Source: Styela clava (Eukaryota). Taken from it: DNA of 64,000 nucleotides. Below the pieces are notes generated by a model, which did not search any database, was not told where the DNA came from, and saw nothing but the letters and a program-made list of their open reading frames with translations. A program made the translations under genes and the position numbers. Positions 1-64,000 of the stretch are shown here, in pieces (within the stretch, counting starts at the first letter, position 1; each line of letters opens with the position of its first letter). The stretch spans positions 8,618,001 to 8,682,000 of the forward strand of contig NC_135264.1 in NCBI RefSeq assembly GCF_964204865.1, given 5' to 3'.

Positions 1-1067
1 CAGGAAAGATCCGAAATTTTGAAACGAACGATTTCATGGTATTCAAAGTAAAACAAAAAGTGGTAAGGGCGTCTTTTTCAACATTATTTTGCTCTATTCA
101 AGAGCTATTACTGATAATAATTGGCCGTTTCGGGGCTTACTATCAATTCATCCTCCAAATTAATCATCCGATTTGACAAAAATGCGCGATTGTATAATCT
201 GGAGAACTCGGCGGTGAAGTAAGTCTATAAAAGGGATTTTAACGTAACGTTAAATATCAGTAGCTGCTTATATATTGCCTTGTTTGTAGCAAAATCGGGC
301 AAATAAGCATCCGTAATACGTCATATCAAAAAAAATGGGTTGCCAAATTTTGGGCTGGCTACGCTCTTACCGATGTGAATAAAGAAGTCGATTATCACGG
401 AAACATCAATTCTTATCAATACTTGGGAGTATAAGATTGGGATTTCAAATTTGAAATTTGGGAATAAAAAATGAAAAAAAGTTCACACATTTATTTCTTG
501 TAGAAACTAAGCATAAACAACAGACAGGCTAAAAATGGATGTTTTGTACAAAGCTTCCACCAACGCTTAAAATGAGAAAGTTAGTAAGTATTCAGTTAGA
601 AATGCATATTGCGGATGCCGTCCTTGCAGGTTATAATTACCTGGTACCCGACTTCCTTCTTGTGTGTTGCCAGCGGTCTGGTTCGTGCCACTGACGCCGT
701 CCTACCAACTTCAGTTCAGTAACTTCAGTTACTGGCTTCTTGACTTCTTTAATGTGTTTTTGCTTACTCTGCTTTCTGCCACTGACCCGGTCCTTCCTAC
801 TCTGCCTAGTTCACAACTAACTTCCTTCCCGTGTCATGGACGTTCTGTCCTTTACGCTCAGAAGTGTCGAGGCCGCTCTGAAGTGTCGCGGAAATGAAAG
901 AGTGTGGAGAGAGAGAGTAAAAACCAGCGAGTGCGAGTGCGGTCTCAGGGAGGGAAACAATAAAAACGAGCAAAAAATGAAATATGTCGAACTCGGCGAC
1001 TAGGCCAGTCCAGCTATTAATCGGCAGAATTGCAGGAAAAGAAGAAAGTTAACAAGAGTAAACAAAC

Positions 1068-1235
1068 CATGGACATTTGCACCCCGTAATTTTGAAACCG
1101 TGTTGTAACATTCGCGTAAAATTGCACCCTCGTAATTTTGCAACCGAGTACATTTGCACCCGCGTACTTTTGCGCCCATGGACATTTGAATCGACGTGCA
1201 ATTGCACCCACGTACATTTGCATATGCACCCTCAA
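1068..1235. repeat. Degenerate short-period minisatellite (ACATTTGCACCC-like units)
   Basis: Repeated catttgcaccc / aattgcaccc / ttttgcaacc / ttttgcgccc units about 17-18 bp apart; ccatggacattt occurs twice. Confidence 0.6.
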
Positions 1236-1329
1236 ACTTTCATGCGTTGAAAAATTACACTTATGAATCTTTTTACCCATGTATATACCCACTCATAACC
1301 ACGCAATTCCTAATTATGTACAGGGTGTT

Positions 1330-1845
1330 GAAGATGAATTGAAGGGAGTAAAGTAATTACTGACGTGGAATATGAAAAAGAGAACTTTGCTATGTATTTG
1401 CGTGGTGCATTATCGAATTATATTAATTGACGCTATAGTTCAAGGAGTAGAATGGTGCGAATTACTAGCGTTCGCATATAAGATATGACTAAGTATTTGA
1501 CTTCGGTACGAACCAATATGGCGGACGCCGGGACGAAGTGTGTGCACCAGGTCAGGGTCAGACCATAATTTTATTCCAATTTTCCTTACTGAGTTCGGGG
1601 ACTATCCAAGTGACTCCCTTAATATTTGTTCCTGAAATTATGCCCTAATCCTAAAGTGGTACATATACTACGTCCCGCCATCTTGGTACGCATACTTAGG
1701 AAGCACCGACTTTCGTGTCCATATATTTGAGTATCGTTCTCTTATTAATTAAAATTTAGTCTGATGGTGAAGATGAATAGAAGGAGGTAAAGTAATAGCT
1801 GACGTGTAAGTATTTGCGTGGTGCAATATCAATTGACGCAATACT
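1330..1845. repeat. Local diverged direct duplication (about 1330-1437 vs about 1769-1843)
   Basis: gaagatgaat..gtaaagtaat..ctgacgtg..gtatttgcgtggtgca..attgacgc is present in both places, on either side of the MITE-like element. Confidence 0.65.
1489..1699. mobile_element. MITE-like non-autonomous element with imperfect terminal inverted repeats
   Basis: Left ctaagtat..accaatatggcgg..gggacgaagtgtgtgcacca is the inverse of right tggtacatatactacgtcccgccatcttggt..atacttag. The internal ccataattttattcc..gttcggggact is shared with the array at 46514-47064. Confidence 0.65.
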
Positions 1846-4691
1846 GCAAGAAAGTATTGGCTGAAGCAATGAGGTAGCTAGTGGCACATTGTAGAGAGCG
1901 TATATGCTGTAGGCAATATGCTTTGTGTATGAAAAAAAATTTTTGCCAAATGCAAATCGAAATAAAGATCGCAGAAAATCGACTTTTTCAAAGTATACAA
2001 TGTAGTAAATTTCTACTAGGCTCTGAATAGCGAGCGACTCATACAAAAATATTTTATCGTTGATTAAATCTGTTGGCGCTTTTCTAATTCGGTGTTAGCA
2101 AAATGTAATTCGGTGACGTTTCTATGCAGACAAACTTAATCAAGGAACAATGATCTGGAAAGAGCGCTGGCGTATAGTGAAAAATATTATCACAGGGCGA
2201 AATCAAATCTAGAAACACGTTAGCGCTTTATTTATAGGACATTCTTCAAATTCCCCTCTTTGTTCATGTGTCGCAATTCGAGAAATATTCTTTTCCTTTG
2301 GTGTGTCTGAATTGCTGAATCAATTAACTGGCCAAGTTTAATTTAAATCGCCAATCCGAATCAATATGAAAGATAGTTCCCAGGTTATTCATTCATAATG
2401 CGAAGTCTTGAATAATTAGAAAAGCCATAAGCAACTGGAGCAGTGGTTACCAAACTTTTATTATCGTAATACCCACAGTCTGTACGGCGAAGTATGTTAT
2501 GATATCCATACAAACCTTGTAACTATATGACCAGGCTCATTGACTAGATGCGAGCACCGAATTTCCAGCTTTTTCGCGGAATATAATATCCCAAGGATTT
2601 CTCAATTCTTTTTCTCATAGAATTTAGCCGAATCGTTTAATTTTAGCAAAATCGCAAAAGGGTTATTTACCCTGCACACTGAACACAGATCTGCATATTG
2701 AATTTTAACGCTTTTTTCATTTTGTCATTACTTGTGACAGGAGCCTTTATAAGTTAGGTAGAAGTTGCCAGCGCCTATTTTTTATATAATTTTTGATAAA
2801 ACTATAACGCACTATATTGTTTTTGTTTCTAATAAATACGTGCCTCCCGCCTTTACACCATGTATCCGAACTAAAAGTTAGTAACTGAAAAGTAAACCAA
2901 CGAAGGAGTAATATTATTTAAAATTTTCAGAACAATCAACAGCTTACATTATAGGATGTTTGTTCCAACCGCGAGGTGACGATGAAGAGTTTTGAAAATG
3001 TCGTTGTAGAATCAATCGAATGATGCAGGAGAATAAGCATCGAAAAATTATTGAATCAATATTTTATTTAAAGGTTCAGTCGTGATTTGTAACTATTGTT
3101 TTATGCGGTTTTTAGCGTTTTATGTTGGTCAAAAAGTAACTTATAGTGGAGTGTGTAAATTCATCTGATGTACATGAAATGCTTTTCACTCTGACCACGA
3201 TTCATTGAAGATCCGATTGGACAGATCAGTGATAATTTAAAGCGAATCTACTTGTGAACTGTGGTATCTAGTGTGGTAACTTCAATACAGAACTCCAACT
3301 ACAACTCGGTAAAATATCGATAAAATAAGATTAGTTTAAGTTCATACCTATCATTGAGATTATGAAATTTATACGACCCTTGCAAATATCTTACATTTGC
3401 GTTGTGATAAACACAAGTGAGCAATTATACGAGTAAACTGAAGTACGTTGCAGTTAAATTTTCTAGTGGAAACCGCTAAAGATTGGAGATATATTGAATA
3501 GTCTGGTCTCATGTAATAACAACATTTCTTTTTCATGGACCGAACATTCTTGTTTAATTTTGAAACACAGCTCTCTAGTAGGTCGATCACCCTCAATCAT
3601 TGTTGTTGTAGGGTTGTAGAGATTGTATCAAGGTATAAATGAAAGTGAAGAAATTTCCAAATCAGGAAAAAACTTCTTATATTCAGGAAATTCAAAGATT
3701 AGTCAATCGGAAAGAAACGTCGACCGCGCTCACGGGGTTCGTAAAGGTCACTTCCTCCCTCAGATTTCAGCAACTTTCTGTTTTCTCATCTGATGTATTC
3801 TGATCGCACACTAGACAATATTTTACCTAAATTTCCTCTTTATTCATAAAGCCATCACGCATTTGTAAAGCAGACGAAAGAAGTTGTAAATTATGCTTGA
3901 TTTTATGTCATCGAAAAATCACCCCTTGAATGTGTTTGTTCGAGGAACTTCGATGTTACATTTTGAAAAATTGGATTTCATCTTTGACAATTTCTCAGGT
4001 CGCATTTAATAATTTGAATTCAGACATTTCCGGGGTCAGCAGACTTTCATTTCCTCATAAAGGATGTGAGTTCAGCCGCTGTCTTCCTAATCCCATCATA
4101 TAGAAGTATGAGAACAGAATAAAATAATAATATCAAATGTGATATATAGGCAATATAATTTGGAAACAAGGTTAAAACACTGCACTATTGAACGATTTTC
4201 AGAGTATGAGATCGAATAGGGAATCCGCGTGGAATGCTCCACCCACGCATTATTTTCGTCCATAGGTAACAGTCTCGTGAAATGACTATTCGCAATAAGC
4301 TAATTTCATATATCACAAACAGTCCTGTCATTTTGAAGCGCCGTTAGTTTGTTTTCAATAAATTAAACTACAACTATAATGTCTCATAGTTGTCAAACCT
4401 GTAACCGGTACCCATATAATACCGCGTATAATATTTGTTTTTTTGGACGAATGTGTGACATCTTGCGGCATAGCCACTCTTGCATGAGTCATGTACTTAC
4501 TATTTATTGTGGGCCCATTTGCAATATTTCTAATCAGAAAGGTTCTTTGAATGAATAAATTCTTTTGAATTTATATCACGATTTTGTAAATATGTATTCA
4601 TTAATATAATTCTAAAACTAAATCATTTCTGAGTCTTTTCCAGATTAACGCAGCACCACGACTCTTCACTTAGAACAGTCATCCTTAGTTT

Positions 4692-4798
4692 TGATGTAGC
4701 ATCGCTTCACGATTGTGCGTGTCATCCTTGCGCAGGGGCCGTGCTAATCTTCTCTGTATCGTTCCAATTTTTTCATATGTACACTCGAAAGTAGTAGC
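4692..4798 (-). ncRNA. U6: U6 spliceosomal snRNA-like sequence (divergent variant or pseudogene)
   Basis: Reverse complement reads ...ACATATGAAAAAATTGGAACGATACAGAGAAGATTAGCACGGCCCCTGCGCAAGGATGACACGCACAATCGTGAAGCG, near-identical to the metazoan U6 core (ACAGAGA box, AGC triad, ISL). A 5' UUCG stem-loop is present; there is no 3' oligo-T and no TATA at about -30. Confidence 0.9.
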
Positions 4799-7700
4799 AT
4801 CCTTGCACGCACATGGATCCTCGAATGCAAAGGCAAGGGAGGATAGGTATAGTTAGTTTCGTTTATCCCAATAGATACAACAACTATATATATTATCTAT
4901 ATATTGCAGTTTTGATATATAGTTCGTGAGGTACTTTTTCAATTTTTTTCAACTTGAAATCAACAAATCCCCGTCCCTGACTTTGATTCGATTTTTTCAC
5001 GTCAAGTTTTAGGTCGCATTATTATTTGTTATTGTGAATAACATTAATTTTTTTCAAATATGACTTCCGTAATCATTCACGGGCACCTTGCTGAGTTGAA
5101 TAAATTAGATATCTAGATTTTTCAAAGGCGGAGACTTTGATCTGAATATGCTACGGGAAATTGGTTATGCGAGACATCAGAAACTTTTGGTAGCTCCGGT
5201 AATGGATTATCGGATTATGATATCGCCAGATCAACACCAAAGGAATTCTTATGTCAATCGCACATTGATTAATAGACACCGTATCATTTAATAGCGTACA
5301 CAAATTGAAAATATAAGCAATTGCGGACCATATGTGGGACGCGTATTGTGATGAGAATTTCAATGACCGACCATACATGAATCAGTTAATATGAACAAGT
5401 CTATGTTGAGTGGGTAAATGGAATCTTTTAGAAACGAACACTGAGCTGAAGTCGAAAAGCTAGCAAAGAAAACATGGCAAAAGTGTATTTGCTTTTCAAT
5501 GCGACGCCGTTTACAATTTGATAGCGAAATTGGGAGTGTTTGGTTTCCGCTGAATAACCTGTTTGTGATTTACATATTGGGGACCAAGGTATTTCTAATA
5601 AGTGGATTAGGCAGGTATTTGGGTATTTGCTCAACACTTGAGCGTTTTTCAATGATTATGAAGAACTATAATTTTCATGACTACATACGCTTCTTACTAG
5701 TATGAAACAATCACACATTATTATACTGTAATGAAAATACTAAAATGATATGACAAACATTTAATCGAACGTTTAATGCAAGCTGCCATATTTCAATAAG
5801 ATATGTCGAAACAAACCCATCAGTGGTCTTCCAAAATAAATAGTATATCATAATAAAAACTTAACACAACAAACTACTGCACAGAAAGTGACTTGTTCTA
5901 TCATCTCTAAACTGTGTGGAAAAGTATCAAAAATGTCATTTCAATATTTCTGTTTTCAATATCTTTGATGGATAGTTTTATTTTCACGTCTTTTGGTTCA
6001 TATGGTTTTATTTCTTCGTGACAATGAAGTTCTGTATCTATTAATAATTTATTACTATTGGAAAGTCGGGCGATCATCTGTTCTAAGTTGCATTTTGATT
6101 AGTATAGTATACAATTTCTACAATGAGGGTCTCTGAGGTTATAAAAAGATCTTGATATCTAATACGTTTTATCAACAATAAAAAGTGTTTTTATTGAATC
6201 AATAGTTAACGAAAATCACACACGCCTTATGACAATGTGATCTTATATCACAGAATAAGATAAAAGGGGCGGCGCACCTTTGTACCCTTTGGGTACAAGG
6301 GTTTCGTCTGACAGGCGAGAATGCCTTGTGAACAAAAGGTCCCGATGCCGGATTACTCTAACACCAACCAGAAAAAGTGATTTTACTACGATTTATACGT
6401 TAGAATTAAAGTATGTTGTATGGTAGAGATTGAAAATATACAGGAATGCTTGCAATAAAATTTTTAATAGATTATTATGCTACATCAAAACTTCTCATTG
6501 AAGTGCTTCTCGGAAAGATTTTGTTTATTACTATGGTTAAATACAGTATAAGTTTACAAAAATCTAGCCTTTATCGCGAGTATTAGTCTGTATAAAGTGT
6601 CCAGGGTGTTTGTTTGATTAGGCTAACGTATCCATTGGTCTATAAATGCGTCATTTTAGGCGTGGATTGTATATCGAAGGTTGAGAAGAAAAAAAATTCT
6701 ATCTCTTGTGATGTAAAATATAGATTTTTAAACTATATACTTTGGAAGAGTTTTGTTAGAAACACCATTAATTTGAGAAGCAATTTTTTTTTTCAAATCT
6801 TGGATCCGTTAGAAATAAAAAAATTCTTAGAAAGAGCCAGTGTTGGATTTCAGCAAGGAACAGTACGTTGAATAGAAAGTAATAATAACACTTGCTGGAT
6901 AATATGTGATTTGTATTAAATAACATTGCACGTAGAGAGATATTCAGAATTGGTTACTCGCAAATACTTCTCCCGAAATAAAAATCACTCTTTTTTTTAT
7001 AAATGACTTCCCAGTACAGTAAAATTAAAAAATTTTGAGTTATTAAAACTAATTTCACGCACTCAAGAAATAAGGATTTATAAACTTAGCAATTTATGGA
7101 ATGTGAAAAACTTAGAAATCAATAATATTAAAACCAGGAAGGATATTCACTATAACGATGTAGAGTAAATTAAGTAATATTTCCGATATTAAAATGAAAT
7201 GGATTTTTCAAATTACGTTATTTTTATATCAACTTTTTATCGCTAACATTTTTTCGTATAATCTCAACAAACCCCGGAATAGCGTTCGTTCATTCGATCA
7301 CTTAGTTGCCAAAGCAGCGAAGGAGCATTACCGTGATGCCAGATATTAAATTAGGCTGTTAAAGACTTTGATTTTGTCGTCTACTATCGAATCCACAGGG
7401 GCTATCAAGGTATTCGCGATGTAACAGCTGCTACTGAAAACGCTAATGGCATCCGCACTCCATATGCGTTCAAATCATTTGCAGCCACAATGGCGGGACT
7501 TTGCGGTGTCGCTGCCGTATCCAAATTAGACACTTACTCAAAGTTACACCGAAATGTTAAATTGATGAAGTGTTAAGTGGAACTTTCCCGGACAAATTAA
7601 AGTAATATGTAAGGTTTCATTCACGTTTAAACTTGAATTTGAATTTCGTAAAATGGTTTTGCTGCTCGATTATTTGATAAAACTTTGTTTTCTAGATTTG

Positions 7701-8376
7701 GGAGTTTTTGTCCCAATTTTTAAGGGATGCCGTACAGTGTTTTGATATACGTATATACCCAAATAAGTTATTAAAAAACATTTCAAATTGTTTTGTCTGT
7801 TGGTGAGGTCCGTAGACCACATGCAGGGTTAGTTTTAAAACTATCACAGATTAAATAATTCTGTCTGCTTTTCGTGTCTGGTTTATGCAAGTAATATTTG
7901 ATCAAATGTGACATTCTGAACTTTAAACGAAATCCTCTTAGGGACTTGATTGCTGCGAACCCTCATTTTATCATCATCTCAAGTAGTCTGAGCTCGAGGT
8001 ATACTGATAAGAGTTCGACTGTGACATTTATCTAGCACTTTAAAATGCGTTCTTTCAAAACGCAAATTGAAAATAAATGAGGAAATAGACAGATTATTTC
8101 AAAATATTTTGATTGCTTTGGTGGTTTATTTATGTCTACGTCCTTACAGTGAAGTAGTTGATTCTGTATTGAAATGAGATACCGAAGCAGAATTATCTTT
8201 GCAAATACCTTAATGCATCGTACTCTGTGAAATCAGAACCTAACATTAGGTATTGGTCCGGTATAATATGTAGTAGGCCTACGTGTTAATCGTGTATGTG
8301 TTTTTACATAGAATAGTTTCTAATACATTTATTAAAATAAGTTAAAGATGTACCTGGATGTATTTATATCCTGATT

Positions 8377-8758
8377 ATGGAATCCACAAATTCAGAATAT
8401 GCAGCAAGTGCGGTAGACTACAAGGAGTTCGCAATAAAAGCTATGCATTCTCTAATTAACCGTCAACAAATCAAGCAATACACAAAATGCAAAACTGTCG
8501 AAGCGAATCGACACAGAGAATCAAGATATTTTGTAAATTGTCGTAAAAATTCTACGCTAAGAATTAACACATTCCCTAGGAGGACGAGCTTCATTAACTT
8601 TCCAAGTTGCATGAAATGGATCATTGTTACATCACAAACAACTCACTGGAACATGCGATTGATGAATATTTTGGCGGGAGTTATCTTCGTAACGTTATTT
8701 TGTGGATATTGTGTAACAGCCCAGGAATCGCTAGATTTTAGGAAGGATGTCAGACTGG
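8377..8758 (+). CDS. LAMA1/2: Laminin alpha candidate first exon A (signal peptide)
   Basis: [35 protein letters not shown] (ATG 8653; frame open from ATG 8377) ends at G|GTAAGT, phase 1. Joined to 25823 it gives [12 protein letters not shown], matching the vertebrate alpha1/2 N-terminus (..RGLFPA.LNLA). Confidence 0.75.
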
Positions 8759-11700
8759 GTAAGTCTTAATCCCGTATATTGCTCAAATGTTCGATTGTAA
8801 CGAGTCATTATAAAAAAAAAAATATGGAAAATTAACGCCACTGTTGAGCCCATCGACTCGAACCAGTTTATCGTTTGTTTGGTATTGTAATTGAGGATTG
8901 TTTGTAAACATCACTCCCTTTTATCTACTCGCATTTCAAACTTTACTGTAAACACATTGCAAACAATTTCTATGTACTGTATTATCGCCATACTTTTGTG
9001 CCATCGTTGAATAAGTGACAATATGCAAACTGGACGCACATTTAGTGATTATTTTACTAAGACATTGGGTGTACAGCAGTGGGCCATTGCGAATCCGGGC
9101 GTAGACAGACTGATTGTACACGACGCCCAAAAGGAAATAGTGGTCGTACCTGAAACAATTTGTCGGCAACATGAGAGGAAAATTTACGCAATGAGAACTT
9201 TAATGTATAGACGAGTCTGCTTATCACGACAGATTCAAAACCGATTATTTGGAGTCCGGTGTTCAATTCGGAATCAGGTTACGCATAATCTTACGCACAA
9301 ACCAATTACTTGATAATGAGAACTTGAACGATCTTACCAACACACGTAAGCTTGATATCATCCAAGCACTAGAAAGGAATTATTATCAATAAAATAATTG
9401 CGGTTTGTCAAATTGATAGGAAATGAATCTTGACTATATATTTTAGTACTGAAATCACTATTAATTGCTAATAACAATTGTAAATGGAATATTTTGGCAT
9501 TTTCGGTTTTGTTTCGTGGTATCAACTCAATTTACTGCAAATTGTGGATATTGTAGAATTACGACATGTGGCGCGCCATTGGTGGACGATTCAAATATCA
9601 TTGTAGAGCTAAACTGACGTCACTGTATCTAGTTTCACAAATGTGCGCTGCTGTATTTCATTCCCACAAGTTAGTACGGAACCGCCATTGAGAAAACACG
9701 CTTCAGTATTTTCTTTAGACTCCACATGGGGTTTCAAAGGCATTCTATACCGCTGAAACAATTCCACAACGCTGTCATGGATTGTGAGTACACGAGTACG
9801 AACAACGTTGTGCAATATTAGATTTTATTAGTAATTGTCTGAAATATTTTGTTGTCGTCTTGTAAACTTTGTGGCAAGTAAACAATACTGATATGCCGCC
9901 ACATTTTTATCCAGACAAGGAAACTGGATCGAAATCCATGTTTTCTCTGACCCTAACAATAAAACAAAGTATATGAAAGGGCACAAAAACAATTGAATAC
10001 AACGTGATAGTATTTACAAAGCATGTTTACAGGTGCTGTGGAAATATACACCGTGGTTACCTCACTTGATGTAACCCATGTATAGGGTTTTAACGACTAG
10101 TGAGTTAAATTCGAGTCGCAATGCCGTTCTTTCTATTCCTATTTCCTCTATCTGGAAATATACATGAAATATTGATAATACGTGTTACAGTTAATACACG
10201 ATTCATTCCGTATAGTCAATTAAAACATAAAATTCTCTGAATATGAATCGCGATTTTTGTGCTATTAATAACTGGTTAACAAATAGAATGGTCACGTAGC
10301 GTTAATATAAGTCAATATCAAATATTTGATGATGGTGGATTTTTCATGAAGATATAGCGACATATAATAATGAAAACTCGTTGAGGTATTTTGTTACGAA
10401 AGACTTTTGTGTTTTATCCTCGTAAATTAGTATTTTCTATATGAATCCAATTACCATAAATAGTTTGAATCTAAATTATAACATGCCATGTGGAGCAAGA
10501 GTAAAATATGAAGTAAATGCAATGCTGAAATAAAATCATAAACGTTGAAAAATACACAAAACGGCCCAATTCGCCACGTTACTGTAGTAAATTGAATTGA
10601 GTCTTTGAAAGTCAAGCGCATATGAACCGAAGCAAATCTTTTATGATTTTGAATTTGTATATATCACATTTGACAAATATTTCGTTGTATTTAGTTCAGC
10701 ATGGACACCCAGTAACATTACTAAGAATGTCAAAACTGTGCCAAATCTAAAATGTGAAATCTTACAAGGAAAACAATATTAGTAAAAAATGACATATTCC
10801 ACGTATGTGACTCTCTGTGAACGTAGATCCTGTACATGTGTTGTCATAATGTCTCGACCTTGAGATAGAACAAACACAAAAGAACACAGACCCGATAATC
10901 TTATCGTTCACCTTTTGTGTACAACTATTCTTTGCCTTTGATGGTCGAAATTGCCGCATAATCCCAGCCTATTGCCGCGGCAATGTAAACTTTGGAACGG
11001 AAAGTTGACCGTGTTTCTTTAGCTACTACCCCAATAATCTCCCCCTACCGTCTAAACGGCACAGGGTACAGCCAGCCCTTTGACACGTAATAAAAGAGCA
11101 TTAGCGTCGCTTGTCATTCCATTGCGTTTCCGAGCCTTTGTTGTATTCCTCGAAATTGGACTGGGGGATTTATCTCCGAAATCTGTTATTTTAGAGTCAG
11201 ATTAAATAACTCTATATTATAAATCTGCCTATATTAATATCTTTCTCAGTATTCACGAAGCCAGAAAACTGTGCGAAATAAAGTAGGGTATGAAATATTT
11301 TATAGTGCATACGGTACGGAATTTGACTATATTAGCACCGAACATATAATCACTTGCTAAATCAAATCAGGCTTTAAATTTTTATTCCCTTTGTTAATGC
11401 ATTTTTTTCATACTTACTCATAATAATGTATATAACATTTCTACCAAGTGATAAAATAATAGATGACAGCATATGACACTACTTGAAAATACATTTGGAG
11501 TTATGAAATGACGATACTGGTAATGTCATTCGCGTTCGCAATAATATCTATATATTCACCTAACGTGTATGCACTATTTTCCTATGGTCCCAATATGGTT
11601 CATGATCATCAAGATTGCACTGACCTTTGACCATAGATGGTCGTAATTAAATGAGAGAGCCATAGATCACCGAAAACGGGAAGCTATAACCTGCATGTCG

Positions 11701-14700
11701 GCTTGAAGTTGCCCTTTCAACATTTGCATGAGATTAATAAGATTATCACACGCGAGTACTGACCACAACTCCTCATGGGAATAATCTAAATGAAACTCAC
11801 CCGACGTTATGGAAATCCCACTCGTGTAATAAAGAAGATTCCTTTGCCTCTTGATGTTTAATTCAGTGTGCGCATATCATCAGAGCATTCACGTTTGTCT
11901 TCACATAGTCAATGTGACGTGGATCCGTCAATGTAATGAGGCAGTGACAGATTTATAGAATGGAAATTCAAGAAATCGAAGAATCAATTGTTTGATAACA
12001 CTATTTTTCAATAGTCAAATTATTTTATATGTATTGTTAGAGACAATTATATCATCTTTATGTTACCAGTAATATACTAAAATTTGTGTTGTTCTTTATG
12101 CCGAAATATTTATAAAGAATAATATGAGTACGTTGTGATACTCAACTTTCTTAATTAATAAATTTAATACAAAAATGCGCTTTATTTACACATTTTGGCA
12201 ATAACTCCATAAAATCAGATTTTTACTTATTCAGTTATCATTATATATATATATATATATTATTTATCATCTGTATTGACCAGTGACTATCACACACCTC
12301 AAAACGCCCAGAAAAATGATCGCCTGCAAAATTCGGAATGTGTTCTAAGATTCGTTTACATGAATTGATCTATGTATTTGTTCTAATGTTTCTATCAAAC
12401 AGGGAATGAATAATCAAAACGTGTTAGTTAACTTATAACATTTTTTTCGCGCGACGGTCAACGAAATTCAAGAAGTTGTCATCGAGAGTTCAAACAGAAT
12501 ACAAGAATAGAATCTATTGTTTCAGTTGACTCAAACTACCTAATTAGCATCCAGAATTGATACGATTAGGAACTGAAGTCACGCGATCTGTTCTAGAAAA
12601 AAAAATGTAAATTCTTTGAAAAGTTGAAGATAATTTGAACGGCAAAGTACCACTTCGTTTGTAAACTAATCCTTGTCGAGCACGAGTACATATTCGCCCA
12701 AGTATAAATTAACAGATTTGTTTGAATAGGTAGATGAGTAGAATATCAGATTAAGGTAAAGTTTACGTTTCATCCATAAGACACCAGTTGGTATGCGGCC
12801 ATTAGCATTTCGTGTTTCTCTTATCTTAGCTTCCCAGTCGCTTACAAGTTGTTACTACTCCAGATTGTCGCGGGTCATTTGACGTCATCAATCGAAAAGG
12901 CCTGTTTCGTGTTTTGGAAGTATGTGCATTTCCATGACCCAGGCAGACCAACACATCTTCACCTTGAATCAGAATAAAATCATTTAGGTTGGAGGGTTTG
13001 GATGAGACCGTGGGAATGACCTATCCCACCCCAGTCAAGAGTGCTGTAAAGATTAAAGGATTTTGGAAATCTTGTTCCAAACAAGTTCATTTTTGGTGGT
13101 CAGAATATAATAGTGTCGATTGGAGGGAATTTCTCAACTTCATCCGTAGACTCTGTAAGAGCGATAAGAGTGTGGTTTTTGAATACTTTGTCGCATGATT
13201 TTCCTGACATAGAAAGAATTTCAAAAGCCAAACATCTGTTCAATTATAATTAGAATAACAATGTTTGTAAGTCGGAAAATTACGTCACTCTTGCCTAAAA
13301 GAAGTTTGGGTTCGGATGATTAATCATGATTAATTTTTTTTTACATCAGGATCACAATGTTCAGATCTAGACCATAAATCCTTTTCGGGTCCTGGCTTTA
13401 TAGATGGAATTTGGTTGTCGCAAGATCAGACGAATTAACAATCTGTAATGAGACGGAGTACATTCGCAGCCATTCAAGGAAGCATTTACTAAAACTTTGT
13501 CATTTTCCCGCTCTTTTATTTCATGTCAACCGTATCGCTTTAAGTGAGGACCCCAATTCAAAAAGCGGCAGCTTTAGATAAACCCATTCACAAAAATTAT
13601 TATCTTTTACTTCAGTTAGAAAAAGTCCTCGTCATCATGTATTTCCACTTTTGAGTTTTGATCATAAATTTCGAAATTATACATTTGTTAAAAACATCAT
13701 TTGTTTGCCGAACGCTAGTATTTCAGTTTTTATTGGTCGTTTTGAACGCATTACAAAAGAAACATTACTTGGGTGTAAACTGCCACATTTTAACTGCAAC
13801 AAAAGCCTTTTAACCTATTTCTATGCCATTCTGGAACAAAATTTATTTCCATGGGCTATACACGACATAATATGTTAATGTATAAACAGTATAGAGATTT
13901 ACCTAAACGGTCAATTTCGGGGTTGAAGGGGGCTTGTCTATCAGCAAATGTCAGTTCGCGCGAGACTAGTCATTTGACACCTGCTGGGAAGTTCATTCGA
14001 CCCATAAATGCTCGCTCACTTGTTACATTTCAAGTAACGACGACTTATCGTTTTCCTGCCGTTCCGCCCAATTAAGAGATTCGAAACCCTTTTCCCTGTT
14101 TCACTGCATAAAAAAGGCACTTTATGCACTCTCACCAGTGTTTAGGAACGGTTACTGATAAGAGTTGAGTTATGACGTTTATTCAAACGATCTAATCTGT
14201 TTCAACGTTTCAAATGTTTGATATTGGTATTGATAATGGTTTTAACACAATAACTATAGTCAAAAGTGATTGTCGACGAATTTTTGGTGGCATTTAATTA
14301 GTCAGTCAATATGTCTGACTACAAAAATTTCAAATCATGGGATAACAATGGCCGATCGGTACGGAATTTTTACATCGGGTTTGGCGACGCCAGTCAGGAG
14401 TCCCATGTCCTAAGCGAGGTGGCTGTCATCGAGTAGTCATTTCCAAAGCATGAATATTTTACAATTTCAACAGTTGACTTCTGAATTGTCACGGTTTTAT
14501 GTGGCTCCAATGGATATCCGTTGCCAGTTTTACAGTTTAATTTAAAAGTGTGTTCCTTGTACTAAATGACAAACACGAAAGTTAGTTAGAACATAATTAT
14601 GGGCTACGTTTGGCACGTGTGATAGAACGATGCTTGATCGTTGCCAACTCCTTTCACGATACAATAGGATTAGTTCGGCGCAATTGATATAAAAAATATT

Positions 14701-17700
14701 TGCACTGAACGGAAGTTTGCTTTTCGTGGTCGTCGTCGTTTTGTGCTATCTCATTCACCATAACCGCTCAATACGCTTACTCACTATGAATGTTAATGTC
14801 GTAGTATTTATAGTTCTATTATACTATAGTTTGAATTTTACGTTGTGGGTTTTAATCGCGCCGGGTTGTGTGACACGCCAACAAAAATCGTTGTCGCTGC
14901 CGAGTCATGTGTTAGCAAATGTCAATGCAGTTAAAAGTGAGTTTACGACAATATGTAGGTCAACCTGCTTTACAGTGAAACAGTGGAAAATTCACTGTAA
15001 ATTATACAGGGCATATCAAATCGTTTCTCGCGTACAAGCAAAATTTCCCTTGCGCCCGGATTGGTCGCCTTAGTATGGAAATTACCAGAAACACGATAAA
15101 AATGTCTATAGATATAGTATATCTGATACACATAATCCGAAGATAAGGAAAACGTCAGCGTCAGGTTCGAACGTTTTCACACGCTCATATTTAAGGAATT
15201 TTAAGCCCAGACACGAAATGAATAATTTGTATGCAACCAAGTGCAGGCCCCATCATGCCAATGAAAGTAATCGATGCCCATTACATAAAAATATAGAAAC
15301 TGACATAACACCTTGACATTGTATGTGAAATTGGAGGCACAAGAAACTACTCCCACTCATGAAAAAATGTGGATGATTCATCCTGAATTACTTTTTGAAT
15401 ATGGATAAACGTCCATGAAAACACTATTTATCTAAGAAATGAAGTTGATAATATCACAACAGACAAAAATCTTAAAATTTCAAAAAGTCCCGTTCAACAA
15501 ATTTAGTATTATTAGATCGACAGTCTTGGTATCTGTGCCATATCTTTCTACGACGGATATTGGAGAATATATAGGATATTAGCGAAACACTAAATCTTTG
15601 TAAGTTCGACGAAAAACACCTGGAACGGCAGACTAATTTTGCAGCTGGTTATCACTTTAGTTTATATGTCGTTTTTATGTGAAATCGTGACTTGAAATAA
15701 CTAAATCTATATTGTAAAATTTATATTTATGACTTTGTATATTATAATATTTTTTCACGCAAATTGGAATATATGTTTTTTTAATTGTTAAAACTTTTCA
15801 TTATGTCTGCCGACTATATATATATATAGTATATGAGATATTTCTAATATAATAATTTGGTCTACTTGGGACGGCAATCTTTTCGGATTCGTAACATAAA
15901 TTCCTCATGATATTTTATATATTTAGAATGTCGAATATTATTACGAAAAAGGTGTCTTGAGTTCATTTTTTTGAGAATTAATTACCCGTCATAGTGTATT
16001 TTGGGGGATATCTAATTGAATAATCATTTAGACAAATGGAATGAAATAGCATTCTCACCCACTGCATGTACATCGTTATATGAGTCAGTTTACTCTCCTA
16101 CTCAGAGTGTTGAAATTATCTTTTGTATCTCTTTCTCAAATGAGTTTTTTCATCACGACATGCTCCGCGATTTTTCATTCTTTGAATTTTCTCTGTTGTA
16201 ATATACATTCCAAAAATGTGACATTCAAATAAAATAAACCGGACGTTGAACCTACCGCCTGCCGTTTTATTATTTGGCGCGAACGTTGATTTTGCAATAC
16301 ACAGTCAGAAATAAACGTTTTTCTTAACAAATGTTTGAGTTTTGTAACTCTGTACATATAACTTTGTTTGCTCATTTGAAACGAGGCGCAGAAAGGAGAG
16401 GTGCAATCAAAATGTAGTAAAATTACCTGCTTTTCAAAACAATCCGTGTCTGTTTGACGCATGCATATGACGTGGACAAGCTCGAATGAAATGTGATGTT
16501 GGTGTATATACATTGAAATTACTCAAAAACTTAATATTTTATTTTAAGTATTAATATGAACATGTTTGCTGGTGACTAAGCTGGATCGTCTCATGGGTAA
16601 TATGGTGTCGAGGTCATCAATTGCGTATATTGGCAAGGCCTCAATTTTGTCACATTCTATGCAGATGAGGTTTAATTAACTACAAAATCTAATTATAATC
16701 TTTAGCGTTATTGGTTGATAAGTGACATGTATAGGTAATAGCTAATTCTGATGTATTGCTTGTATTCGTCAGTTTATTGAGAATAGTGGATCGACTTTGT
16801 TCTAATTGCACGACTAAAAAATCCAGATTGCATAGCTTGCAACCAAAAAGGCAAAAAGCAACGGACATTATGACGCCACAATATCCCAATATTATGTTCA
16901 GTCAGAGAAGCATTTAGTTCAGATTAGTATTGCTGTTACAATAGTGAAAGCAAGTTACCTTTCATTGCAGTTAATTTCGTTATTATTGTTGAAAAATAAC
17001 ATCTTTTTTAACATTATCAATTTAATTGCAAAATACCGGCAATCGAGTAGCCTACGAGATAAGCTTTTCCCATTTCGTTGCTGTTGTTCACAAAACAAAA
17101 TCGAATGATCTTCTTTGTGCTTGGAATTAGTGATGTGGCTCAATCTGTTATAAAAGGTTTATTAAAACATTAATTGAATTGCTTGTTATCTTCTTGTTCC
17201 AATTGAGCAATTTTCTCATAAATGAAAAAGCAACTAGCATTTAATTTAATTCAGTATTTAAATTCTTTTTATGTGTAGTCTTTTCAATGATTTGAAATAA
17301 TCAGTATACTTGTAACACTTGAGGGAATTAGCTGTAAAAGTTGTCGTAATGAAGAGTGCTCCAATGTCCAGAATGGTTTTTCAAATTAGTGGGCCTTTGT
17401 TACCAATAGACATGTTGTGCTTTGCTGTTTCTTGTTTATATTCATAATCCATGTGCTTCAAATCATTGTAACTTCGTACAATGACACTTGTCATATTACG
17501 AATGAAACCTCAATTTTCTGAGAGCGTATTTGAACGTTGGAATTAGTCTGTACTGGAAGTATGGAGGGAAATATATTTTATAGATAATCAAATATTGACA
17601 ATGAACACATTGCATAGTAATTCATTTATTGCTGCATACAATATATCGATCTGGAATGCACATATTATAACAACAAAAAGTTGCAAGTTTGGAATTATTT

Positions 17701-20700
17701 CCGGAAAGAGAGGAACTGTGAACATAATTTTCCTAATAACTTCGCGAAACTAATTTTTGTAACGAGATCGAATCCTCGAAGGAATTTCTCGACAGTTTCT
17801 AACGTGTACTTCGCTCTAAGTGTCCGATTGCTTCTCCCCGCGTTATAAATGCTAGTTAAATAGTATTGGACCACTCAAATAAAAATTACTAGGCTATAAT
17901 TCACGTAGAAACGATAACCATGATTGCCTGAAATTATACTTTTGTCCGCATGAATTATCATATTTTTGAGTTGCATTTATTACTAATGTCGGTCTTTCTT
18001 TTAGTGAAACTGAACATTGCCGGTCACTATTATTTCTAATTAGGTAACCACCAAGTTTGCACCATTCAAAAGCTGAATATAGTAATTAATATATATATAT
18101 CCACTTAATGTACTCAAGCCGAAATCGTAATTTTTGGTTCCTTGTTGTTGGTTGAACATTTGGAACCCTGGTGTTATGAAGTTGTTTCACAATAACAGTG
18201 GTATACAACAATATGACAATATTTAAATGAAGACAACATGAACATATGTTAAAAGTAGGGATGAATAAAATATAATATTTCAAACCAATCACAAACTTAC
18301 GCCAAACTATACCACGCAAATCCACGGATCACACTTGATCGCAAATTCTTTCTCGCGAAGGTATGCCAATTGAATTTCGAATTACACGTGTATATTTTTA
18401 TTTTCATTGCCTCCGTGTCGGGTGTGGTTTGTGGTGGTATATAATATGTATATTTTGTTTCGCGTTTATGTTCCGTGTCAGATTGAGGTACCGTTCCACT
18501 TTCACGTTTCTCAGGTGATGCCATATTCACTCATACGTAATCGTTATGGATTCCTTACAAGTACAATATTTGGATGCGCAATCAAGTTTAGAAACTGAAA
18601 TTATTGTTTAGTCATTAGCGTCAAAACATACGCGGTTTTGTGGACCCATGGCAGCAAATTAAAATTTCTGCGTTCGTTTTAAGAGACTGATGATTAGTTT
18701 CGTTTTAACTATTCAATATTTGGTAAAATTTATGGATTGAGAATTGCAATACTTGCTGAATAACGCGAAGCTATGGAAGTTCATAGAAACACGTCCTAAA
18801 AGAGTGTGTACATGCATAAAATAGTCCTAACTGTTGAAATTAATTGTATTAAACTGTATTGTTTGGTATGATTTGGATTTCGGTACAAAAACAAATTTCA
18901 ACCTAATTCAACAATTAGCACGATTGCAAATCCGTGCTTAATGTGAATTGAAGTTTTGCTAATAGTAATTGGCAATATGTGAATTAAGGTCCTCGGTATG
19001 CAATCCCAGGAAGACATTTCTAGTTACACTATAACCATAACGTACATTTTCTTAAATAATAATAACCCAGGAACGTTTGGTGCATAGTAATTATCGCATT
19101 GAGGAAAATGACACTTAGGCAGCGTCGGTAATCCGTCGCCTGATTTAAACCGCGCTTTTGTTGACTTTTACTAGAATTAGACGATTGTATCTGCAGCTGG
19201 AAAGTCGACTTTCTTCAGGAAGAGTTTTGTGTAAAAATACTTACGTTTTAGTGTTAATATGCGGGTTAGATTACGCGAATTTGCCGCTCAGTATTCGTTG
19301 CCAGCATGCAACGTAATAGTTTTTGGACTGTTTAAAGCGTCAATATAAATTCATGAATTCTTAGGTTTTTGTGGTAGTGAGTATAGTCTCTTATACTAAC
19401 AAAGCTAGGAATTTTACATTATGATCATATTCAATTAAGGTTTGACATTGAAATATGAGCGTTTCCAGATAATATTTTATCTAAAGTCAACTTTGAAATG
19501 ATGGGATTAGTAAAGAAAGACAGTAGTTACGTCATTACAAAAGACGCGTGTCGTTTATCCCCTAACAAAAAGATAGACAACATTCTTGCATAATGATAGT
19601 GTCGCAAGCTTACCGGCATATCTAGAAAGAATATATTGGCAAGAAGTGGATTTAGAATATTTGCTCCTTCACTTTCTATGTCAGTATTTTCCAAAAACGA
19701 TAGAAATATAGAGACAGTATTAGGTGGAATTTTGTTTGTTGAATTGCATAGATTACACGAGTTATAAAAAATAACTTTTTTACTAGATTTTTAACTTGAG
19801 GGCGGGGACGAGATGTATTGGTACTAACATACATGTATAGGTGACACATCCTTGTCTATATCAAAGACGTTTTCCTGTCACTAATTTACGGTTCATTAGG
19901 CAGGGACACCTTCTTATATTATGTGTAAACATACCAACAGATTGGATTCGCTCACGTATGAAGTATAGATAAATCGAGGTCTAAATCTTGATTTATTGTT
20001 GGGGTATGCATTTCCAAGTATATTTATCAATAACATGTTCGTAATGATTTTTAAATTGGCAATGTGGTGGCACTCACATCCTTGAGTTACGCCAGAAGAT
20101 GATACAAAATATCGTACAAAGTTCACAATCAGTATGACAATCAATATGAGTAAAAAATTAGTTTTATGGCTCCTGAATGAATAATACAGATAACTTTATT
20201 ATCTGCTATGTCTGAAAGGAAATTGATGGACGTACATGATTTTGAAGTATTGCTTTCAAATTTGTCTCATACTCTTGTGTTTTCAAACTCTTTTGATGAA
20301 AATAATTTATTTGTTGTGGTGAAATATAAGCCGTATAAATAGTGTAAATGTAATATGTAGAGTCAAGATTAGCTGTAATTTTATAATATTAGGATCTTTA
20401 TCTGTTTTGAGCAATTCTATTTTAATGTATTTTTATTGAGTCAAAGGTAAAGAGTTCAAATATACACATCAATATGAGATAGCTGCCCTGCTTCATATTT
20501 AAAATATAAACTGTAAATTTGATCTAAAATTTGCAAACTTTTTTTTACAGTAAAGAAAGCTATATACCTAATAGCTTTAAAAACTGTTTTATGGTTTAGT
20601 CAAAATTAAAGTAGAACTGTTAAAAAAATTCATTTTTTTGATAATTTATTCAGTTTTATAAGTGCTCTTTTTTATTTTAGAAGTCCGCACCAAAATAATC

Positions 20701-23700
20701 AGGTTGGCTAGCATTCATGCCAATTTATAATAATTAACAACAAATCGTAAATTAAGCAAAATGGCAGACTGTTTTTTAATAAATTTCTTGCAAGAGATAA
20801 TCCAATTTCGTGGCCTATGTACTTCCATTTTCGCCTCGACTCGATGCTTACAATTCACCTCATAGTTCACAAAAATAGAATTTGTTCTTCCATTCAGATG
20901 TCACCACCTTACCATTACTTTTGCTTAAATATGCCGCGACGCGAATTCCTATTCAAAACTACCTTACGTAATGATTGTGGAATAAAATTCCATCCCATTA
21001 CGGAAGCTAACAAGTTAGAGCGAGGATTTAATTTTTCTTCCGTTTGGCCTAACCCAGCTATGTTGAGTTATTATAGTCAATAATAACTAATGTTGCGCAA
21101 ATAGGTTTGGTGTAAAGCCCTTGAACAAAAGCGGTCGCGTTAAAGTGGGGGATACGGATGTCGTGTAGTGAAAGGGCAAGCAACGACACTTGAAGATATT
21201 TCGCCCGATACTTGTCGCAAAACTTGAGAATAATTTCGTTAGCAGATGTGAAGGTACACAGCGATAGGGAAATTGAATCGCTCTTTATTTACCAAACATG
21301 AGCCAGAGATAAAATATAAATGATTTTCATGGCATCATAGTTGATCTTTGAAGTAATTATGATTTAGTAGTTCGAGTCTGGAAAGAAATAGCGAATGGAA
21401 TAGATATGTACTTAGCAATGAGAAACGTAATAATTACCTTCCCAATTTAAAACTGTTTCAGTTAGAAGCTTTTGTAATTTAATACAACGTAGCTGGTTAA
21501 TTTCTCATAAGTTTTTTAAAAATATTTTTTTGAGTAATTTGGCAATCAATTTGAGTCCTACATTCGACATCTTTCAAACTCTGGAATTGTCTCTAAAATT
21601 GTAAAAAAGGTGTATTTTACAAGTGCCTTACTTAATATGATCATAAATTTCAAATATCCTTCTGTTCTGAGTTTTTGTGAGTATTGGTATAGTATAGACA
21701 AGACGCCGATGAGAAATAGATCCAATAGCAGACATGAAAACGATAAAATTCGCCCAATTGTCATATGAAATGTCGTAGTAAGCGACAAAAAGTTGCTTTC
21801 GCGCACCCGATAAACGTTTTGTATTTTGCGGACAAAATGTGACATCTGAGGCCACGCTTATACATTACAAATGTCGATAAATTTAAAAATCTTGAAAGAT
21901 AACAGATTTCATAACTGTTGAGAATAACGTAAAAATTATTCGAAAATTGGGTCGGTGACTTCAGTAGCAAAATAACTATTTTGGATTGAGTATTTGATTC
22001 TAGTAATACTTTAATGTTACATGGTCATTGATGCTCTTAGGTTGCCAATCAAATTATAGTTCCAATAATATTTCCCACAATTACCTAGATCGTTTTCTGA
22101 TTAGTTTTCATACGAGTGTAAATTGAGGGTATGAGAGAGTGAATAAGATGCAGTTATGCTAAACTTCTACTACACGTCTTTCCCATTGCTTAGCGACTTG
22201 GGTAAATCTGGTAAACTAAATCCCATAACTCAAAGTAAATAAACAATCGAACAAGTTTAGTCTACTTTGTGTTTCTCTTTATCCGAGGTAAGCTTATAAT
22301 CTGCCAGGAAGGATCAACAAATTAACTCCAGATTTGGTATAGTGTCAAGTTTCGGAATTTTCATACATTCTTCCCATGTAGACCTATTTGGTTTGTTTGT
22401 ATGTTGGCATTGAAGGCCAAATTGATAACCGTTTCACATAAGAAAGTATTAAAAGGTTTTTATGATCTAAAAGAGAAGAATTGAAAAACGTGTTCAATGT
22501 GTTCAGAATTACAATGTCAGCGGTTTATTATGTTCAAGTAGTTGTCAGATTATGACTGGTTAAATTGTATGTTTCAGCCTTTTTTTCTGTTGAACTCCCT
22601 CCCTAAACTTAGGGCTGTAATTAGCCTTTTGTACCACAATTTTTCATATCTCTTCTAATATTTCAATATACCTACATCTGAGTTTGTTGCCTATTTAATT
22701 CGTGGTTCTGCTTTACAAATGTATAACCCCGTTGAACAGAAGTTATAAGTGCTTGTCTGTTCACTTCACCAAGTCTTTCACCACGCCTTTAAACGAGTAA
22801 CATAAATAAACATCAAATATAAATAATGTTCTTTCAATTCCTCTAGAAGTGTGTGCCTTAGTATGTCAAATGTGCCAAAGCTTAGAGTAAGAATTTGAAT
22901 TGTTACAAATGGCATACAATAACTCTTCAAGGATTTGCAAGAGAAGATTGTAAATTTTTGGCAACAGCTTTTTGTGTCATGACGTCACCAAAGTCTGTTA
23001 GCGTTTCTGAACAAGAGTCGGCATCGTGGTGCAGTGAACCTCAAAAGATGGCGGAAAACGTATCAATGCTGTCAGCGTCTGATGCGGTTATCGAGGACAA
23101 AATTTGTTCAGGCCTTTCAGATTTAAGTCAAGCGTGCCACGTGACCCCTTGTGCTTTTGAGCAAAGGAAACGATCAAACTTAGTTTCAAAGGTTTTTGAT
23201 GAAGGATTTACAAACTCCGACATTTTTGAGGATATCACTCATATGAAAACCGTCTTCAGAAAGACGCCCGCTTCATGTGAAATGCGACAAATGAGGAGAC
23301 ATTTAGCGACTCAATCCTCTTCTCACGTTACAAAAATATCTTCAAATTGTCCAAAAAGGCAATTTACTCAAATCAACGATAATTATATGAAAGAAACCTT
23401 AACGAACTCCAGTAGAAAATCTTTCGTCAGAACAATTCAACCATGCAACAGATTATGTACAAAGTGTCGTTCACGTCATTTTAGTCCTTTAAAAAACCTA
23501 TTTATTTATTCGGTTTTCGTCATTGTCATCTTCCTGGCACACCATCCTGTGTTGTCTGCTAAAACTCGGCATCTGAGGAAGCGACAGCGTGATACAGATT
23601 TAGGTGTAAACGAAATTATTATGCCTATGTTTCCGAATGCTGGATCTAATGAAGGTACAGTTTCAATGACATAGATTGTATTTAATCGTATAAAAACTAG

Positions 23701-26700
23701 GTGACAGTTACATACTAATTTCTTATTTTTTCACCACGTTTTGCGGAACAGTATCGGTGTATGCGTTCATTCTTCTAACCAATGTGGAAATAGGGCCCGT
23801 TCATGTTCAAATTTCTGAATATTTAACTGATTTCATTTGCATTGCTGTGTTATGGCCGGTTAATATGATTCTGATAGCAACTGATTTTTGAGGCCAAAGT
23901 ATGGTAACAGAGCATATGGTATACCAGCCAGTTTCCCACCCGTTTCCAAAACCATCCCCGACCTTTCATGAGCTTTATACTATTGTTACGTAGGAAGTAT
24001 TTCTGACACTTGGCAAATATCAGCCACTATATTTCAAGCAATATAATACTATAGGTCTGCCCACATTTTTTGAAAAAAAAGGTGTGTCTCCTTGTTTGCT
24101 TTTTATCAAAGGCGAATAAACCGACGATTAAATTGAGTGTTCCCACATTGTGTATCTGTTAACACCATCGCTTTCTTAAGAATGTTTATTTAAATAGTAA
24201 ATACACAACGGGAACATGGGTGAAGATTCAAAATTCGGCATAGGAATATTCCACCAACACTAATGAATTCTTCTAATAATTATATTAAAGCAGAATGCAT
24301 TACATTCACATGTATAAGAAAAATTCCGCATGCATTTAAATTACAAAAAAAGAATCTATTGAATAAACTTAAATTCCACATATTCGAGTTTCCTTCATGT
24401 GTACAATAAAAAATTAAAATTGCATAACATCGTAAACTCCTGCTGATGCACTCGGACGAATTCGATTAAGCATTTCCCAGTAAAAATTTTATTTTATTTT
24501 GTTCATCAGAAGACCATGAAGATTTTATACCAACTGCCTAGATTTAAAACGATAATTATGATCAAAACCGCGATTTTGTTAGTTGCATAATTAATTGATA
24601 AATGATGTCAAAATTTGTGTTACATTCAAGCAAAAAATTGACCTGTAAATATTACCTTCGTGTAACTGTTTATATGCGTATGAATTGAACCATTTTTCAA
24701 CATATCTTTGTTTGATTACGCTACATCAAGATATATTCAAAGTTAATCATTAACAATCTTGAAAAATCACAAATTTAGTGATATTTTCACGTATTTCAAA
24801 GCAGTATGATCATCGTTAAATCACTATTGGTAATGATTTCGCGAAGTTTTTACATTGTTCAGAGTTAAATACAGTGAAATTGCATTTAATCTGTCAAATT
24901 TTTAGTAGTAGATTATGATATCGTATTATTTTGATATTTGGTGTGACGTATAACAAACGTATCAAGTTTCTATTGCGGCTTACATGTATTACAATCGTAT
25001 AATCATTCGACACCAAACACGCCGCCGTGACCTCTAATTTTGCCAAAATTAGTTTTATTCAACAAAGCCAAATTTTATTATCCGTGACGTTGGTATACTT
25101 TGAAGTACCTTATTGTTAATGTTCGAGTAAAATTATATTAATATCACCCACATCACAATGAAAAAATTGATAACACCACAACAACTTGAACCTTGGTAGT
25201 CAAGGAAGCTCTGATGCGCAGTTGTATGACTTAAACAGACACGGGTGAGAAGGCGCGTGTCTGTGAACAATTTTAAGAGTTTGGCGTGTAAATAAATTTT
25301 AAACTAACCGGTATCATTAAACTAAATCTTTCATCGGAGTGTTAAGAAACATTAGTGAAATGATTTATACGCCGGGAAACAATTTATCGCATATTTCAGT
25401 TCTTAAATTTCATTGGAGAATATTATTCATACATGCTTTGATACTTCAAGGATATGGTTTCTTGAAAATGAGAATGAAACACGGGATAATGTGACACGAG
25501 CTATGTCAAATAAAGGGTTAGTGGTAAATTCCAATAAAATGAATAATAATATTAACAAGGGAGCGATGCTCAAATATTTGGACAAGAAGACCAAAACGAA
25601 ATAGTACGTTATGCAATATGGCACAGTAGACTACCGCCACAAGGTGCGCAATTTTTAATTTTAATGACGTCATCGAAAGACGATCGATTTGTAAATTTTG
25701 TGTTCCAAAATTTGTTTAATGCATATAGCATGTACTTCGAAACCAAGTTGAACTAACGACCCCAGCGTCTTCCAAATCCAACATTTTTGTTGCGAATATC
25801 ACTATATTTACATTGTTTACAGGTCTTTATCCGTCAATGGTGAACCTCGCCGCTCAAGCTCGTATAGTCGCAAATGCTACTTGTGGTGAAAATGGCCCAG
25901 AACAATTTTGTAAGCTGGTAGAACATGTTCATCGGATATCAAGACGACGACGGAAACGGAGTCAATGTGACGTGAGTGTTGCAAATACTAGTGGCGTTAG
26001 TGTACAGATCAGTCTTTAAAAATCCCAATATTTATGGCGCATATAGTCTACCGATGATGTTTCTCCGACCCTTGACCTCAGAGAATTCCTCCTTATACTT
26101 TACTATTACAAAATTTCGGATGCTCATAATGCGAGTGTTCTGGAGCTTACAAATTAGTTTACATGTTCATAACTATCATTTTTATTGAAAACATTCATCC
26201 ATGTGTCGCTTGCAGGTACTGATAATAATTTTAGCCTATAGTCTATCGCAGTTTTTGATTATTGTACGTAAACTGGAGCTCTTCGAAAGACTATAGTGGC
26301 CTTTAGGTTATTTCATTTATAACTAATTTTCGGAAACACTACTGAAAATTGACAAATAACACACAAAACCACTAAAAGGAGGCTACGTTTACAACCATGC
26401 TTGGGTATCTGTATGAGGGAAAGAAGTGTCTAAGCGGCTGCACAAATTGCAATTGTTACGTCATTGTTGACTTATTGCTGTTTGGTAATTGTTACGGAAA
26501 TAAACAGGTAAACCAATTCTAGGAGAAACGTTCATAGTATCGTAACGAGCCGATGAATTCTCATGGATGTATTCATTTCATCTCCTTGGGTCTATACATC
26601 TCTTACCAATGAGCACCCTTTCCGTGATTCTATTCCCAGCTTTCAGACATTCTAGTTGTTATTCCCGGTTTATGCAACTGATGGGAAATTGACTAGATTA

Positions 26701-29700
26701 GATATTTCTAACAACTTTTCATTTTGTGAAAATAGATTGAATGGGGGAATTAACTTCTAAAAAATTACTGTTCCACATTATCCTTTCTCAGATATGTTCT
26801 TCACATCCTCATCAAAGTCACGATATCGAATATGCAATCGATGGTAGAGGAAGTCGTTGGTGGCAAAGTCCTACTATAAGTAGTGGATACGAATACCATT
26901 GGGTGACAATTACATTGGATTTGAAACAAGTATGTTCTATTTTTCTAACTTTCTTCAACACTTTATCGACTGATAAGTTTCCCCCTTATTTTGCTAGGAT
27001 TGATAATACCAATCGGCCATCGCAGGGTACCAACTGTAGTCTGTTCTTTGCAGTTATCATGGTCGCACTGGAATAGAGAAATAAAATTAATTGCTCGCGC
27101 CTTTATAGAGTATTTCCATGTGCTTTGCGTGTGATTTAGTCATATCCTCAAGAAACAAAATTACTTTTTGCGACATGTTTTATGAGATTATTTCGCTGTT
27201 TGTTTTCATACTCGAAAATCGTCTTAGTCTAGACAAGGAGTACTTGACAATTACGACGTTCATAATAAAGCTGTAGGTCATAACTTGTTATTTTGTTGTG
27301 TTTCATTCACCAACTAAATAAACGCAAATTTGTGAAAAACGCATGAAATATGTTGGTAAGCTTGCGTGATGCAATGTAGATAATGAAATGCACTATCTGT
27401 ATGGCATCATAGCACCTGATTTTTGCAAACAAGTAAGAACAGATTACATCAAGTCAAAATTGAACATCTGAAAATTAAGTTCTCAGTTAGATGAATATAT
27501 ATTTTCCAAATGCCATTTTATTGATTTCCTAATAGACATTGAGTGAAAGTACTGCTACTACACAAGTTACTAAAACTCTCAATGGATAAATATATACATT
27601 TAAGCCAATATTCCGTTTGTACCAGATAGGGGGATATCGTATTGCTCTTCCCATAGTGAACCAAGCTGGATTAATAGGAAAAATCATTTATATCAGTGAC
27701 TCTAATATTGCGATACAACATCGTCCTAAATAAAACCAGCAGAACAAGAACCATTGCAAATGTTGAATTTTTTTATCGTTCATTAAATGCCTTTCTTATC
27801 AGATAAGTTGGCTCGTTGTTTTCATACTTTCAACACAATAACATACGCCCACTTGCGTCTGAGTAGGACCCAACCAGCTGTGCGCGTGATTAATTTTTAC
27901 CACACTGCCGACGTCTGAAAAAACACGAGCTTGCATGGTTACTTTATTAATTTTTTACAAAATAAAATACAGAGATCTATCTAGTTTACGTACTTCCTTA
28001 GGTATGTGGAACTGTCGATGTATCCTTATCAAATCAACTTCACTTGAACGTAAACATTTCGTCATTCTTTCAAATATATAAGTACACTCCCAACATGCAT
28101 TTTATGTATTTGTTTTTATTATTATTCTAAATATTTTCGTTTATCATCGGCGCTTGCTTCTAACTTACCTTAGGCAATGGCATAGTCTTGACCACAAATG
28201 GAATTAGGGTCAATTTCAATTCCACGTTTATGACGTCGACATTTACTTCGCATGCAATGTGTCCATGGTTTGTTGTTGTTCTCACCTAAAGTGTTTAAAA
28301 ACTGTTACGATCTTGTTAAATTCATTTTTCAGTGATGTAATCTTGACTTCTTTTATAACAAAAACGCATAAATTTTACACGAATTTTGTAGTAACTAGAA
28401 AGTTATAATTGACAGGCTCAAATTCTATTCAAATATATATTTGGGAGTTCAAATCTACTGGTGGTTATTATTATAAATGTATAAATCGAATTTATCTCTC
28501 TAATAATTTTTTTGGGTATAAATCATCGCAATATGCTGAAAATTAAGATTCACATGGAAAATATAACATTCAAACTCCACAAAAAAATCATGAATAAAAA
28601 AAAACATTTTCTTCATTTTCTGTTTTTAGAGAAAATTTATTGAAAATTATAAACATGCTAGTTTTTGCTTGAACCTTTGTCATATGTACTACGCACTTTT
28701 TTTTTTATATACGACGTATTTATAAAGAACTCGCTCTGAACTAGGCTCCACATAATCAGCCACTGCTGGGTGAGTAGCTACAAGAAATGGAATCTTACCG
28801 GTGGTGGGCATGGGATTTGAACTCAAACTTTCAACCTGCGACGCCATCGCCTGATAGGTTCAACGCTTAAACCATTGCGCCGCGACCATTGCGTGAATTT
28901 ATGTAAAACAGCTTAATTCTTCCAATTTTCCAATAGTTCATTTTTTAATTTGATTTAATTTATTTTTAATAGGACAAAATAATGCGCCAAATTTCTATAT
29001 AGATCACATGTAATATGTCGTGTGCCTCTGCTTGATAATTGACTGAATTTTATCTGATGCCAAAATATATTTTCGTTTCAAAGGATTCATGTAGTACATC
29101 AAGAGGTCAGACGCATTTAAAAGATGCTATTCAAATTTACATTTACAAATTAAATTTGGCCAAGGATAGAAATAGATAATATTTTCTTTCTAATTGTGTG
29201 TTAGTTATGAATCACACTTGGTCGACTATGATAAAACAATCACCGATATTCAACCTAATGCTATCTATTATCGCCTCATTCGCGCCACAAATGCCATTAC
29301 CGTGTTTCTATTCTGTTTTGAAGAAGCATTTAAATTTGTTGGGGTGAGCAGATGTACTCACTTTATCATAAAACACTTTTATCCACTACTATATATCATT
29401 TACGCCTGGAACGGATCTATTTTTAAGACTGTCGCGTGAGTAATAAACATAGGACTCGTCGCCTTCAAAGGCGTCTCGTGCGAGTGACGTCATAGTCTGG
29501 CGACGCGGTCGCCGTGAACGACACAAATTAGCCCGCAAAGCTTGTGTTTCTATAATCACGCAGCGATTTGGTTATTGGCTTCAACGTTCAAAGATATCGC
29601 ATAAAATTAGGACAAATTTATCCAAAATTTGCGATTATCAAGAATATCGTTTTCGAATTTGTTTTATATTTACTGACAACGTTTCAAATTTTAAATGAAT

Positions 29701-32700
29701 AATTGAAAAAATGTCAATTTCGGCTACAAGCGTCCCCGTGAATTGACTAATGTTTGTTTTAATATTATTATACATTAAGAAGTGGAACTTATAGAATGCT
29801 AATGTAATTTGAAACCACAATTCTAGTGTTTTGGTGACATGTATTGCGTGCCACGGGCGCCACACTTCAGAGAAACTTCTTGACCCGTACTGTAAATTTG
29901 AAAGTATATCCAATAACGATATGTTAGCGCCATTTCCATATCTTCTTCGATTCCCAATTTTTGGGCGAAAACACAAAAATCACCATATATGGAAATATCA
30001 CGATAGTACAGATCAAGTAGCTCGTCTCGAGACGCGTTTTGGGAATAATGGAAAATTGTAGGCCATTTTATTCACAACCCCTTGTTTGATCGATGATGAA
30101 ATCCTCAAATTCAAACAACGCATTATGACGTAATAGAAATAACTCAAAAACGCATTTTACGGCTTTTACACGAAATAGTCAATTTTCGATGTTTTGTAAA
30201 TATAATTATGAAACGCTAAAATGACATCCTCGGAAATGAATCCCTTATATCTGGTGCTAAAATTATTTGAAAAAATACAAATTTGATGTTTTTAACATTT
30301 TAAAACGATTTTTCTCTAATAAAGTGGGATTTTTAACCCAAATCATAACAGCTGTTAAAATGTCGTCATTATTTGAACGTTTTAGATAATTTTCCTCGTT
30401 GAAAATACTTTTTGCAAGTATTATATTTGTTGCAATATCATGTTTTGGTTTTGCTAAAATTTTGTGGCAAAAGTAAATGTGAATTGGTCGTTTTACAGAT
30501 GTTATCTTTTTCGTATGTCATTGCAGAGTAAAAAAAAATTTTACCATTTTAAAAATGTTACTCTTCGTTTACAAATTATCATAGAATCATTATGACGTAA
30601 TTTTTATGCATGAAAAATATTAATCTAACAAAAAATGTTTTACCAACTTAGATACCATGCCATGCTTAAACTTGACATGTATCATATAATTCATTTATGA
30701 CCCACACTAGGCCCGGGGTAGATATTCTAACCTTGGCCAATCAAATATTTGCAGTTCGGTATATTTTGAAACTTGTCCTACTCAGTTTCCCATGACGCAA
30801 TTTCTGGAATGTAGAGTCGAGTGTATATGGTCATAATGCATAAGCCCTCATTACCATTATCAGATTATCTTGTCAGCTGGAAGGGAAATGGACAATCGCC
30901 ATTTTGAGATTTACTCTTTTAATTATGTACTTTTGCATATTTACTGCTTATTTTAGTAACTTCTGTACATTTTTATCTACACACACGATTTGCAAAACTG
31001 GAAAAGTTGAAATAAAATTTATTTTTTTGTCTATTAAAACTGCAAATGCCCGGCGATTTAGATATATAAAAAGTTTATTGTACATGTTCAAATTATTTTT
31101 TCATTTTTTTAATATTTTTATAAGTGAAATACGAAATCACATAATATCAACATCTCTGCATTGCTTATTTTTTTATTTTATTTTCGGCTAATATAAACAC
31201 TATATGACTATTGAGAAATGACACTCCACTTTTTATTTTAAATTTAATCTAGTAACAATAGCAAATCGCAATTTGGTCTTATCAGATGGTTTTTTGACCA
31301 AATCTAGCAGATTATTGATCCAAAATTTGAAATATCACTCTTGACTATCTTGAACCAACCGATTTTTTCGGTATATCAAAGAATTTCTGAAATTTGGCGG
31401 TTGTGATTTTAAAAATTGGAATCACTTAATATATTATGCGAAAATTGATAACGTTTTGAATTTCCAAGCATAACAAAAATTTCAGCAAAATTACCAAAAT
31501 TACACGATAATAAAATGAGTAACTTTGTCACGGTATAAAATCATTAAGATTTTGCAAGATTTTAATCACACGAAATAACGAAATAGAATTTCAATTTTCT
31601 GTTATTGTTTTAAAATTGTGGCATACAAAAGCAAATAATTTTTATCTAAATTGATCGTGGATGGCACATTGCTAAATTGTCAGCGAATCTGACATAATAA
31701 TTCAAGAACTAAAGAATATTTCACTTAATATTTTTTGATTTTATGCAATCTATTGCCAAAATATTGGTACACATGTCAGCAACTCTGGCACAAACCTGGC
31801 CATATCTGATAAATCGAAAGAAGACGCCATGTTTTGGTTGTGGGTTCAGGTTACATGGTGGATCACTCAAACGCGTGTCGCGTATAACGTGACTTTGAAA
31901 CTCGATATTGACCTAATGATCGCGGTTACTTTCCATTTCATCTGTGACGTATTATATCACGTGACCAAACATGATAAAATCAATCATACGTGACAGATTT
32001 AATTCTAACGACAATATCAGTGACATTTATAATCCTTATCCATATTTATAGTCTTGATATAAAAAATAAAACCCACAAAATTAGAATTTTTTTCCTCTGA
32101 TCTCATCCATACATTTACGGTTCAGCAATTTTAGGTTTTAATTTATTAACTCGTTTTCATTATTTTAAATCGAATTGTCTATATAATATCTATTTGGATG
32201 AACTAACTTGCAGTTACCACCAAGAAGTAAATAAAATTTCATTTTGACTTCATCTATAGGCAGATTCAAGTCTTTCCATAACTTTTTGGCGTATCGCCAT
32301 TCACATTCGGCCAAAGATATTCGAGTCTTATTCATAATTTCAATCCTGAGCAATATCCTGTTTGTGGTAGATCACTGCTGTTTTATTTGGATGATTTGAA
32401 GACATAATATGATTGATCCCCTCGGTGTGAAGTTTACCGCTTTTTTGTTGAAAAATTACCGTAACCGTTGGCTTAAATTAATCCAATAAAAATGTATCAC
32501 ATTATGACCTTCAAGCGAAGCTGTTTGCTAAACGGCGTGGTGGAACTAAATTTTTTTTTATGAAAAAATATAAATAATAAAATTGAAAAATAAGGATAAA
32601 ATTAAAAAAAAAAAATTTGAAACTAAAATTCGACTGAGCACGGTTTTCTTAATTAAGTGAGTTTAGATTTTCCGCTGAAAGACATTATTTTGATGTTCTG

Positions 32701-35700
32701 TGCGCCCTTTTTTTGCGGGTGTTCGGCGGAGTCCAGTGTTTGGCTTAAGACGTATATCCGTTGCGGTTATAATGAAGTATTTCTGATATTGCAACTACGA
32801 TTACCTTCCATTAATATTTCCGCTCATTTTAACAGTATTCATTTTTAGCCACCCTCGAGATTAAAGTTAGCCAATAACCAATATTGACTTAATGGGTCTC
32901 CCGCTAACACAGTAATATCCTTATTAAATTCGAAAAAGTCAATGATCTCTCACTGGTTAATCCGCTTAGCTACGGTGCTACACTAAATCCATTCAAAGTA
33001 TATTAATAACAGCGCTGTTGGATCGCGTGGCGATTTTTAATAATGCAATATTAATTTGCTGGGTTGGCGGTACCGCATAGGATGCTGTATTGCCATTCGA
33101 TTCATTTCCGCACAAAATAGCTAGGTCCGGGTAGAAATGGGAATGGATATATTGTCACCATTCGCGAAGGATTTAATATTCAATGCGCTGTCAGATAAAC
33201 AGCATGTTAATATTTTTAATTTTTTTAAAGATTGACAAATCGTATTGTAATTGGCAATCGTGCATGCATTGTTTCCATTGAAATCGCCAGTTCATACGTT
33301 AGCTCTCTATAAAACTTGTTTTGTGCTGAATCAGAATAAACCAAATTGATATTTTGATTGGAAGTTGTCTGTATATTCATAAGCAACATCTTACTCTTAG
33401 TTTTTGTCCAGGTACAGCCGGATTTATTTGGGTTTTCAGTATCTCAAAACGTTAATGAAATAACCAAGCAATGAAAAAGCCTAAATTCACATAGTTTTAT
33501 AGCTACAAAAAACACCAGTTGATTTACGATTTGAAGTATTTGTGTTCAATTGTGTGTGAAACGCTCTAAACATTTTTAATGTAGCAATTTTAATTGCCAG
33601 ATGCTCAATTTTAAAATATATTTTCTTTTACTCTGAATCATCAAATATTTTAATGAAACTGTTGTATCTTCAAATATTCCAATTTCCAGATAAAAATCCC
33701 CTTTAAATTTCAAATAACTTAACATTTATCCCATTAATTTCTATTCGAGTCATTACATAATTGCTAACTTCCGATTTTCTGGGCTTTTCCAGGTCATTGT
33801 AGAGTCACATCAGCTTTATAAAAATAAAATAAATTTTATAGCGCATTCGTGCCGAGTGACGATTTTACTAGAGCACGTTCAGTGATCGTTAACTCGATGC
33901 ATCGATAGTCGATTTGATTTACTGCCTACATTTTCTTTGATCATTCACCTAATCTGTGATCGTAAATCGAACGACTAGACTGAACAAGACGGATTTTGAT
34001 AGATCCAACGACTTAATATGCCAGCCGTGGGCCGCGAGTTGGTCGGATTAAATGCAGATAAATAAGAACCGTCATATAAAATATTTTGGTATAAGCTTAT
34101 TACAGGCAAAATTTTGAAATTGATGAAGTAGAATGGACTTCAAGTTCCGTGAACGTGGCTGTTTCTATAATATTCTCATAAATATGAATGCCAATAATAC
34201 ACCTTTCAATTGAAATTAAAGACTTGCCATCTTTTATAATTACATATCAAAAGTCATGAATTGCAGTACTTGAGGCGATTTTGGTGTGAAATTTCGACGT
34301 CATATCGAAAACGCATTTTTCCTTGGTATGAGGAATTGTTTTTTTACTTCTGCGAGACCAACAGCGTTTGTCTAAATTGAAAATTTTGCGTTCCTAGTCT
34401 CACTACAAGACTTGCATGTCTCATGTCTATTATATCATTAATTAGTAAAATTTATAGGAGCAAAACTTCGCTTTAATTTCCATATTTCGTTATTACTTCT
34501 TATAGGTCTTCCAAGTGGCGTACTTCATTTTCAAAGCGGGTAATTCACCAAGACCAGGAAATTGGATTCTAGAAAAATCTCTCGATGGCATCACATGGCA
34601 AGCGTGGCAGTACTTTGCTGTCACGGATAGCGAATGTAGACATCGTTATCCAGCTCGAGTCACAAGAATGGGGTCACCAAAGTTTCGTTATGACAATGAA
34701 GTCGTCTGCACTTCTTTCTTTTCGCAATTATTGCCACTTCAAAATGGAGAGGTGAGTGAATATTAAATGTTTCGCATATTTTTAATTAACCATTTCGGCA
34801 TTTCCCCCTCTCTCTCTTGTCAGCGTTCCCTCATTTTCATTATTTCGTCCCTATTGCATTTCCCACCTTTTCTCTCTTCTCCAGTTCTCACGTTTTCCCA
34901 CCATTTTCATGCAAATCCATCAACTTTGCCTGAATTTAGATTCACATATCAATGATAAATGGGAGACCAAGTGCAGAGAACCCTTCTGACGAATTAATAA
35001 AGTTTACTTCCGCTCGTTACGTTAGACTTCGATTCCAGAAGATACGAACTCTCCATGCTGATCTTATGACAATCTCTGGCCAACCGGCAGAGTACGTGGA
35101 CCAGTCAGTGACGCAACGGGTAAGTCGACTTGTCAGTATACTTATCAAAACACCCACACAATTTCAAATATACCCAAATCGGAACCCGAGATTGTAACAC
35201 GTCTACATTTACACTTATTTTTCAATTTAAGATCAAACACGATACAACGGTGTAATATTGCACCTGAAATGTGCTCGAGGGGAGGGGTCAATTGACTTTC
35301 CTAGCGACCATTGTCAAGCTTTCTCTGTAATCCGTAATTTGAGGAAAATTGGCGACATCAAATACGGTTGACCGCTGATTTCCGCTCGTGGCAGGGAATA
35401 GACTCATATTAGTTAAATTGTTAATATCAAACATGGTATACACCAAGGAAGTGTATATAGACTACATCTATTTGTTCTGTATATCCTGATAGCAAGTGTC
35501 TATTTATGTTACAAACAAAACATTCCCAGATTAACCTAAACTCTTGAATGATCGTGACAATATCACTTATAAAATATATATATTATTTAATAATACTTAT
35601 CTATGATCTATATCCGATATTGTTATAGATATCTCCGATATCAATTTGTTATGACTAGTTAACTAGATTACAATTCAGATTATATTCAAGGGCTACTAGA

Positions 35701-38700
35701 TATCATTGCAAATTTCCGTATTATAAAAATAGATCAGTTTATTTATTTCCCAAACTAACAAATTAAAAGTAATCACGAAATGGGCGAAAATGGCGTCAAA
35801 TTTTCAATCAAAGAAGCCGACATTTCAAAAAGATTTACTGGCAATAATTTCCATATTTTGAAAAGTTTGTTTTGTATTCACGTAAAATAATTTTAAAATA
35901 GTCAGAAAATTCGAAGATGTAGAAGTAGCGAAAGTCGGAAAATATTTTAATCAGACAAAGATACGCTTTAGAAAAAATTATGGAAACATTCGTAAAAAAA
36001 TCTAAAAATTGTGCTGCCAGCGATTTTGCAATATTCGTATTATTGTTTGTTTACCCTTTAAACAGGATTCCCGACACCTCGCTGGCTAACTTACAACTTT
36101 GACAGCCGCACCGAACGAAACGCATTTATAAATACCTACCTTACGTAAACTTGCGCGTCTCGCATACACACCTGCGCCTTGGGATTATATGTTTTACGTT
36201 AGTTTGAGTCGCGCCATATCTGGTTTAATGTTTAATTTCGTAAAATGTATAGGTCACTTTTGTACCAAGCATGGTCGATTATGGTCAAATAGGAAACGAG
36301 ATTTAACTTTTAAATCGTTGGATTTCATTGAACATGTATTTTGTGAAATAAATTGTACCGTAGTTGTTACAAGTCCAGGTGCATTCCTGTTTAGCGGCCG
36401 GTATGTGTTTGATATGGGGGCTTAATATTTTTATGACAGGGTTTAGAATTGCTGCGCTAAACCCCAAGCCGTGGCATCAAAAGAATGGGTCTTCTAGCAG
36501 AGTTGTCTCATATAGATATTGGTATATGGACTATTGTAAAAATTAATGTTATTTTTTAAATAGGAAATAAATAAAAGTAAAAACAAAACGATTTCGACAA
36601 AAAGTGAGCTTATGAATCTATATTAAATGGTTGTTGCAAAAAATACTCTAATAATAATCGCTGGACTTCTTGTTGTAAATGTTCTAGTAATTAGGGATGA
36701 TGGGCCTTAACATTATTTCATTCCTGAATTTTTCTCGCCTATTGTTTTACCTCACACTTTGCAGGTTTTCAAATAAATGCTTCATATGGTATTAGATATA
36801 GAGTGACACACCACCATCCTGTCCGTGTATATTTATGGTTTTCTTTCTATTTATACTTCTTCATTGTTTATTCAGATTTTCGAATTTGTGGTTTTATTTT
36901 GTCAAATAATATCTGATTTTGAGTATTTGGTTACATCACGATGTCATGTGGTTCTTGACAGCATTTACATTCTAATAAATTCTAAATTATAAGTCTATAT
37001 AATATATATGTTTGTTTGTTCTGAAAACGTTGCCCGTTTATTTTAAACCTAGTCTAATGTTCATACTAAAAAAGCTGGTAGACGAATTTGTGATACTACA
37101 AACAGACAATTACAATATGATAAATCAAATTTGGCGCTGGAAAGGTGCGGCCGCCATTTGACGACAGCCTTGCGACATATATCGGAAATGATGTACATGT
37201 GCTTTTCGCTTTTGACTTCCCAGATAGTCTGACTTAAAAATTATCTTTGAAATCTAACTGTATCTCATGTATGATCAATGTTCATGTGAATAGAAGTAAA
37301 ATTCCCGATGATAGAAATGACTTTATTTGATATGTCTAGTTTTTGTCTCCCGATCAAGCGATTTTATTCAGCTCTCCTTCTCTAATCTTTTAATCCCGAC
37401 GCACTTCGACGGGGTGTTGTATGAAATTTAGAAATGTAGATGCCACACTTCTGTCACGCGACGTTGTGGTAGCCTGGTGTAGCTTGAATTGGCAAGATTA
37501 GCGGTACTGGATGAATGTATCAAAGTACCTGCTTTAGGGCTAGTATATTATATATTGCTACTCATTGCTGCCCATTTAACCCAAAATAACGAATAAATTG
37601 GACAAAAATTGTAACGGTTTATGGGCAAACAGAAAGCCGATTTTCGCGCTTTCTAACAATAAAAATGCCCTTTTCAATTTTCTTCGTTTGGTCGGCAAAT
37701 GGCGTCATTTTCAGAGACCATGAAATCCCATGATCTTACCCCTACCCTACCAGTGCAGCAAGATTGTGCTCACAGTGTATAATAATGCAACATAAACATG
37801 TTTTGCATAGAGCTTCTTCGGATCAAAAATATGTATTGGCACTAGAAATTTTACACCAATAGCTTGCTATCCATTGAATCATCCTGACTCGAAAGATATT
37901 GGGACAGACGTACCAACATTCATAATACGTTTTGAAGTGACTTGCAGATGCTATTTCTAGATTCAATTATAAAAAATCTTATCAAATTTGACTTTTGCGG
38001 TTATTAATGATATTGGTTCGTCCTCAAAGACAGTAGGCCGATTTAGTGAAATTGCCCTCAAATCGTGGAAGCCGCAAATGACATAATGCGAAAATTACAG
38101 GGCAAAATCACTTTGAAATTGAATATCGAGAAAAATTGTCCCAAAATCATACATTTAATTCAAATATTATTTTCTTGCCATATTATTCTTAAAATGCTTC
38201 CGAAAATGCAAAAAAATAAATTGCAATTTCACTGTCATTCTATCATACCTTTGTGTGGAATGTTTCAGCGGTTCATCCCTGGACAACGTGCTGGGTAATC
38301 GCAATGACTGTTGTGAAACACTATTAACACTGATGTAAATATTTTACTACATATGCTTTATTTTCTACCATGAATGATATACGTAACGGTGCAAGCATAG
38401 AAAAGAAAATTAAATTTTTTTTCTGAACTTTTCCAATTAATTTTAACTGTTGGGATTTTTTACACGATATGGTTTCTCACGACAAGTTCGGTTTCCTTGC
38501 ACAATAGTTAAAGATTGTATTTTTCCAAATAACGTTTGTTAATTTTTCATTTTTTCCCCCATATGTATTATATTGCATAATTATAACTTATAGAAATGCG
38601 TAAATATTTCAGTCTTTATAGATCGTAAATAAACAGAGAACATAAAAAATTTCTTGAAGTATAAGATCAACAGCGTTCATAATATGATATCGCTGTTTTC

Positions 38701-41700
38701 TGATTCACATACCCCAGCGACGAGCTATCATATATCGAAGCTCAAAAAACGTGTTTGCGAGTTGCAAACACATATTTTAAAATTCGTCCAGCAAATAGAC
38801 TGTGTGACTTGTTTGGGATTTTTCCATACAACCTCTTATTCGTCATATTGAATATTGTACACCTAAATTGCATTTTCCCGCGTCATAAACTTTATAAGGC
38901 GTCGGTATCAGTTCTGTTATGTACGAAGTCTCTAATCCGCTTTCCAGTCGAGGCTATCATTATCCAAAATTAGCCACTGAACACACTGGGCAACAATTGT
39001 TATGACCAAGTAAAAATCGTAATTATTATTAGTCGCTTACTAAAGATCCAGTGTTCGTGTACAGGTGTTTCCGGCAGCTGAAGTATTTCACGAAAGAGTG
39101 TCACTAAGCAAGCACTAATTGTAAATATATCTCAAATTAACAAAATTTTCAAAACGACAAATCCGTGAGACAATAACGTTACCTTTGGCAGCATTGTGCT
39201 GTCGATGGACCTTTGGTACAGAAAGTTAAACCAATTTGTGAATTTGTTTTTGTTTTTTATAATTTTTTGTCAAGTATTCTCTTGCTGTATTAGTATTACA
39301 GGTATGATTATATGTAGGAAATAGTTTATTACAACTTTACAAATTCCTTCATTAATCCCTTTAGCGTATTACGGTGTATAGGACTAAAGAAACGTGGTAC
39401 GCGGCCCAAACCCCTAATTACTACACACGTAGTATAATTGACAACGTTTTCTTTGGGGTCGCATAATAAATTCGTGTGGGGTCTCTTTCTTGCTTAATAA
39501 TAAAAATATTAATAATTTCATGGCCAAATTTGAAAACATCGTATAAATTTCACAATGGTAGTAACAGTAGATTACTTCGCACGTGATTGATTTTGACATC
39601 ACGTGATTTTTGCTGATGACATTGCATCGCTTTGATTTATTGTCCATTGACCTAAATTAATGATTTTTACGAGACGAGTCAAATTTCGACAATAGGTAAT
39701 TACACGATGTTACTCTAATTCAAATAATTCTTTCGATCTGACTTGCGATTCAATTTAAAGTTAACCGTAAATCAACGCCATTTTTTATTTATATATTAAG
39801 GGCGCAAAGGAGATTTCTTGGAGATCGGGTAATTTAGAGATTCTGGGTCGTTTGATTTCTTTTGAATATCCATCATTGTTGTTTATATTTGTCAATTAGC
39901 ATGAGTTACCGTTTCTGTTTCAATTTTTCAAAAAATTCGTATTTAAGTTATTTTGTGCATATTTGGCTCTTCTTCGAGGACTAATTTATGAGGAAGCACA
40001 CCGTGGCCTAATTTTCCTTCCTCTACCTCTTGAGGTATATATATATATTCTTGCGAGCTTTCCAAGCTAGTCATTGAAACAGATGTAGAGATTCTGCGTT
40101 CGGAATCGATCAATCACGTTCTAGAATAGGTGGACAATTGGAAACAATATTTTACCCTTATTTGTGACAAATTGCTATTGTTTAGCGAAATGCCTCAAAT
40201 AGGAAACGGTCGTCACCTTACATTTTCATTTTTATGTTAAATTTAACCAGACTAAATGTAACTCATTTCCGACATTTTATTTTTGTAGGGGTACACAATT
40301 ACTTTTTCGCTGTCGTAGTAGACAATGCGACGTCACAGCGGCGCAAGACTATTAACAATAGCAAAACCCGGCTATTTGTTACGTCACAAATAAAATATAA
40401 AAAAGTGTGTCGCCTTCCCATTGTCTTGTCGCACACCCCATTCGGGTTAATGAAGGAATAACCCGCTTGGATCTCCTCTTGTTTTTAACTGATCGTAAAA
40501 AGTCATTAACGTTTCGTAATTATCGGTTTGCGTTCATAAAGATAGCTACTTGATAGCGGAAAAGCTACTAGAATCGTACATGTGTGGGCCATTGATAGTC
40601 GATGTGATGTACGCACGATACGTAATTAGTTCATGGTTGATAAAGGGTAATATTTACTTAGAGAAAATGAGATTGCCGAAAATGGCTGACTTTCGTCGTC
40701 CGAAGAAATAACCGCCGCTTTTACCAATTATATCATTTTATATCTGAGCGATTTTCAGATTTAGTCGCCCGTAATTTCGGCTTCACTAAGCGAGAGACCG
40801 ACTAGACAGAGATATATGGTTATTATGCGAGTGGTTTAGCTACCGGTACGTTTGTAGATAAATTATTTTAACATTTAATTCAGTTTTCAGAAGTGGAAAT
40901 AAAGCGACAAATTATACCACAATATAAAAGGAATGAATTAGATAAATGAGTGCGGTGATAATTGCGTTTCATTTCCAAGCGTTTTGTTGTTCTAAGTCCA
41001 GTGTAATTTTGATTCTCAAGTTAGTGGGAGACGCTGCAGTTTAATTTCGCGATCTTGTTAGCAGTACAGTACCTGCTGATCAGGGGAAGATATGATTAAA
41101 GGCGTGAAGTATATTATATGAATTGGGAAGTTAGTGACAATATTGTTTTTATATGTTTTTAGCTATAGCTGATTTACCAGGGTTATAAATACTTATTTTC
41201 AAGTATATTACGCTGTAGACTAGGGAAAATTTATTTCGATGTTAAACTAAGAGCATTTCAAATGCACGCGTGTAGAGAAGCAACATTATTGCTGCATGGT
41301 TTTGACTTATGTTATCGGCTTCTAGACCAAATACAAATTTGATTCAGTCGTATTTTACGTAGTAAAATTCATGAATATGAATTCGAGGTTTTATTGCTTA
41401 TACTTTTTAGTTGGATATGTACAGCTATCTTGATTGACAAGTTTTAGAATTTGTTAAAATAATTTGTAAAATTGGAATTGCGATGTAAGAAATTTTAATA
41501 GTTTCAAAACTTTGAATTACTTCGCTATAGCGTTTACTGTGTATATTATGGTGTGATTCTGTGCTCGAACACAAACTCATGCTGCGATTGGTCCCTTTCC
41601 TCGATGACGCTAAAACAAGAAAATCCGACTACTTATCCAGATTAAATCATTTAATCCGTTTAATCTGACTAATCGGCAGCAAAACATGACTGACTTTGAC

Positions 41701-44700
41701 AGCGAAACTCCTCTGAAATGTGATTTTACAATTCCACACCCGTGTTTCCTATGTTTATTATTGTTACAAGTACACCTCGGTATGATGTAAAATTATTTAT
41801 ATAGTGTGCCGTATTGCCACTACACAGTATATTCTCTGTTCATTTCTTAGTTTGGAATTTACATTGACGTTTCAAAAACCTAACTAGTTGAAGAGAATTT
41901 TACATAAAAAATTGATGTTTTATTTGACTTACATCTTACGTTAGTATCGTGAAATTTACTCTTCGGCGCTTGTTTTTTGTTTGTTTACATATTTATTTAT
42001 TTGTGTCTGTATTTATTTTATGTACACTATAATGGTTTTGCATTTTAAATTGGAGACCTGGTGTGGTAGTGTTGTGGGTTAGTGAGCGACGTAACTCGGT
42101 ATAACAAAGTATGTAATTATTATGTGCCTGAAAATTGAAGGGGTATTAGATAATATTACAATGAAATTTCAATTTATTCAAATTTTAAGAGTAGAACCAT
42201 AATTTTTCGTTTTTTCTCCAGTCTTTATTTTTTCCATGAATAAATTAAAAAAACGTATTAAGTAACCACAATCATTTAGATGATATTTCATATATCATTA
42301 TTGGAACGAAACCACATTTGATAAAATCATAGCATATAAATATACTTTGCGGACAACCATTATTGTCGGTCTATCAGAAACCCCCACTTTGTGACGTAAA
42401 ATGTAAAATTAAGAGGACATTAGAAGATTAATTACTTCTCTAATCCGTGTGAACGAAACATAAACCACAATTGTCGACCGACCTTTTTACGACCCAATTT
42501 GTATTTTCTTTTAGTAATTACTGAAAAAATCGGAAAAATATAAAAATCGAATATTAGAGTGGACCACGTCAGGGCAATACGCTAGGATTGTTTGTGTTCG
42601 GAAAAGAATATTTTGTAGCGTAATCCCTGTTCTCTATAATTCGAGACATTTAATTGCGAAAAAAATTTTCTTCGATTAATGACAGCCAAAGATAATATAA
42701 TAAAGAGTTTCTTAAAACTTCTTTTGAAGAAAGTTAATTGGCGCTACCTCAATTTCCATTGTGAATTCTAGAATCTAGATTAATTCAACTTCAAATAAAC
42801 ACTGTTCTATTTAACGTTTTCAGTCAGTTTAAACCTTTATTTAAAGCATGGAACCATAGTGAACATACTTATCTGATATCAGGAGACGGATTAAATAAAT
42901 ACAAAGGTTTTCATCAACTATAGTTTACGTCATAAGTTGGTGGCGTCATTAGCCAAGATGGATTGTATCATTGGACATACTTTCGGTATCATATGCTGGA
43001 TTCTATGGGCATATATATGCAATTGTACTTTCGGTATGCCGGCGTATAATAGCCAAAAGCATTACGTATCTCGGAGAAATTGGCATGCTCCTCCAGCTCG
43101 GTCATCTTATTATCGTATGGAGCATGACTATGGCCTCAGAAGGCGCTACGATTACGCTGCTTTGAGAGCTGTTTTACCTTCTCCTGGCTATGAGAAATTT
43201 GATATATATCCATATTCCACTTCACATCGGGTGTTATCTAGCAGAGATAAGTACCGGTATACCCCTACTTGGTATCCTATGCAAGACAGACTGATGCTGG
43301 CTAAAAACGTGTGTCCTTGTGGCGTTCGGGATAAACTTGACAATCTTCATGTAAGTTTTGTATTGTTACGTCATAAATATCAAGCATTGATGATGATCTA
43401 TGACCTATCTATGCCAGTATGCGTTACGTGGCCCTACTCTCTCCAAAGTTGCAAGCTTTTGCCGTTTTGTAAAAAATTTTTGTTTATTTTCAAAATGTCG
43501 TGTGAAAATCTGCACGAATTCACAGACGGCAAACGTGTAATTGTATCATTTTAGTTAAATCCGTACGGAAGCTGGTATTTAGAATAGGAACAATGCCTCA
43601 TAGACGAACCTGCTAAATTTACGGTTAGCCCGTCAATTACAAGCCAAGTTGTCTTATGGTTGTAATTATTTCCTTCTAGTGAAATGATGACCATATTTAA
43701 TACCACACAACATATATAATGTTAAAATCAATGGCATTTCTCCCGTGTTAAAGCATGGACAAATAAATTCAAGTCGTTTTTGAAGTTTAATCGGCCAAAA
43801 ACGAGCACATTTTGATAAAAGAGGAATTGAGCGACAACAGGGTTAATTTTGTCCATCTCTTCATAAGTCGACAGGAAGTGTTAGGTTTTTAATCCGTAAA
43901 TCATCGGTGTTTTGATTCCGGATCAGCGGATCTTTAAACACAGGTTTACCGCGTTTGGTTGTGGTCCTGTCTGGTTTTGCGCCATGAATGAAGGTGCCGA
44001 ATGTAAATTTGTATTAGGCTAGTGAAAATTATATGTGGTTTTGAATATGATATATTGAAATAGGAGTGACAGTGGGCATTCAAATTTTTTCAATACTAAT
44101 CCCAAAAGATGGTTTGATTGTTATATCAGTTGATATGGTAGGTCAAAGCAAGATTTGTCTAAAAATAATACCAATCTAATGTCAAATTTGTTCAACATAT
44201 TGTACCAAATAGCAGTCGACCCTGAACCCACCAAAAGGTAATTCGTTGAACATACTCGAGACATTCTATACGTAAAACCTGCTATATTTCTAAAATATAT
44301 AAATGTATATACGCACGCAATTATGTACATTTGCTTACTACATAGAATCAAAAACAAACAAACTACGTCATGAGAATTTTTATCCGGCAACCTTTAAATC
44401 TAATTAAAGATACACAAACATATAATTACCAACCGACTTTTGACGCCCAAAGGTTGTCGTCTGCTGGAGTCTTTTTGTTACTTTGAAACATCTGCAATTT
44501 TTAATTATCATGGTCGCGTGCTAAAATAAGATGATCTTTCAAGTTTGTCGCGTAATTATCAGTCTTAAGTGTTTTATCTTATTACCAACGAGTTATTATT
44601 TGTTTATCTATGTTTAATCATGATATGTTTAAAAAGATGCTAGAATTTTTAAAGGTAAAATATTTGCTCTTTCCTATACATTGCAAAAATTATGACAACT

Positions 44701-47700
44701 TTCATCATTTACACACTATTAAAGTATGAATAGATGTATGGTCCCGATGGACATCCGATTGGGGGCATTGGGTTGCCATATAGACGGCGTTTGTATTTCA
44801 GGGCAGTTCCACAAAGTAGTACACTCCCAATTCAGTGTGGGGTTATGTTTTAGACTTGTTCCTATCAAATCTCACAGTTTTCCAATGGTGGCCCTTTCTA
44901 CAAAAGATTCTCCGAATATATCCAGCCTAAATGAAAATAGATTTACATTGACATATAAAGAAGTTGTATGAATTTATTTCTATGATATGCTATATGAATC
45001 ATTGGGCTCACTTCCTCAGAGTGGCTATAACGACTACTCAGGGCATTGGATATGACCGATTATTATTAGTTGATCATTGGTAACTGTTAAATTTGCTTTT
45101 TTACAGTATTTCTATTCCGTGAAAGACATCAGTATCGGCGGGATGTGTATCTGCTACGGACATGCACACGATTGCCCGTCTCACGCAACAACAGGAGTAT
45201 GTACTATTATAAATTTTTTCTCATCAAACTTTTTTTTTTAAATTCCAACAAGCCAAACCAAAATACTACGCGATATGTTTCTTGTCCACGTTCAAAAAAT
45301 TTGATCTTTTTCAGAAGTTCATTTGCAAATGTGAGCATAACGCGATGGGTGATAATTGTGAGCAATGTAGACCGAAATTCAACCAGTACAAGTGGAGCCC
45401 AGGGAATGGTGGATTTCAATGTGAAGGTAAGGCTGCGTACACTGGTAATTCGGCGGTTGCCACATTTGTAACGAATTCAAAATCTTTGAAAATTTTTGAA
45501 TGATTGCAAATTCTTTTCTATTATCTCAGAATGTAATTGCAACGGGCATGCCGATTCTTGTTATTACGATGAAAACGTTGAGTGGCGAAAAGAAAGTATA
45601 AATATGGAAGGGCAGAGAAAGGGCGGAGGAGTATGCATCGATTGCCAGGATCACACAGCGGGCATCAATTGTGATAGGTATCTTCGATTATTTTTCATTC
45701 AAATATTTAAGTCCGCGCTTAAACCAATTATGAACCACGAATGATAAACGATGGACCACACTTGGTAAAGCTTGTAACTTATACCCAAATACATATATGT
45801 ACAGAGAAGTGTTTATTTTTTAGTTGTGTTGATGGATATTTCCGACCTATCAATGTACCACCAGAAGATGTGCGACCATGCAGACCATGCGATTGCGATA
45901 CCTACGGTGCTCGCACAAATTTCAATGGTCGACAAATGTGCAGAAAAACGACGGAAGATGGCGGTGCACATCAAGGAATGCAACCCGGGGACTGTTACTG
46001 CAAGGACGGCTACGCGGGTTCAAAATGCGAGCGGTACGATTTTTATTGACTTGTTATTAATATGATTAATATAATATTATTAACATAATTTTATTCGACA
46101 GATGTGACTTCGGTTTTCGTGGATATCCTCGTTGCGAACCTTGTCAATGTAATCCTGCTGGAAGCTTGAATATGGATCCTTGCCATGGACCATGTTTGTG
46201 CAAGGTAAGAAATGTGTATTTTACATCAATTGTATACTACAATTGAAAAATGTTACAAAACTGTTACTACTACACTATTATTTTACAAAATTCAGGAAAA
46301 CGTGATAGGACCAAAATGTGACGAATGCAAAAATGGATATTTCAACCTGGAGCGTCAATCTCCGCTTGGATGTGAGACGTGTTATTGTTCTGGGATTACC
46401 AATCTTTGCGAATCCGCTGTGCTGTACAGGTAAATAAATGAACTTTCATCATGCTGGAATGCTTATATACTAATGGTATATCTTTCTACTATTCGTTTTA
46501 ATATTTTACATTACCCAGTGGTTACTCCCGTAGTATGTGTATATGGTTAGTGTTGGGCCATAATTTTATTCCGATTTTCCTTATTTCAGTTCTATTACAA
46601 GTTCGAGGACTGTCTGTTTTAGCCAAGTAAATATACCCCCTGCCCATAGGTTTCAGTCCCTTTACACAACTTGATTAGTTACCCTATTAATATTAATATT
46701 GCCCAGTCGTTACTCCCGTAGTATGTGTATATGGTTAGGGTTGGGCCATAATTTTATTCCGATTTTCCTTATTTCAGTTCTATTACAAGTTCGGGGACTG
46801 TCTGTTTTAGCCAAGTAAATATACCCCCTGCCCATAGGTTTCAGTCCCTTTACACAACTTGATTAGTTACCCTATTAATATTAATATTGCCCAGTCGTTA
46901 CTCCCGTAGTATGTGTATATATATGGTTAGGGTTGGGCCATAATTTTATTCCGATTTTCCTTATTTCAGTTCTATTACAAGTTCGGGGACTGTCTTTTTT
47001 AGCCAAGTAAATATACCTCCTGCCCATAGGTTTCAGTCCCTTTACACAACTTGATTAGTTACCCCCAAATAGGTACACTTACTTCAGAAGTGCTGTTCAG
47101 TCAAACTTTAGCTTGAACATCTTGCTTATAGTTGAAGAAATTTCACAGGCGACATTTTGATTAACCAACATTTAAAACTGCTTGTTTTGAGCCATGTTTG
47201 AAGCTGTCAGCTAACTAAACTTTCGTTCTAGGAGATACATTCGAAACATGCGTGGCTGGGAAGTTGTAGACAGACCAGCATCACACACTACCATCCCATC
47301 TTATGACGAAAATTTGAACGAACCATATGTTTCACACGAAGAAACAGCTCGTGCTGTATGCACTGGATTATATTTTTGGAAACCTCCCAATGAATACATA
47401 GGTATGTTTGAAAATAAAAAACATTGATACTTTTGACATTATATCAATTATCAAACAATTTCGTAACGTTTTTTTCCAGGCAACAAGTTATCTTCTTATG
47501 GAGGAGAATTGAGATATACTATTTATTACGAGTTACCTACCAATAGTACTCAGTCATCTCCGATCAAAGATATTGATGTTATTTTGGAGGTAAGTCTTGT
47601 GACTGTTTTATGATTTAGATTATGCCTAAATATGATATTGAACTTTTCATATTTTGTTCAGGGTAATGGAATATCTTTGGAATTTAGTCGCCAAAGAGAA

Positions 47701-50700
47701 GTGCAATCTTACGTCAGTACTCCTTTCGTCGTACCTTTCAAGGAAGGTACAGGCTGGATGGAGTCTAATTCAGGACGTTCCGCCACCAAAGACCAAATTC
47801 TCCAAGCACTGAGTGACGTCAAGAGACTTCTTATACGGGCATCTTATAATCGTAACGGCAATGCTGAATTCAGGTTTGTAATGAAGCAGGAATATTTTAA
47901 CAAAGTCGGAAATTTCCAACGATTTTATGCTGTGTAAGATATAACGATGCCTATTAATTTTATTGGCAATATCAGTAATTCCACGATATCAGATCGAAAA
48001 ATTAATAAATTTAAAAAAAAAAAAAAAAAAATTCTTTATCCCATCTTATACTCAATCCCTTTTTACAGAATTCGGGATGTTAGTATGGACGTAGCGGCAC
48101 CTGACGGCGAAGGAGAGCGAGTAACGTCTGTAGAGCAATGCCATTGTCCGCCAGGCTACGATGGAACTTCTTGTGAAGATTGTGCAGAAGGTTATTTCAG
48201 GTATATATAAGAGAGCAACGCTCAAATATATGGATACGAATGCTAAATGATTAATATAACCGCCACCTAGTCAGCTCACTTTGAGCGAAATGTTAAAAGA
48301 ATTGCGTTTAAAATTGTATGAAGGCGTGCTCGTGCATTACGGACACGAGAAAAATTTCTTGTCGGGTCTAACAAGTCGTTGCGCCTGACACACGTTGCAG
48401 GTTTTTTTTCTTAACTCATGTGTATTCTATTTTTATTTACTTTCTTTATTATGCAGGAGCGGGCGTGAATGCATCAAATGCGAATGTAACGGTCGTTCCA
48501 AAACATGTAACCTGTATACTGGAGTGTGTGAGGTACTGATTTTATGTTTTTTGAATAATATATATCAAATGATTATATTTAATTACTCAATATTTCAAAT
48601 TTATATTTCTGTTTTTATTTTAGAAATGTGAAAATGGCACAATGGGTATGCGTTGTGAGCTTTGCCAGCCCGGTTATTACGAAGACACAGGAGGTGGTTG
48701 TATAAGGTATCATTTTATTTGGGTTTCTTTTTACCATATTTTACTATATTGGTTTTTTACTAAATTGGGATAAAATTGTAATTTTTAGATGCACATGTCC
48801 TTTAGTGGAAGCATCGAATAACTTCAGTCCGACTTGCGTTTTGGATGAGTTCGACAATGTTGTACACTGCTTGAACTGCCCTACTGGATATGAAGGTCTT
48901 CAGTGCGAAAGGTAATATAAATATAGATGTTTAACTATATTTGACTGTCATAGTATTTGAAACGACGTATATGTTCCTTTTGCAGATGTGCGGATAGTTA
49001 TTATGGAGATCCTACCTCCATTGGTGATGTATGTAAGCGTTGTGAATGTAATGGAAATGCTTATACGTGCGGCAAAAGTACTGGTGAATGTATTGCATGT
49101 CGTGGTAATACGGCTGGTCGCCACTGTGAACAATGTGCAAATGGTGAGTTGGATTATAAAATAAACAATATAGATAGATAGTGCGATTCTCAGGAACCTT
49201 TTTGGTAGTTCAAGTATATTTTGTTATGTTCAGGTTTTTATGGTGACCCGATTATCCGGAAAAATTGCACCTCTTGCCGATGTGATCTTGATGGAGCCGT
49301 TTCCCGTCAATGTGACCCCGTTACGGGTCAATGCCCATGTCGTCCAGGTGTATTTGGCAAAAGGTGCGATACATGTCAGGTATGGTATTAATACTTAACT
49401 CCATATAAATATATTTGTTACTCTATTATAAAACTAGATTTTTTTTTCTGTAGGAAGGTCAATATTTGGATCGCACTCGGAAAATTTGCGCACCCTGCTT
49501 GTGTGACGCACAAGGGTCACTCGGAAGTGGGTGTGGTGTTACGGGTGATTGCGTTTGCAAAGTAGGCGTGGTCGGAATGAAATGTGACCAGTGCAGTGTT
49601 GGATATTTTGATTTTGGTAACGATGGATGTAAAGAATGCGATTGCCCGCAAACGAATCAACATTGTGATCCTGTGACAGGAGCATGTGTCTGCCCTCCAC
49701 ATACAACTGGGCCAGGATGTACTCTGTGTACACCGAATGCATATGGGTGGGACACTAATAAAGGTTGCAAGGTAACTATTGATCAAACTGTTTCAATATT
49801 CAACTAATAAAATCTCCTTTGGCTTGCACAATTGCAGCAGTCTGACGTCTGCAAGTGTCCTGGGATGTCAAACCATTTTTATTGTGAAACATTTTTAAAA
49901 TCTTTAGCTGCCTAAATACATTATCAAGTAAGATCATGCTTGGAATATCCTGTTTTTATGCGTGGATATCATTGTTTGATTCTTCGTTTAAATAGGAATG
50001 CAACTGTCATGGCGTTGGATCAAAATCAAGTCAATGTGATGAGTTTACAGGGGAATGTGATTGCAAAGACGAATACACAGGAAAGCAATGTAATGCTTGC
50101 AGGTATGCAACAATGTTTATGTTTGGTATTTTGTTTTTAAAAGAATATGGTGAAAAAAGGGTCGTGGACTCACTCAGAAGTAAACGGGACTTGTTTCTAA
50201 GCAGAGTTACGGTGCACCAAATGCCAAGAGTTGAGTAGGACTCTTGGTATAAACATTCACGTATTATAATGTTATCGCAAATTGAATCCAATAAAATTTT
50301 TTCTTTATTTAGTGATGGATTCTACGATTTTCCAAATTGCCTTCCTTGCGTTTGCAATTTACCGGGGACAGTGTCATCTTCTTGCCAAAACAACACTGGC
50401 ATATGCACATGCAGTAACGCTGGACAATGTCAATGCAAGAAAAATGTTGTTGGGGTAAAATGTAATAGATGTGCTGAGGGCACCTTCTCGCTTCTACGAG
50501 ACAACCCAAAAGGATGTACAGATTGTTATTGCTCCGGCGTTACTGACGAATGCACTCAAGCTGTTTATCACTGGGGAGACGCAGTAAGTTATAATTTATT
50601 TGTATTTTGTTTTGTTGTTTAATTTATTCAAATGATAGTACGATTTCCAAAACATGAAGATATAGACTTATACTTACTTACCATTCGTAATGGTTAATAT

Positions 50701-53700
50701 GATCGAATTCTCAATTTAACTCAGCTAAGGTGAAATTTAAGTATGTTGGAAACACGTTTAACATTTTAACAGATTACATTAGACGAAAATTCAAAGCAAA
50801 GGTTAAAGTCATTGATTCTGACATTGGAAAATTGATGCTTTTATTTTCAACTCCGGTTGACAAGTTACCGCTTCAAAAACTTTTGTTTCGGTTTCAGTTT
50901 GTTATTCATTTATTCATAGTCACAATAAATGGAATTATTACCTGTAATGATATTTGCACATTTTAGGGAGTTCTTTATTTTTTTTTTTGACGGTTTTGTT
51001 CGTTTTAGCAAGAATTTTTTTGGGTCGTGTTGTCTGACACTTTTGATTTTTTCGATTTTCCATGTCGGCATTTGATTTGAAAATTGTTTATATGTCGTGG
51101 AAATGAGATTTAAGCATTAGTGTCCGATTTGGACAAAGCCCCTTTGTCGGCACGTAATGGGTACTTTAAAATGGGTCAATCTAAATGGGTGTGGTTGACT
51201 GTGCTTTAATTATAATTCTCTGATATTTTGCTCTTACTTCGTCAAGCAACCATGGGTAGTGAATAATAGGACCCTATTTTATTTCAACTCAAGCTTGACA
51301 GAACGTATATACGCCTTGATCTTTTAGGAAACCATCCAATTTTTTTCTATTTTCTGGGCACAATAAAAATTAATTTCTTGCTCAAATTTGCAGCCCGAGC
51401 GAAATCGAGGCATTTCCGCCGCTTTATTATACATTTTCCTCCGCAAAAATGCACTATTCGACACCGTTCTTCATCTTACCCCGCACGCCATCTTCGCTCA
51501 AATTGGAACGCTTACGTCATATCTAGAACGAAAATAACAAAAAACCGGAAACAATTTATCGGTACACCAAAGAGGCTTTGAAATTGTTCTTAGATTAGTT
51601 TTAGTGGACTTAGCACACGCGCGCGTAAATTGCTCTCGAGCGTGAAGTGGCCGTGACCGAACTCGACATGGGAAAGTGCTAAACTGAAAACATTTGGATG
51701 TGATAATTGTTTTTGACATGTACGTCATTTCTGTGAAAAATATGAAAGCACTTTCGCTTTTTTCAGTTTAATTTTTTGTTTCATAACCTGTATGATTGAC
51801 TCAGTCATCGATCAATTGAAAATCAGTTGTTTTCGTCAGCCATTATTCAGTTCTTGTCTTTATATATATCAGGAGTAAACCGAAGAGTTTCGCAAAAAAC
51901 CTACTAAATGTGTGATCATTTTTGAAGTAGGCTACATATTTCGGCATCTAAATGGTCTAATTGTAAAAGCAAATTGTGGATTTTATCAACCAATTGGTGT
52001 TCCTTTTCTATCATAAGTTGAATCCACACAATCACACATCAGTACATCTACATAATCAAGATCTATCAGGATTGAGGTCTTAATTCGTCATGTGCATGAT
52101 TGTGGCACATCTAGCCTCTAGTAGTTTATTGCTTTATCACGATAGCCTTTGCTACTGATCAGGCAGAATTATTTTGATCATTTATTTTAAATTTACACCT
52201 TTTTGTCATCATGCATAGATTGCACTTAGAGACCCAATGGAATTAGTGGTGAGAATATCATTTGAATTGAAATTGAATTGCTTATGATTGGAGGAAATGC
52301 AATATTACCAACCAATCGCTTGACCGCCACCTGCTTAGCCTACTTACTGCCTGCAATTATATAAAAAAAATCGCCCAATTTTGAAACACAAATTGACTGG
52401 CGGGCGCAATCATGTTTTGAAGGAAATATGTACACAACTAACTCATAGTATCACTGCTAAAATATATAAAAAAAAACATAACTTATTTTTTAAAGTACTT
52501 ATAGAATATGGACACAATAAAATTTTAACACGCGACAATTACATTTTTAGTAAATTACTATACAATTCATATACGTAACTCATCTTTTTGTGCAGTTTTC
52601 AATGTTAATTTTGTTATATTAATTTGGAGGAGCTTTACTAACGTTTCTATTTGGCTCAAATGGCAAAGCTTGATTATTTTTACTGTGTAGTTATTAATTT
52701 CGTTCATATTTAATACCGTTATCATGGGTTAATTAAAGCGTAATCAGAATGGCTTCCTGGAATATTTTTACAATTTTGTTGTTACAATTATCCACACTTT
52801 GCTGTTTTTTAATTCTTCTTTAAGTGTTCAAATATACTTCATTTTTAGTCTTCGTGATTCAATAATTTTAAAATATTATTGCAACATGAACAATCAAAGT
52901 GCGTAATCATTTCATATCAAACCACGAAACTTGCAGTTTCCTTTTTGCATTACAATATTTCAAATAATAATAGTAAATTAATCTGATATCGATAAATTTT
53001 ACTATTGTGTTGTTTATTAACAGTTATCGTTAAAGAAATTCAAACCAACTCATTCTAATGCTTCAGGTATCACTCTCTGTTGGGTCTCAAGTCATGGTCG
53101 CCAATCAAGTCAATACAAGATCCACAAGCGAAGGTGTGATTATGACGAAAAATGCCGGAACGGTTTCAATGGATCCTGGTATAGTACGCAGAACAATGAG
53201 ATATGAACCGTATTACTGGAGACTCCCGCTTCAATTCAGTGGAGATAAGGTGATTGGTTGTTAGCTTAATAATGTCGCATTCCAGAATGCGTTAATATTG
53301 GACACGAAATGGACATAGGGATCGCTTTTCTCTCGATTACTGAACCAATTGCTTTGAAATTTCCAGGGGTTAAAGCTTGTTGTTGTCGCTAGAATGCTAT
53401 TACTTTTATTTATTTAATATCTTTGGTTCTATTAGATTCGTTTTTCACTTCGAAGTTTTGTATGATGACGTCATCAAAATTAAAATTGCCTACCGTGGTT
53501 CCGTGACCACATCTCGGTGGTGGTCAGACTACCGGTACTGTAAAAGATTTGATACTACCTTGCTTCTGTTTTCGTGTTCATATATTTGAAATTGAAACAT
53601 TTTTGAGTTTATAGTAATACTTGCTTTTTGCGTCATCAGCTAACGTCATACAATGGGTTCTTGAGATTCAAGATATTCTATTCGGCTGCGATCGGAGATT

Positions 53701-56700
53701 CGGTACATAAAGATGCTCCAACAGTCGTAATAAGAGGCCTACACAAAGCGACGACTATTGGTTATAAACTGGAAGAGCCTACCAATAACGTAGAAAGAGA
53801 ATACGTACTAACAATGAGAGAGGTGAGATAATTAGACTAAACAATAAATACTGATTATTAATCATTAAAAACGCAATTAAAGCGCAACTGTATTTTGAAC
53901 CTGGACTTGAATGACTATTATTCTGGTATATGTGGCAGTATTATCATTATTCAATAGTACCTAGTTATGAATCTGCTCAGTACAAAACGAAACATATATT
54001 TTCCAAATTTATATTTTTGAAATTTTCAGGATGGTTGGACCTATCTTGATACAGATATTCCAGTCAGTCGGGATGATTTCGCTCTCACGTTGACTTACAT
54101 TGACTTCTTTTTAATCAAGGCATCTTACGGACAACTAATGGACCAGTCACGGTAAGAAAAATACTGTGAATATGAATCCAAATTAAATTGGAAAAATGCG
54201 AATGCTGAGACATAAATCGATAATAATTTTAAACAAGTTTCCTTTATTAATTTCAGACTGAGCGATGTTTTTCTTGATGTTGCTGTAGAAGGTACTGGAG
54301 GTAGGGGTGACTCTTCGTCAAGTGGCCCTCCAGCGGTAGGTGTGGAAATATGCGAATGTCCACCCGGATACACAGGACTATCATGTCAGGTATGCTGAAA
54401 AGCGTGTTAAATGCTATAAATTATGATAATTTCATTCAATTGCGTATTTGCATCTTTCAAAACAAACAATTTTACAATATATATATAATATAAATTCGAA
54501 GTTTTGATTTTCACCCCTATTTTTCCTTTTTTTTTTTTATAGATTTGTGATACAGGGTATATGCGAATACGTACTGGTAAATATCTGGGAGAATGTAGGC
54601 CCTGTGCCTGTAATGGAAAAAGCGATATTTGTGACGTCAACACTGGAACGTGTATAGTAAGTACTTGGTATATTAATTCGATGATAAGTCTGTGTAATTT
54701 GTAACATATATGCTTATACAACAATAATATAAAAATTGTAAGCCTAGTTTTATGGGACTTTCTCCATACATGGTATAATTTTATCACCATCGTTTCAAAT
54801 ACTTATTAGTCCCAATATTTACTATGCTCTCTTTCCTTCTAGAGACCTTGTTCATTATGTGTCAATAAAGATATCAGATTCCTAATTATTATTGAAATTT
54901 GTGCAACAATAAGTAACAATTGGTATTTCAGGGTTGCAAAGATAACTTCGTAGGAGACAGATGCGAGCAATGTGCCCTTGGATTTTACCTCACATCCGGT
55001 CCCTCTGGACCGGTGTGCAAGAAGTGCTTATGTCCATTGGGAAGTCCTGAAAATAATTTCAGTCCAACGTGTCATTCTGATGGTTCCGATGGATATATAT
55101 GTGATGCTTGCCCGGCTGGGTACACTGGTATACATTGCGAGCAGTAAGTAGAAATTTCTTCCTCTTCTACTGTCCTTCACAATTCATTCAAATATGTGAT
55201 TCCGGGATAATATATATTTTTTCAGATGTTCTCCTGGTCATTTTGGGGATCCTATGTCACCAGGAGGATTTTGTCAAAAATGTGGATGCAATCCGTCCGG
55301 ATCTACGAGCTTAGATTGTGATCGGATAACCGGAAAATGTAATTGCCAACCCGGTATAACCGGAAGAGTTTGTGATCAATGTAGACCAAGACACGCTATC
55401 ACAGAAGATGGATGTATACGTAAGTGTTCTCTTCTCGTACAAAATGGAGTATTTTGTATTGGTTATACAGCAAGAAATATTAATAATTACCATAATTATT
55501 CACAATTAAAGTTTATAATTATTACATTTCTGTAATTTTACAAAATTGTCGGTGTTTAGCCTGCGACGATGAATGTTCCGGGAAATTATTGGAAGAAATT
55601 GAAGCCTTGACCACAACCACGCGAGCAGTTGACTTGAACAATTTGTTTCCACCTCCTTGGGATAGACTATTGAGAGCAGAGAATAAAACTCATAAATTAC
55701 AAGTAAGTTTTTCCTTCGTCAACCTTTTTATCGTTTGTATTGACGCCGTCTCTTGATTTCTTCAAAAGTAGAGACAGGAAATATATCAGCTTACTCTGGA
55801 GCTCACAAACGTTTAGTCCGAGTCGAGGCGGTTTACTGATCTTTACGTGTTTGTCTTCTCGTTAATTCAATTTCTCTTCCTTTTCTCACTTGCAATTATC
55901 TCACTGCACTTCTTTGACTGCACTCTTCTATTTTCCTTTGAGTAGAGACAGTAAATATATGAGCTTAGCTCATGAGCTTACTTTGAAGTTCGCAAAAGTT
56001 TTGAGTATGTCGATACCGTTTACTTCTCTTTCACGTGTTTGATTTTTTCTTCAATTCAAATTATCTCTTTTTTTTCACTCTTGCATCTATCTTACTGCAC
56101 TTCTTTGACTGCACTCTTCTTTATGCTCACTCTCTTCTTTTCTCCTCGGACACGGCGCAGCCTTTTTTGAAGATTCTCCTTCACCGAAGGAGAGAATTCG
56201 AGGTCTATAGATGTCGAATGCTCAAGGTATATTTTTTCGTCTTCTCACTAAATATTGAGAAATGGTTGAATTTCAATACCACAGTATACTCATTGTTTTA
56301 ATATTTTGCTTTATATGTTTTAGGGTTTCATGGACGAAGCATTGACCAACGCTATGGACACCGTTACAGTGGTGACCGAACTTAAACCTGAATTACAAAA
56401 ACTCAATTCAACATTAGACAAAGCTGTAGATCAGGCAAGTATAATAATTTTTTCAATATGATTTTTACTGTGTAAAAGTATCGGAATTTGTTACATTATA
56501 TATATACCGATGCAGGCTATTTATTGACTATTTATATATTTTTTACAGTCGAAAATGTGCTATCTGGATGGCGAAGACGTCGTTTACCAAGCAAATCGCA
56601 CGCATCATAAAGTACAAAAGCGAAAAGAAAAAATTGAAGGAACAATCAAAAACATCGATGAATTATCAGGTCGTTTGCGACGTCTGTTAGAACGACTTCA

Positions 56701-59700
56701 AAACGGGACAGTGATAGACGATTCCGAGATTGTTGTTGGAATTGCAGAACTTATAACTCAATTAAGAAATAGAGATCTGTCAAAATACAAGGATGTAGCA
56801 GATGAAGAACTAAGGTATTGAAGTCAAAATAATGTCATACAAAAACGTTTTGGACCCATATGACGTCATATGGGGAAATTCGATTTTGTATTTGTCTGTG
56901 ATTAGAAATATACTATATAGCGCTATACGGGGATTTATGCCATAGCAGAGCTTATCACCAACAACGTACACATCATGTTGAAACATGGTGGCGTCCTGTT
57001 GAGTGTGGACAACTCACAATTGTGAGCGTTTATATCACTCAGTTTCGCGATAGTTAAGCTAGGTATTTAATCTTCAAAGGTAAATTCACAACTTTATATT
57101 CAGGTTGGCTGATGAACTTATGGATAGAGTAATTGAAAAATTTACCAATACCTCCAATGACGTCATCAATCGTTATAATCAATCAAAACAGAAGATTGCA
57201 GAAAAGATTCACGACGCGTTAGACAAATTAGAGGATTTATTACAGAAGGCTTTAGCTGCGAGAACAATTGCCATGGAAGTCGACAAAATGAATAATATGA
57301 ACAACCAAACAATCAGACAACTAAAGGTAAATTATAACCGCATCAACTGCCCTTACAGAGCCCTATTAGTTGATAGGCACCGAAACTATTATTTGTGAGA
57401 TTAAACGGCCGGGTATATAGCTAACAACACGGCCCAACTATGTTTATTTAGTAGATTTCAGGGTGCAATATTTCGGGCAGGCTATGTTCGACCCACAAGG
57501 CTCCTCACATTGTAACTGCCTATGGCGACGTGCCTTATTTCATTCACAGTTTAACATTATTGATTATACGCGTGGTAATAGTTTGCATATGTAGTTAGGG
57601 ACTATTATTTTATTGTGACTCTTGATATAACAGATAATTCAAATTTTTTTACATTTATTTTATTATAACAGGCAGACATTGAAAGGTTAGAAAACGAAGT
57701 TGTCATGGTTGAAATAATTTTGAAAGACACACGAAGAGTTATAAATGAAACAGAAAATGCAATCAGGAGAACTGCAAATTATATAGAGGTAACTTGAAAA
57801 TTTTATTTTACGTAATTTATTGCTGATTATTCCTGCAAATTAATATGCTATTTATTAACACAGGATCTCAAAATGAGAGGGGACAAGTTGCGTCAAATGC
57901 TTCAGGAGTTGATGAGAGAATCAGATAAAATAGCAATGGTACAGGATCAATTGATTTTGTTGAAATTACTTGTAAAGCAAGCACGGGAACACGAAAGAGA
58001 ATTGGTTGAATTAGCAGACTATTTTCAAAAGTAAGTTCTAAAGCAATGCAAAATTGAATTCAACAAATTCATGATTCATTTGCAATTATTTCGAATAAAT
58101 AATAGGACTGAGCTATTTGAAATAAATATCCGAATCGTATCGTAAATTATTCAAATCGGTTCGAACGACATTTCGAATCGCCGTCCTCTCGTTTTTTATT
58201 TTCCGCAAAAGATCGAATTGAATCCCTAAATTTTTTTTATTGAGGCAATACTTTTACAATTCAGTTTTGACATACGACTTTTTCCTACTAGTGAGTTATT
58301 GATTAAACATGTTTTTTTTATCGTTTGTGAATACTCAGAGTGATGAATGTTATGTTTTCAGTAATTTTTGTGCATGGAGAACCCATTAATATAAAAAAAA
58401 AAGTCATATACGATTGAATATCGTCCAAGTATTCGAGATTCGATTTGATTCAAAAAATATTTGAAAACCTGAAATCATCGGGTATTCGAAAATGCCCAGC
58501 CCTAGTTCTTAATTTGCGCATTCTCTCAGTGATGTTATTCTAGTTAATAAGACGTTAGTATATTTCATTATTGTATGAGCTAGAATATTTATCTTATTGT
58601 GTTTAGGGTATATAACAATATAAGTGGGACTTCATTTAATCAAACGGATGCTGCTACAAGATATCCCAGAATTGTGGAAATTATGAACAAAGCTAATAAA
58701 ACTGCCTACGATGCATTGGGATTATCTATGGATGCGGTTGAATTGGTAAGAGAATGCTTTCTAGTTATTTTGTTAATCTTTAAAATTGTATGATAATAAT
58801 ATTATGTTTTTAAATAACAGGGAAAAGGTAATCTGAACGAAAGGGCAGAAGCTGCTCTCGACAGCGCAATGGATTTGGTCAACGAAGTATCTGATATGAA
58901 AGACACAATTAAAAGTATGTTCCCTTTTCTAAGCTTTTTTGACCTAATTTCTTATCAGCTTGAGAACATTTTTAAATTTGTATTGTGAATAATGCAGGTG
59001 AAAAGCAAAAGCTACGTCAGGTGAAGAATCAAACTAGAGTTGCTAACATTACCGCAAGCGATTTAGAAAAGAAATTCAACAAAATCAAAAAATCAATCAA
59101 CAAACTGAATACAGGTAACACTTTGAGAATTAAAATGCCTCTTAACGCAAATATACAGCTATCGTTTTTTACTTATCATTTCTGTAAATTTTTCAGACAT
59201 TTCTCCAAACCCTAATGACGTCATCGAGAAGGCTGAGAAGACAAATGCTATGTCCGATGAAGTTATGGCCGCAGCAATGGAATTGGAAAAAAAAGTAAAT
59301 GATCTGGAAAATGCTGTTGAAATCGCAAATAACTATTCTGACGTCATAAAAGAAATAAGAGATAACCGTAAGCTGGTTTCTGGTCTTTCTGTTATAAACT
59401 TTCTCTCATTTTTCTTAACCCTTTTTCTTCTTTTTCAAAACTATCTTCTCTCGTTTACCTTCTTCTCTTCGATCTCGTTTCTTCATTTCAAGCATTTTGG
59501 GGTATGTCAATTATTTATTTTTAAACATCCGACCGGACATGTGTCGTAGATAAATCCACCAACTTATCTATGGCATATGCATTGTCAGTGTTTATTTTTA
59601 AACATATTTTATACGTTATTATAGTTGAAAGCGTACCGGACGTACTAAAAAAAGCCAACGACAAAGTTGCAGAAGGGAAGTTGAAACAGAATAAAAATGA

Positions 59701-62700
59701 AATGAAAAGCGATGAAGTCCGTTCGAGAATTGATGATCTAAGGAAACAAATTGAAGAAACGCGAATGAAAGCTGCATCAGTACGTCAGCTTTATATTTGT
59801 ACTTTATTAAAGAACACCACTCTTTAATTTCCAAATCATGCAAATATTTTTCCAAACACGACATTTGTTTAAAAGTTTCAAATTTATTTACTCATATTTA
59901 GAATTCATAAAATATCATGCAGGAAGACTAAAGTTCAGCCCATTTTGAGAAATAATTATTGGCAAATGGGCAATTTAAATTTTCTACAAATACATTCACA
60001 AACAAATGGGCATTGCATTCCAATCGAAATACGGAATTCGATCTTTTGATTTTTTAAATGAAAGCACACTTTCTTTATTATTTTTTATTATACACGTATC
60101 TACTTTCACTTTTAGATACGAAAAGCTTCAGTCAAATCGGAAGGCCTATGTACAATGAGGTATTTGCCTAGAGTTGCACCTGGACGGATTACTGATATTG
60201 TGTTGCAATTCATGGCAGTGAATACAAACAACACACTTTTCTACATGGGAAGGGATGAGGTAAATCAATAACTTTGTCTGTCTGTCTGTCGTTCTGTCTT
60301 AATGTTGTTTGTAAATTTAATATATGATATCGTGTTGCAAACCATGGCAGTGGATACAAAAAACACACTTTTCTACATGAGAAGATATGACGTTATTCAA
60401 TAATTTTGTCTGTCCGTCTGTCGGTCTGTCTTACTGTTAATTAATTGTATGTTTAACATATGTTTACTTTTTAGGGTGACTACATTCTAATTCAAACAAT
60501 TAACGGATGCATTCATGTCACTTGGGATTTGGGAAGTGGGAAAGGAGAAATCTTAAACCCAGTCGACGTCACGAAGAATCCACTCCTTGAAAAAGATTGG
60601 TTCCGAGTTGAAATAAGCCGGTGAGAAATGAAGTTTCCTTTCTGTTTTTATTTTTGCATTGCTCCGAGCGAACAGTGTTAAAATTTTCTCTATTTCGACA
60701 GGCTTGATAGCGACATGAATGTGACAGTATACCAAATGATCGACAAAGACGGAACCGAAGTTACAATCCCCGGTACGAGTCCTGGTGAATCATTCAGCTT
60801 GGACATTGACGAGAGAGATAACTTATACATCGGAGGTGTTCCACAAACAGTAAAAGTAAGTATAATCCTCTCTAAAATATTTGTTGAAATGGTTGCAGTT
60901 TAAAGCCTTACAAATATATTTTTACTTAGCTCCCAGATACCGTGCCTGTTCGATCATTTACTGGATGCATGGGTGAAGCAACATTACAAAAGAAACTGGT
61001 GGGAATGTGGAATTTTAGAGAAGTCAGCGATCCATCTCACTGCGATGGCTGCTTTGCAAGGTAAGCTTCATATAAACATGTATATAATCCCTCACTTTAA
61101 TTGATTCAATATTGATAAATTAAACTACCAGTTATTACTTTAAATCTTAATCTATAGTCCACAAGACAAACCGAGTACTTCACCAACAGTATATGGATTC
61201 AACGGGGAGAGCTATACCGTTCTTCAAGAACCTTTGTCTGCGCGTGGTAGCAACCATCTCACCTTACTAGATTTTGAATTCAAGACCTTTAGTACCAAAG
61301 GCTTACTGCTATATAAAGGATCTTCGATAACGGTAAGATAATGAATAAAAGTTTTCTATATGGTAATTGTGTTGAATTGGTTATCCACAATGTTATTTGA
61401 AGTTTTTCATCATTACATGTAAACTTGTCTTCAGTGAAGTGATTCAAAATTAAAAGAGTTAAGACTTCTGTGCACCATTTTTTTTTTTGTTGTCGTTTCT
61501 GTATTAAGTTGCAAAAGAGAACTTTTTTTATTACGTTCACAAAACAACATTTTTTACTCAAAAATAATTCTCCTTTTTTGTAAAAATTTAGAATGATTTT
61601 GCTTCGGTTGAATTGGTCGATGGAAGAATTGTGGCAAGAATAAATCTTGGCAATGGAATGCATATACTGACTACAGAAAAGAGATACAATACCGGAAAAT
61701 GGATTAAGACGTTTTTCAGAAGACTGCAGGGAAAAGGTAAGAAGAGAAAGCAAATGAATTTTAATTGCTATTACATGATGTAATAGGACAACAACAACGC
61801 AATAATTTGTTTACGATTCGTCTATTTTCTTTTCAATTTACGGATCAGGATCCGGATCAGGATCAATTATCTTATCTGGAATCCAGCCCAATGCTACTCG
61901 AATCATTACAGAAATATATATTTCAACACTCTTGAATCGCGTAGAATAGTTATGTTCACTTTTGCTTCACCATTCAGATACATCAGCACAGAAGTATATA
62001 AGCAGTTGGTACCACATAAACGTAATTGATAGCACAAACGTAATATTTACCAATATATAAAATAAGACATGAACAGTTGGCTTTCCAAGTCTCAATTTTT
62101 TAGGCCCTTTCACATGAAAAACAACAAAATAGACTTCCATGGTTTATATTACAAATAAGTATGTAAAATGACTGCTTTTCAATGATATTGAAGGTCAAAC
62201 ATTTTTATCAAAATATTTGGAATCTTTATTTTCAGTACAACTCATCGCACGATCATCTGCAACCGAAGTCGAAATGCTAAAACTCCAAATAAACGGAAGT
62301 GATGGTCTTTTGAATATGACCTCTACTGACCTAACTTGCATTGGTGGTTGCCCTTCTCAAATCGTTCTGACGTAAGTATTTTAATGACGTCTTTTAAACT
62401 TCTTAATATACTTTACATAGTTTAGTAGATGTAAATATATGCCATGTACGTATATGGGAGTCCTAATTGAATCGTAACAAAATGATCGATTAAAATAATG
62501 AATATAGGAAATTGACAGCTTTCAATATTGACTTATATTGTCACCGTTTATGAATAAAATATAACTTAATCGCTACCTTGTTATGTTCATAAATTACAAA
62601 CTTTTCAAATCGTTAGAATATTTTTTTTCCGTATGGGAATGCATGCATTTGATTCCTACATGTTTTTTATAATATGTTGTCATGTTCACTCACTTTTGTC

Positions 62701-63888
62701 ATAAAATCCATATTTTTATGTTCATAACAGCCATATCTTCAACTATTACCTAAGGTATCCAGTGTGACAGTAGAATGAATATTAGCATCCTAACTCACTT
62801 TTTAAAGTGCATTTTAGATCAACTTATGTGTGGTGTAGAATATAAAACAAAAACTTATATATACGATCTTAAGCATGTATTTGGATTATGCATTGTAGCA
62901 CGTGTTTTATAGTTTGATTTACAATAAATTACCTTGATTTTTTTGCTACCGATATTTTTATTTTTAATTGTGTATATAAAAGCTTTTCGAAACTTGGTTC
63001 AAATTATTCCGTTTACATTTTCATGACTTTACACTATCTGTTTCTAAATACTCATTAATGTGTAAAAAAAAATCACATGCGGAAATAAATAAAGTAAGAC
63101 TATACACCAACCAGTATTTATAGCAGCCAGGAATGTAATTATTTGCGTGTATTACAACTGAAATCTTACATTCGTTTTGAATTACTACCATTTTGCATCA
63201 GGAAATTCAGAATGTTTTTATAAAAATAGTTGTATACTTAGCCATGCTTTATTTATCCAACAGCACCCCTGTTCAAGAAACTGGCTTTGTTGGATGCATG
63301 AAAGGCTTATCGGTGTTTGGAGTCGTTCAACCCTTATCCGGTTCCGGAAACAACGTGCTCCGGTTTTCACAAGTTGATACAACCTGCCCAGCAGAGGTTT
63401 GTATTCTTTTATTTATTGAATCAAGTTTCATTTCTTTTAACTTACTAAGATTGTCTTAATGAATGACAATGAATTATAGGTATCACGTGACATTGGTATC
63501 GACGACGATGGATTTGTTGAACTTAACGGTCACAATCTTCCAACTACTGGATCGGTGTCTATTACATTTAATTCAATGGAACCGGATGCTTTGTTGCTAT
63601 TGGCAACCGATGACGTCACCTCAAGAAGGAAGCGAAGACGAAGGCAATCAAATAACGTAAGTAAATATTGTTTTCAAAAATACAATTCCTTGTTGAAAAC
63701 CACGTTTTTTTTATTCAAAAAATAATTCAAATTTTTTTCCAGAATTTCTATTCTCTTTCTCTCAACGCTGGCCATGTAGAAGCTCGTCTCAGAACTTCAA
63801 ACGGGTCGCCCCTCATATTGAGATCAAAATCGAGTATTTATTCCGACGGAGACGAACATACCGCACAAATACGAAGAGAAAACGAAGT
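8377..63888 (+). CDS. LAMA1/2: Laminin subunit alpha-1/alpha-2-like, multi-exon, 3' incomplete (gene span)
   Basis: About 50 phase-consistent GT(GC)-AG exons. They encode LN ([49 protein letters not shown]), 17 LE modules interrupted by two L4 domains, a heptad coiled coil and LG domains. Two L4 domains plus 17 LE is the alpha1/alpha2 layout, and LG3 carries the alpha2-type RRKRR.Q site. Confidence 0.95.
14786..14936 (+). CDS. Laminin alpha candidate first exon B (signal peptide-like)
   Basis: [50 protein letters not shown] ends at A|GTGAGT, phase 1, compatible with the acceptor at 25822. Confidence 0.4.
22979..23654 (+). CDS. LAMA1/2: Laminin alpha candidate first exon C (long N-terminal extension plus hydrophobic segment)
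   Basis: Lies in a 259-codon open frame. 173 polar residues precede [14 protein letters not shown], followed by [10 protein letters not shown]. It ends at GAAG|GTACAG, phase 1, compatible with 25823. Confidence 0.7.
25823..35119 (+). CDS. LAMA1/2: Laminin N-terminal (LN / domain VI) exons
   Basis: Exons 25823-25971, 26792-26929, 34506-34751 and 34940-35119; canonical splice sites, matching phases and LN motifs. Confidence 0.93.
28697..28887 (-). mobile_element. tRNA-derived SINE
   Basis: Minus strand: A-box-like GGCGCAATGGTTAAGC, B-box GAGTTCAAATCCC, an unrelated body and an A10 tail (T-run 28697-28706). No complete cloverleaf. Confidence 0.7.
42958..43350 (+). CDS. Intronic signal-peptide exon (candidate internal first exon D of the laminin, LN-less isoform)
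   Basis: gccaagATGg start, then [26 protein letters not shown] and a Tyr/Arg-rich segment. 131 codons end at CAT|GTAAGT, phase 0, compatible with the phase-0 acceptor at 45106. Confidence 0.65.
45107..46429 (+). CDS. LAMA1/2: End of LN and LE1-LE5 (first half) exons
   Basis: Exons 45107-45196, 45315-45426, 45530-45677, 45824-46033, 46102-46204 and 46296-46429; CICYGHA, CNCNGHA and [17 protein letters not shown] motifs. Confidence 0.95.
46514..47064. repeat. Tandem array, about 2.9 copies of a 188-bp unit (MITE-related)
   Basis: Units start at 46514, 46702 and 46890 (cccagt.gttactcccgtagtatg...). They are near-identical; the third copy has an extra ATAT. Confidence 0.95.
47232..48200 (+). 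CDS. LAMA1/2: L4a (laminin IV/B) domain exons
   Basis: Exons 47232-47401, 47480-47589, 47662-47873 and 48069-48200; [31 protein letters not shown] and [16 protein letters not shown] motifs. Confidence 0.93.
48208..48394 (+). mobile_element. Short interspersed repeat fragment in intron
   Basis: The terminal motif taagagagcaacgctcaaatatatggatacgaa recurs inverted at 1712-1744. The right boundary is approximate. Confidence 0.45.
48457..50583 (+). CDS. LAMA1/2: LE6-LE14 (first half) rod exons
   Basis: Exons 48457-48532, 48624-48706, 48789-48911, 48986-49143, 49234-49379, 49454-49771, 49996-50102 and 50313-50583; 8-Cys laminin EGF-like repeats. Confidence 0.95.
53067..54389 (+). CDS. LAMA1/2: L4b domain exons (contains GRGDS)
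   Basis: Exons 53067-53249, 53640-53822, 54030-54151 and 54257-54389; [32 protein letters not shown] and [16 protein letters not shown] motifs. Confidence 0.93.
54543..55419 (+). CDS. LAMA1/2: LE14-LE17 exons
   Basis: Exons 54543-54656, 54932-55143 and 55226-55419; [16 protein letters not shown] and CGCNPSGS motifs. Confidence 0.95.
55560..59779 (+). CDS. LAMA1/2: Coiled-coil (domain I/II) exons
   Basis: Exons 55560-55702, 56324-56434 (GC donor), 56549-56814, 57104-57326, 57672-57788, 57864-58030, 58607-58745, 58821-58914, 58998-59114, 59197-59367 and 59625-59779. Starts [10 protein letters not shown], is heptad-rich, and ends [14 protein letters not shown]. Confidence 0.9.
55768..56120. 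repeat. Diverged two-copy tandem duplication (about 174 bp) in intron
   Basis: gtagagacag.aaatatat.agctta starts at 55768 and 55942; both copies end in ctgcacttctttgactgcactcttct. Confidence 0.8.
58103..58504. mobile_element. hAT-like MITE (TAGGGCTG-type terminal inverted repeats)
   Basis: Left taggactgagctatttgaaata pairs with right tattcgaaaatgcccagcccta; sub-terminal cgaat/attcg repeats lie in opposite orientation. No clear target-site duplication. Confidence 0.6.
60116..63888 (+). CDS. LAMA1/2: Laminin G domain exons (LG1, LG2, start of LG3)
   Basis: Exons 60116-60259, 60475-60620, 60702-60855, 60930-61060, 61158-61332, 61592-61736, 62236-62371, (62731-62754), 63264-63396, 63480-63656 and 63743-63888; [32 protein letters not shown] and GFVGCMK motifs. 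Confidence 0.92.
60194..60432 (+). repeat. 132-bp tandem duplication of an exon 3' end plus donor region
   Basis: 60194-60300 is repeated, diverged, at 60326-60432. Confidence 0.85.
62731..62754 (+). CDS. Candidate 24-nt symmetric micro-exon in LG2
   Basis: ttcataacag|CCATATCTTCAACTATTACCTAAG|gtatcc. It is phase 2/2 like the flanking exons and stop-free in that frame (HIFNYYL). Confidence 0.55.
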
Positions 63889-64000
63889 GTAAGCAGAAAT
63901 TCCTTTATTCATGTAATTCTTCGTGTTTTTGACTTTTCGAAACCCTAATGCTCACCGCATATAAGTTAGGCTATGAAGGCCTATCGTAAATAAGTAAAGA

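What the first reader, a model, noticed from the sequence alone, without database searches (positions are those of the whole stretch)
8377..45196. Multi-promoter laminin alpha: up to four mutually exclusive N-terminal leader exons
Seen: four separate segments each have a start codon, a hydrophobic signal-like stretch and a good donor in exactly the phase needed. A (8377/8653-8758, G|GTAAGT), B (14786-14936, A|GTGAGT) and C (22979-23654, G|GTACAG) all fit the phase-1 acceptor of the first LN exon (25822). D (42958-43350, CAT|GTAAGT) fits the phase-0 acceptor at 45106. They sit in long non-coding stretches of a gene whose 3' introns are mostly about 60-300 bp. Known: LAMA3 uses two promoters (alpha3A/3B), and agrin uses alternative first exons to switch between secreted and type II transmembrane forms. 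I know of no such switch for alpha1/alpha2 laminins. Inference: one invertebrate gene may supply, through promoter choice, the secreted, tethered and truncated alpha chains that vertebrates split among paralogues.
Basis: partly seen in the sequence, partly recalled or inferred. Interest (0 to 1): 0.88.

Follow-up and report, generated by a model that had tools for sequence, protein, structure and literature searches.

The report
Sea-squirt laminin with three alternative starts
The laminin alpha-1/2 gene of the sea squirt Styela clava has three alternative first coding exons (not four) that public gene models already use and that recur in two other sea squirts, giving full-length chains with two unusual long leaders and one chain that lacks the polymerising LN domain.

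Summary
The window is Styela clava DNA and holds the 5' two-thirds of its laminin alpha-1/2 gene. All four segments exist as described, with a start codon, a hydrophobic stretch and a donor in the right phase.

Three are real first coding exons. NCBI RefSeq isoforms begin with A (from ATG 8377), C and D, are 100% identical to the window, and use exactly the predicted junctions: 8758>25823, 23654>25823 and 43350>45107. The same three leader types, joined at the same residues, occur in gene models of Ciona intestinalis and Clavelina lepadiformis.

C and D are open frames far longer than chance gives. C is as conserved between two S. clava assemblies as the mature protein.

B is in no model, and a look-alike is expected by chance about once in five such regions.

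So the exons are already annotated, but I found no paper describing them. Promoter use and membrane tethering remain untested, and spliced-leader trans-splicing could replace separate promoters.

No RNA reads could be examined.

The parts
8377..8758 (+). Leader exon A, coding part. The annotated start is ATG 8377. ATG 8611 or 8653 would give a classical signal peptide ending ...CVTA|QES. Phase-1 donor G|GTAAGT.
   Evidence: Residues 1-127 of RefSeq isoform X5 (P0273, XP_077976600.1) are 100% identical and continue into LN1 as ...DVRL-G-LYPS. Donor 8.3 bits, top 0.6% of GTs.
14786..14936 (+). Candidate leader B: probably not an exon.
   Evidence: It is in none of 13 S. clava isoforms, and no counterpart appears in 17 Ciona/Clavelina models. 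The 126-codon frame and the ATG+hydrophobic+donor combination are within chance. It has no basic n-region.
22979..23654 (+). Leader exon C: 225 codons. About 173 residues are followed by a hydrophobic core (residues 174-188), then ...VLSA, a basic stretch and 30 more residues. Weak phase-1 donor G|GTACAG.
   Evidence: Residues 1-225 of isoforms X1-X4 (P0271, P0270, P0275, P0274) are 100% identical and joined as ...GSNE-G-LYPS. The 262-codon frame is beyond chance. It is single copy in the genome. Only 1 of 225 residues differs between the two assemblies.
25823..25971 (+). LN exon 1, the shared phase-1 acceptor for A and C.
   Evidence: Pfam PF00055 positions 2-49. Splice sites from spliced comparison with relatives.
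26792..26929 (+). LN exon 2.
   Evidence: PF00055.
34506..34751 (+). LN exon 3.
   Evidence: PF00055, E 2e-19.
34940..35119 (+). LN exon 4, ending ...VTQR in phase 0.
42958..43350 (+). Leader exon D: 131 codons, with an N-terminal hydrophobic stretch, a Tyr/Arg-rich peptide and a C-x-C-G motif 9 residues before the junction. It lies in the 10-kb intron before 45107. Phase-0 donor CAT|GTAAGT.
   Evidence: Residues 1-131 of isoform X6 (P0272, XP_077976601.1) are 100% identical and joined as ...[16 protein letters not shown]. The 219-codon frame is beyond chance. It is single copy.
45107..45196 (+). Last LN strand plus the start of LEa. Phase-0 acceptor shared by LN exon 4 and leader D.
   Evidence: Strongest acceptor class in the gene, 12.5 bits.
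45315..64000 (+). Remaining laminin alpha exons (LE, L4, coiled coil, LG1-3). They run off the window at about residue 2838 of 3356.
   Evidence: tblastn with relatives and with P0271.

Best explanation
The Styela clava laminin alpha-1/2 gene is expressed from three mutually exclusive first coding exons.
- Exons A (8377-8758) and C (22979-23654) each splice to the phase-1 acceptor of LN exon 1 (25823). Both give full-length chains that differ only in what precedes the LN domain.
- Exon D (42958-43350) lies in the 10-kb intron inside the LN-coding region and splices to the phase-0 acceptor at 45107. It gives a chain with its own hydrophobic leader and a basic Tyr/Arg-rich peptide, but without LN exons 1-4. 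That chain should not take part in LN-mediated polymerisation.
- B is a chance look-alike.

This three-leader layout is old within ascidians, because gene models of three species from different ascidian groups show it.

Shown: the exons, their reading frames and junction phases; their use in public gene models; and the recurrence of the layout in other species.

Inferred:
- That transcripts really carry these junctions. This rests on RefSeq models, which to my knowledge need transcript alignments for alternative variants.
- That each leader has its own transcription start.
- That the hydrophobic segments act as signal or signal-anchor sequences.
For: (1) The leaders translated from the window are identical, residue for residue, to the N-termini of P0273 (A), P0271 (C) and P0272 (D). 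These proteins continue across exactly the predicted junctions.
(2) Two annotation releases on two assemblies give the same three types. The old release has X1-X5 = C, X6 = A, X7 = D. The new release has X1-X4 = C, X5 = A, X6 = D.
(3) Ciona intestinalis and Clavelina lepadiformis models show the same three types joined at the same residues. A-type joins as ...G-L[FY]PS and C-type as ...W-L[FY]PS, which fits one shared phase-1 acceptor. D-type joins as ...-YYYSIKDIS. One separately deposited non-RefSeq Clavelina model (CAK8698123.1) is also D-type.
(4) Ciona and Clavelina leaders are clearly homologous for A (z 9.1) and D (z 14.9). The Styela D tail shares the [LI]A-x3-C-x-C-G motif at the same distance from the junction (z 4.0; 2-3 of 1000 shuffles). 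Styela A against Clavelina A gives z 3.2.
(5) The C and D frames are far longer than chance gives, and each is single copy, so they are not repeats.
(6) Differences per 100 residues between the two S. clava assemblies: C 0.44, mature chain 0.8-0.9, D 2.3, A upstream part 8.7.
Against: - No RNA read, transcription start or spliced-leader data could be examined. XP_ models are automatic predictions.
- The donors of C and D are weak.
- The D frame stays open for 67 codons past its donor (about 1% by chance). This would also suit a stand-alone 198-residue ORF.
- Styela C shows no significant sequence similarity to the Ciona or Clavelina C-type leaders.
- C and D have no Pfam family, no atlas look-alike, and C has no stand-alone homologue.
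Confidence: 0.8

Rival explanations
1. The three leaders are real, but the 5' diversity does not come from three promoters. One long primary transcript starting upstream of A is resolved by spliced-leader trans-splicing, or by splicing from shared non-coding exons, onto acceptors just upstream of the C or D start codons.
For: This genome carries spliced-leader RNA genes (earlier notes), and ascidians trans-splice many mRNAs (general knowledge). Acceptor-like sites with no intervening ATG lie 75 and 34 nt upstream of the D start (7.4 and 5.8 bits, top 2% and 6%). A weaker one lies 11 nt upstream of the C start.
Against: The acceptor before C is weak (2.3 bits). Such sites are common in AT-rich DNA. 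No spliced-leader read data could be examined.
Confidence: 0.25
2. C and/or D are separate small genes (231 and 198 residues) nested on the same strand, and the annotation pipelines fused them to laminin by mistake.
For: Both are complete ATG-to-stop ORFs. C stops 6 codons after its proposed donor, and D runs 67 codons past its donor. Both donors are weak. No homologue places them in a known family.
Against: The same fusion, in the same phase and at the same residue, is made in two S. clava releases and in two other species. D-type is also made by a separately deposited non-RefSeq Clavelina model. No stand-alone C-like protein of 124-394 residues exists in 5.8 billion clusters. Codon composition after the D donor looks intronic, though this measure was weak.
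Confidence: 0.08
3. B is a fourth real leader, used rarely or only in some tissues.
For: It has a good phase-1 donor (7.0 bits, top 1.5% of GTs), an ATG and a hydrophobic stretch.
Against: It is absent from all 13 S. clava isoforms, and no counterpart appears in Ciona or Clavelina. Its frame length and feature combination are expected by chance, with p about 0.2. T-rich DNA translates into hydrophobic residues. It lacks a basic n-region, and it would put Ser where all other leaders give Gly or Trp before L[FY]PS.
Confidence: 0.07

Closest known systems
LAMA3A / LAMA3B (vertebrate laminin alpha-3, two promoters)
   Same: One laminin alpha gene gives a full-length LN-bearing chain and a short chain that starts from an internal first exon with its own signal sequence and lacks the LN domain. 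This is my own knowledge, and the finding cites it too. Leader D and its isoform (P0272) behave this way.
   Different: Here the gene is the alpha-1/2 orthologue, not alpha-3. The cut removes only LN exons 1-4 and keeps the last LN strand and all LE repeats. There are two further leaders for the full-length form. Separate promoters are not shown.
Agrin SS versus TM isoforms (alternative first exons: secreted versus type II membrane form)
   Same: Alternative first exons put either a short or a long, non-classical hydrophobic N-terminus in front of the same matrix protein. Leader C has about 173 residues before its hydrophobic core.
   Different: In agrin the membrane topology is shown by experiment. 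Here it is only inferred. The segment after the core looks like a signal-peptidase site (...VLSA, ...PSTA, ...HAHA), so the chain may be released. In Ciona and Clavelina both full-length leaders have long extensions.
RefSeq models of S. clava laminin subunit alpha-1/2-like (XP_039257195.2, XP_077976600.1, XP_077976601.1 and others)
   Different: They are automatic models with no description of the leaders. There is no B isoform.
LaNt (laminin N-terminus) proteins from LAMA3/LAMA5 (PMC2790989)
   Same: They are another case of isoform diversity at the 5' end of laminin alpha genes (abstract).
   Different: LaNts are short netrin-like proteins made by early termination, not by alternative first exons.

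Membership tests
Laminin alpha chain, alpha-1/2 type | N-terminal LN domain (Pfam PF00055) | tested here: met
   Four exon translations hit PF00055 across positions 2-214 of 233.
Laminin alpha chain, alpha-1/2 type | LE repeats, L4 domains, coiled coil and C-terminal LG domains in one chain | tested here: met
   The near-identical S. clava protein P0160 carries PF00053, PF00052, PF24973, PF06008, PF00054 and PF02210. Exons for these regions align in the window.
Laminin alpha chain, alpha-1/2 type | Closest to alpha-1/alpha-2 rather than alpha-3/4/5 | tested here: met
   The best full-length relatives are Ciona 'laminin subunit alpha-2' and vertebrate LAMA1/LAMA2. No tree was built.
Alternative-first-exon (LAMA3A/B-like) isoform system | Two or more mutually exclusive first coding exons, each with its own ATG, joined to common downstream exons | tested here: met
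   Isoforms P0273, P0271 and P0272 start with A, C and D and share all downstream sequence. This rests on gene models, not reads.
Alternative-first-exon (LAMA3A/B-like) isoform system | Short isoform lacks the LN domain | tested here: met
   P0272 goes from leader D straight to [12 protein letters not shown], skipping 25823-35119.
Alternative-first-exon (LAMA3A/B-like) isoform system | Separate promoters or transcription start sites | not testable with these tools
CpG observed/expected is flat at about 1.1 and gives no promoter signal.
Agrin-like secreted/type II membrane switch | One leader is a cleavable signal peptide and the other an uncleaved signal anchor with a cytoplasmic N-terminus | tested here: inconclusive
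   A has a Met 2 residues before its core and a V-T-A|Q site. C has 173 residues before its core, with the nearest Met 37 residues upstream, but also a small-residue site after it. No topology predictor or experiment was available.
Spliced-leader trans-spliced 5' ends | Spliced leader joined at an acceptor upstream of the start codon | not testable with these tools
   Only acceptor-like motifs were seen.

The most novel reading that the evidence does not exclude
In ascidians the main laminin alpha-1/2 isoform (leader C; also leader A in Ciona and Clavelina) may be made with a long cytoplasmic N-terminus and an internal signal anchor. Either the LN polymerisation domain starts out tethered to the producing cell's membrane, or signal-peptidase cleavage releases normal laminin and leaves a 170-230-residue membrane or cytosolic fragment with a function of its own. 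Together with the LN-less D isoform, a single pre-duplication alpha-1/2 gene would then supply tethered, free and truncated chains by choice of 5' exon.
Probability: 0.25. Interest if true: 0.85.

Novelty: new variant of a known kind. Interest (0 to 1): 0.55.

Why it matters
Laminin alpha-1/2 chains are textbook secreted proteins whose LN domain drives basement-membrane polymerisation. In vertebrates, non-polymerising alpha chains come from other genes or from the LAMA3 internal promoter.

[quoted passage not shown] An ancient, conserved set of three 5' exons would have two consequences:
- Full-length and truncated alpha chains were being produced from one gene in this unduplicated sister lineage. 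That bears on how alpha-3A-like and alpha-4-like short chains arose.
- It gives a directly testable candidate for a membrane-anchored or unusually processed laminin.

Ciona allows electroporation of tagged constructs, so the topology and the tissue use of each leader can be tested quickly.

The exons themselves are already in RefSeq. What is new is the comparative reading, not the annotation.

Tried and rejected
I stopped there, so read laying was never used.
- No human-likeness was stated in those declines.
The order of the three leader exons in the Clavelina and Ciona genomes could therefore not be checked.
- The spliced model was never joined for a database search. Exons were searched singly by reference. 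Pairs of neighbouring exon pieces were joined only inside a local script to choose splice sites.
- Searches that gave nothing: C against proteins of 124-394 residues; the LN1 frame against 53-168 residues, because the length window hid the full-length proteins; the atlas for C and D; Pfam for all four leaders.
- The top representative hit P0001 looked like a same-species hit, but it was a duplicated vertebrate model.
- Codon-usage scoring trained on laminin exons was dominated by Cys/Gly composition, and true coiled-coil exons scored as non-coding, so I gave it little weight.
- The CpG profile showed no promoter islands. The bacterial promoter scan is irrelevant here.
- Transposon origin of C and D is rejected: each is single copy in the genome.
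Full report
**What is in the window**

The + strand carries a laminin alpha gene.
- Exon translations hit the LN domain (PF00055) at 25823-25971, 26792-26929, 34506-34751 and 34940-35119.
- The last LN strand and the first LE repeat start at 45107.
- Densely packed exons then follow to the end of the window.
- Splice sites were fixed by comparison with eight full-length relatives.
- Introns in the LN region are 820, 7576, 188 and 9987 bp, and most downstream introns are 68-260 bp.

**The four segments**

All four have the start codon, hydrophobic stretch and donor phase that were stated. They do not carry equal statistical weight.
- The stop-free frames around C (262 codons) and D (219 codons) are far beyond chance. 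Frames of 200 codons or more appeared 0.01 times per simulated 45 kb.
- The frames around A (142 codons) and B (126 codons) are ordinary.
- A scan for 'ATG, hydrophobic window, GTRAG donor in a given phase' over both strands and all phases finds about 0.2-0.3 loci per 25.8 kb per strand and phase. One of A or B could be chance.
- A donor matrix built from 22 confirmed introns scores A at 8.3, B at 7.0, D at 6.2 and C at 4.7 bits, against 5.4-11.2 for the real donors. Given the number of in-phase GTs inside the C and D frames, their donors prove nothing alone.
- C and D are single copy in the 377-Mb genome, so they are not transposon fragments. They have no Pfam family and no atlas look-alikes.

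**Route to the answer**

- RNA reads were out of reach.
- Exon-sized protein searches returned nothing, because that tool only sees proteins of similar length.
- A search of the representative library with LN exon 3 gave full-length relatives at about 60% identity.
- Earlier notes on this genome said it is a tunicate.
- I used the best relative, Ciona savignyi laminin alpha (P0006), as a full-length query restricted to its LN region. This returned three tunicate clusters among the vertebrate LAMA1/LAMA2 hits: Ciona intestinalis, Clavelina lepadiformis and Styela clava.
- The S. clava protein matches the window at 96-100% per exon and begins with leader C. The genome is therefore Styela clava.

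**The S. clava isoforms**

The cluster holds 13 RefSeq isoforms from two annotation releases. Their sequences fall into exactly three N-terminal types.

| Type | New release | Old release | Begins at | Junction |
|---|---|---|---|---|
| C | X1-X4 | X1-X5 | ATG 22979 | ...GSNE-G-LYPS |
| A | X5 | X6 | ATG 8377 | ...DVRL-G-LYPS |
| D | X6 | X7 | ATG 42958 | ...[16 protein letters not shown] |

- Window translations of the three leaders are string-identical to the new-release proteins.
- tblastn places the leaders at 8377-8758, 22979-23654 and 42958-43350.
- No isoform contains B.

**Other ascidians**

The Ciona and Clavelina clusters show the same three types.
- An A-type leader ends ...G before L[FY]PS.
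- A C-type leader of 268-292 residues ends ...W before L[FY]PS. G versus W fits one shared phase-1 acceptor whose exon starts with GG.
- A D-type leader of 161 residues joins directly to YYYSIKDIS. One Clavelina D-type model was deposited separately from the RefSeq set.
- Ciona and Clavelina leaders are plainly homologous for A (z 9.1) and D (z 14.9), and marginally so for C (z 2.1).
- Styela leaders are too diverged for whole-length significance.
- The tail of Styela D shares an [LI]A-x3-C-x-C-G motif at a matching distance from the junction (z 4.0; 2-3 of 1000 shuffles). Styela A resembles Clavelina A over the signal region (z 3.2). I chose these windows after looking at the sequences, so they are supportive rather than decisive.

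**Constraint within the species**

I compared old- and new-release proteins, which come from two assemblies. Differences per 100 residues were:

| Region | Differences per 100 residues |
|---|---|
| Mature chain | 0.8-0.9 |
| LN domain | 0 |
| Leader C | 0.44 (1 of 225) |
| Leader D | 2.3 |
| A signal and spacer | 5.7 |
| A upstream part | 8.7, including an in-frame 4-residue indel |

- The long N-terminal part of C is as constrained as the rest of the protein.
- The 92 residues that the models place before the A signal peptide look nearly unconstrained. In Styela they may be 5' UTR, with translation starting at 8611 or 8653.

**What the leaders look like**

- Styela A has a Met two residues before a strong hydrophobic core and a V-T-A|Q site, which is a classical signal peptide.
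- Styela C has its core at residues 174-188 and the nearest Met 37 residues upstream. Basic flanks lie on both sides, and a small-residue site (...VLSA) is followed by a polybasic stretch.
- The Clavelina and Ciona C-type leaders repeat this pattern (...PSTA then RVRR; ...HAHA then RLGR).
- The Ciona and Clavelina A-type leaders have no Met within 56-74 residues of the core.
- A long pre-hydrophobic extension therefore seems to be a general feature of ascidian alpha-1/2 chains. Whether it makes a type II anchor, an unusually long cleaved signal, or is bypassed by another start cannot be told from sequence.
- D-type leaders have an N-terminal or near-N-terminal hydrophobic stretch followed by an Arg-rich peptide.

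**Mechanism**

The best reading is three mutually exclusive first coding exons.
- A and C feed the LN1 acceptor.
- D feeds the acceptor at 45107 and gives an LN-less chain, which should not polymerise.
- Separate promoters are the default assumption. This genome has spliced-leader genes, and acceptor-like sites with no intervening ATG lie shortly upstream of the D start, with a weaker one before C. Alternative trans-splicing of one long primary transcript is therefore a live rival.

**Comparison with known systems and novelty**

- The D isoform works like LAMA3A.
- The A/C pair recalls the agrin secreted/transmembrane switch, but that resemblance is untested.
- Four literature searches found no description of these leaders in ascidians.
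- The exons themselves are already in RefSeq. The finding is therefore not a new discovery of exons. It is a correct sequence-only reconstruction of three of them, plus one false positive.
- The comparative point appears undescribed: a conserved trio that includes long-leader and LN-less forms of the single tunicate alpha-1/2 gene.

**Limits**

- No reads, no transcription start sites and no genomic loci of the other species could be examined.
- Support for transcription rests on automatic gene models.
- The joined spliced model was not searched. Exons were searched one by one by reference.

Noticed in passing
window 62731-62754 (core found at 62735-62752): An 8-residue cassette in the LG region is present in RefSeq isoform X1 (P0271) and absent from X3 (P0275).
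   Followed up: partly
window about 56161-56226: A 22-residue cassette at the start of the coiled-coil region is present in X1 and skipped in X4 (P0274). It is a second annotated alternative exon.
   Followed up: partly
window 46498-47064; related piece at about 1443-1601: Three tandem copies of a 188-bp unit (96% matches) lie in an intron. A similar translated motif on the minus strand near 1443-1601 suggests a dispersed short repeat.
   Followed up: partly
window about 25935-25960 (LN exon 1): The LN domain carries a polybasic insert (R-R-R-R-K-R) where relatives have a short Pro/Arg loop. It looks like a possible proprotein-convertase site inside LN.
   Followed up: no
window about 63600-63650: A second polybasic run (R-R-K-R-R-R-R) lies in the LG region. 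It recalls the convertase cleavage seen in LG linkers of some vertebrate alpha chains.
   Followed up: no
window 29000-30500 and 39500-41500: CpG observed/expected peaks (1.45-1.69) lie inside the two large LN-region introns. A 113-codon minus-strand frame lies at 29641-29979. These could be regulatory elements or something else.
   Followed up: no
window 22975-22986 and 42925-42950, 43360-43372: A palindromic TGACGTCA overlaps the C start codon, and ACGTCA half-sites flank leader D. These are CRE-like motifs at two of the alternative 5' exons. Chance was not assessed.
   Followed up: no

What the first reader, a model, noticed from the sequence alone, without database searches (positions are those of the whole stretch)
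42958..43356. Exon D: internal leader replacing LN with a novel Tyr/Arg-rich peptide
Seen: excellent start context, a signal peptide of about 26 aa, and about 105 aa rich in Y/R/P/S with RR and RRR sites and a CPC motif. A perfect GTAAGT donor is in phase with the next laminin exon. Known: alpha chains lacking LN (alpha3A, alpha4) cannot polymerise into networks. Inference: an LN-less alpha1/2 isoform with a lineage-specific head, in which the Tyr-rich part might serve cross-linking or adhesion or be processed at the basic sites. An alternative is the first exon of a nested secreted-peptide gene.
Basis: partly seen in the sequence, partly recalled or inferred. Interest (0 to 1): 0.78.

Follow-up and report, generated by a model that had tools for sequence, protein, structure and literature searches.

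The report
Laminin isoform without its polymerising head
Inside an intron of this animal's laminin alpha gene lies a second starting exon, seen spliced to the next laminin exon in RNA, that swaps the network-forming LN head for a new tyrosine- and arginine-rich peptide.

Summary
ATG 42958 opens 131 codons that end at a GTAAGT donor (43351). This lies in the 10-kb intron between the last-but-one LN exon (ends 35116) and the exon that carries the last LN strand plus the start of LEa1 (45107).

Assembled RNA contigs of 3 of 4 runs (one study) carry the exact joint 43350>45107, GT..AG, phase 0. The fourth run covers the exon without the joint. No other acceptor and no intron retention were seen.

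The peptide is single-copy. It has no Pfam family, no PDB relative and no real relative among 1.84 billion representatives. It evolves fast: 6 nonsynonymous to 3 synonymous differences, against 1 to 7 in the neighbouring LE exons.

My reading is an alternative first exon, LAMA3A-like in logic. It would give an alpha1/2-type chain without LN, hence a non-polymerising laminin with a lineage-specific head.

Four things are not shown: the transcription start, continuity to the end of the laminin mRNA, translation and secretion (the signal-like segment has an atypical charge pattern), and any role of the Tyr/Arg-rich head. Other species' genomes could not be searched.

The parts
42823..42957 (+). 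5' leader of exon D as far as RNA contigs reach (contig starts at 42823, 42839, 42864 and 42864). It contains a 3-codon upstream ORF at 42848-42859.
   Evidence: table 8 (records 1, 9, 5, 7). for the upstream ATG. Contigs cannot show a true transcription start.
42958..43035 (+). Start codon plus a 26-codon hydrophobic, signal-like segment ([26 protein letters not shown]).
   Evidence: Kyte-Doolittle is 2.32 over 11 residues. A small residue sits at -1 (G) and at -3 (T). The charge pattern is atypical. No signal-peptide predictor was on hand.
43036..43350 (+). 105-codon Tyr/Arg/Pro/Ser-rich head with no family, fast-evolving.
   Evidence: Searches found no relatives. Searches give 6 nonsynonymous to 3 synonymous differences in RNA contigs, with the frame kept in all of them.
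43351..45106 (+). Intron removed in RNA (1756 bases, GTAAGT...ACAG).
   Evidence: table 5: joint 43350>45107 in contigs of X2, X3 (side 30) and X4 (side 57).
45107..45196 (+). Common exon: last LN strand (13 residues) and the start of LEa1. It is the acceptor shared by exon D and by the ordinary LN exon.
   Evidence: aligns to laminin alpha-1 8DMK residues 237-260, E 2.1e-10; downstream contigs of X2 and X3 begin exactly at 45107, as expected at a branch of the assembly graph.
34940..35116 (+). Ordinary last-but-one LN exon, the alternative upstream partner of 45107. It ends in phase 0 before GTAAGT.
   Evidence: 8DMK alpha-1 residues 177-234, E 8.8e-18.. X4 record 10 fits it.
34506..34750 (+). 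LN exon skipped by the exon D form (3' end approximate).
   Evidence: Laminin_N, E 2.3e-19, profile 92-169 of 233.
25823..25963 (+). First LN exon (GLYPSMVNL...), skipped by the exon D form (3' end approximate).
   Evidence: Laminin_N profile 2-49 of 233. for the acceptor.
26789..26932 (+). Second LN exon, skipped by the exon D form (ends approximate).
   Evidence: Laminin_N profile 42-95 of 233..
8653..8758 (+). Ordinary leader exon with a classical signal peptide ([24 protein letters not shown]...), phase 1, fitting the acceptor at 25823.
   Evidence: Read from sequence only; no RNA was laid here.
45315..46427 (+). Downstream LEa exons joined in RNA: 45315-45424, 45528-45674, 45821-46032, 46101-46202 and 46294-46427, then 47230 onward.
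   Evidence: tables 5 and 8 (all 4 runs). for the frame.

Best explanation
Exon D is a used alternative 5' exon of a laminin alpha1/2-type gene. Transcripts that begin at or upstream of 42823, most likely from a promoter inside the 10-kb intron, carry their own ATG (42958). They splice 43350>45107 in phase 0 into the exon that holds the last LN strand and the start of LEa1.

The predicted product starts with a hydrophobic, signal-like segment of about 26 residues. A 105-residue Tyr/Arg-rich head follows, probably unstructured. After it comes the whole rest of the alpha chain (LEa, L4, LEb, coiled coil, LG).

The alpha LN domain is one of the three LN domains needed for every node of the laminin polymer. 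A heterotrimer with this chain therefore could not polymerise. It would act as a non-polymerising, receptor-binding laminin, or would dilute the polymer, as laminin-411 and laminin-3A32 do in vertebrates.

Shown here: the exon, its open frame, the joint in RNA, and the absence of relatives.

Inferred: a separate promoter, continuity to the 3' end of the laminin mRNA, translation, secretion, loss of polymerisation, and any role of the head.
For: RNA:
- The joint 43350>45107 (GT..AG) is in contigs of 3 of 4 runs.
- Record lengths (517 = 487 + 30; 569 = 512 + 57) leave no letters between the two sides.
- All four runs cover exon D.
- There is no other joint from 43350, and depth is zero from 43470 to 44257.
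- Downstream contigs of X2 and X3 start exactly at 45107. In X4 a second contig (record 10, 472 letters) enters 45107 from elsewhere. This fits two upstream partners.
- Word depth of exon D contigs against the downstream laminin contig is 3.7/8.2, 19.4/36.4, 14.1/42.8 and 6.4/14.2. This is a rough measure only.

Frame:
- Both exon D and the ordinary exon ending at 35116 stop in phase 0.
- The chance of 130 open codons after an ATG is about 6e-5.
- The 219-codon open frame is expected 8e-4 times per window.
- All RNA haplotypes keep the frame, with no insertions, deletions or stops (tables 3 and 4).

Domain map:
- Laminin_N covers the exons at 25.8, 26.8, 34.5 and 34.9 kb.
- 8DMK alpha-1 residues 177-234 and 237-260 flank the joint.

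Copy number: single copy and no retrocopy.

Literature:
- LAMA3 uses alternative promoters for the short alpha3A and the long alpha3B (PMC8388930, one passage).
- Laminins with truncated alpha short arms do not polymerise (PMC11260871, passages).
Against: - Within-species differences in exon D (6 nonsynonymous, 3 synonymous; pN/pS 0.54) do not differ from neutral expectation (binomial p 0.30). The neighbouring LE exons show 1 to 7 (pN/pS 0.035); Fisher p 0.05 between the two.
- Codon usage is only in the top 3% of stop-free non-coding ORFs (8 of 263).
- The signal-like segment has a negative n-region and +3 just after the core. By the recalled positive-inside rule this is the wrong way round for a cleaved signal.
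- No relative was found anywhere, so there is no evidence of conservation.
- All RNA evidence comes from one study. It consists of assembled contigs, not reads, and the runs are only guessed to be RNA, although the spliced joints argue for RNA.
- Contigs bridge only 30-57 bases beyond the joint, so continuity into the full laminin mRNA is inferred.
- No start site was measured.
Confidence: 0.6

Rival explanations
1. The exon is transcribed but functionally idle. A young intronic promoter fires and the strong donor finds the next acceptor. The open frame is a recent accident or a decaying remnant, and little or no protein is made or secreted.
For: - pN/pS of 0.54 is not distinguishable from neutral.
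- There are no relatives.
- Codon usage is only modestly coding-like.
- The charge pattern of the signal-like segment is atypical.
- An upstream ATG with a 3-codon ORF lies in the leader.
- The open frame runs 67 codons past the donor with non-coding-like codon usage, as a remnant might.
Against: - Several conditions are met together: an ATG in good context, 131 open codons (about 6e-5), a hydrophobic start exactly where a secreted chain needs one, and a phase that matches the laminin frame.
- The frame is intact in every RNA haplotype seen.
- Word depth is a third to a half of that of the common laminin exons in 4 of 4 samples (rough).
Confidence: 0.2
2. The product is made, but the hydrophobic start is an uncleaved anchor. 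The chain would then be membrane-tethered, or wrongly oriented, rather than secreted.
For: - The hydrophobic stretch spans about 19-23 residues (Kyte-Doolittle 1.85 over 19).
- The charges around it are reversed.
- Earlier unchecked notes of this scan propose membrane-anchored laminins elsewhere in this genome.
Against: - The ordinary leader, a classical signal, scores even higher on the same measure (2.16 over 19), so hydrophobicity does not discriminate.
- G at -1 and T at -3 before residue 27 fit a cleavage site (the rule is recalled).
- With positive charges after the core, an anchor would place the laminin body in the cytosol, which makes no biological sense.
Confidence: 0.1
3. Exon D is not a first exon. 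It is either an internal cassette exon joined to upstream LN exons, which would then meet stop codons before 42958, or the target of spliced-leader trans-splicing of the long pre-mRNA. In either case no separate promoter exists.
For: - Two cag acceptor-like sites behind a short pyrimidine run lie at 42821-42827.
- Contigs cannot show transcription starts.
- If the genome is a tunicate's (an unchecked note), trans-splicing is common there (recalled).
Against: - The four contigs end at 42823, 42839, 42864 and 42864 with no joint and no loose letters (table 8). Record lengths are fully accounted for, and one contig reaches the G of the first cag.
- No joint into 42.8 kb is listed, although 100 loose ends were not shown.
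Confidence: 0.07
4. Exon D is the first exon of a separate, nested gene for a small secreted peptide, as the reader offered as its alternative.
For: The open frame continues 67 codons past the donor to a stop at 43552.
Against: - The only joint from 43350 goes to the laminin exon, in frame.
- Depth in bin 43273-43469 equals what coverage up to 43350 alone would give, and it is zero beyond.
- The post-donor part has non-coding-like codon usage.
Confidence: 0.03

Closest known systems
Vertebrate LAMA3: short alpha3A from an internal promoter, long alpha3B from the upstream promoter
   Same: One gene gives a full-length chain with LN and a chain without LN by choice of first exon (PMC8388930, passage). 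The short form makes non-polymerising laminins (PMC11260871, passages). That alpha3A's own first exon lies in an intron and encodes its own signal peptide is recalled, not read here.
   Different: Alpha3A drops most of the short arm. Here only the LN domain, less its last 13 residues, is dropped, and all LE and L4 domains stay. In their place comes a 105-residue head. No sequence relation exists: exon D has no relatives. The gene type differs too, as the best PDB match here is alpha-1.
Laminin alpha4 (laminin-411), a chain that naturally lacks LN
   Same: The alpha chain has no LN, so no polymerisation (PMC11260871, passages).
   Different: Alpha4 is a separate gene with a very short arm, not an isoform, and it has no Tyr/Arg-rich head.
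Lama2 dy2J mouse allele (defective LN domain)
   Same: An alpha1/2-type chain whose LN is defective while the rest of the chain is kept. It shows what loss of alpha LN does (named in PMC11260871 passages; details recalled).
   Different: dy2J is a disease mutation. Here the LN-less form is a normal, abundant-looking transcript beside the full form.
LaNt (laminin N-terminus) proteins
   Same: An isoform of a laminin alpha gene that separates the LN function from the rest of the chain (PMC9788559, search listing and abstract start only).
   Different: It is the mirror image. LaNt keeps LN and a few LE domains and loses the rest. Exon D loses LN and keeps the rest.
Tyr/DOPA- and Lys/Arg-rich adhesive or cross-linked matrix proteins (mussel foot proteins, ascidian DOPA proteins)
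   Same: Composition only: 12% Tyr and 12% Arg in a secreted-looking, low-complexity segment.
   Different: The resemblance is recalled, not tested. There is no sequence relation, no repeats, and no evidence of modification.

Membership tests
Alternative-first-exon, LN-less laminin alpha isoform (LAMA3A-type arrangement) | The isoform-specific exon lies within an intron of the full-length transcription unit. | tested here: met
   Exon D (42823-43350) lies between the LN exon ending at 35116 and the exon at 45107.
Alternative-first-exon, LN-less laminin alpha isoform (LAMA3A-type arrangement) | The exon is spliced in frame to common downstream exons. | tested here: met
   The joint 43350>45107 is in contigs of 3 of 4 runs. 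Phase is 0 on both sides.
Alternative-first-exon, LN-less laminin alpha isoform (LAMA3A-type arrangement) | It has its own start codon and secretion signal. | tested here: inconclusive
   An ATG in good context and a hydrophobic core are present. The n-region is negative and +3 follows the core. No signal-peptide predictor or experiment was available.
Alternative-first-exon, LN-less laminin alpha isoform (LAMA3A-type arrangement) | It has its own promoter and transcription start. | not testable with these tools
   Contigs end at 42823-42864 without an upstream joint, but contigs cannot show a start. No CAGE or raw reads were available.
Alternative-first-exon, LN-less laminin alpha isoform (LAMA3A-type arrangement) | The product lacks the LN domain. 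| tested here: met
   The skipped exons carry Laminin_N profile positions 2-214 of 233. Only 13 LN residues remain.
Alternative-first-exon, LN-less laminin alpha isoform (LAMA3A-type arrangement) | Common descent with the vertebrate alpha3A-specific exon. | tested here: not met
   No relative of the 131 residues was found in 1.84 billion representatives. The 2 hits are spurious repeat matches. The word search was also blank. So it works like alpha3A but is not the same exon.
Laminin alpha1/2-type chain (the host gene) | LN, LE, L4 and coiled-coil domains in laminin order. | tested here: met
   - Laminin_N x4 (three of the four above Pfam's gathering score; the 34940 exon, 20.9 bits, is under the 25.9 cut-off), Laminin_B and EGF_laminin.
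- Laminin_I at 25.0 bits, under the cut-off of 34.6.
- Best solved relative is laminin alpha-1.
- LG domains were not confirmed: 63181-63456 gave no family.
- The alpha1/2 assignment against alpha5 was not tested by a tree.
Independent nested gene for a secreted peptide | A transcript that ends on its own, not joined to host exons. | tested here: not met
   The only joint from the donor goes to the laminin exon, and there is no depth past 43350.
Transposon-derived exon or promoter | Further copies elsewhere in the genome. | tested here: not met
   The protein search gave self plus 2 chance-level matches, E 0.96 and 1.2. The 1301-base DNA search gave self only.

The most novel reading that the evidence does not exclude
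This animal may have reached, on its own path, what vertebrates do with alpha4 and alpha3A. Its lineage may have only two laminin alpha genes (recalled for tunicates; the species is unverified). It would switch a polymerising alpha1/2 laminin into a non-polymerising one from an intronic promoter.

The new Tyr/Arg-rich head would not be mere filler. It would replace LN-LN polymerisation with another mode of assembly, such as cation-pi self-association or peroxidase/DOPA-type tyrosine cross-linking to other matrix. That would amount to a second, chemically different way to build a laminin network.
Probability: 0.1. Interest if true: 0.8.

Novelty: new variant of a known kind. Interest (0 to 1): 0.58.

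Why it matters
[quoted passage not shown] Vertebrates tune network density by mixing in LN-less chains from separate genes (alpha4) or from an internal promoter (alpha3A).

An invertebrate alpha1/2-type gene that makes both a polymerising and an LN-less chain would show that this tuning can arise independently within one gene. The LN-less transcript here also looks far from rare. Such a gene would offer a natural 'dy2J-like' chain to study in a simple animal.

It would also be a clean case of a young, orphan coding exon grafted onto one of the most conserved matrix proteins. The four literature searches I ran found no paper describing such an isoform. Public gene models may already list it; I could not see them.

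Tried and rejected
Searches that gave nothing on exon D:
- Pfam on the 131-residue peptide and on the 219-residue open frame: nothing at E up to 1.
- Word-index protein search: 12 candidates, none scored. That tool sees only proteins of 72-229 residues for this query, so it says nothing of full-length chains.
- Full HMMER search of 1.84 billion representatives: 2 hits. I read both. They are receptor-type tyrosine phosphatases with many fibronectin-type repeats. The matches are short 'SSYYR'-like strings counted 9 and 5 times, so I rejected them as relatives.
- PDB by sequence: best E 0.8, rejected.
- Own genome by protein and by DNA: self only, plus two chance-level matches that I did not follow (L002, L003).

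Disorder of the head is therefore my inference from composition.
- The promoter scan on hand is for bacterial sigma-70 sites and says nothing here.

Checks whose strength I had to correct:
- My first codon-usage null (random intronic windows, z 4.65) was too easy, because stop codons dominate it. I replaced it by stop-free non-coding ORFs (z 1.79, 8 of 263) and report both.
- A TATA-like TATTTAA lies at 42808-42814, but one contig starts only 9 bases after it. I draw nothing from it.

Readings I rejected:
- A furin-processing reading: there is no R-x-x-R.
- A transposon origin.
- A nested gene.

Things I could not do:
- Search other animals' genomes or transcriptomes for the exon.
- Verify the species. 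'Styela clava' comes from an earlier unchecked note.
- See supplements of papers. None bears on the claim as far as I can tell.

The spliced model (exon D joined to the laminin exons) was sent to no search. Exon D and the laminin exons were searched apart.
Full report
WHAT IS THERE. The window (no N, about 35% G+C) carries a laminin alpha gene on the + strand. Its LN domain is split over five exons:
- about 25.8 kb, Laminin_N profile positions 2-49 of 233;
- about 26.8 kb, positions 42-95;
- 34.5 kb, positions 92-169, E 2.3e-19;
- 34940-35116, positions 169-214, which aligns to residues 177-234 of laminin alpha-1 in PDB 8DMK, E 8.8e-18;
- a last piece at 45107-45196, which aligns to residues 237-260 of the same chain, E 2.1e-10.

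LE, L4 and coiled-coil exons follow. The ordinary leader is at 8653-8758. It has a classical signal peptide and a phase-1 donor that fits the acceptor at 25823 (sequence only).

The finding sits in the 10-kb intron between 35116 and 45107.

The ATG at 42958 (gccaagATGg) opens 131 codons that end at 43350 before GTAAGT. Exon D and the ordinary exon ending at 35116 both stop in phase 0, and 45107 starts in phase 0.
- The stop-free run is 219 codons (42895-43551). About 8e-4 such runs are expected in the window.
- The first 26 residues are hydrophobic.
- The other 105 hold 13 Tyr and 13 Arg, with RR, RRR and C-P-C as described.

THE KEY TEST. Twelve runs were listed for 42600-45300. Four runs of one study (X1-X4, guessed to be RNA) hold 11-17% of its words. 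That is about the share that exon D and the 90-base common exon make up.

I laid their assembled contigs on 41500-47400.
- In X2, X3 and X4 a contig runs from 42864, 42864 and 42839 to 43350 and continues at 45107 for 30, 30 and 57 bases. This is a GT..AG joint that skips 1756 bases.
- The record lengths (517 = 487 + 30; 569 = 512 + 57) leave nothing between the two sides.
- X1 covers exon D in two pieces without the joint.
- The same runs carry six further GT..AG joints of the laminin exons, so they hold spliced RNA.
- No other joint leaves 43350, and depth is zero from 43470 to 44257.
- The joined form is not a retrocopy. Exon D and its flanks occur once in the 377-Mb assembly.
- The downstream contigs of X2 and X3 begin exactly at 45107. 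In X4 a second contig (record 10) enters 45107 from sequence outside the laid stretch. This is what an assembly graph shows when two upstream exons share one acceptor. That the other partner is 35116 is my inference.
- Word depth of the exon D contigs is about a third to a half of that of the common exons: 3.7/8.2, 19.4/36.4, 14.1/42.8 and 6.4/14.2. The tool warns that this is a poor measure. I take from it only that the form is not rare in these samples.

WHAT THE PEPTIDE IS. It belongs to no known family.
- Pfam found nothing and PDB nothing.
- The word search was blank.
- The exhaustive search of 1.84 billion representatives gave two hits. On reading them they are repeat-driven chance matches to receptor tyrosine phosphatases.

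The RNA contigs differ from the genome at 9 coding places in exon D, 6 nonsynonymous and 3 synonymous (pN/pS 0.54). This cannot be told from neutral (p 0.30). The LE exons 45107-46427 have 1 nonsynonymous and 7 synonymous (0.035); Fisher p between the two is 0.05. No haplotype breaks the frame (tables 3, 4).

Codon usage favours frame 0, but against stop-free non-coding ORFs it is only in the top 3% (8 of 263). The head is thus young or weakly constrained, as disordered leaders often are. Its coding status rests on the ATG, the long open frame, the hydrophobic start and the matching phase taken together.

DOUBTS ABOUT SECRETION.
- The core is hydrophobic enough (2.32 over 11 residues, against 2.85 for the ordinary leader).
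- G at -1 and T at -3 fit cleavage after residue 26 (rule recalled).
- However, the n-region has net charge -1 and the 15 residues after the core carry +3. That is unusual for a cleaved signal.
- There is no R-x-x-R motif and no N-glycosylation site.
- A 3-codon upstream ORF lies in the leader.

HOW IT MOST LIKELY WORKS. An internal start, with its own ATG and signal-like segment, is spliced in frame to the LN/LEa1 boundary exon. The alpha chain keeps every domain except LN. The alpha LN is required for each alpha-beta-gamma node, and laminins with truncated alpha short arms do not polymerise (PMC11260871, passages). Trimers with this chain should therefore bind receptors and partners but not polymerise, or should thin the polymer when mixed with the full form.

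The nearest known arrangement is LAMA3, whose alternative promoters give the short alpha3A and the long alpha3B (PMC8388930, one passage). It works like that, but it is not the same exon or the same gene type.

The head's role in cross-linking, adhesion or processing is untested.

LIMITS.
- The evidence is one study, contigs rather than reads, and only 30-57 bases past the joint.
- No start site was measured, and tissue and stage are unknown.
- No other species could be searched.
- The species name (Styela clava, from an earlier unchecked note) is not verified here.
- The joined exon D-laminin model was sent to no search; the exons were searched apart.
- Four literature searches listed no paper on an LN-less alpha1/2 isoform of this kind. 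I saw their listings only, apart from the two papers named above.

VERDICT. It is a new variant of a known kind, an LN-less laminin alpha made by choice of first exon. Confidence in the full protein-level reading is moderate (0.6). Interest is 0.58.

Noticed in passing
window 46425-47212: The intron between 46427 and 47230 holds a repeated element whose words reach depths of thousands in all four RNA-like runs. Most laid contigs (744 of 813 in X1) fit two places of the stretch, with many internal joints. It is likely a highly expressed or very abundant repeat family.
   Followed up: no
window 25931-25963: The first LN exon carries a polybasic insert, [11 protein letters not shown], just before the conserved Q-C-D. 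This is a furin-type site inside the LN domain of the ordinary isoform. If used, it would be another way to disable polymerisation.
   Followed up: no
window 43351-43551: The reading frame of exon D stays open for 67 more codons past the donor (chance about 0.7%). Its codon usage there is non-coding-like, and no RNA covers it. It may be a remnant of a longer ancestral ORF or chance.
   Followed up: partly
window 44258-44651: In run X1 only, contigs lie inside the exon D-45107 intron (for example 44407-44649, depth 3.7). This may be unspliced precursor or a small unannotated transcript.
   Followed up: no
window 22886-23671: The longest open frame of the window (262 codons, + strand) has no Pfam family. 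It lies upstream of the first LN exon and is the subject of another note of this scan (s1-825913).
   Followed up: no
window about 41894-41913: One contig of X3 (depth 13) matches up to 41913 and then runs on for 255 unlike letters (table 7). This may be a repeat edge or an exon of something else.
   Followed up: no
window 45315-45317: The aligner placed the exon start at 45318 with 'AAA' between the two sides. The acceptor cag ends at 45314, and the RNA has A where the genome has G at 45317 (a synonymous Lys change). The exon is therefore 45315-45424.
   Followed up: yes
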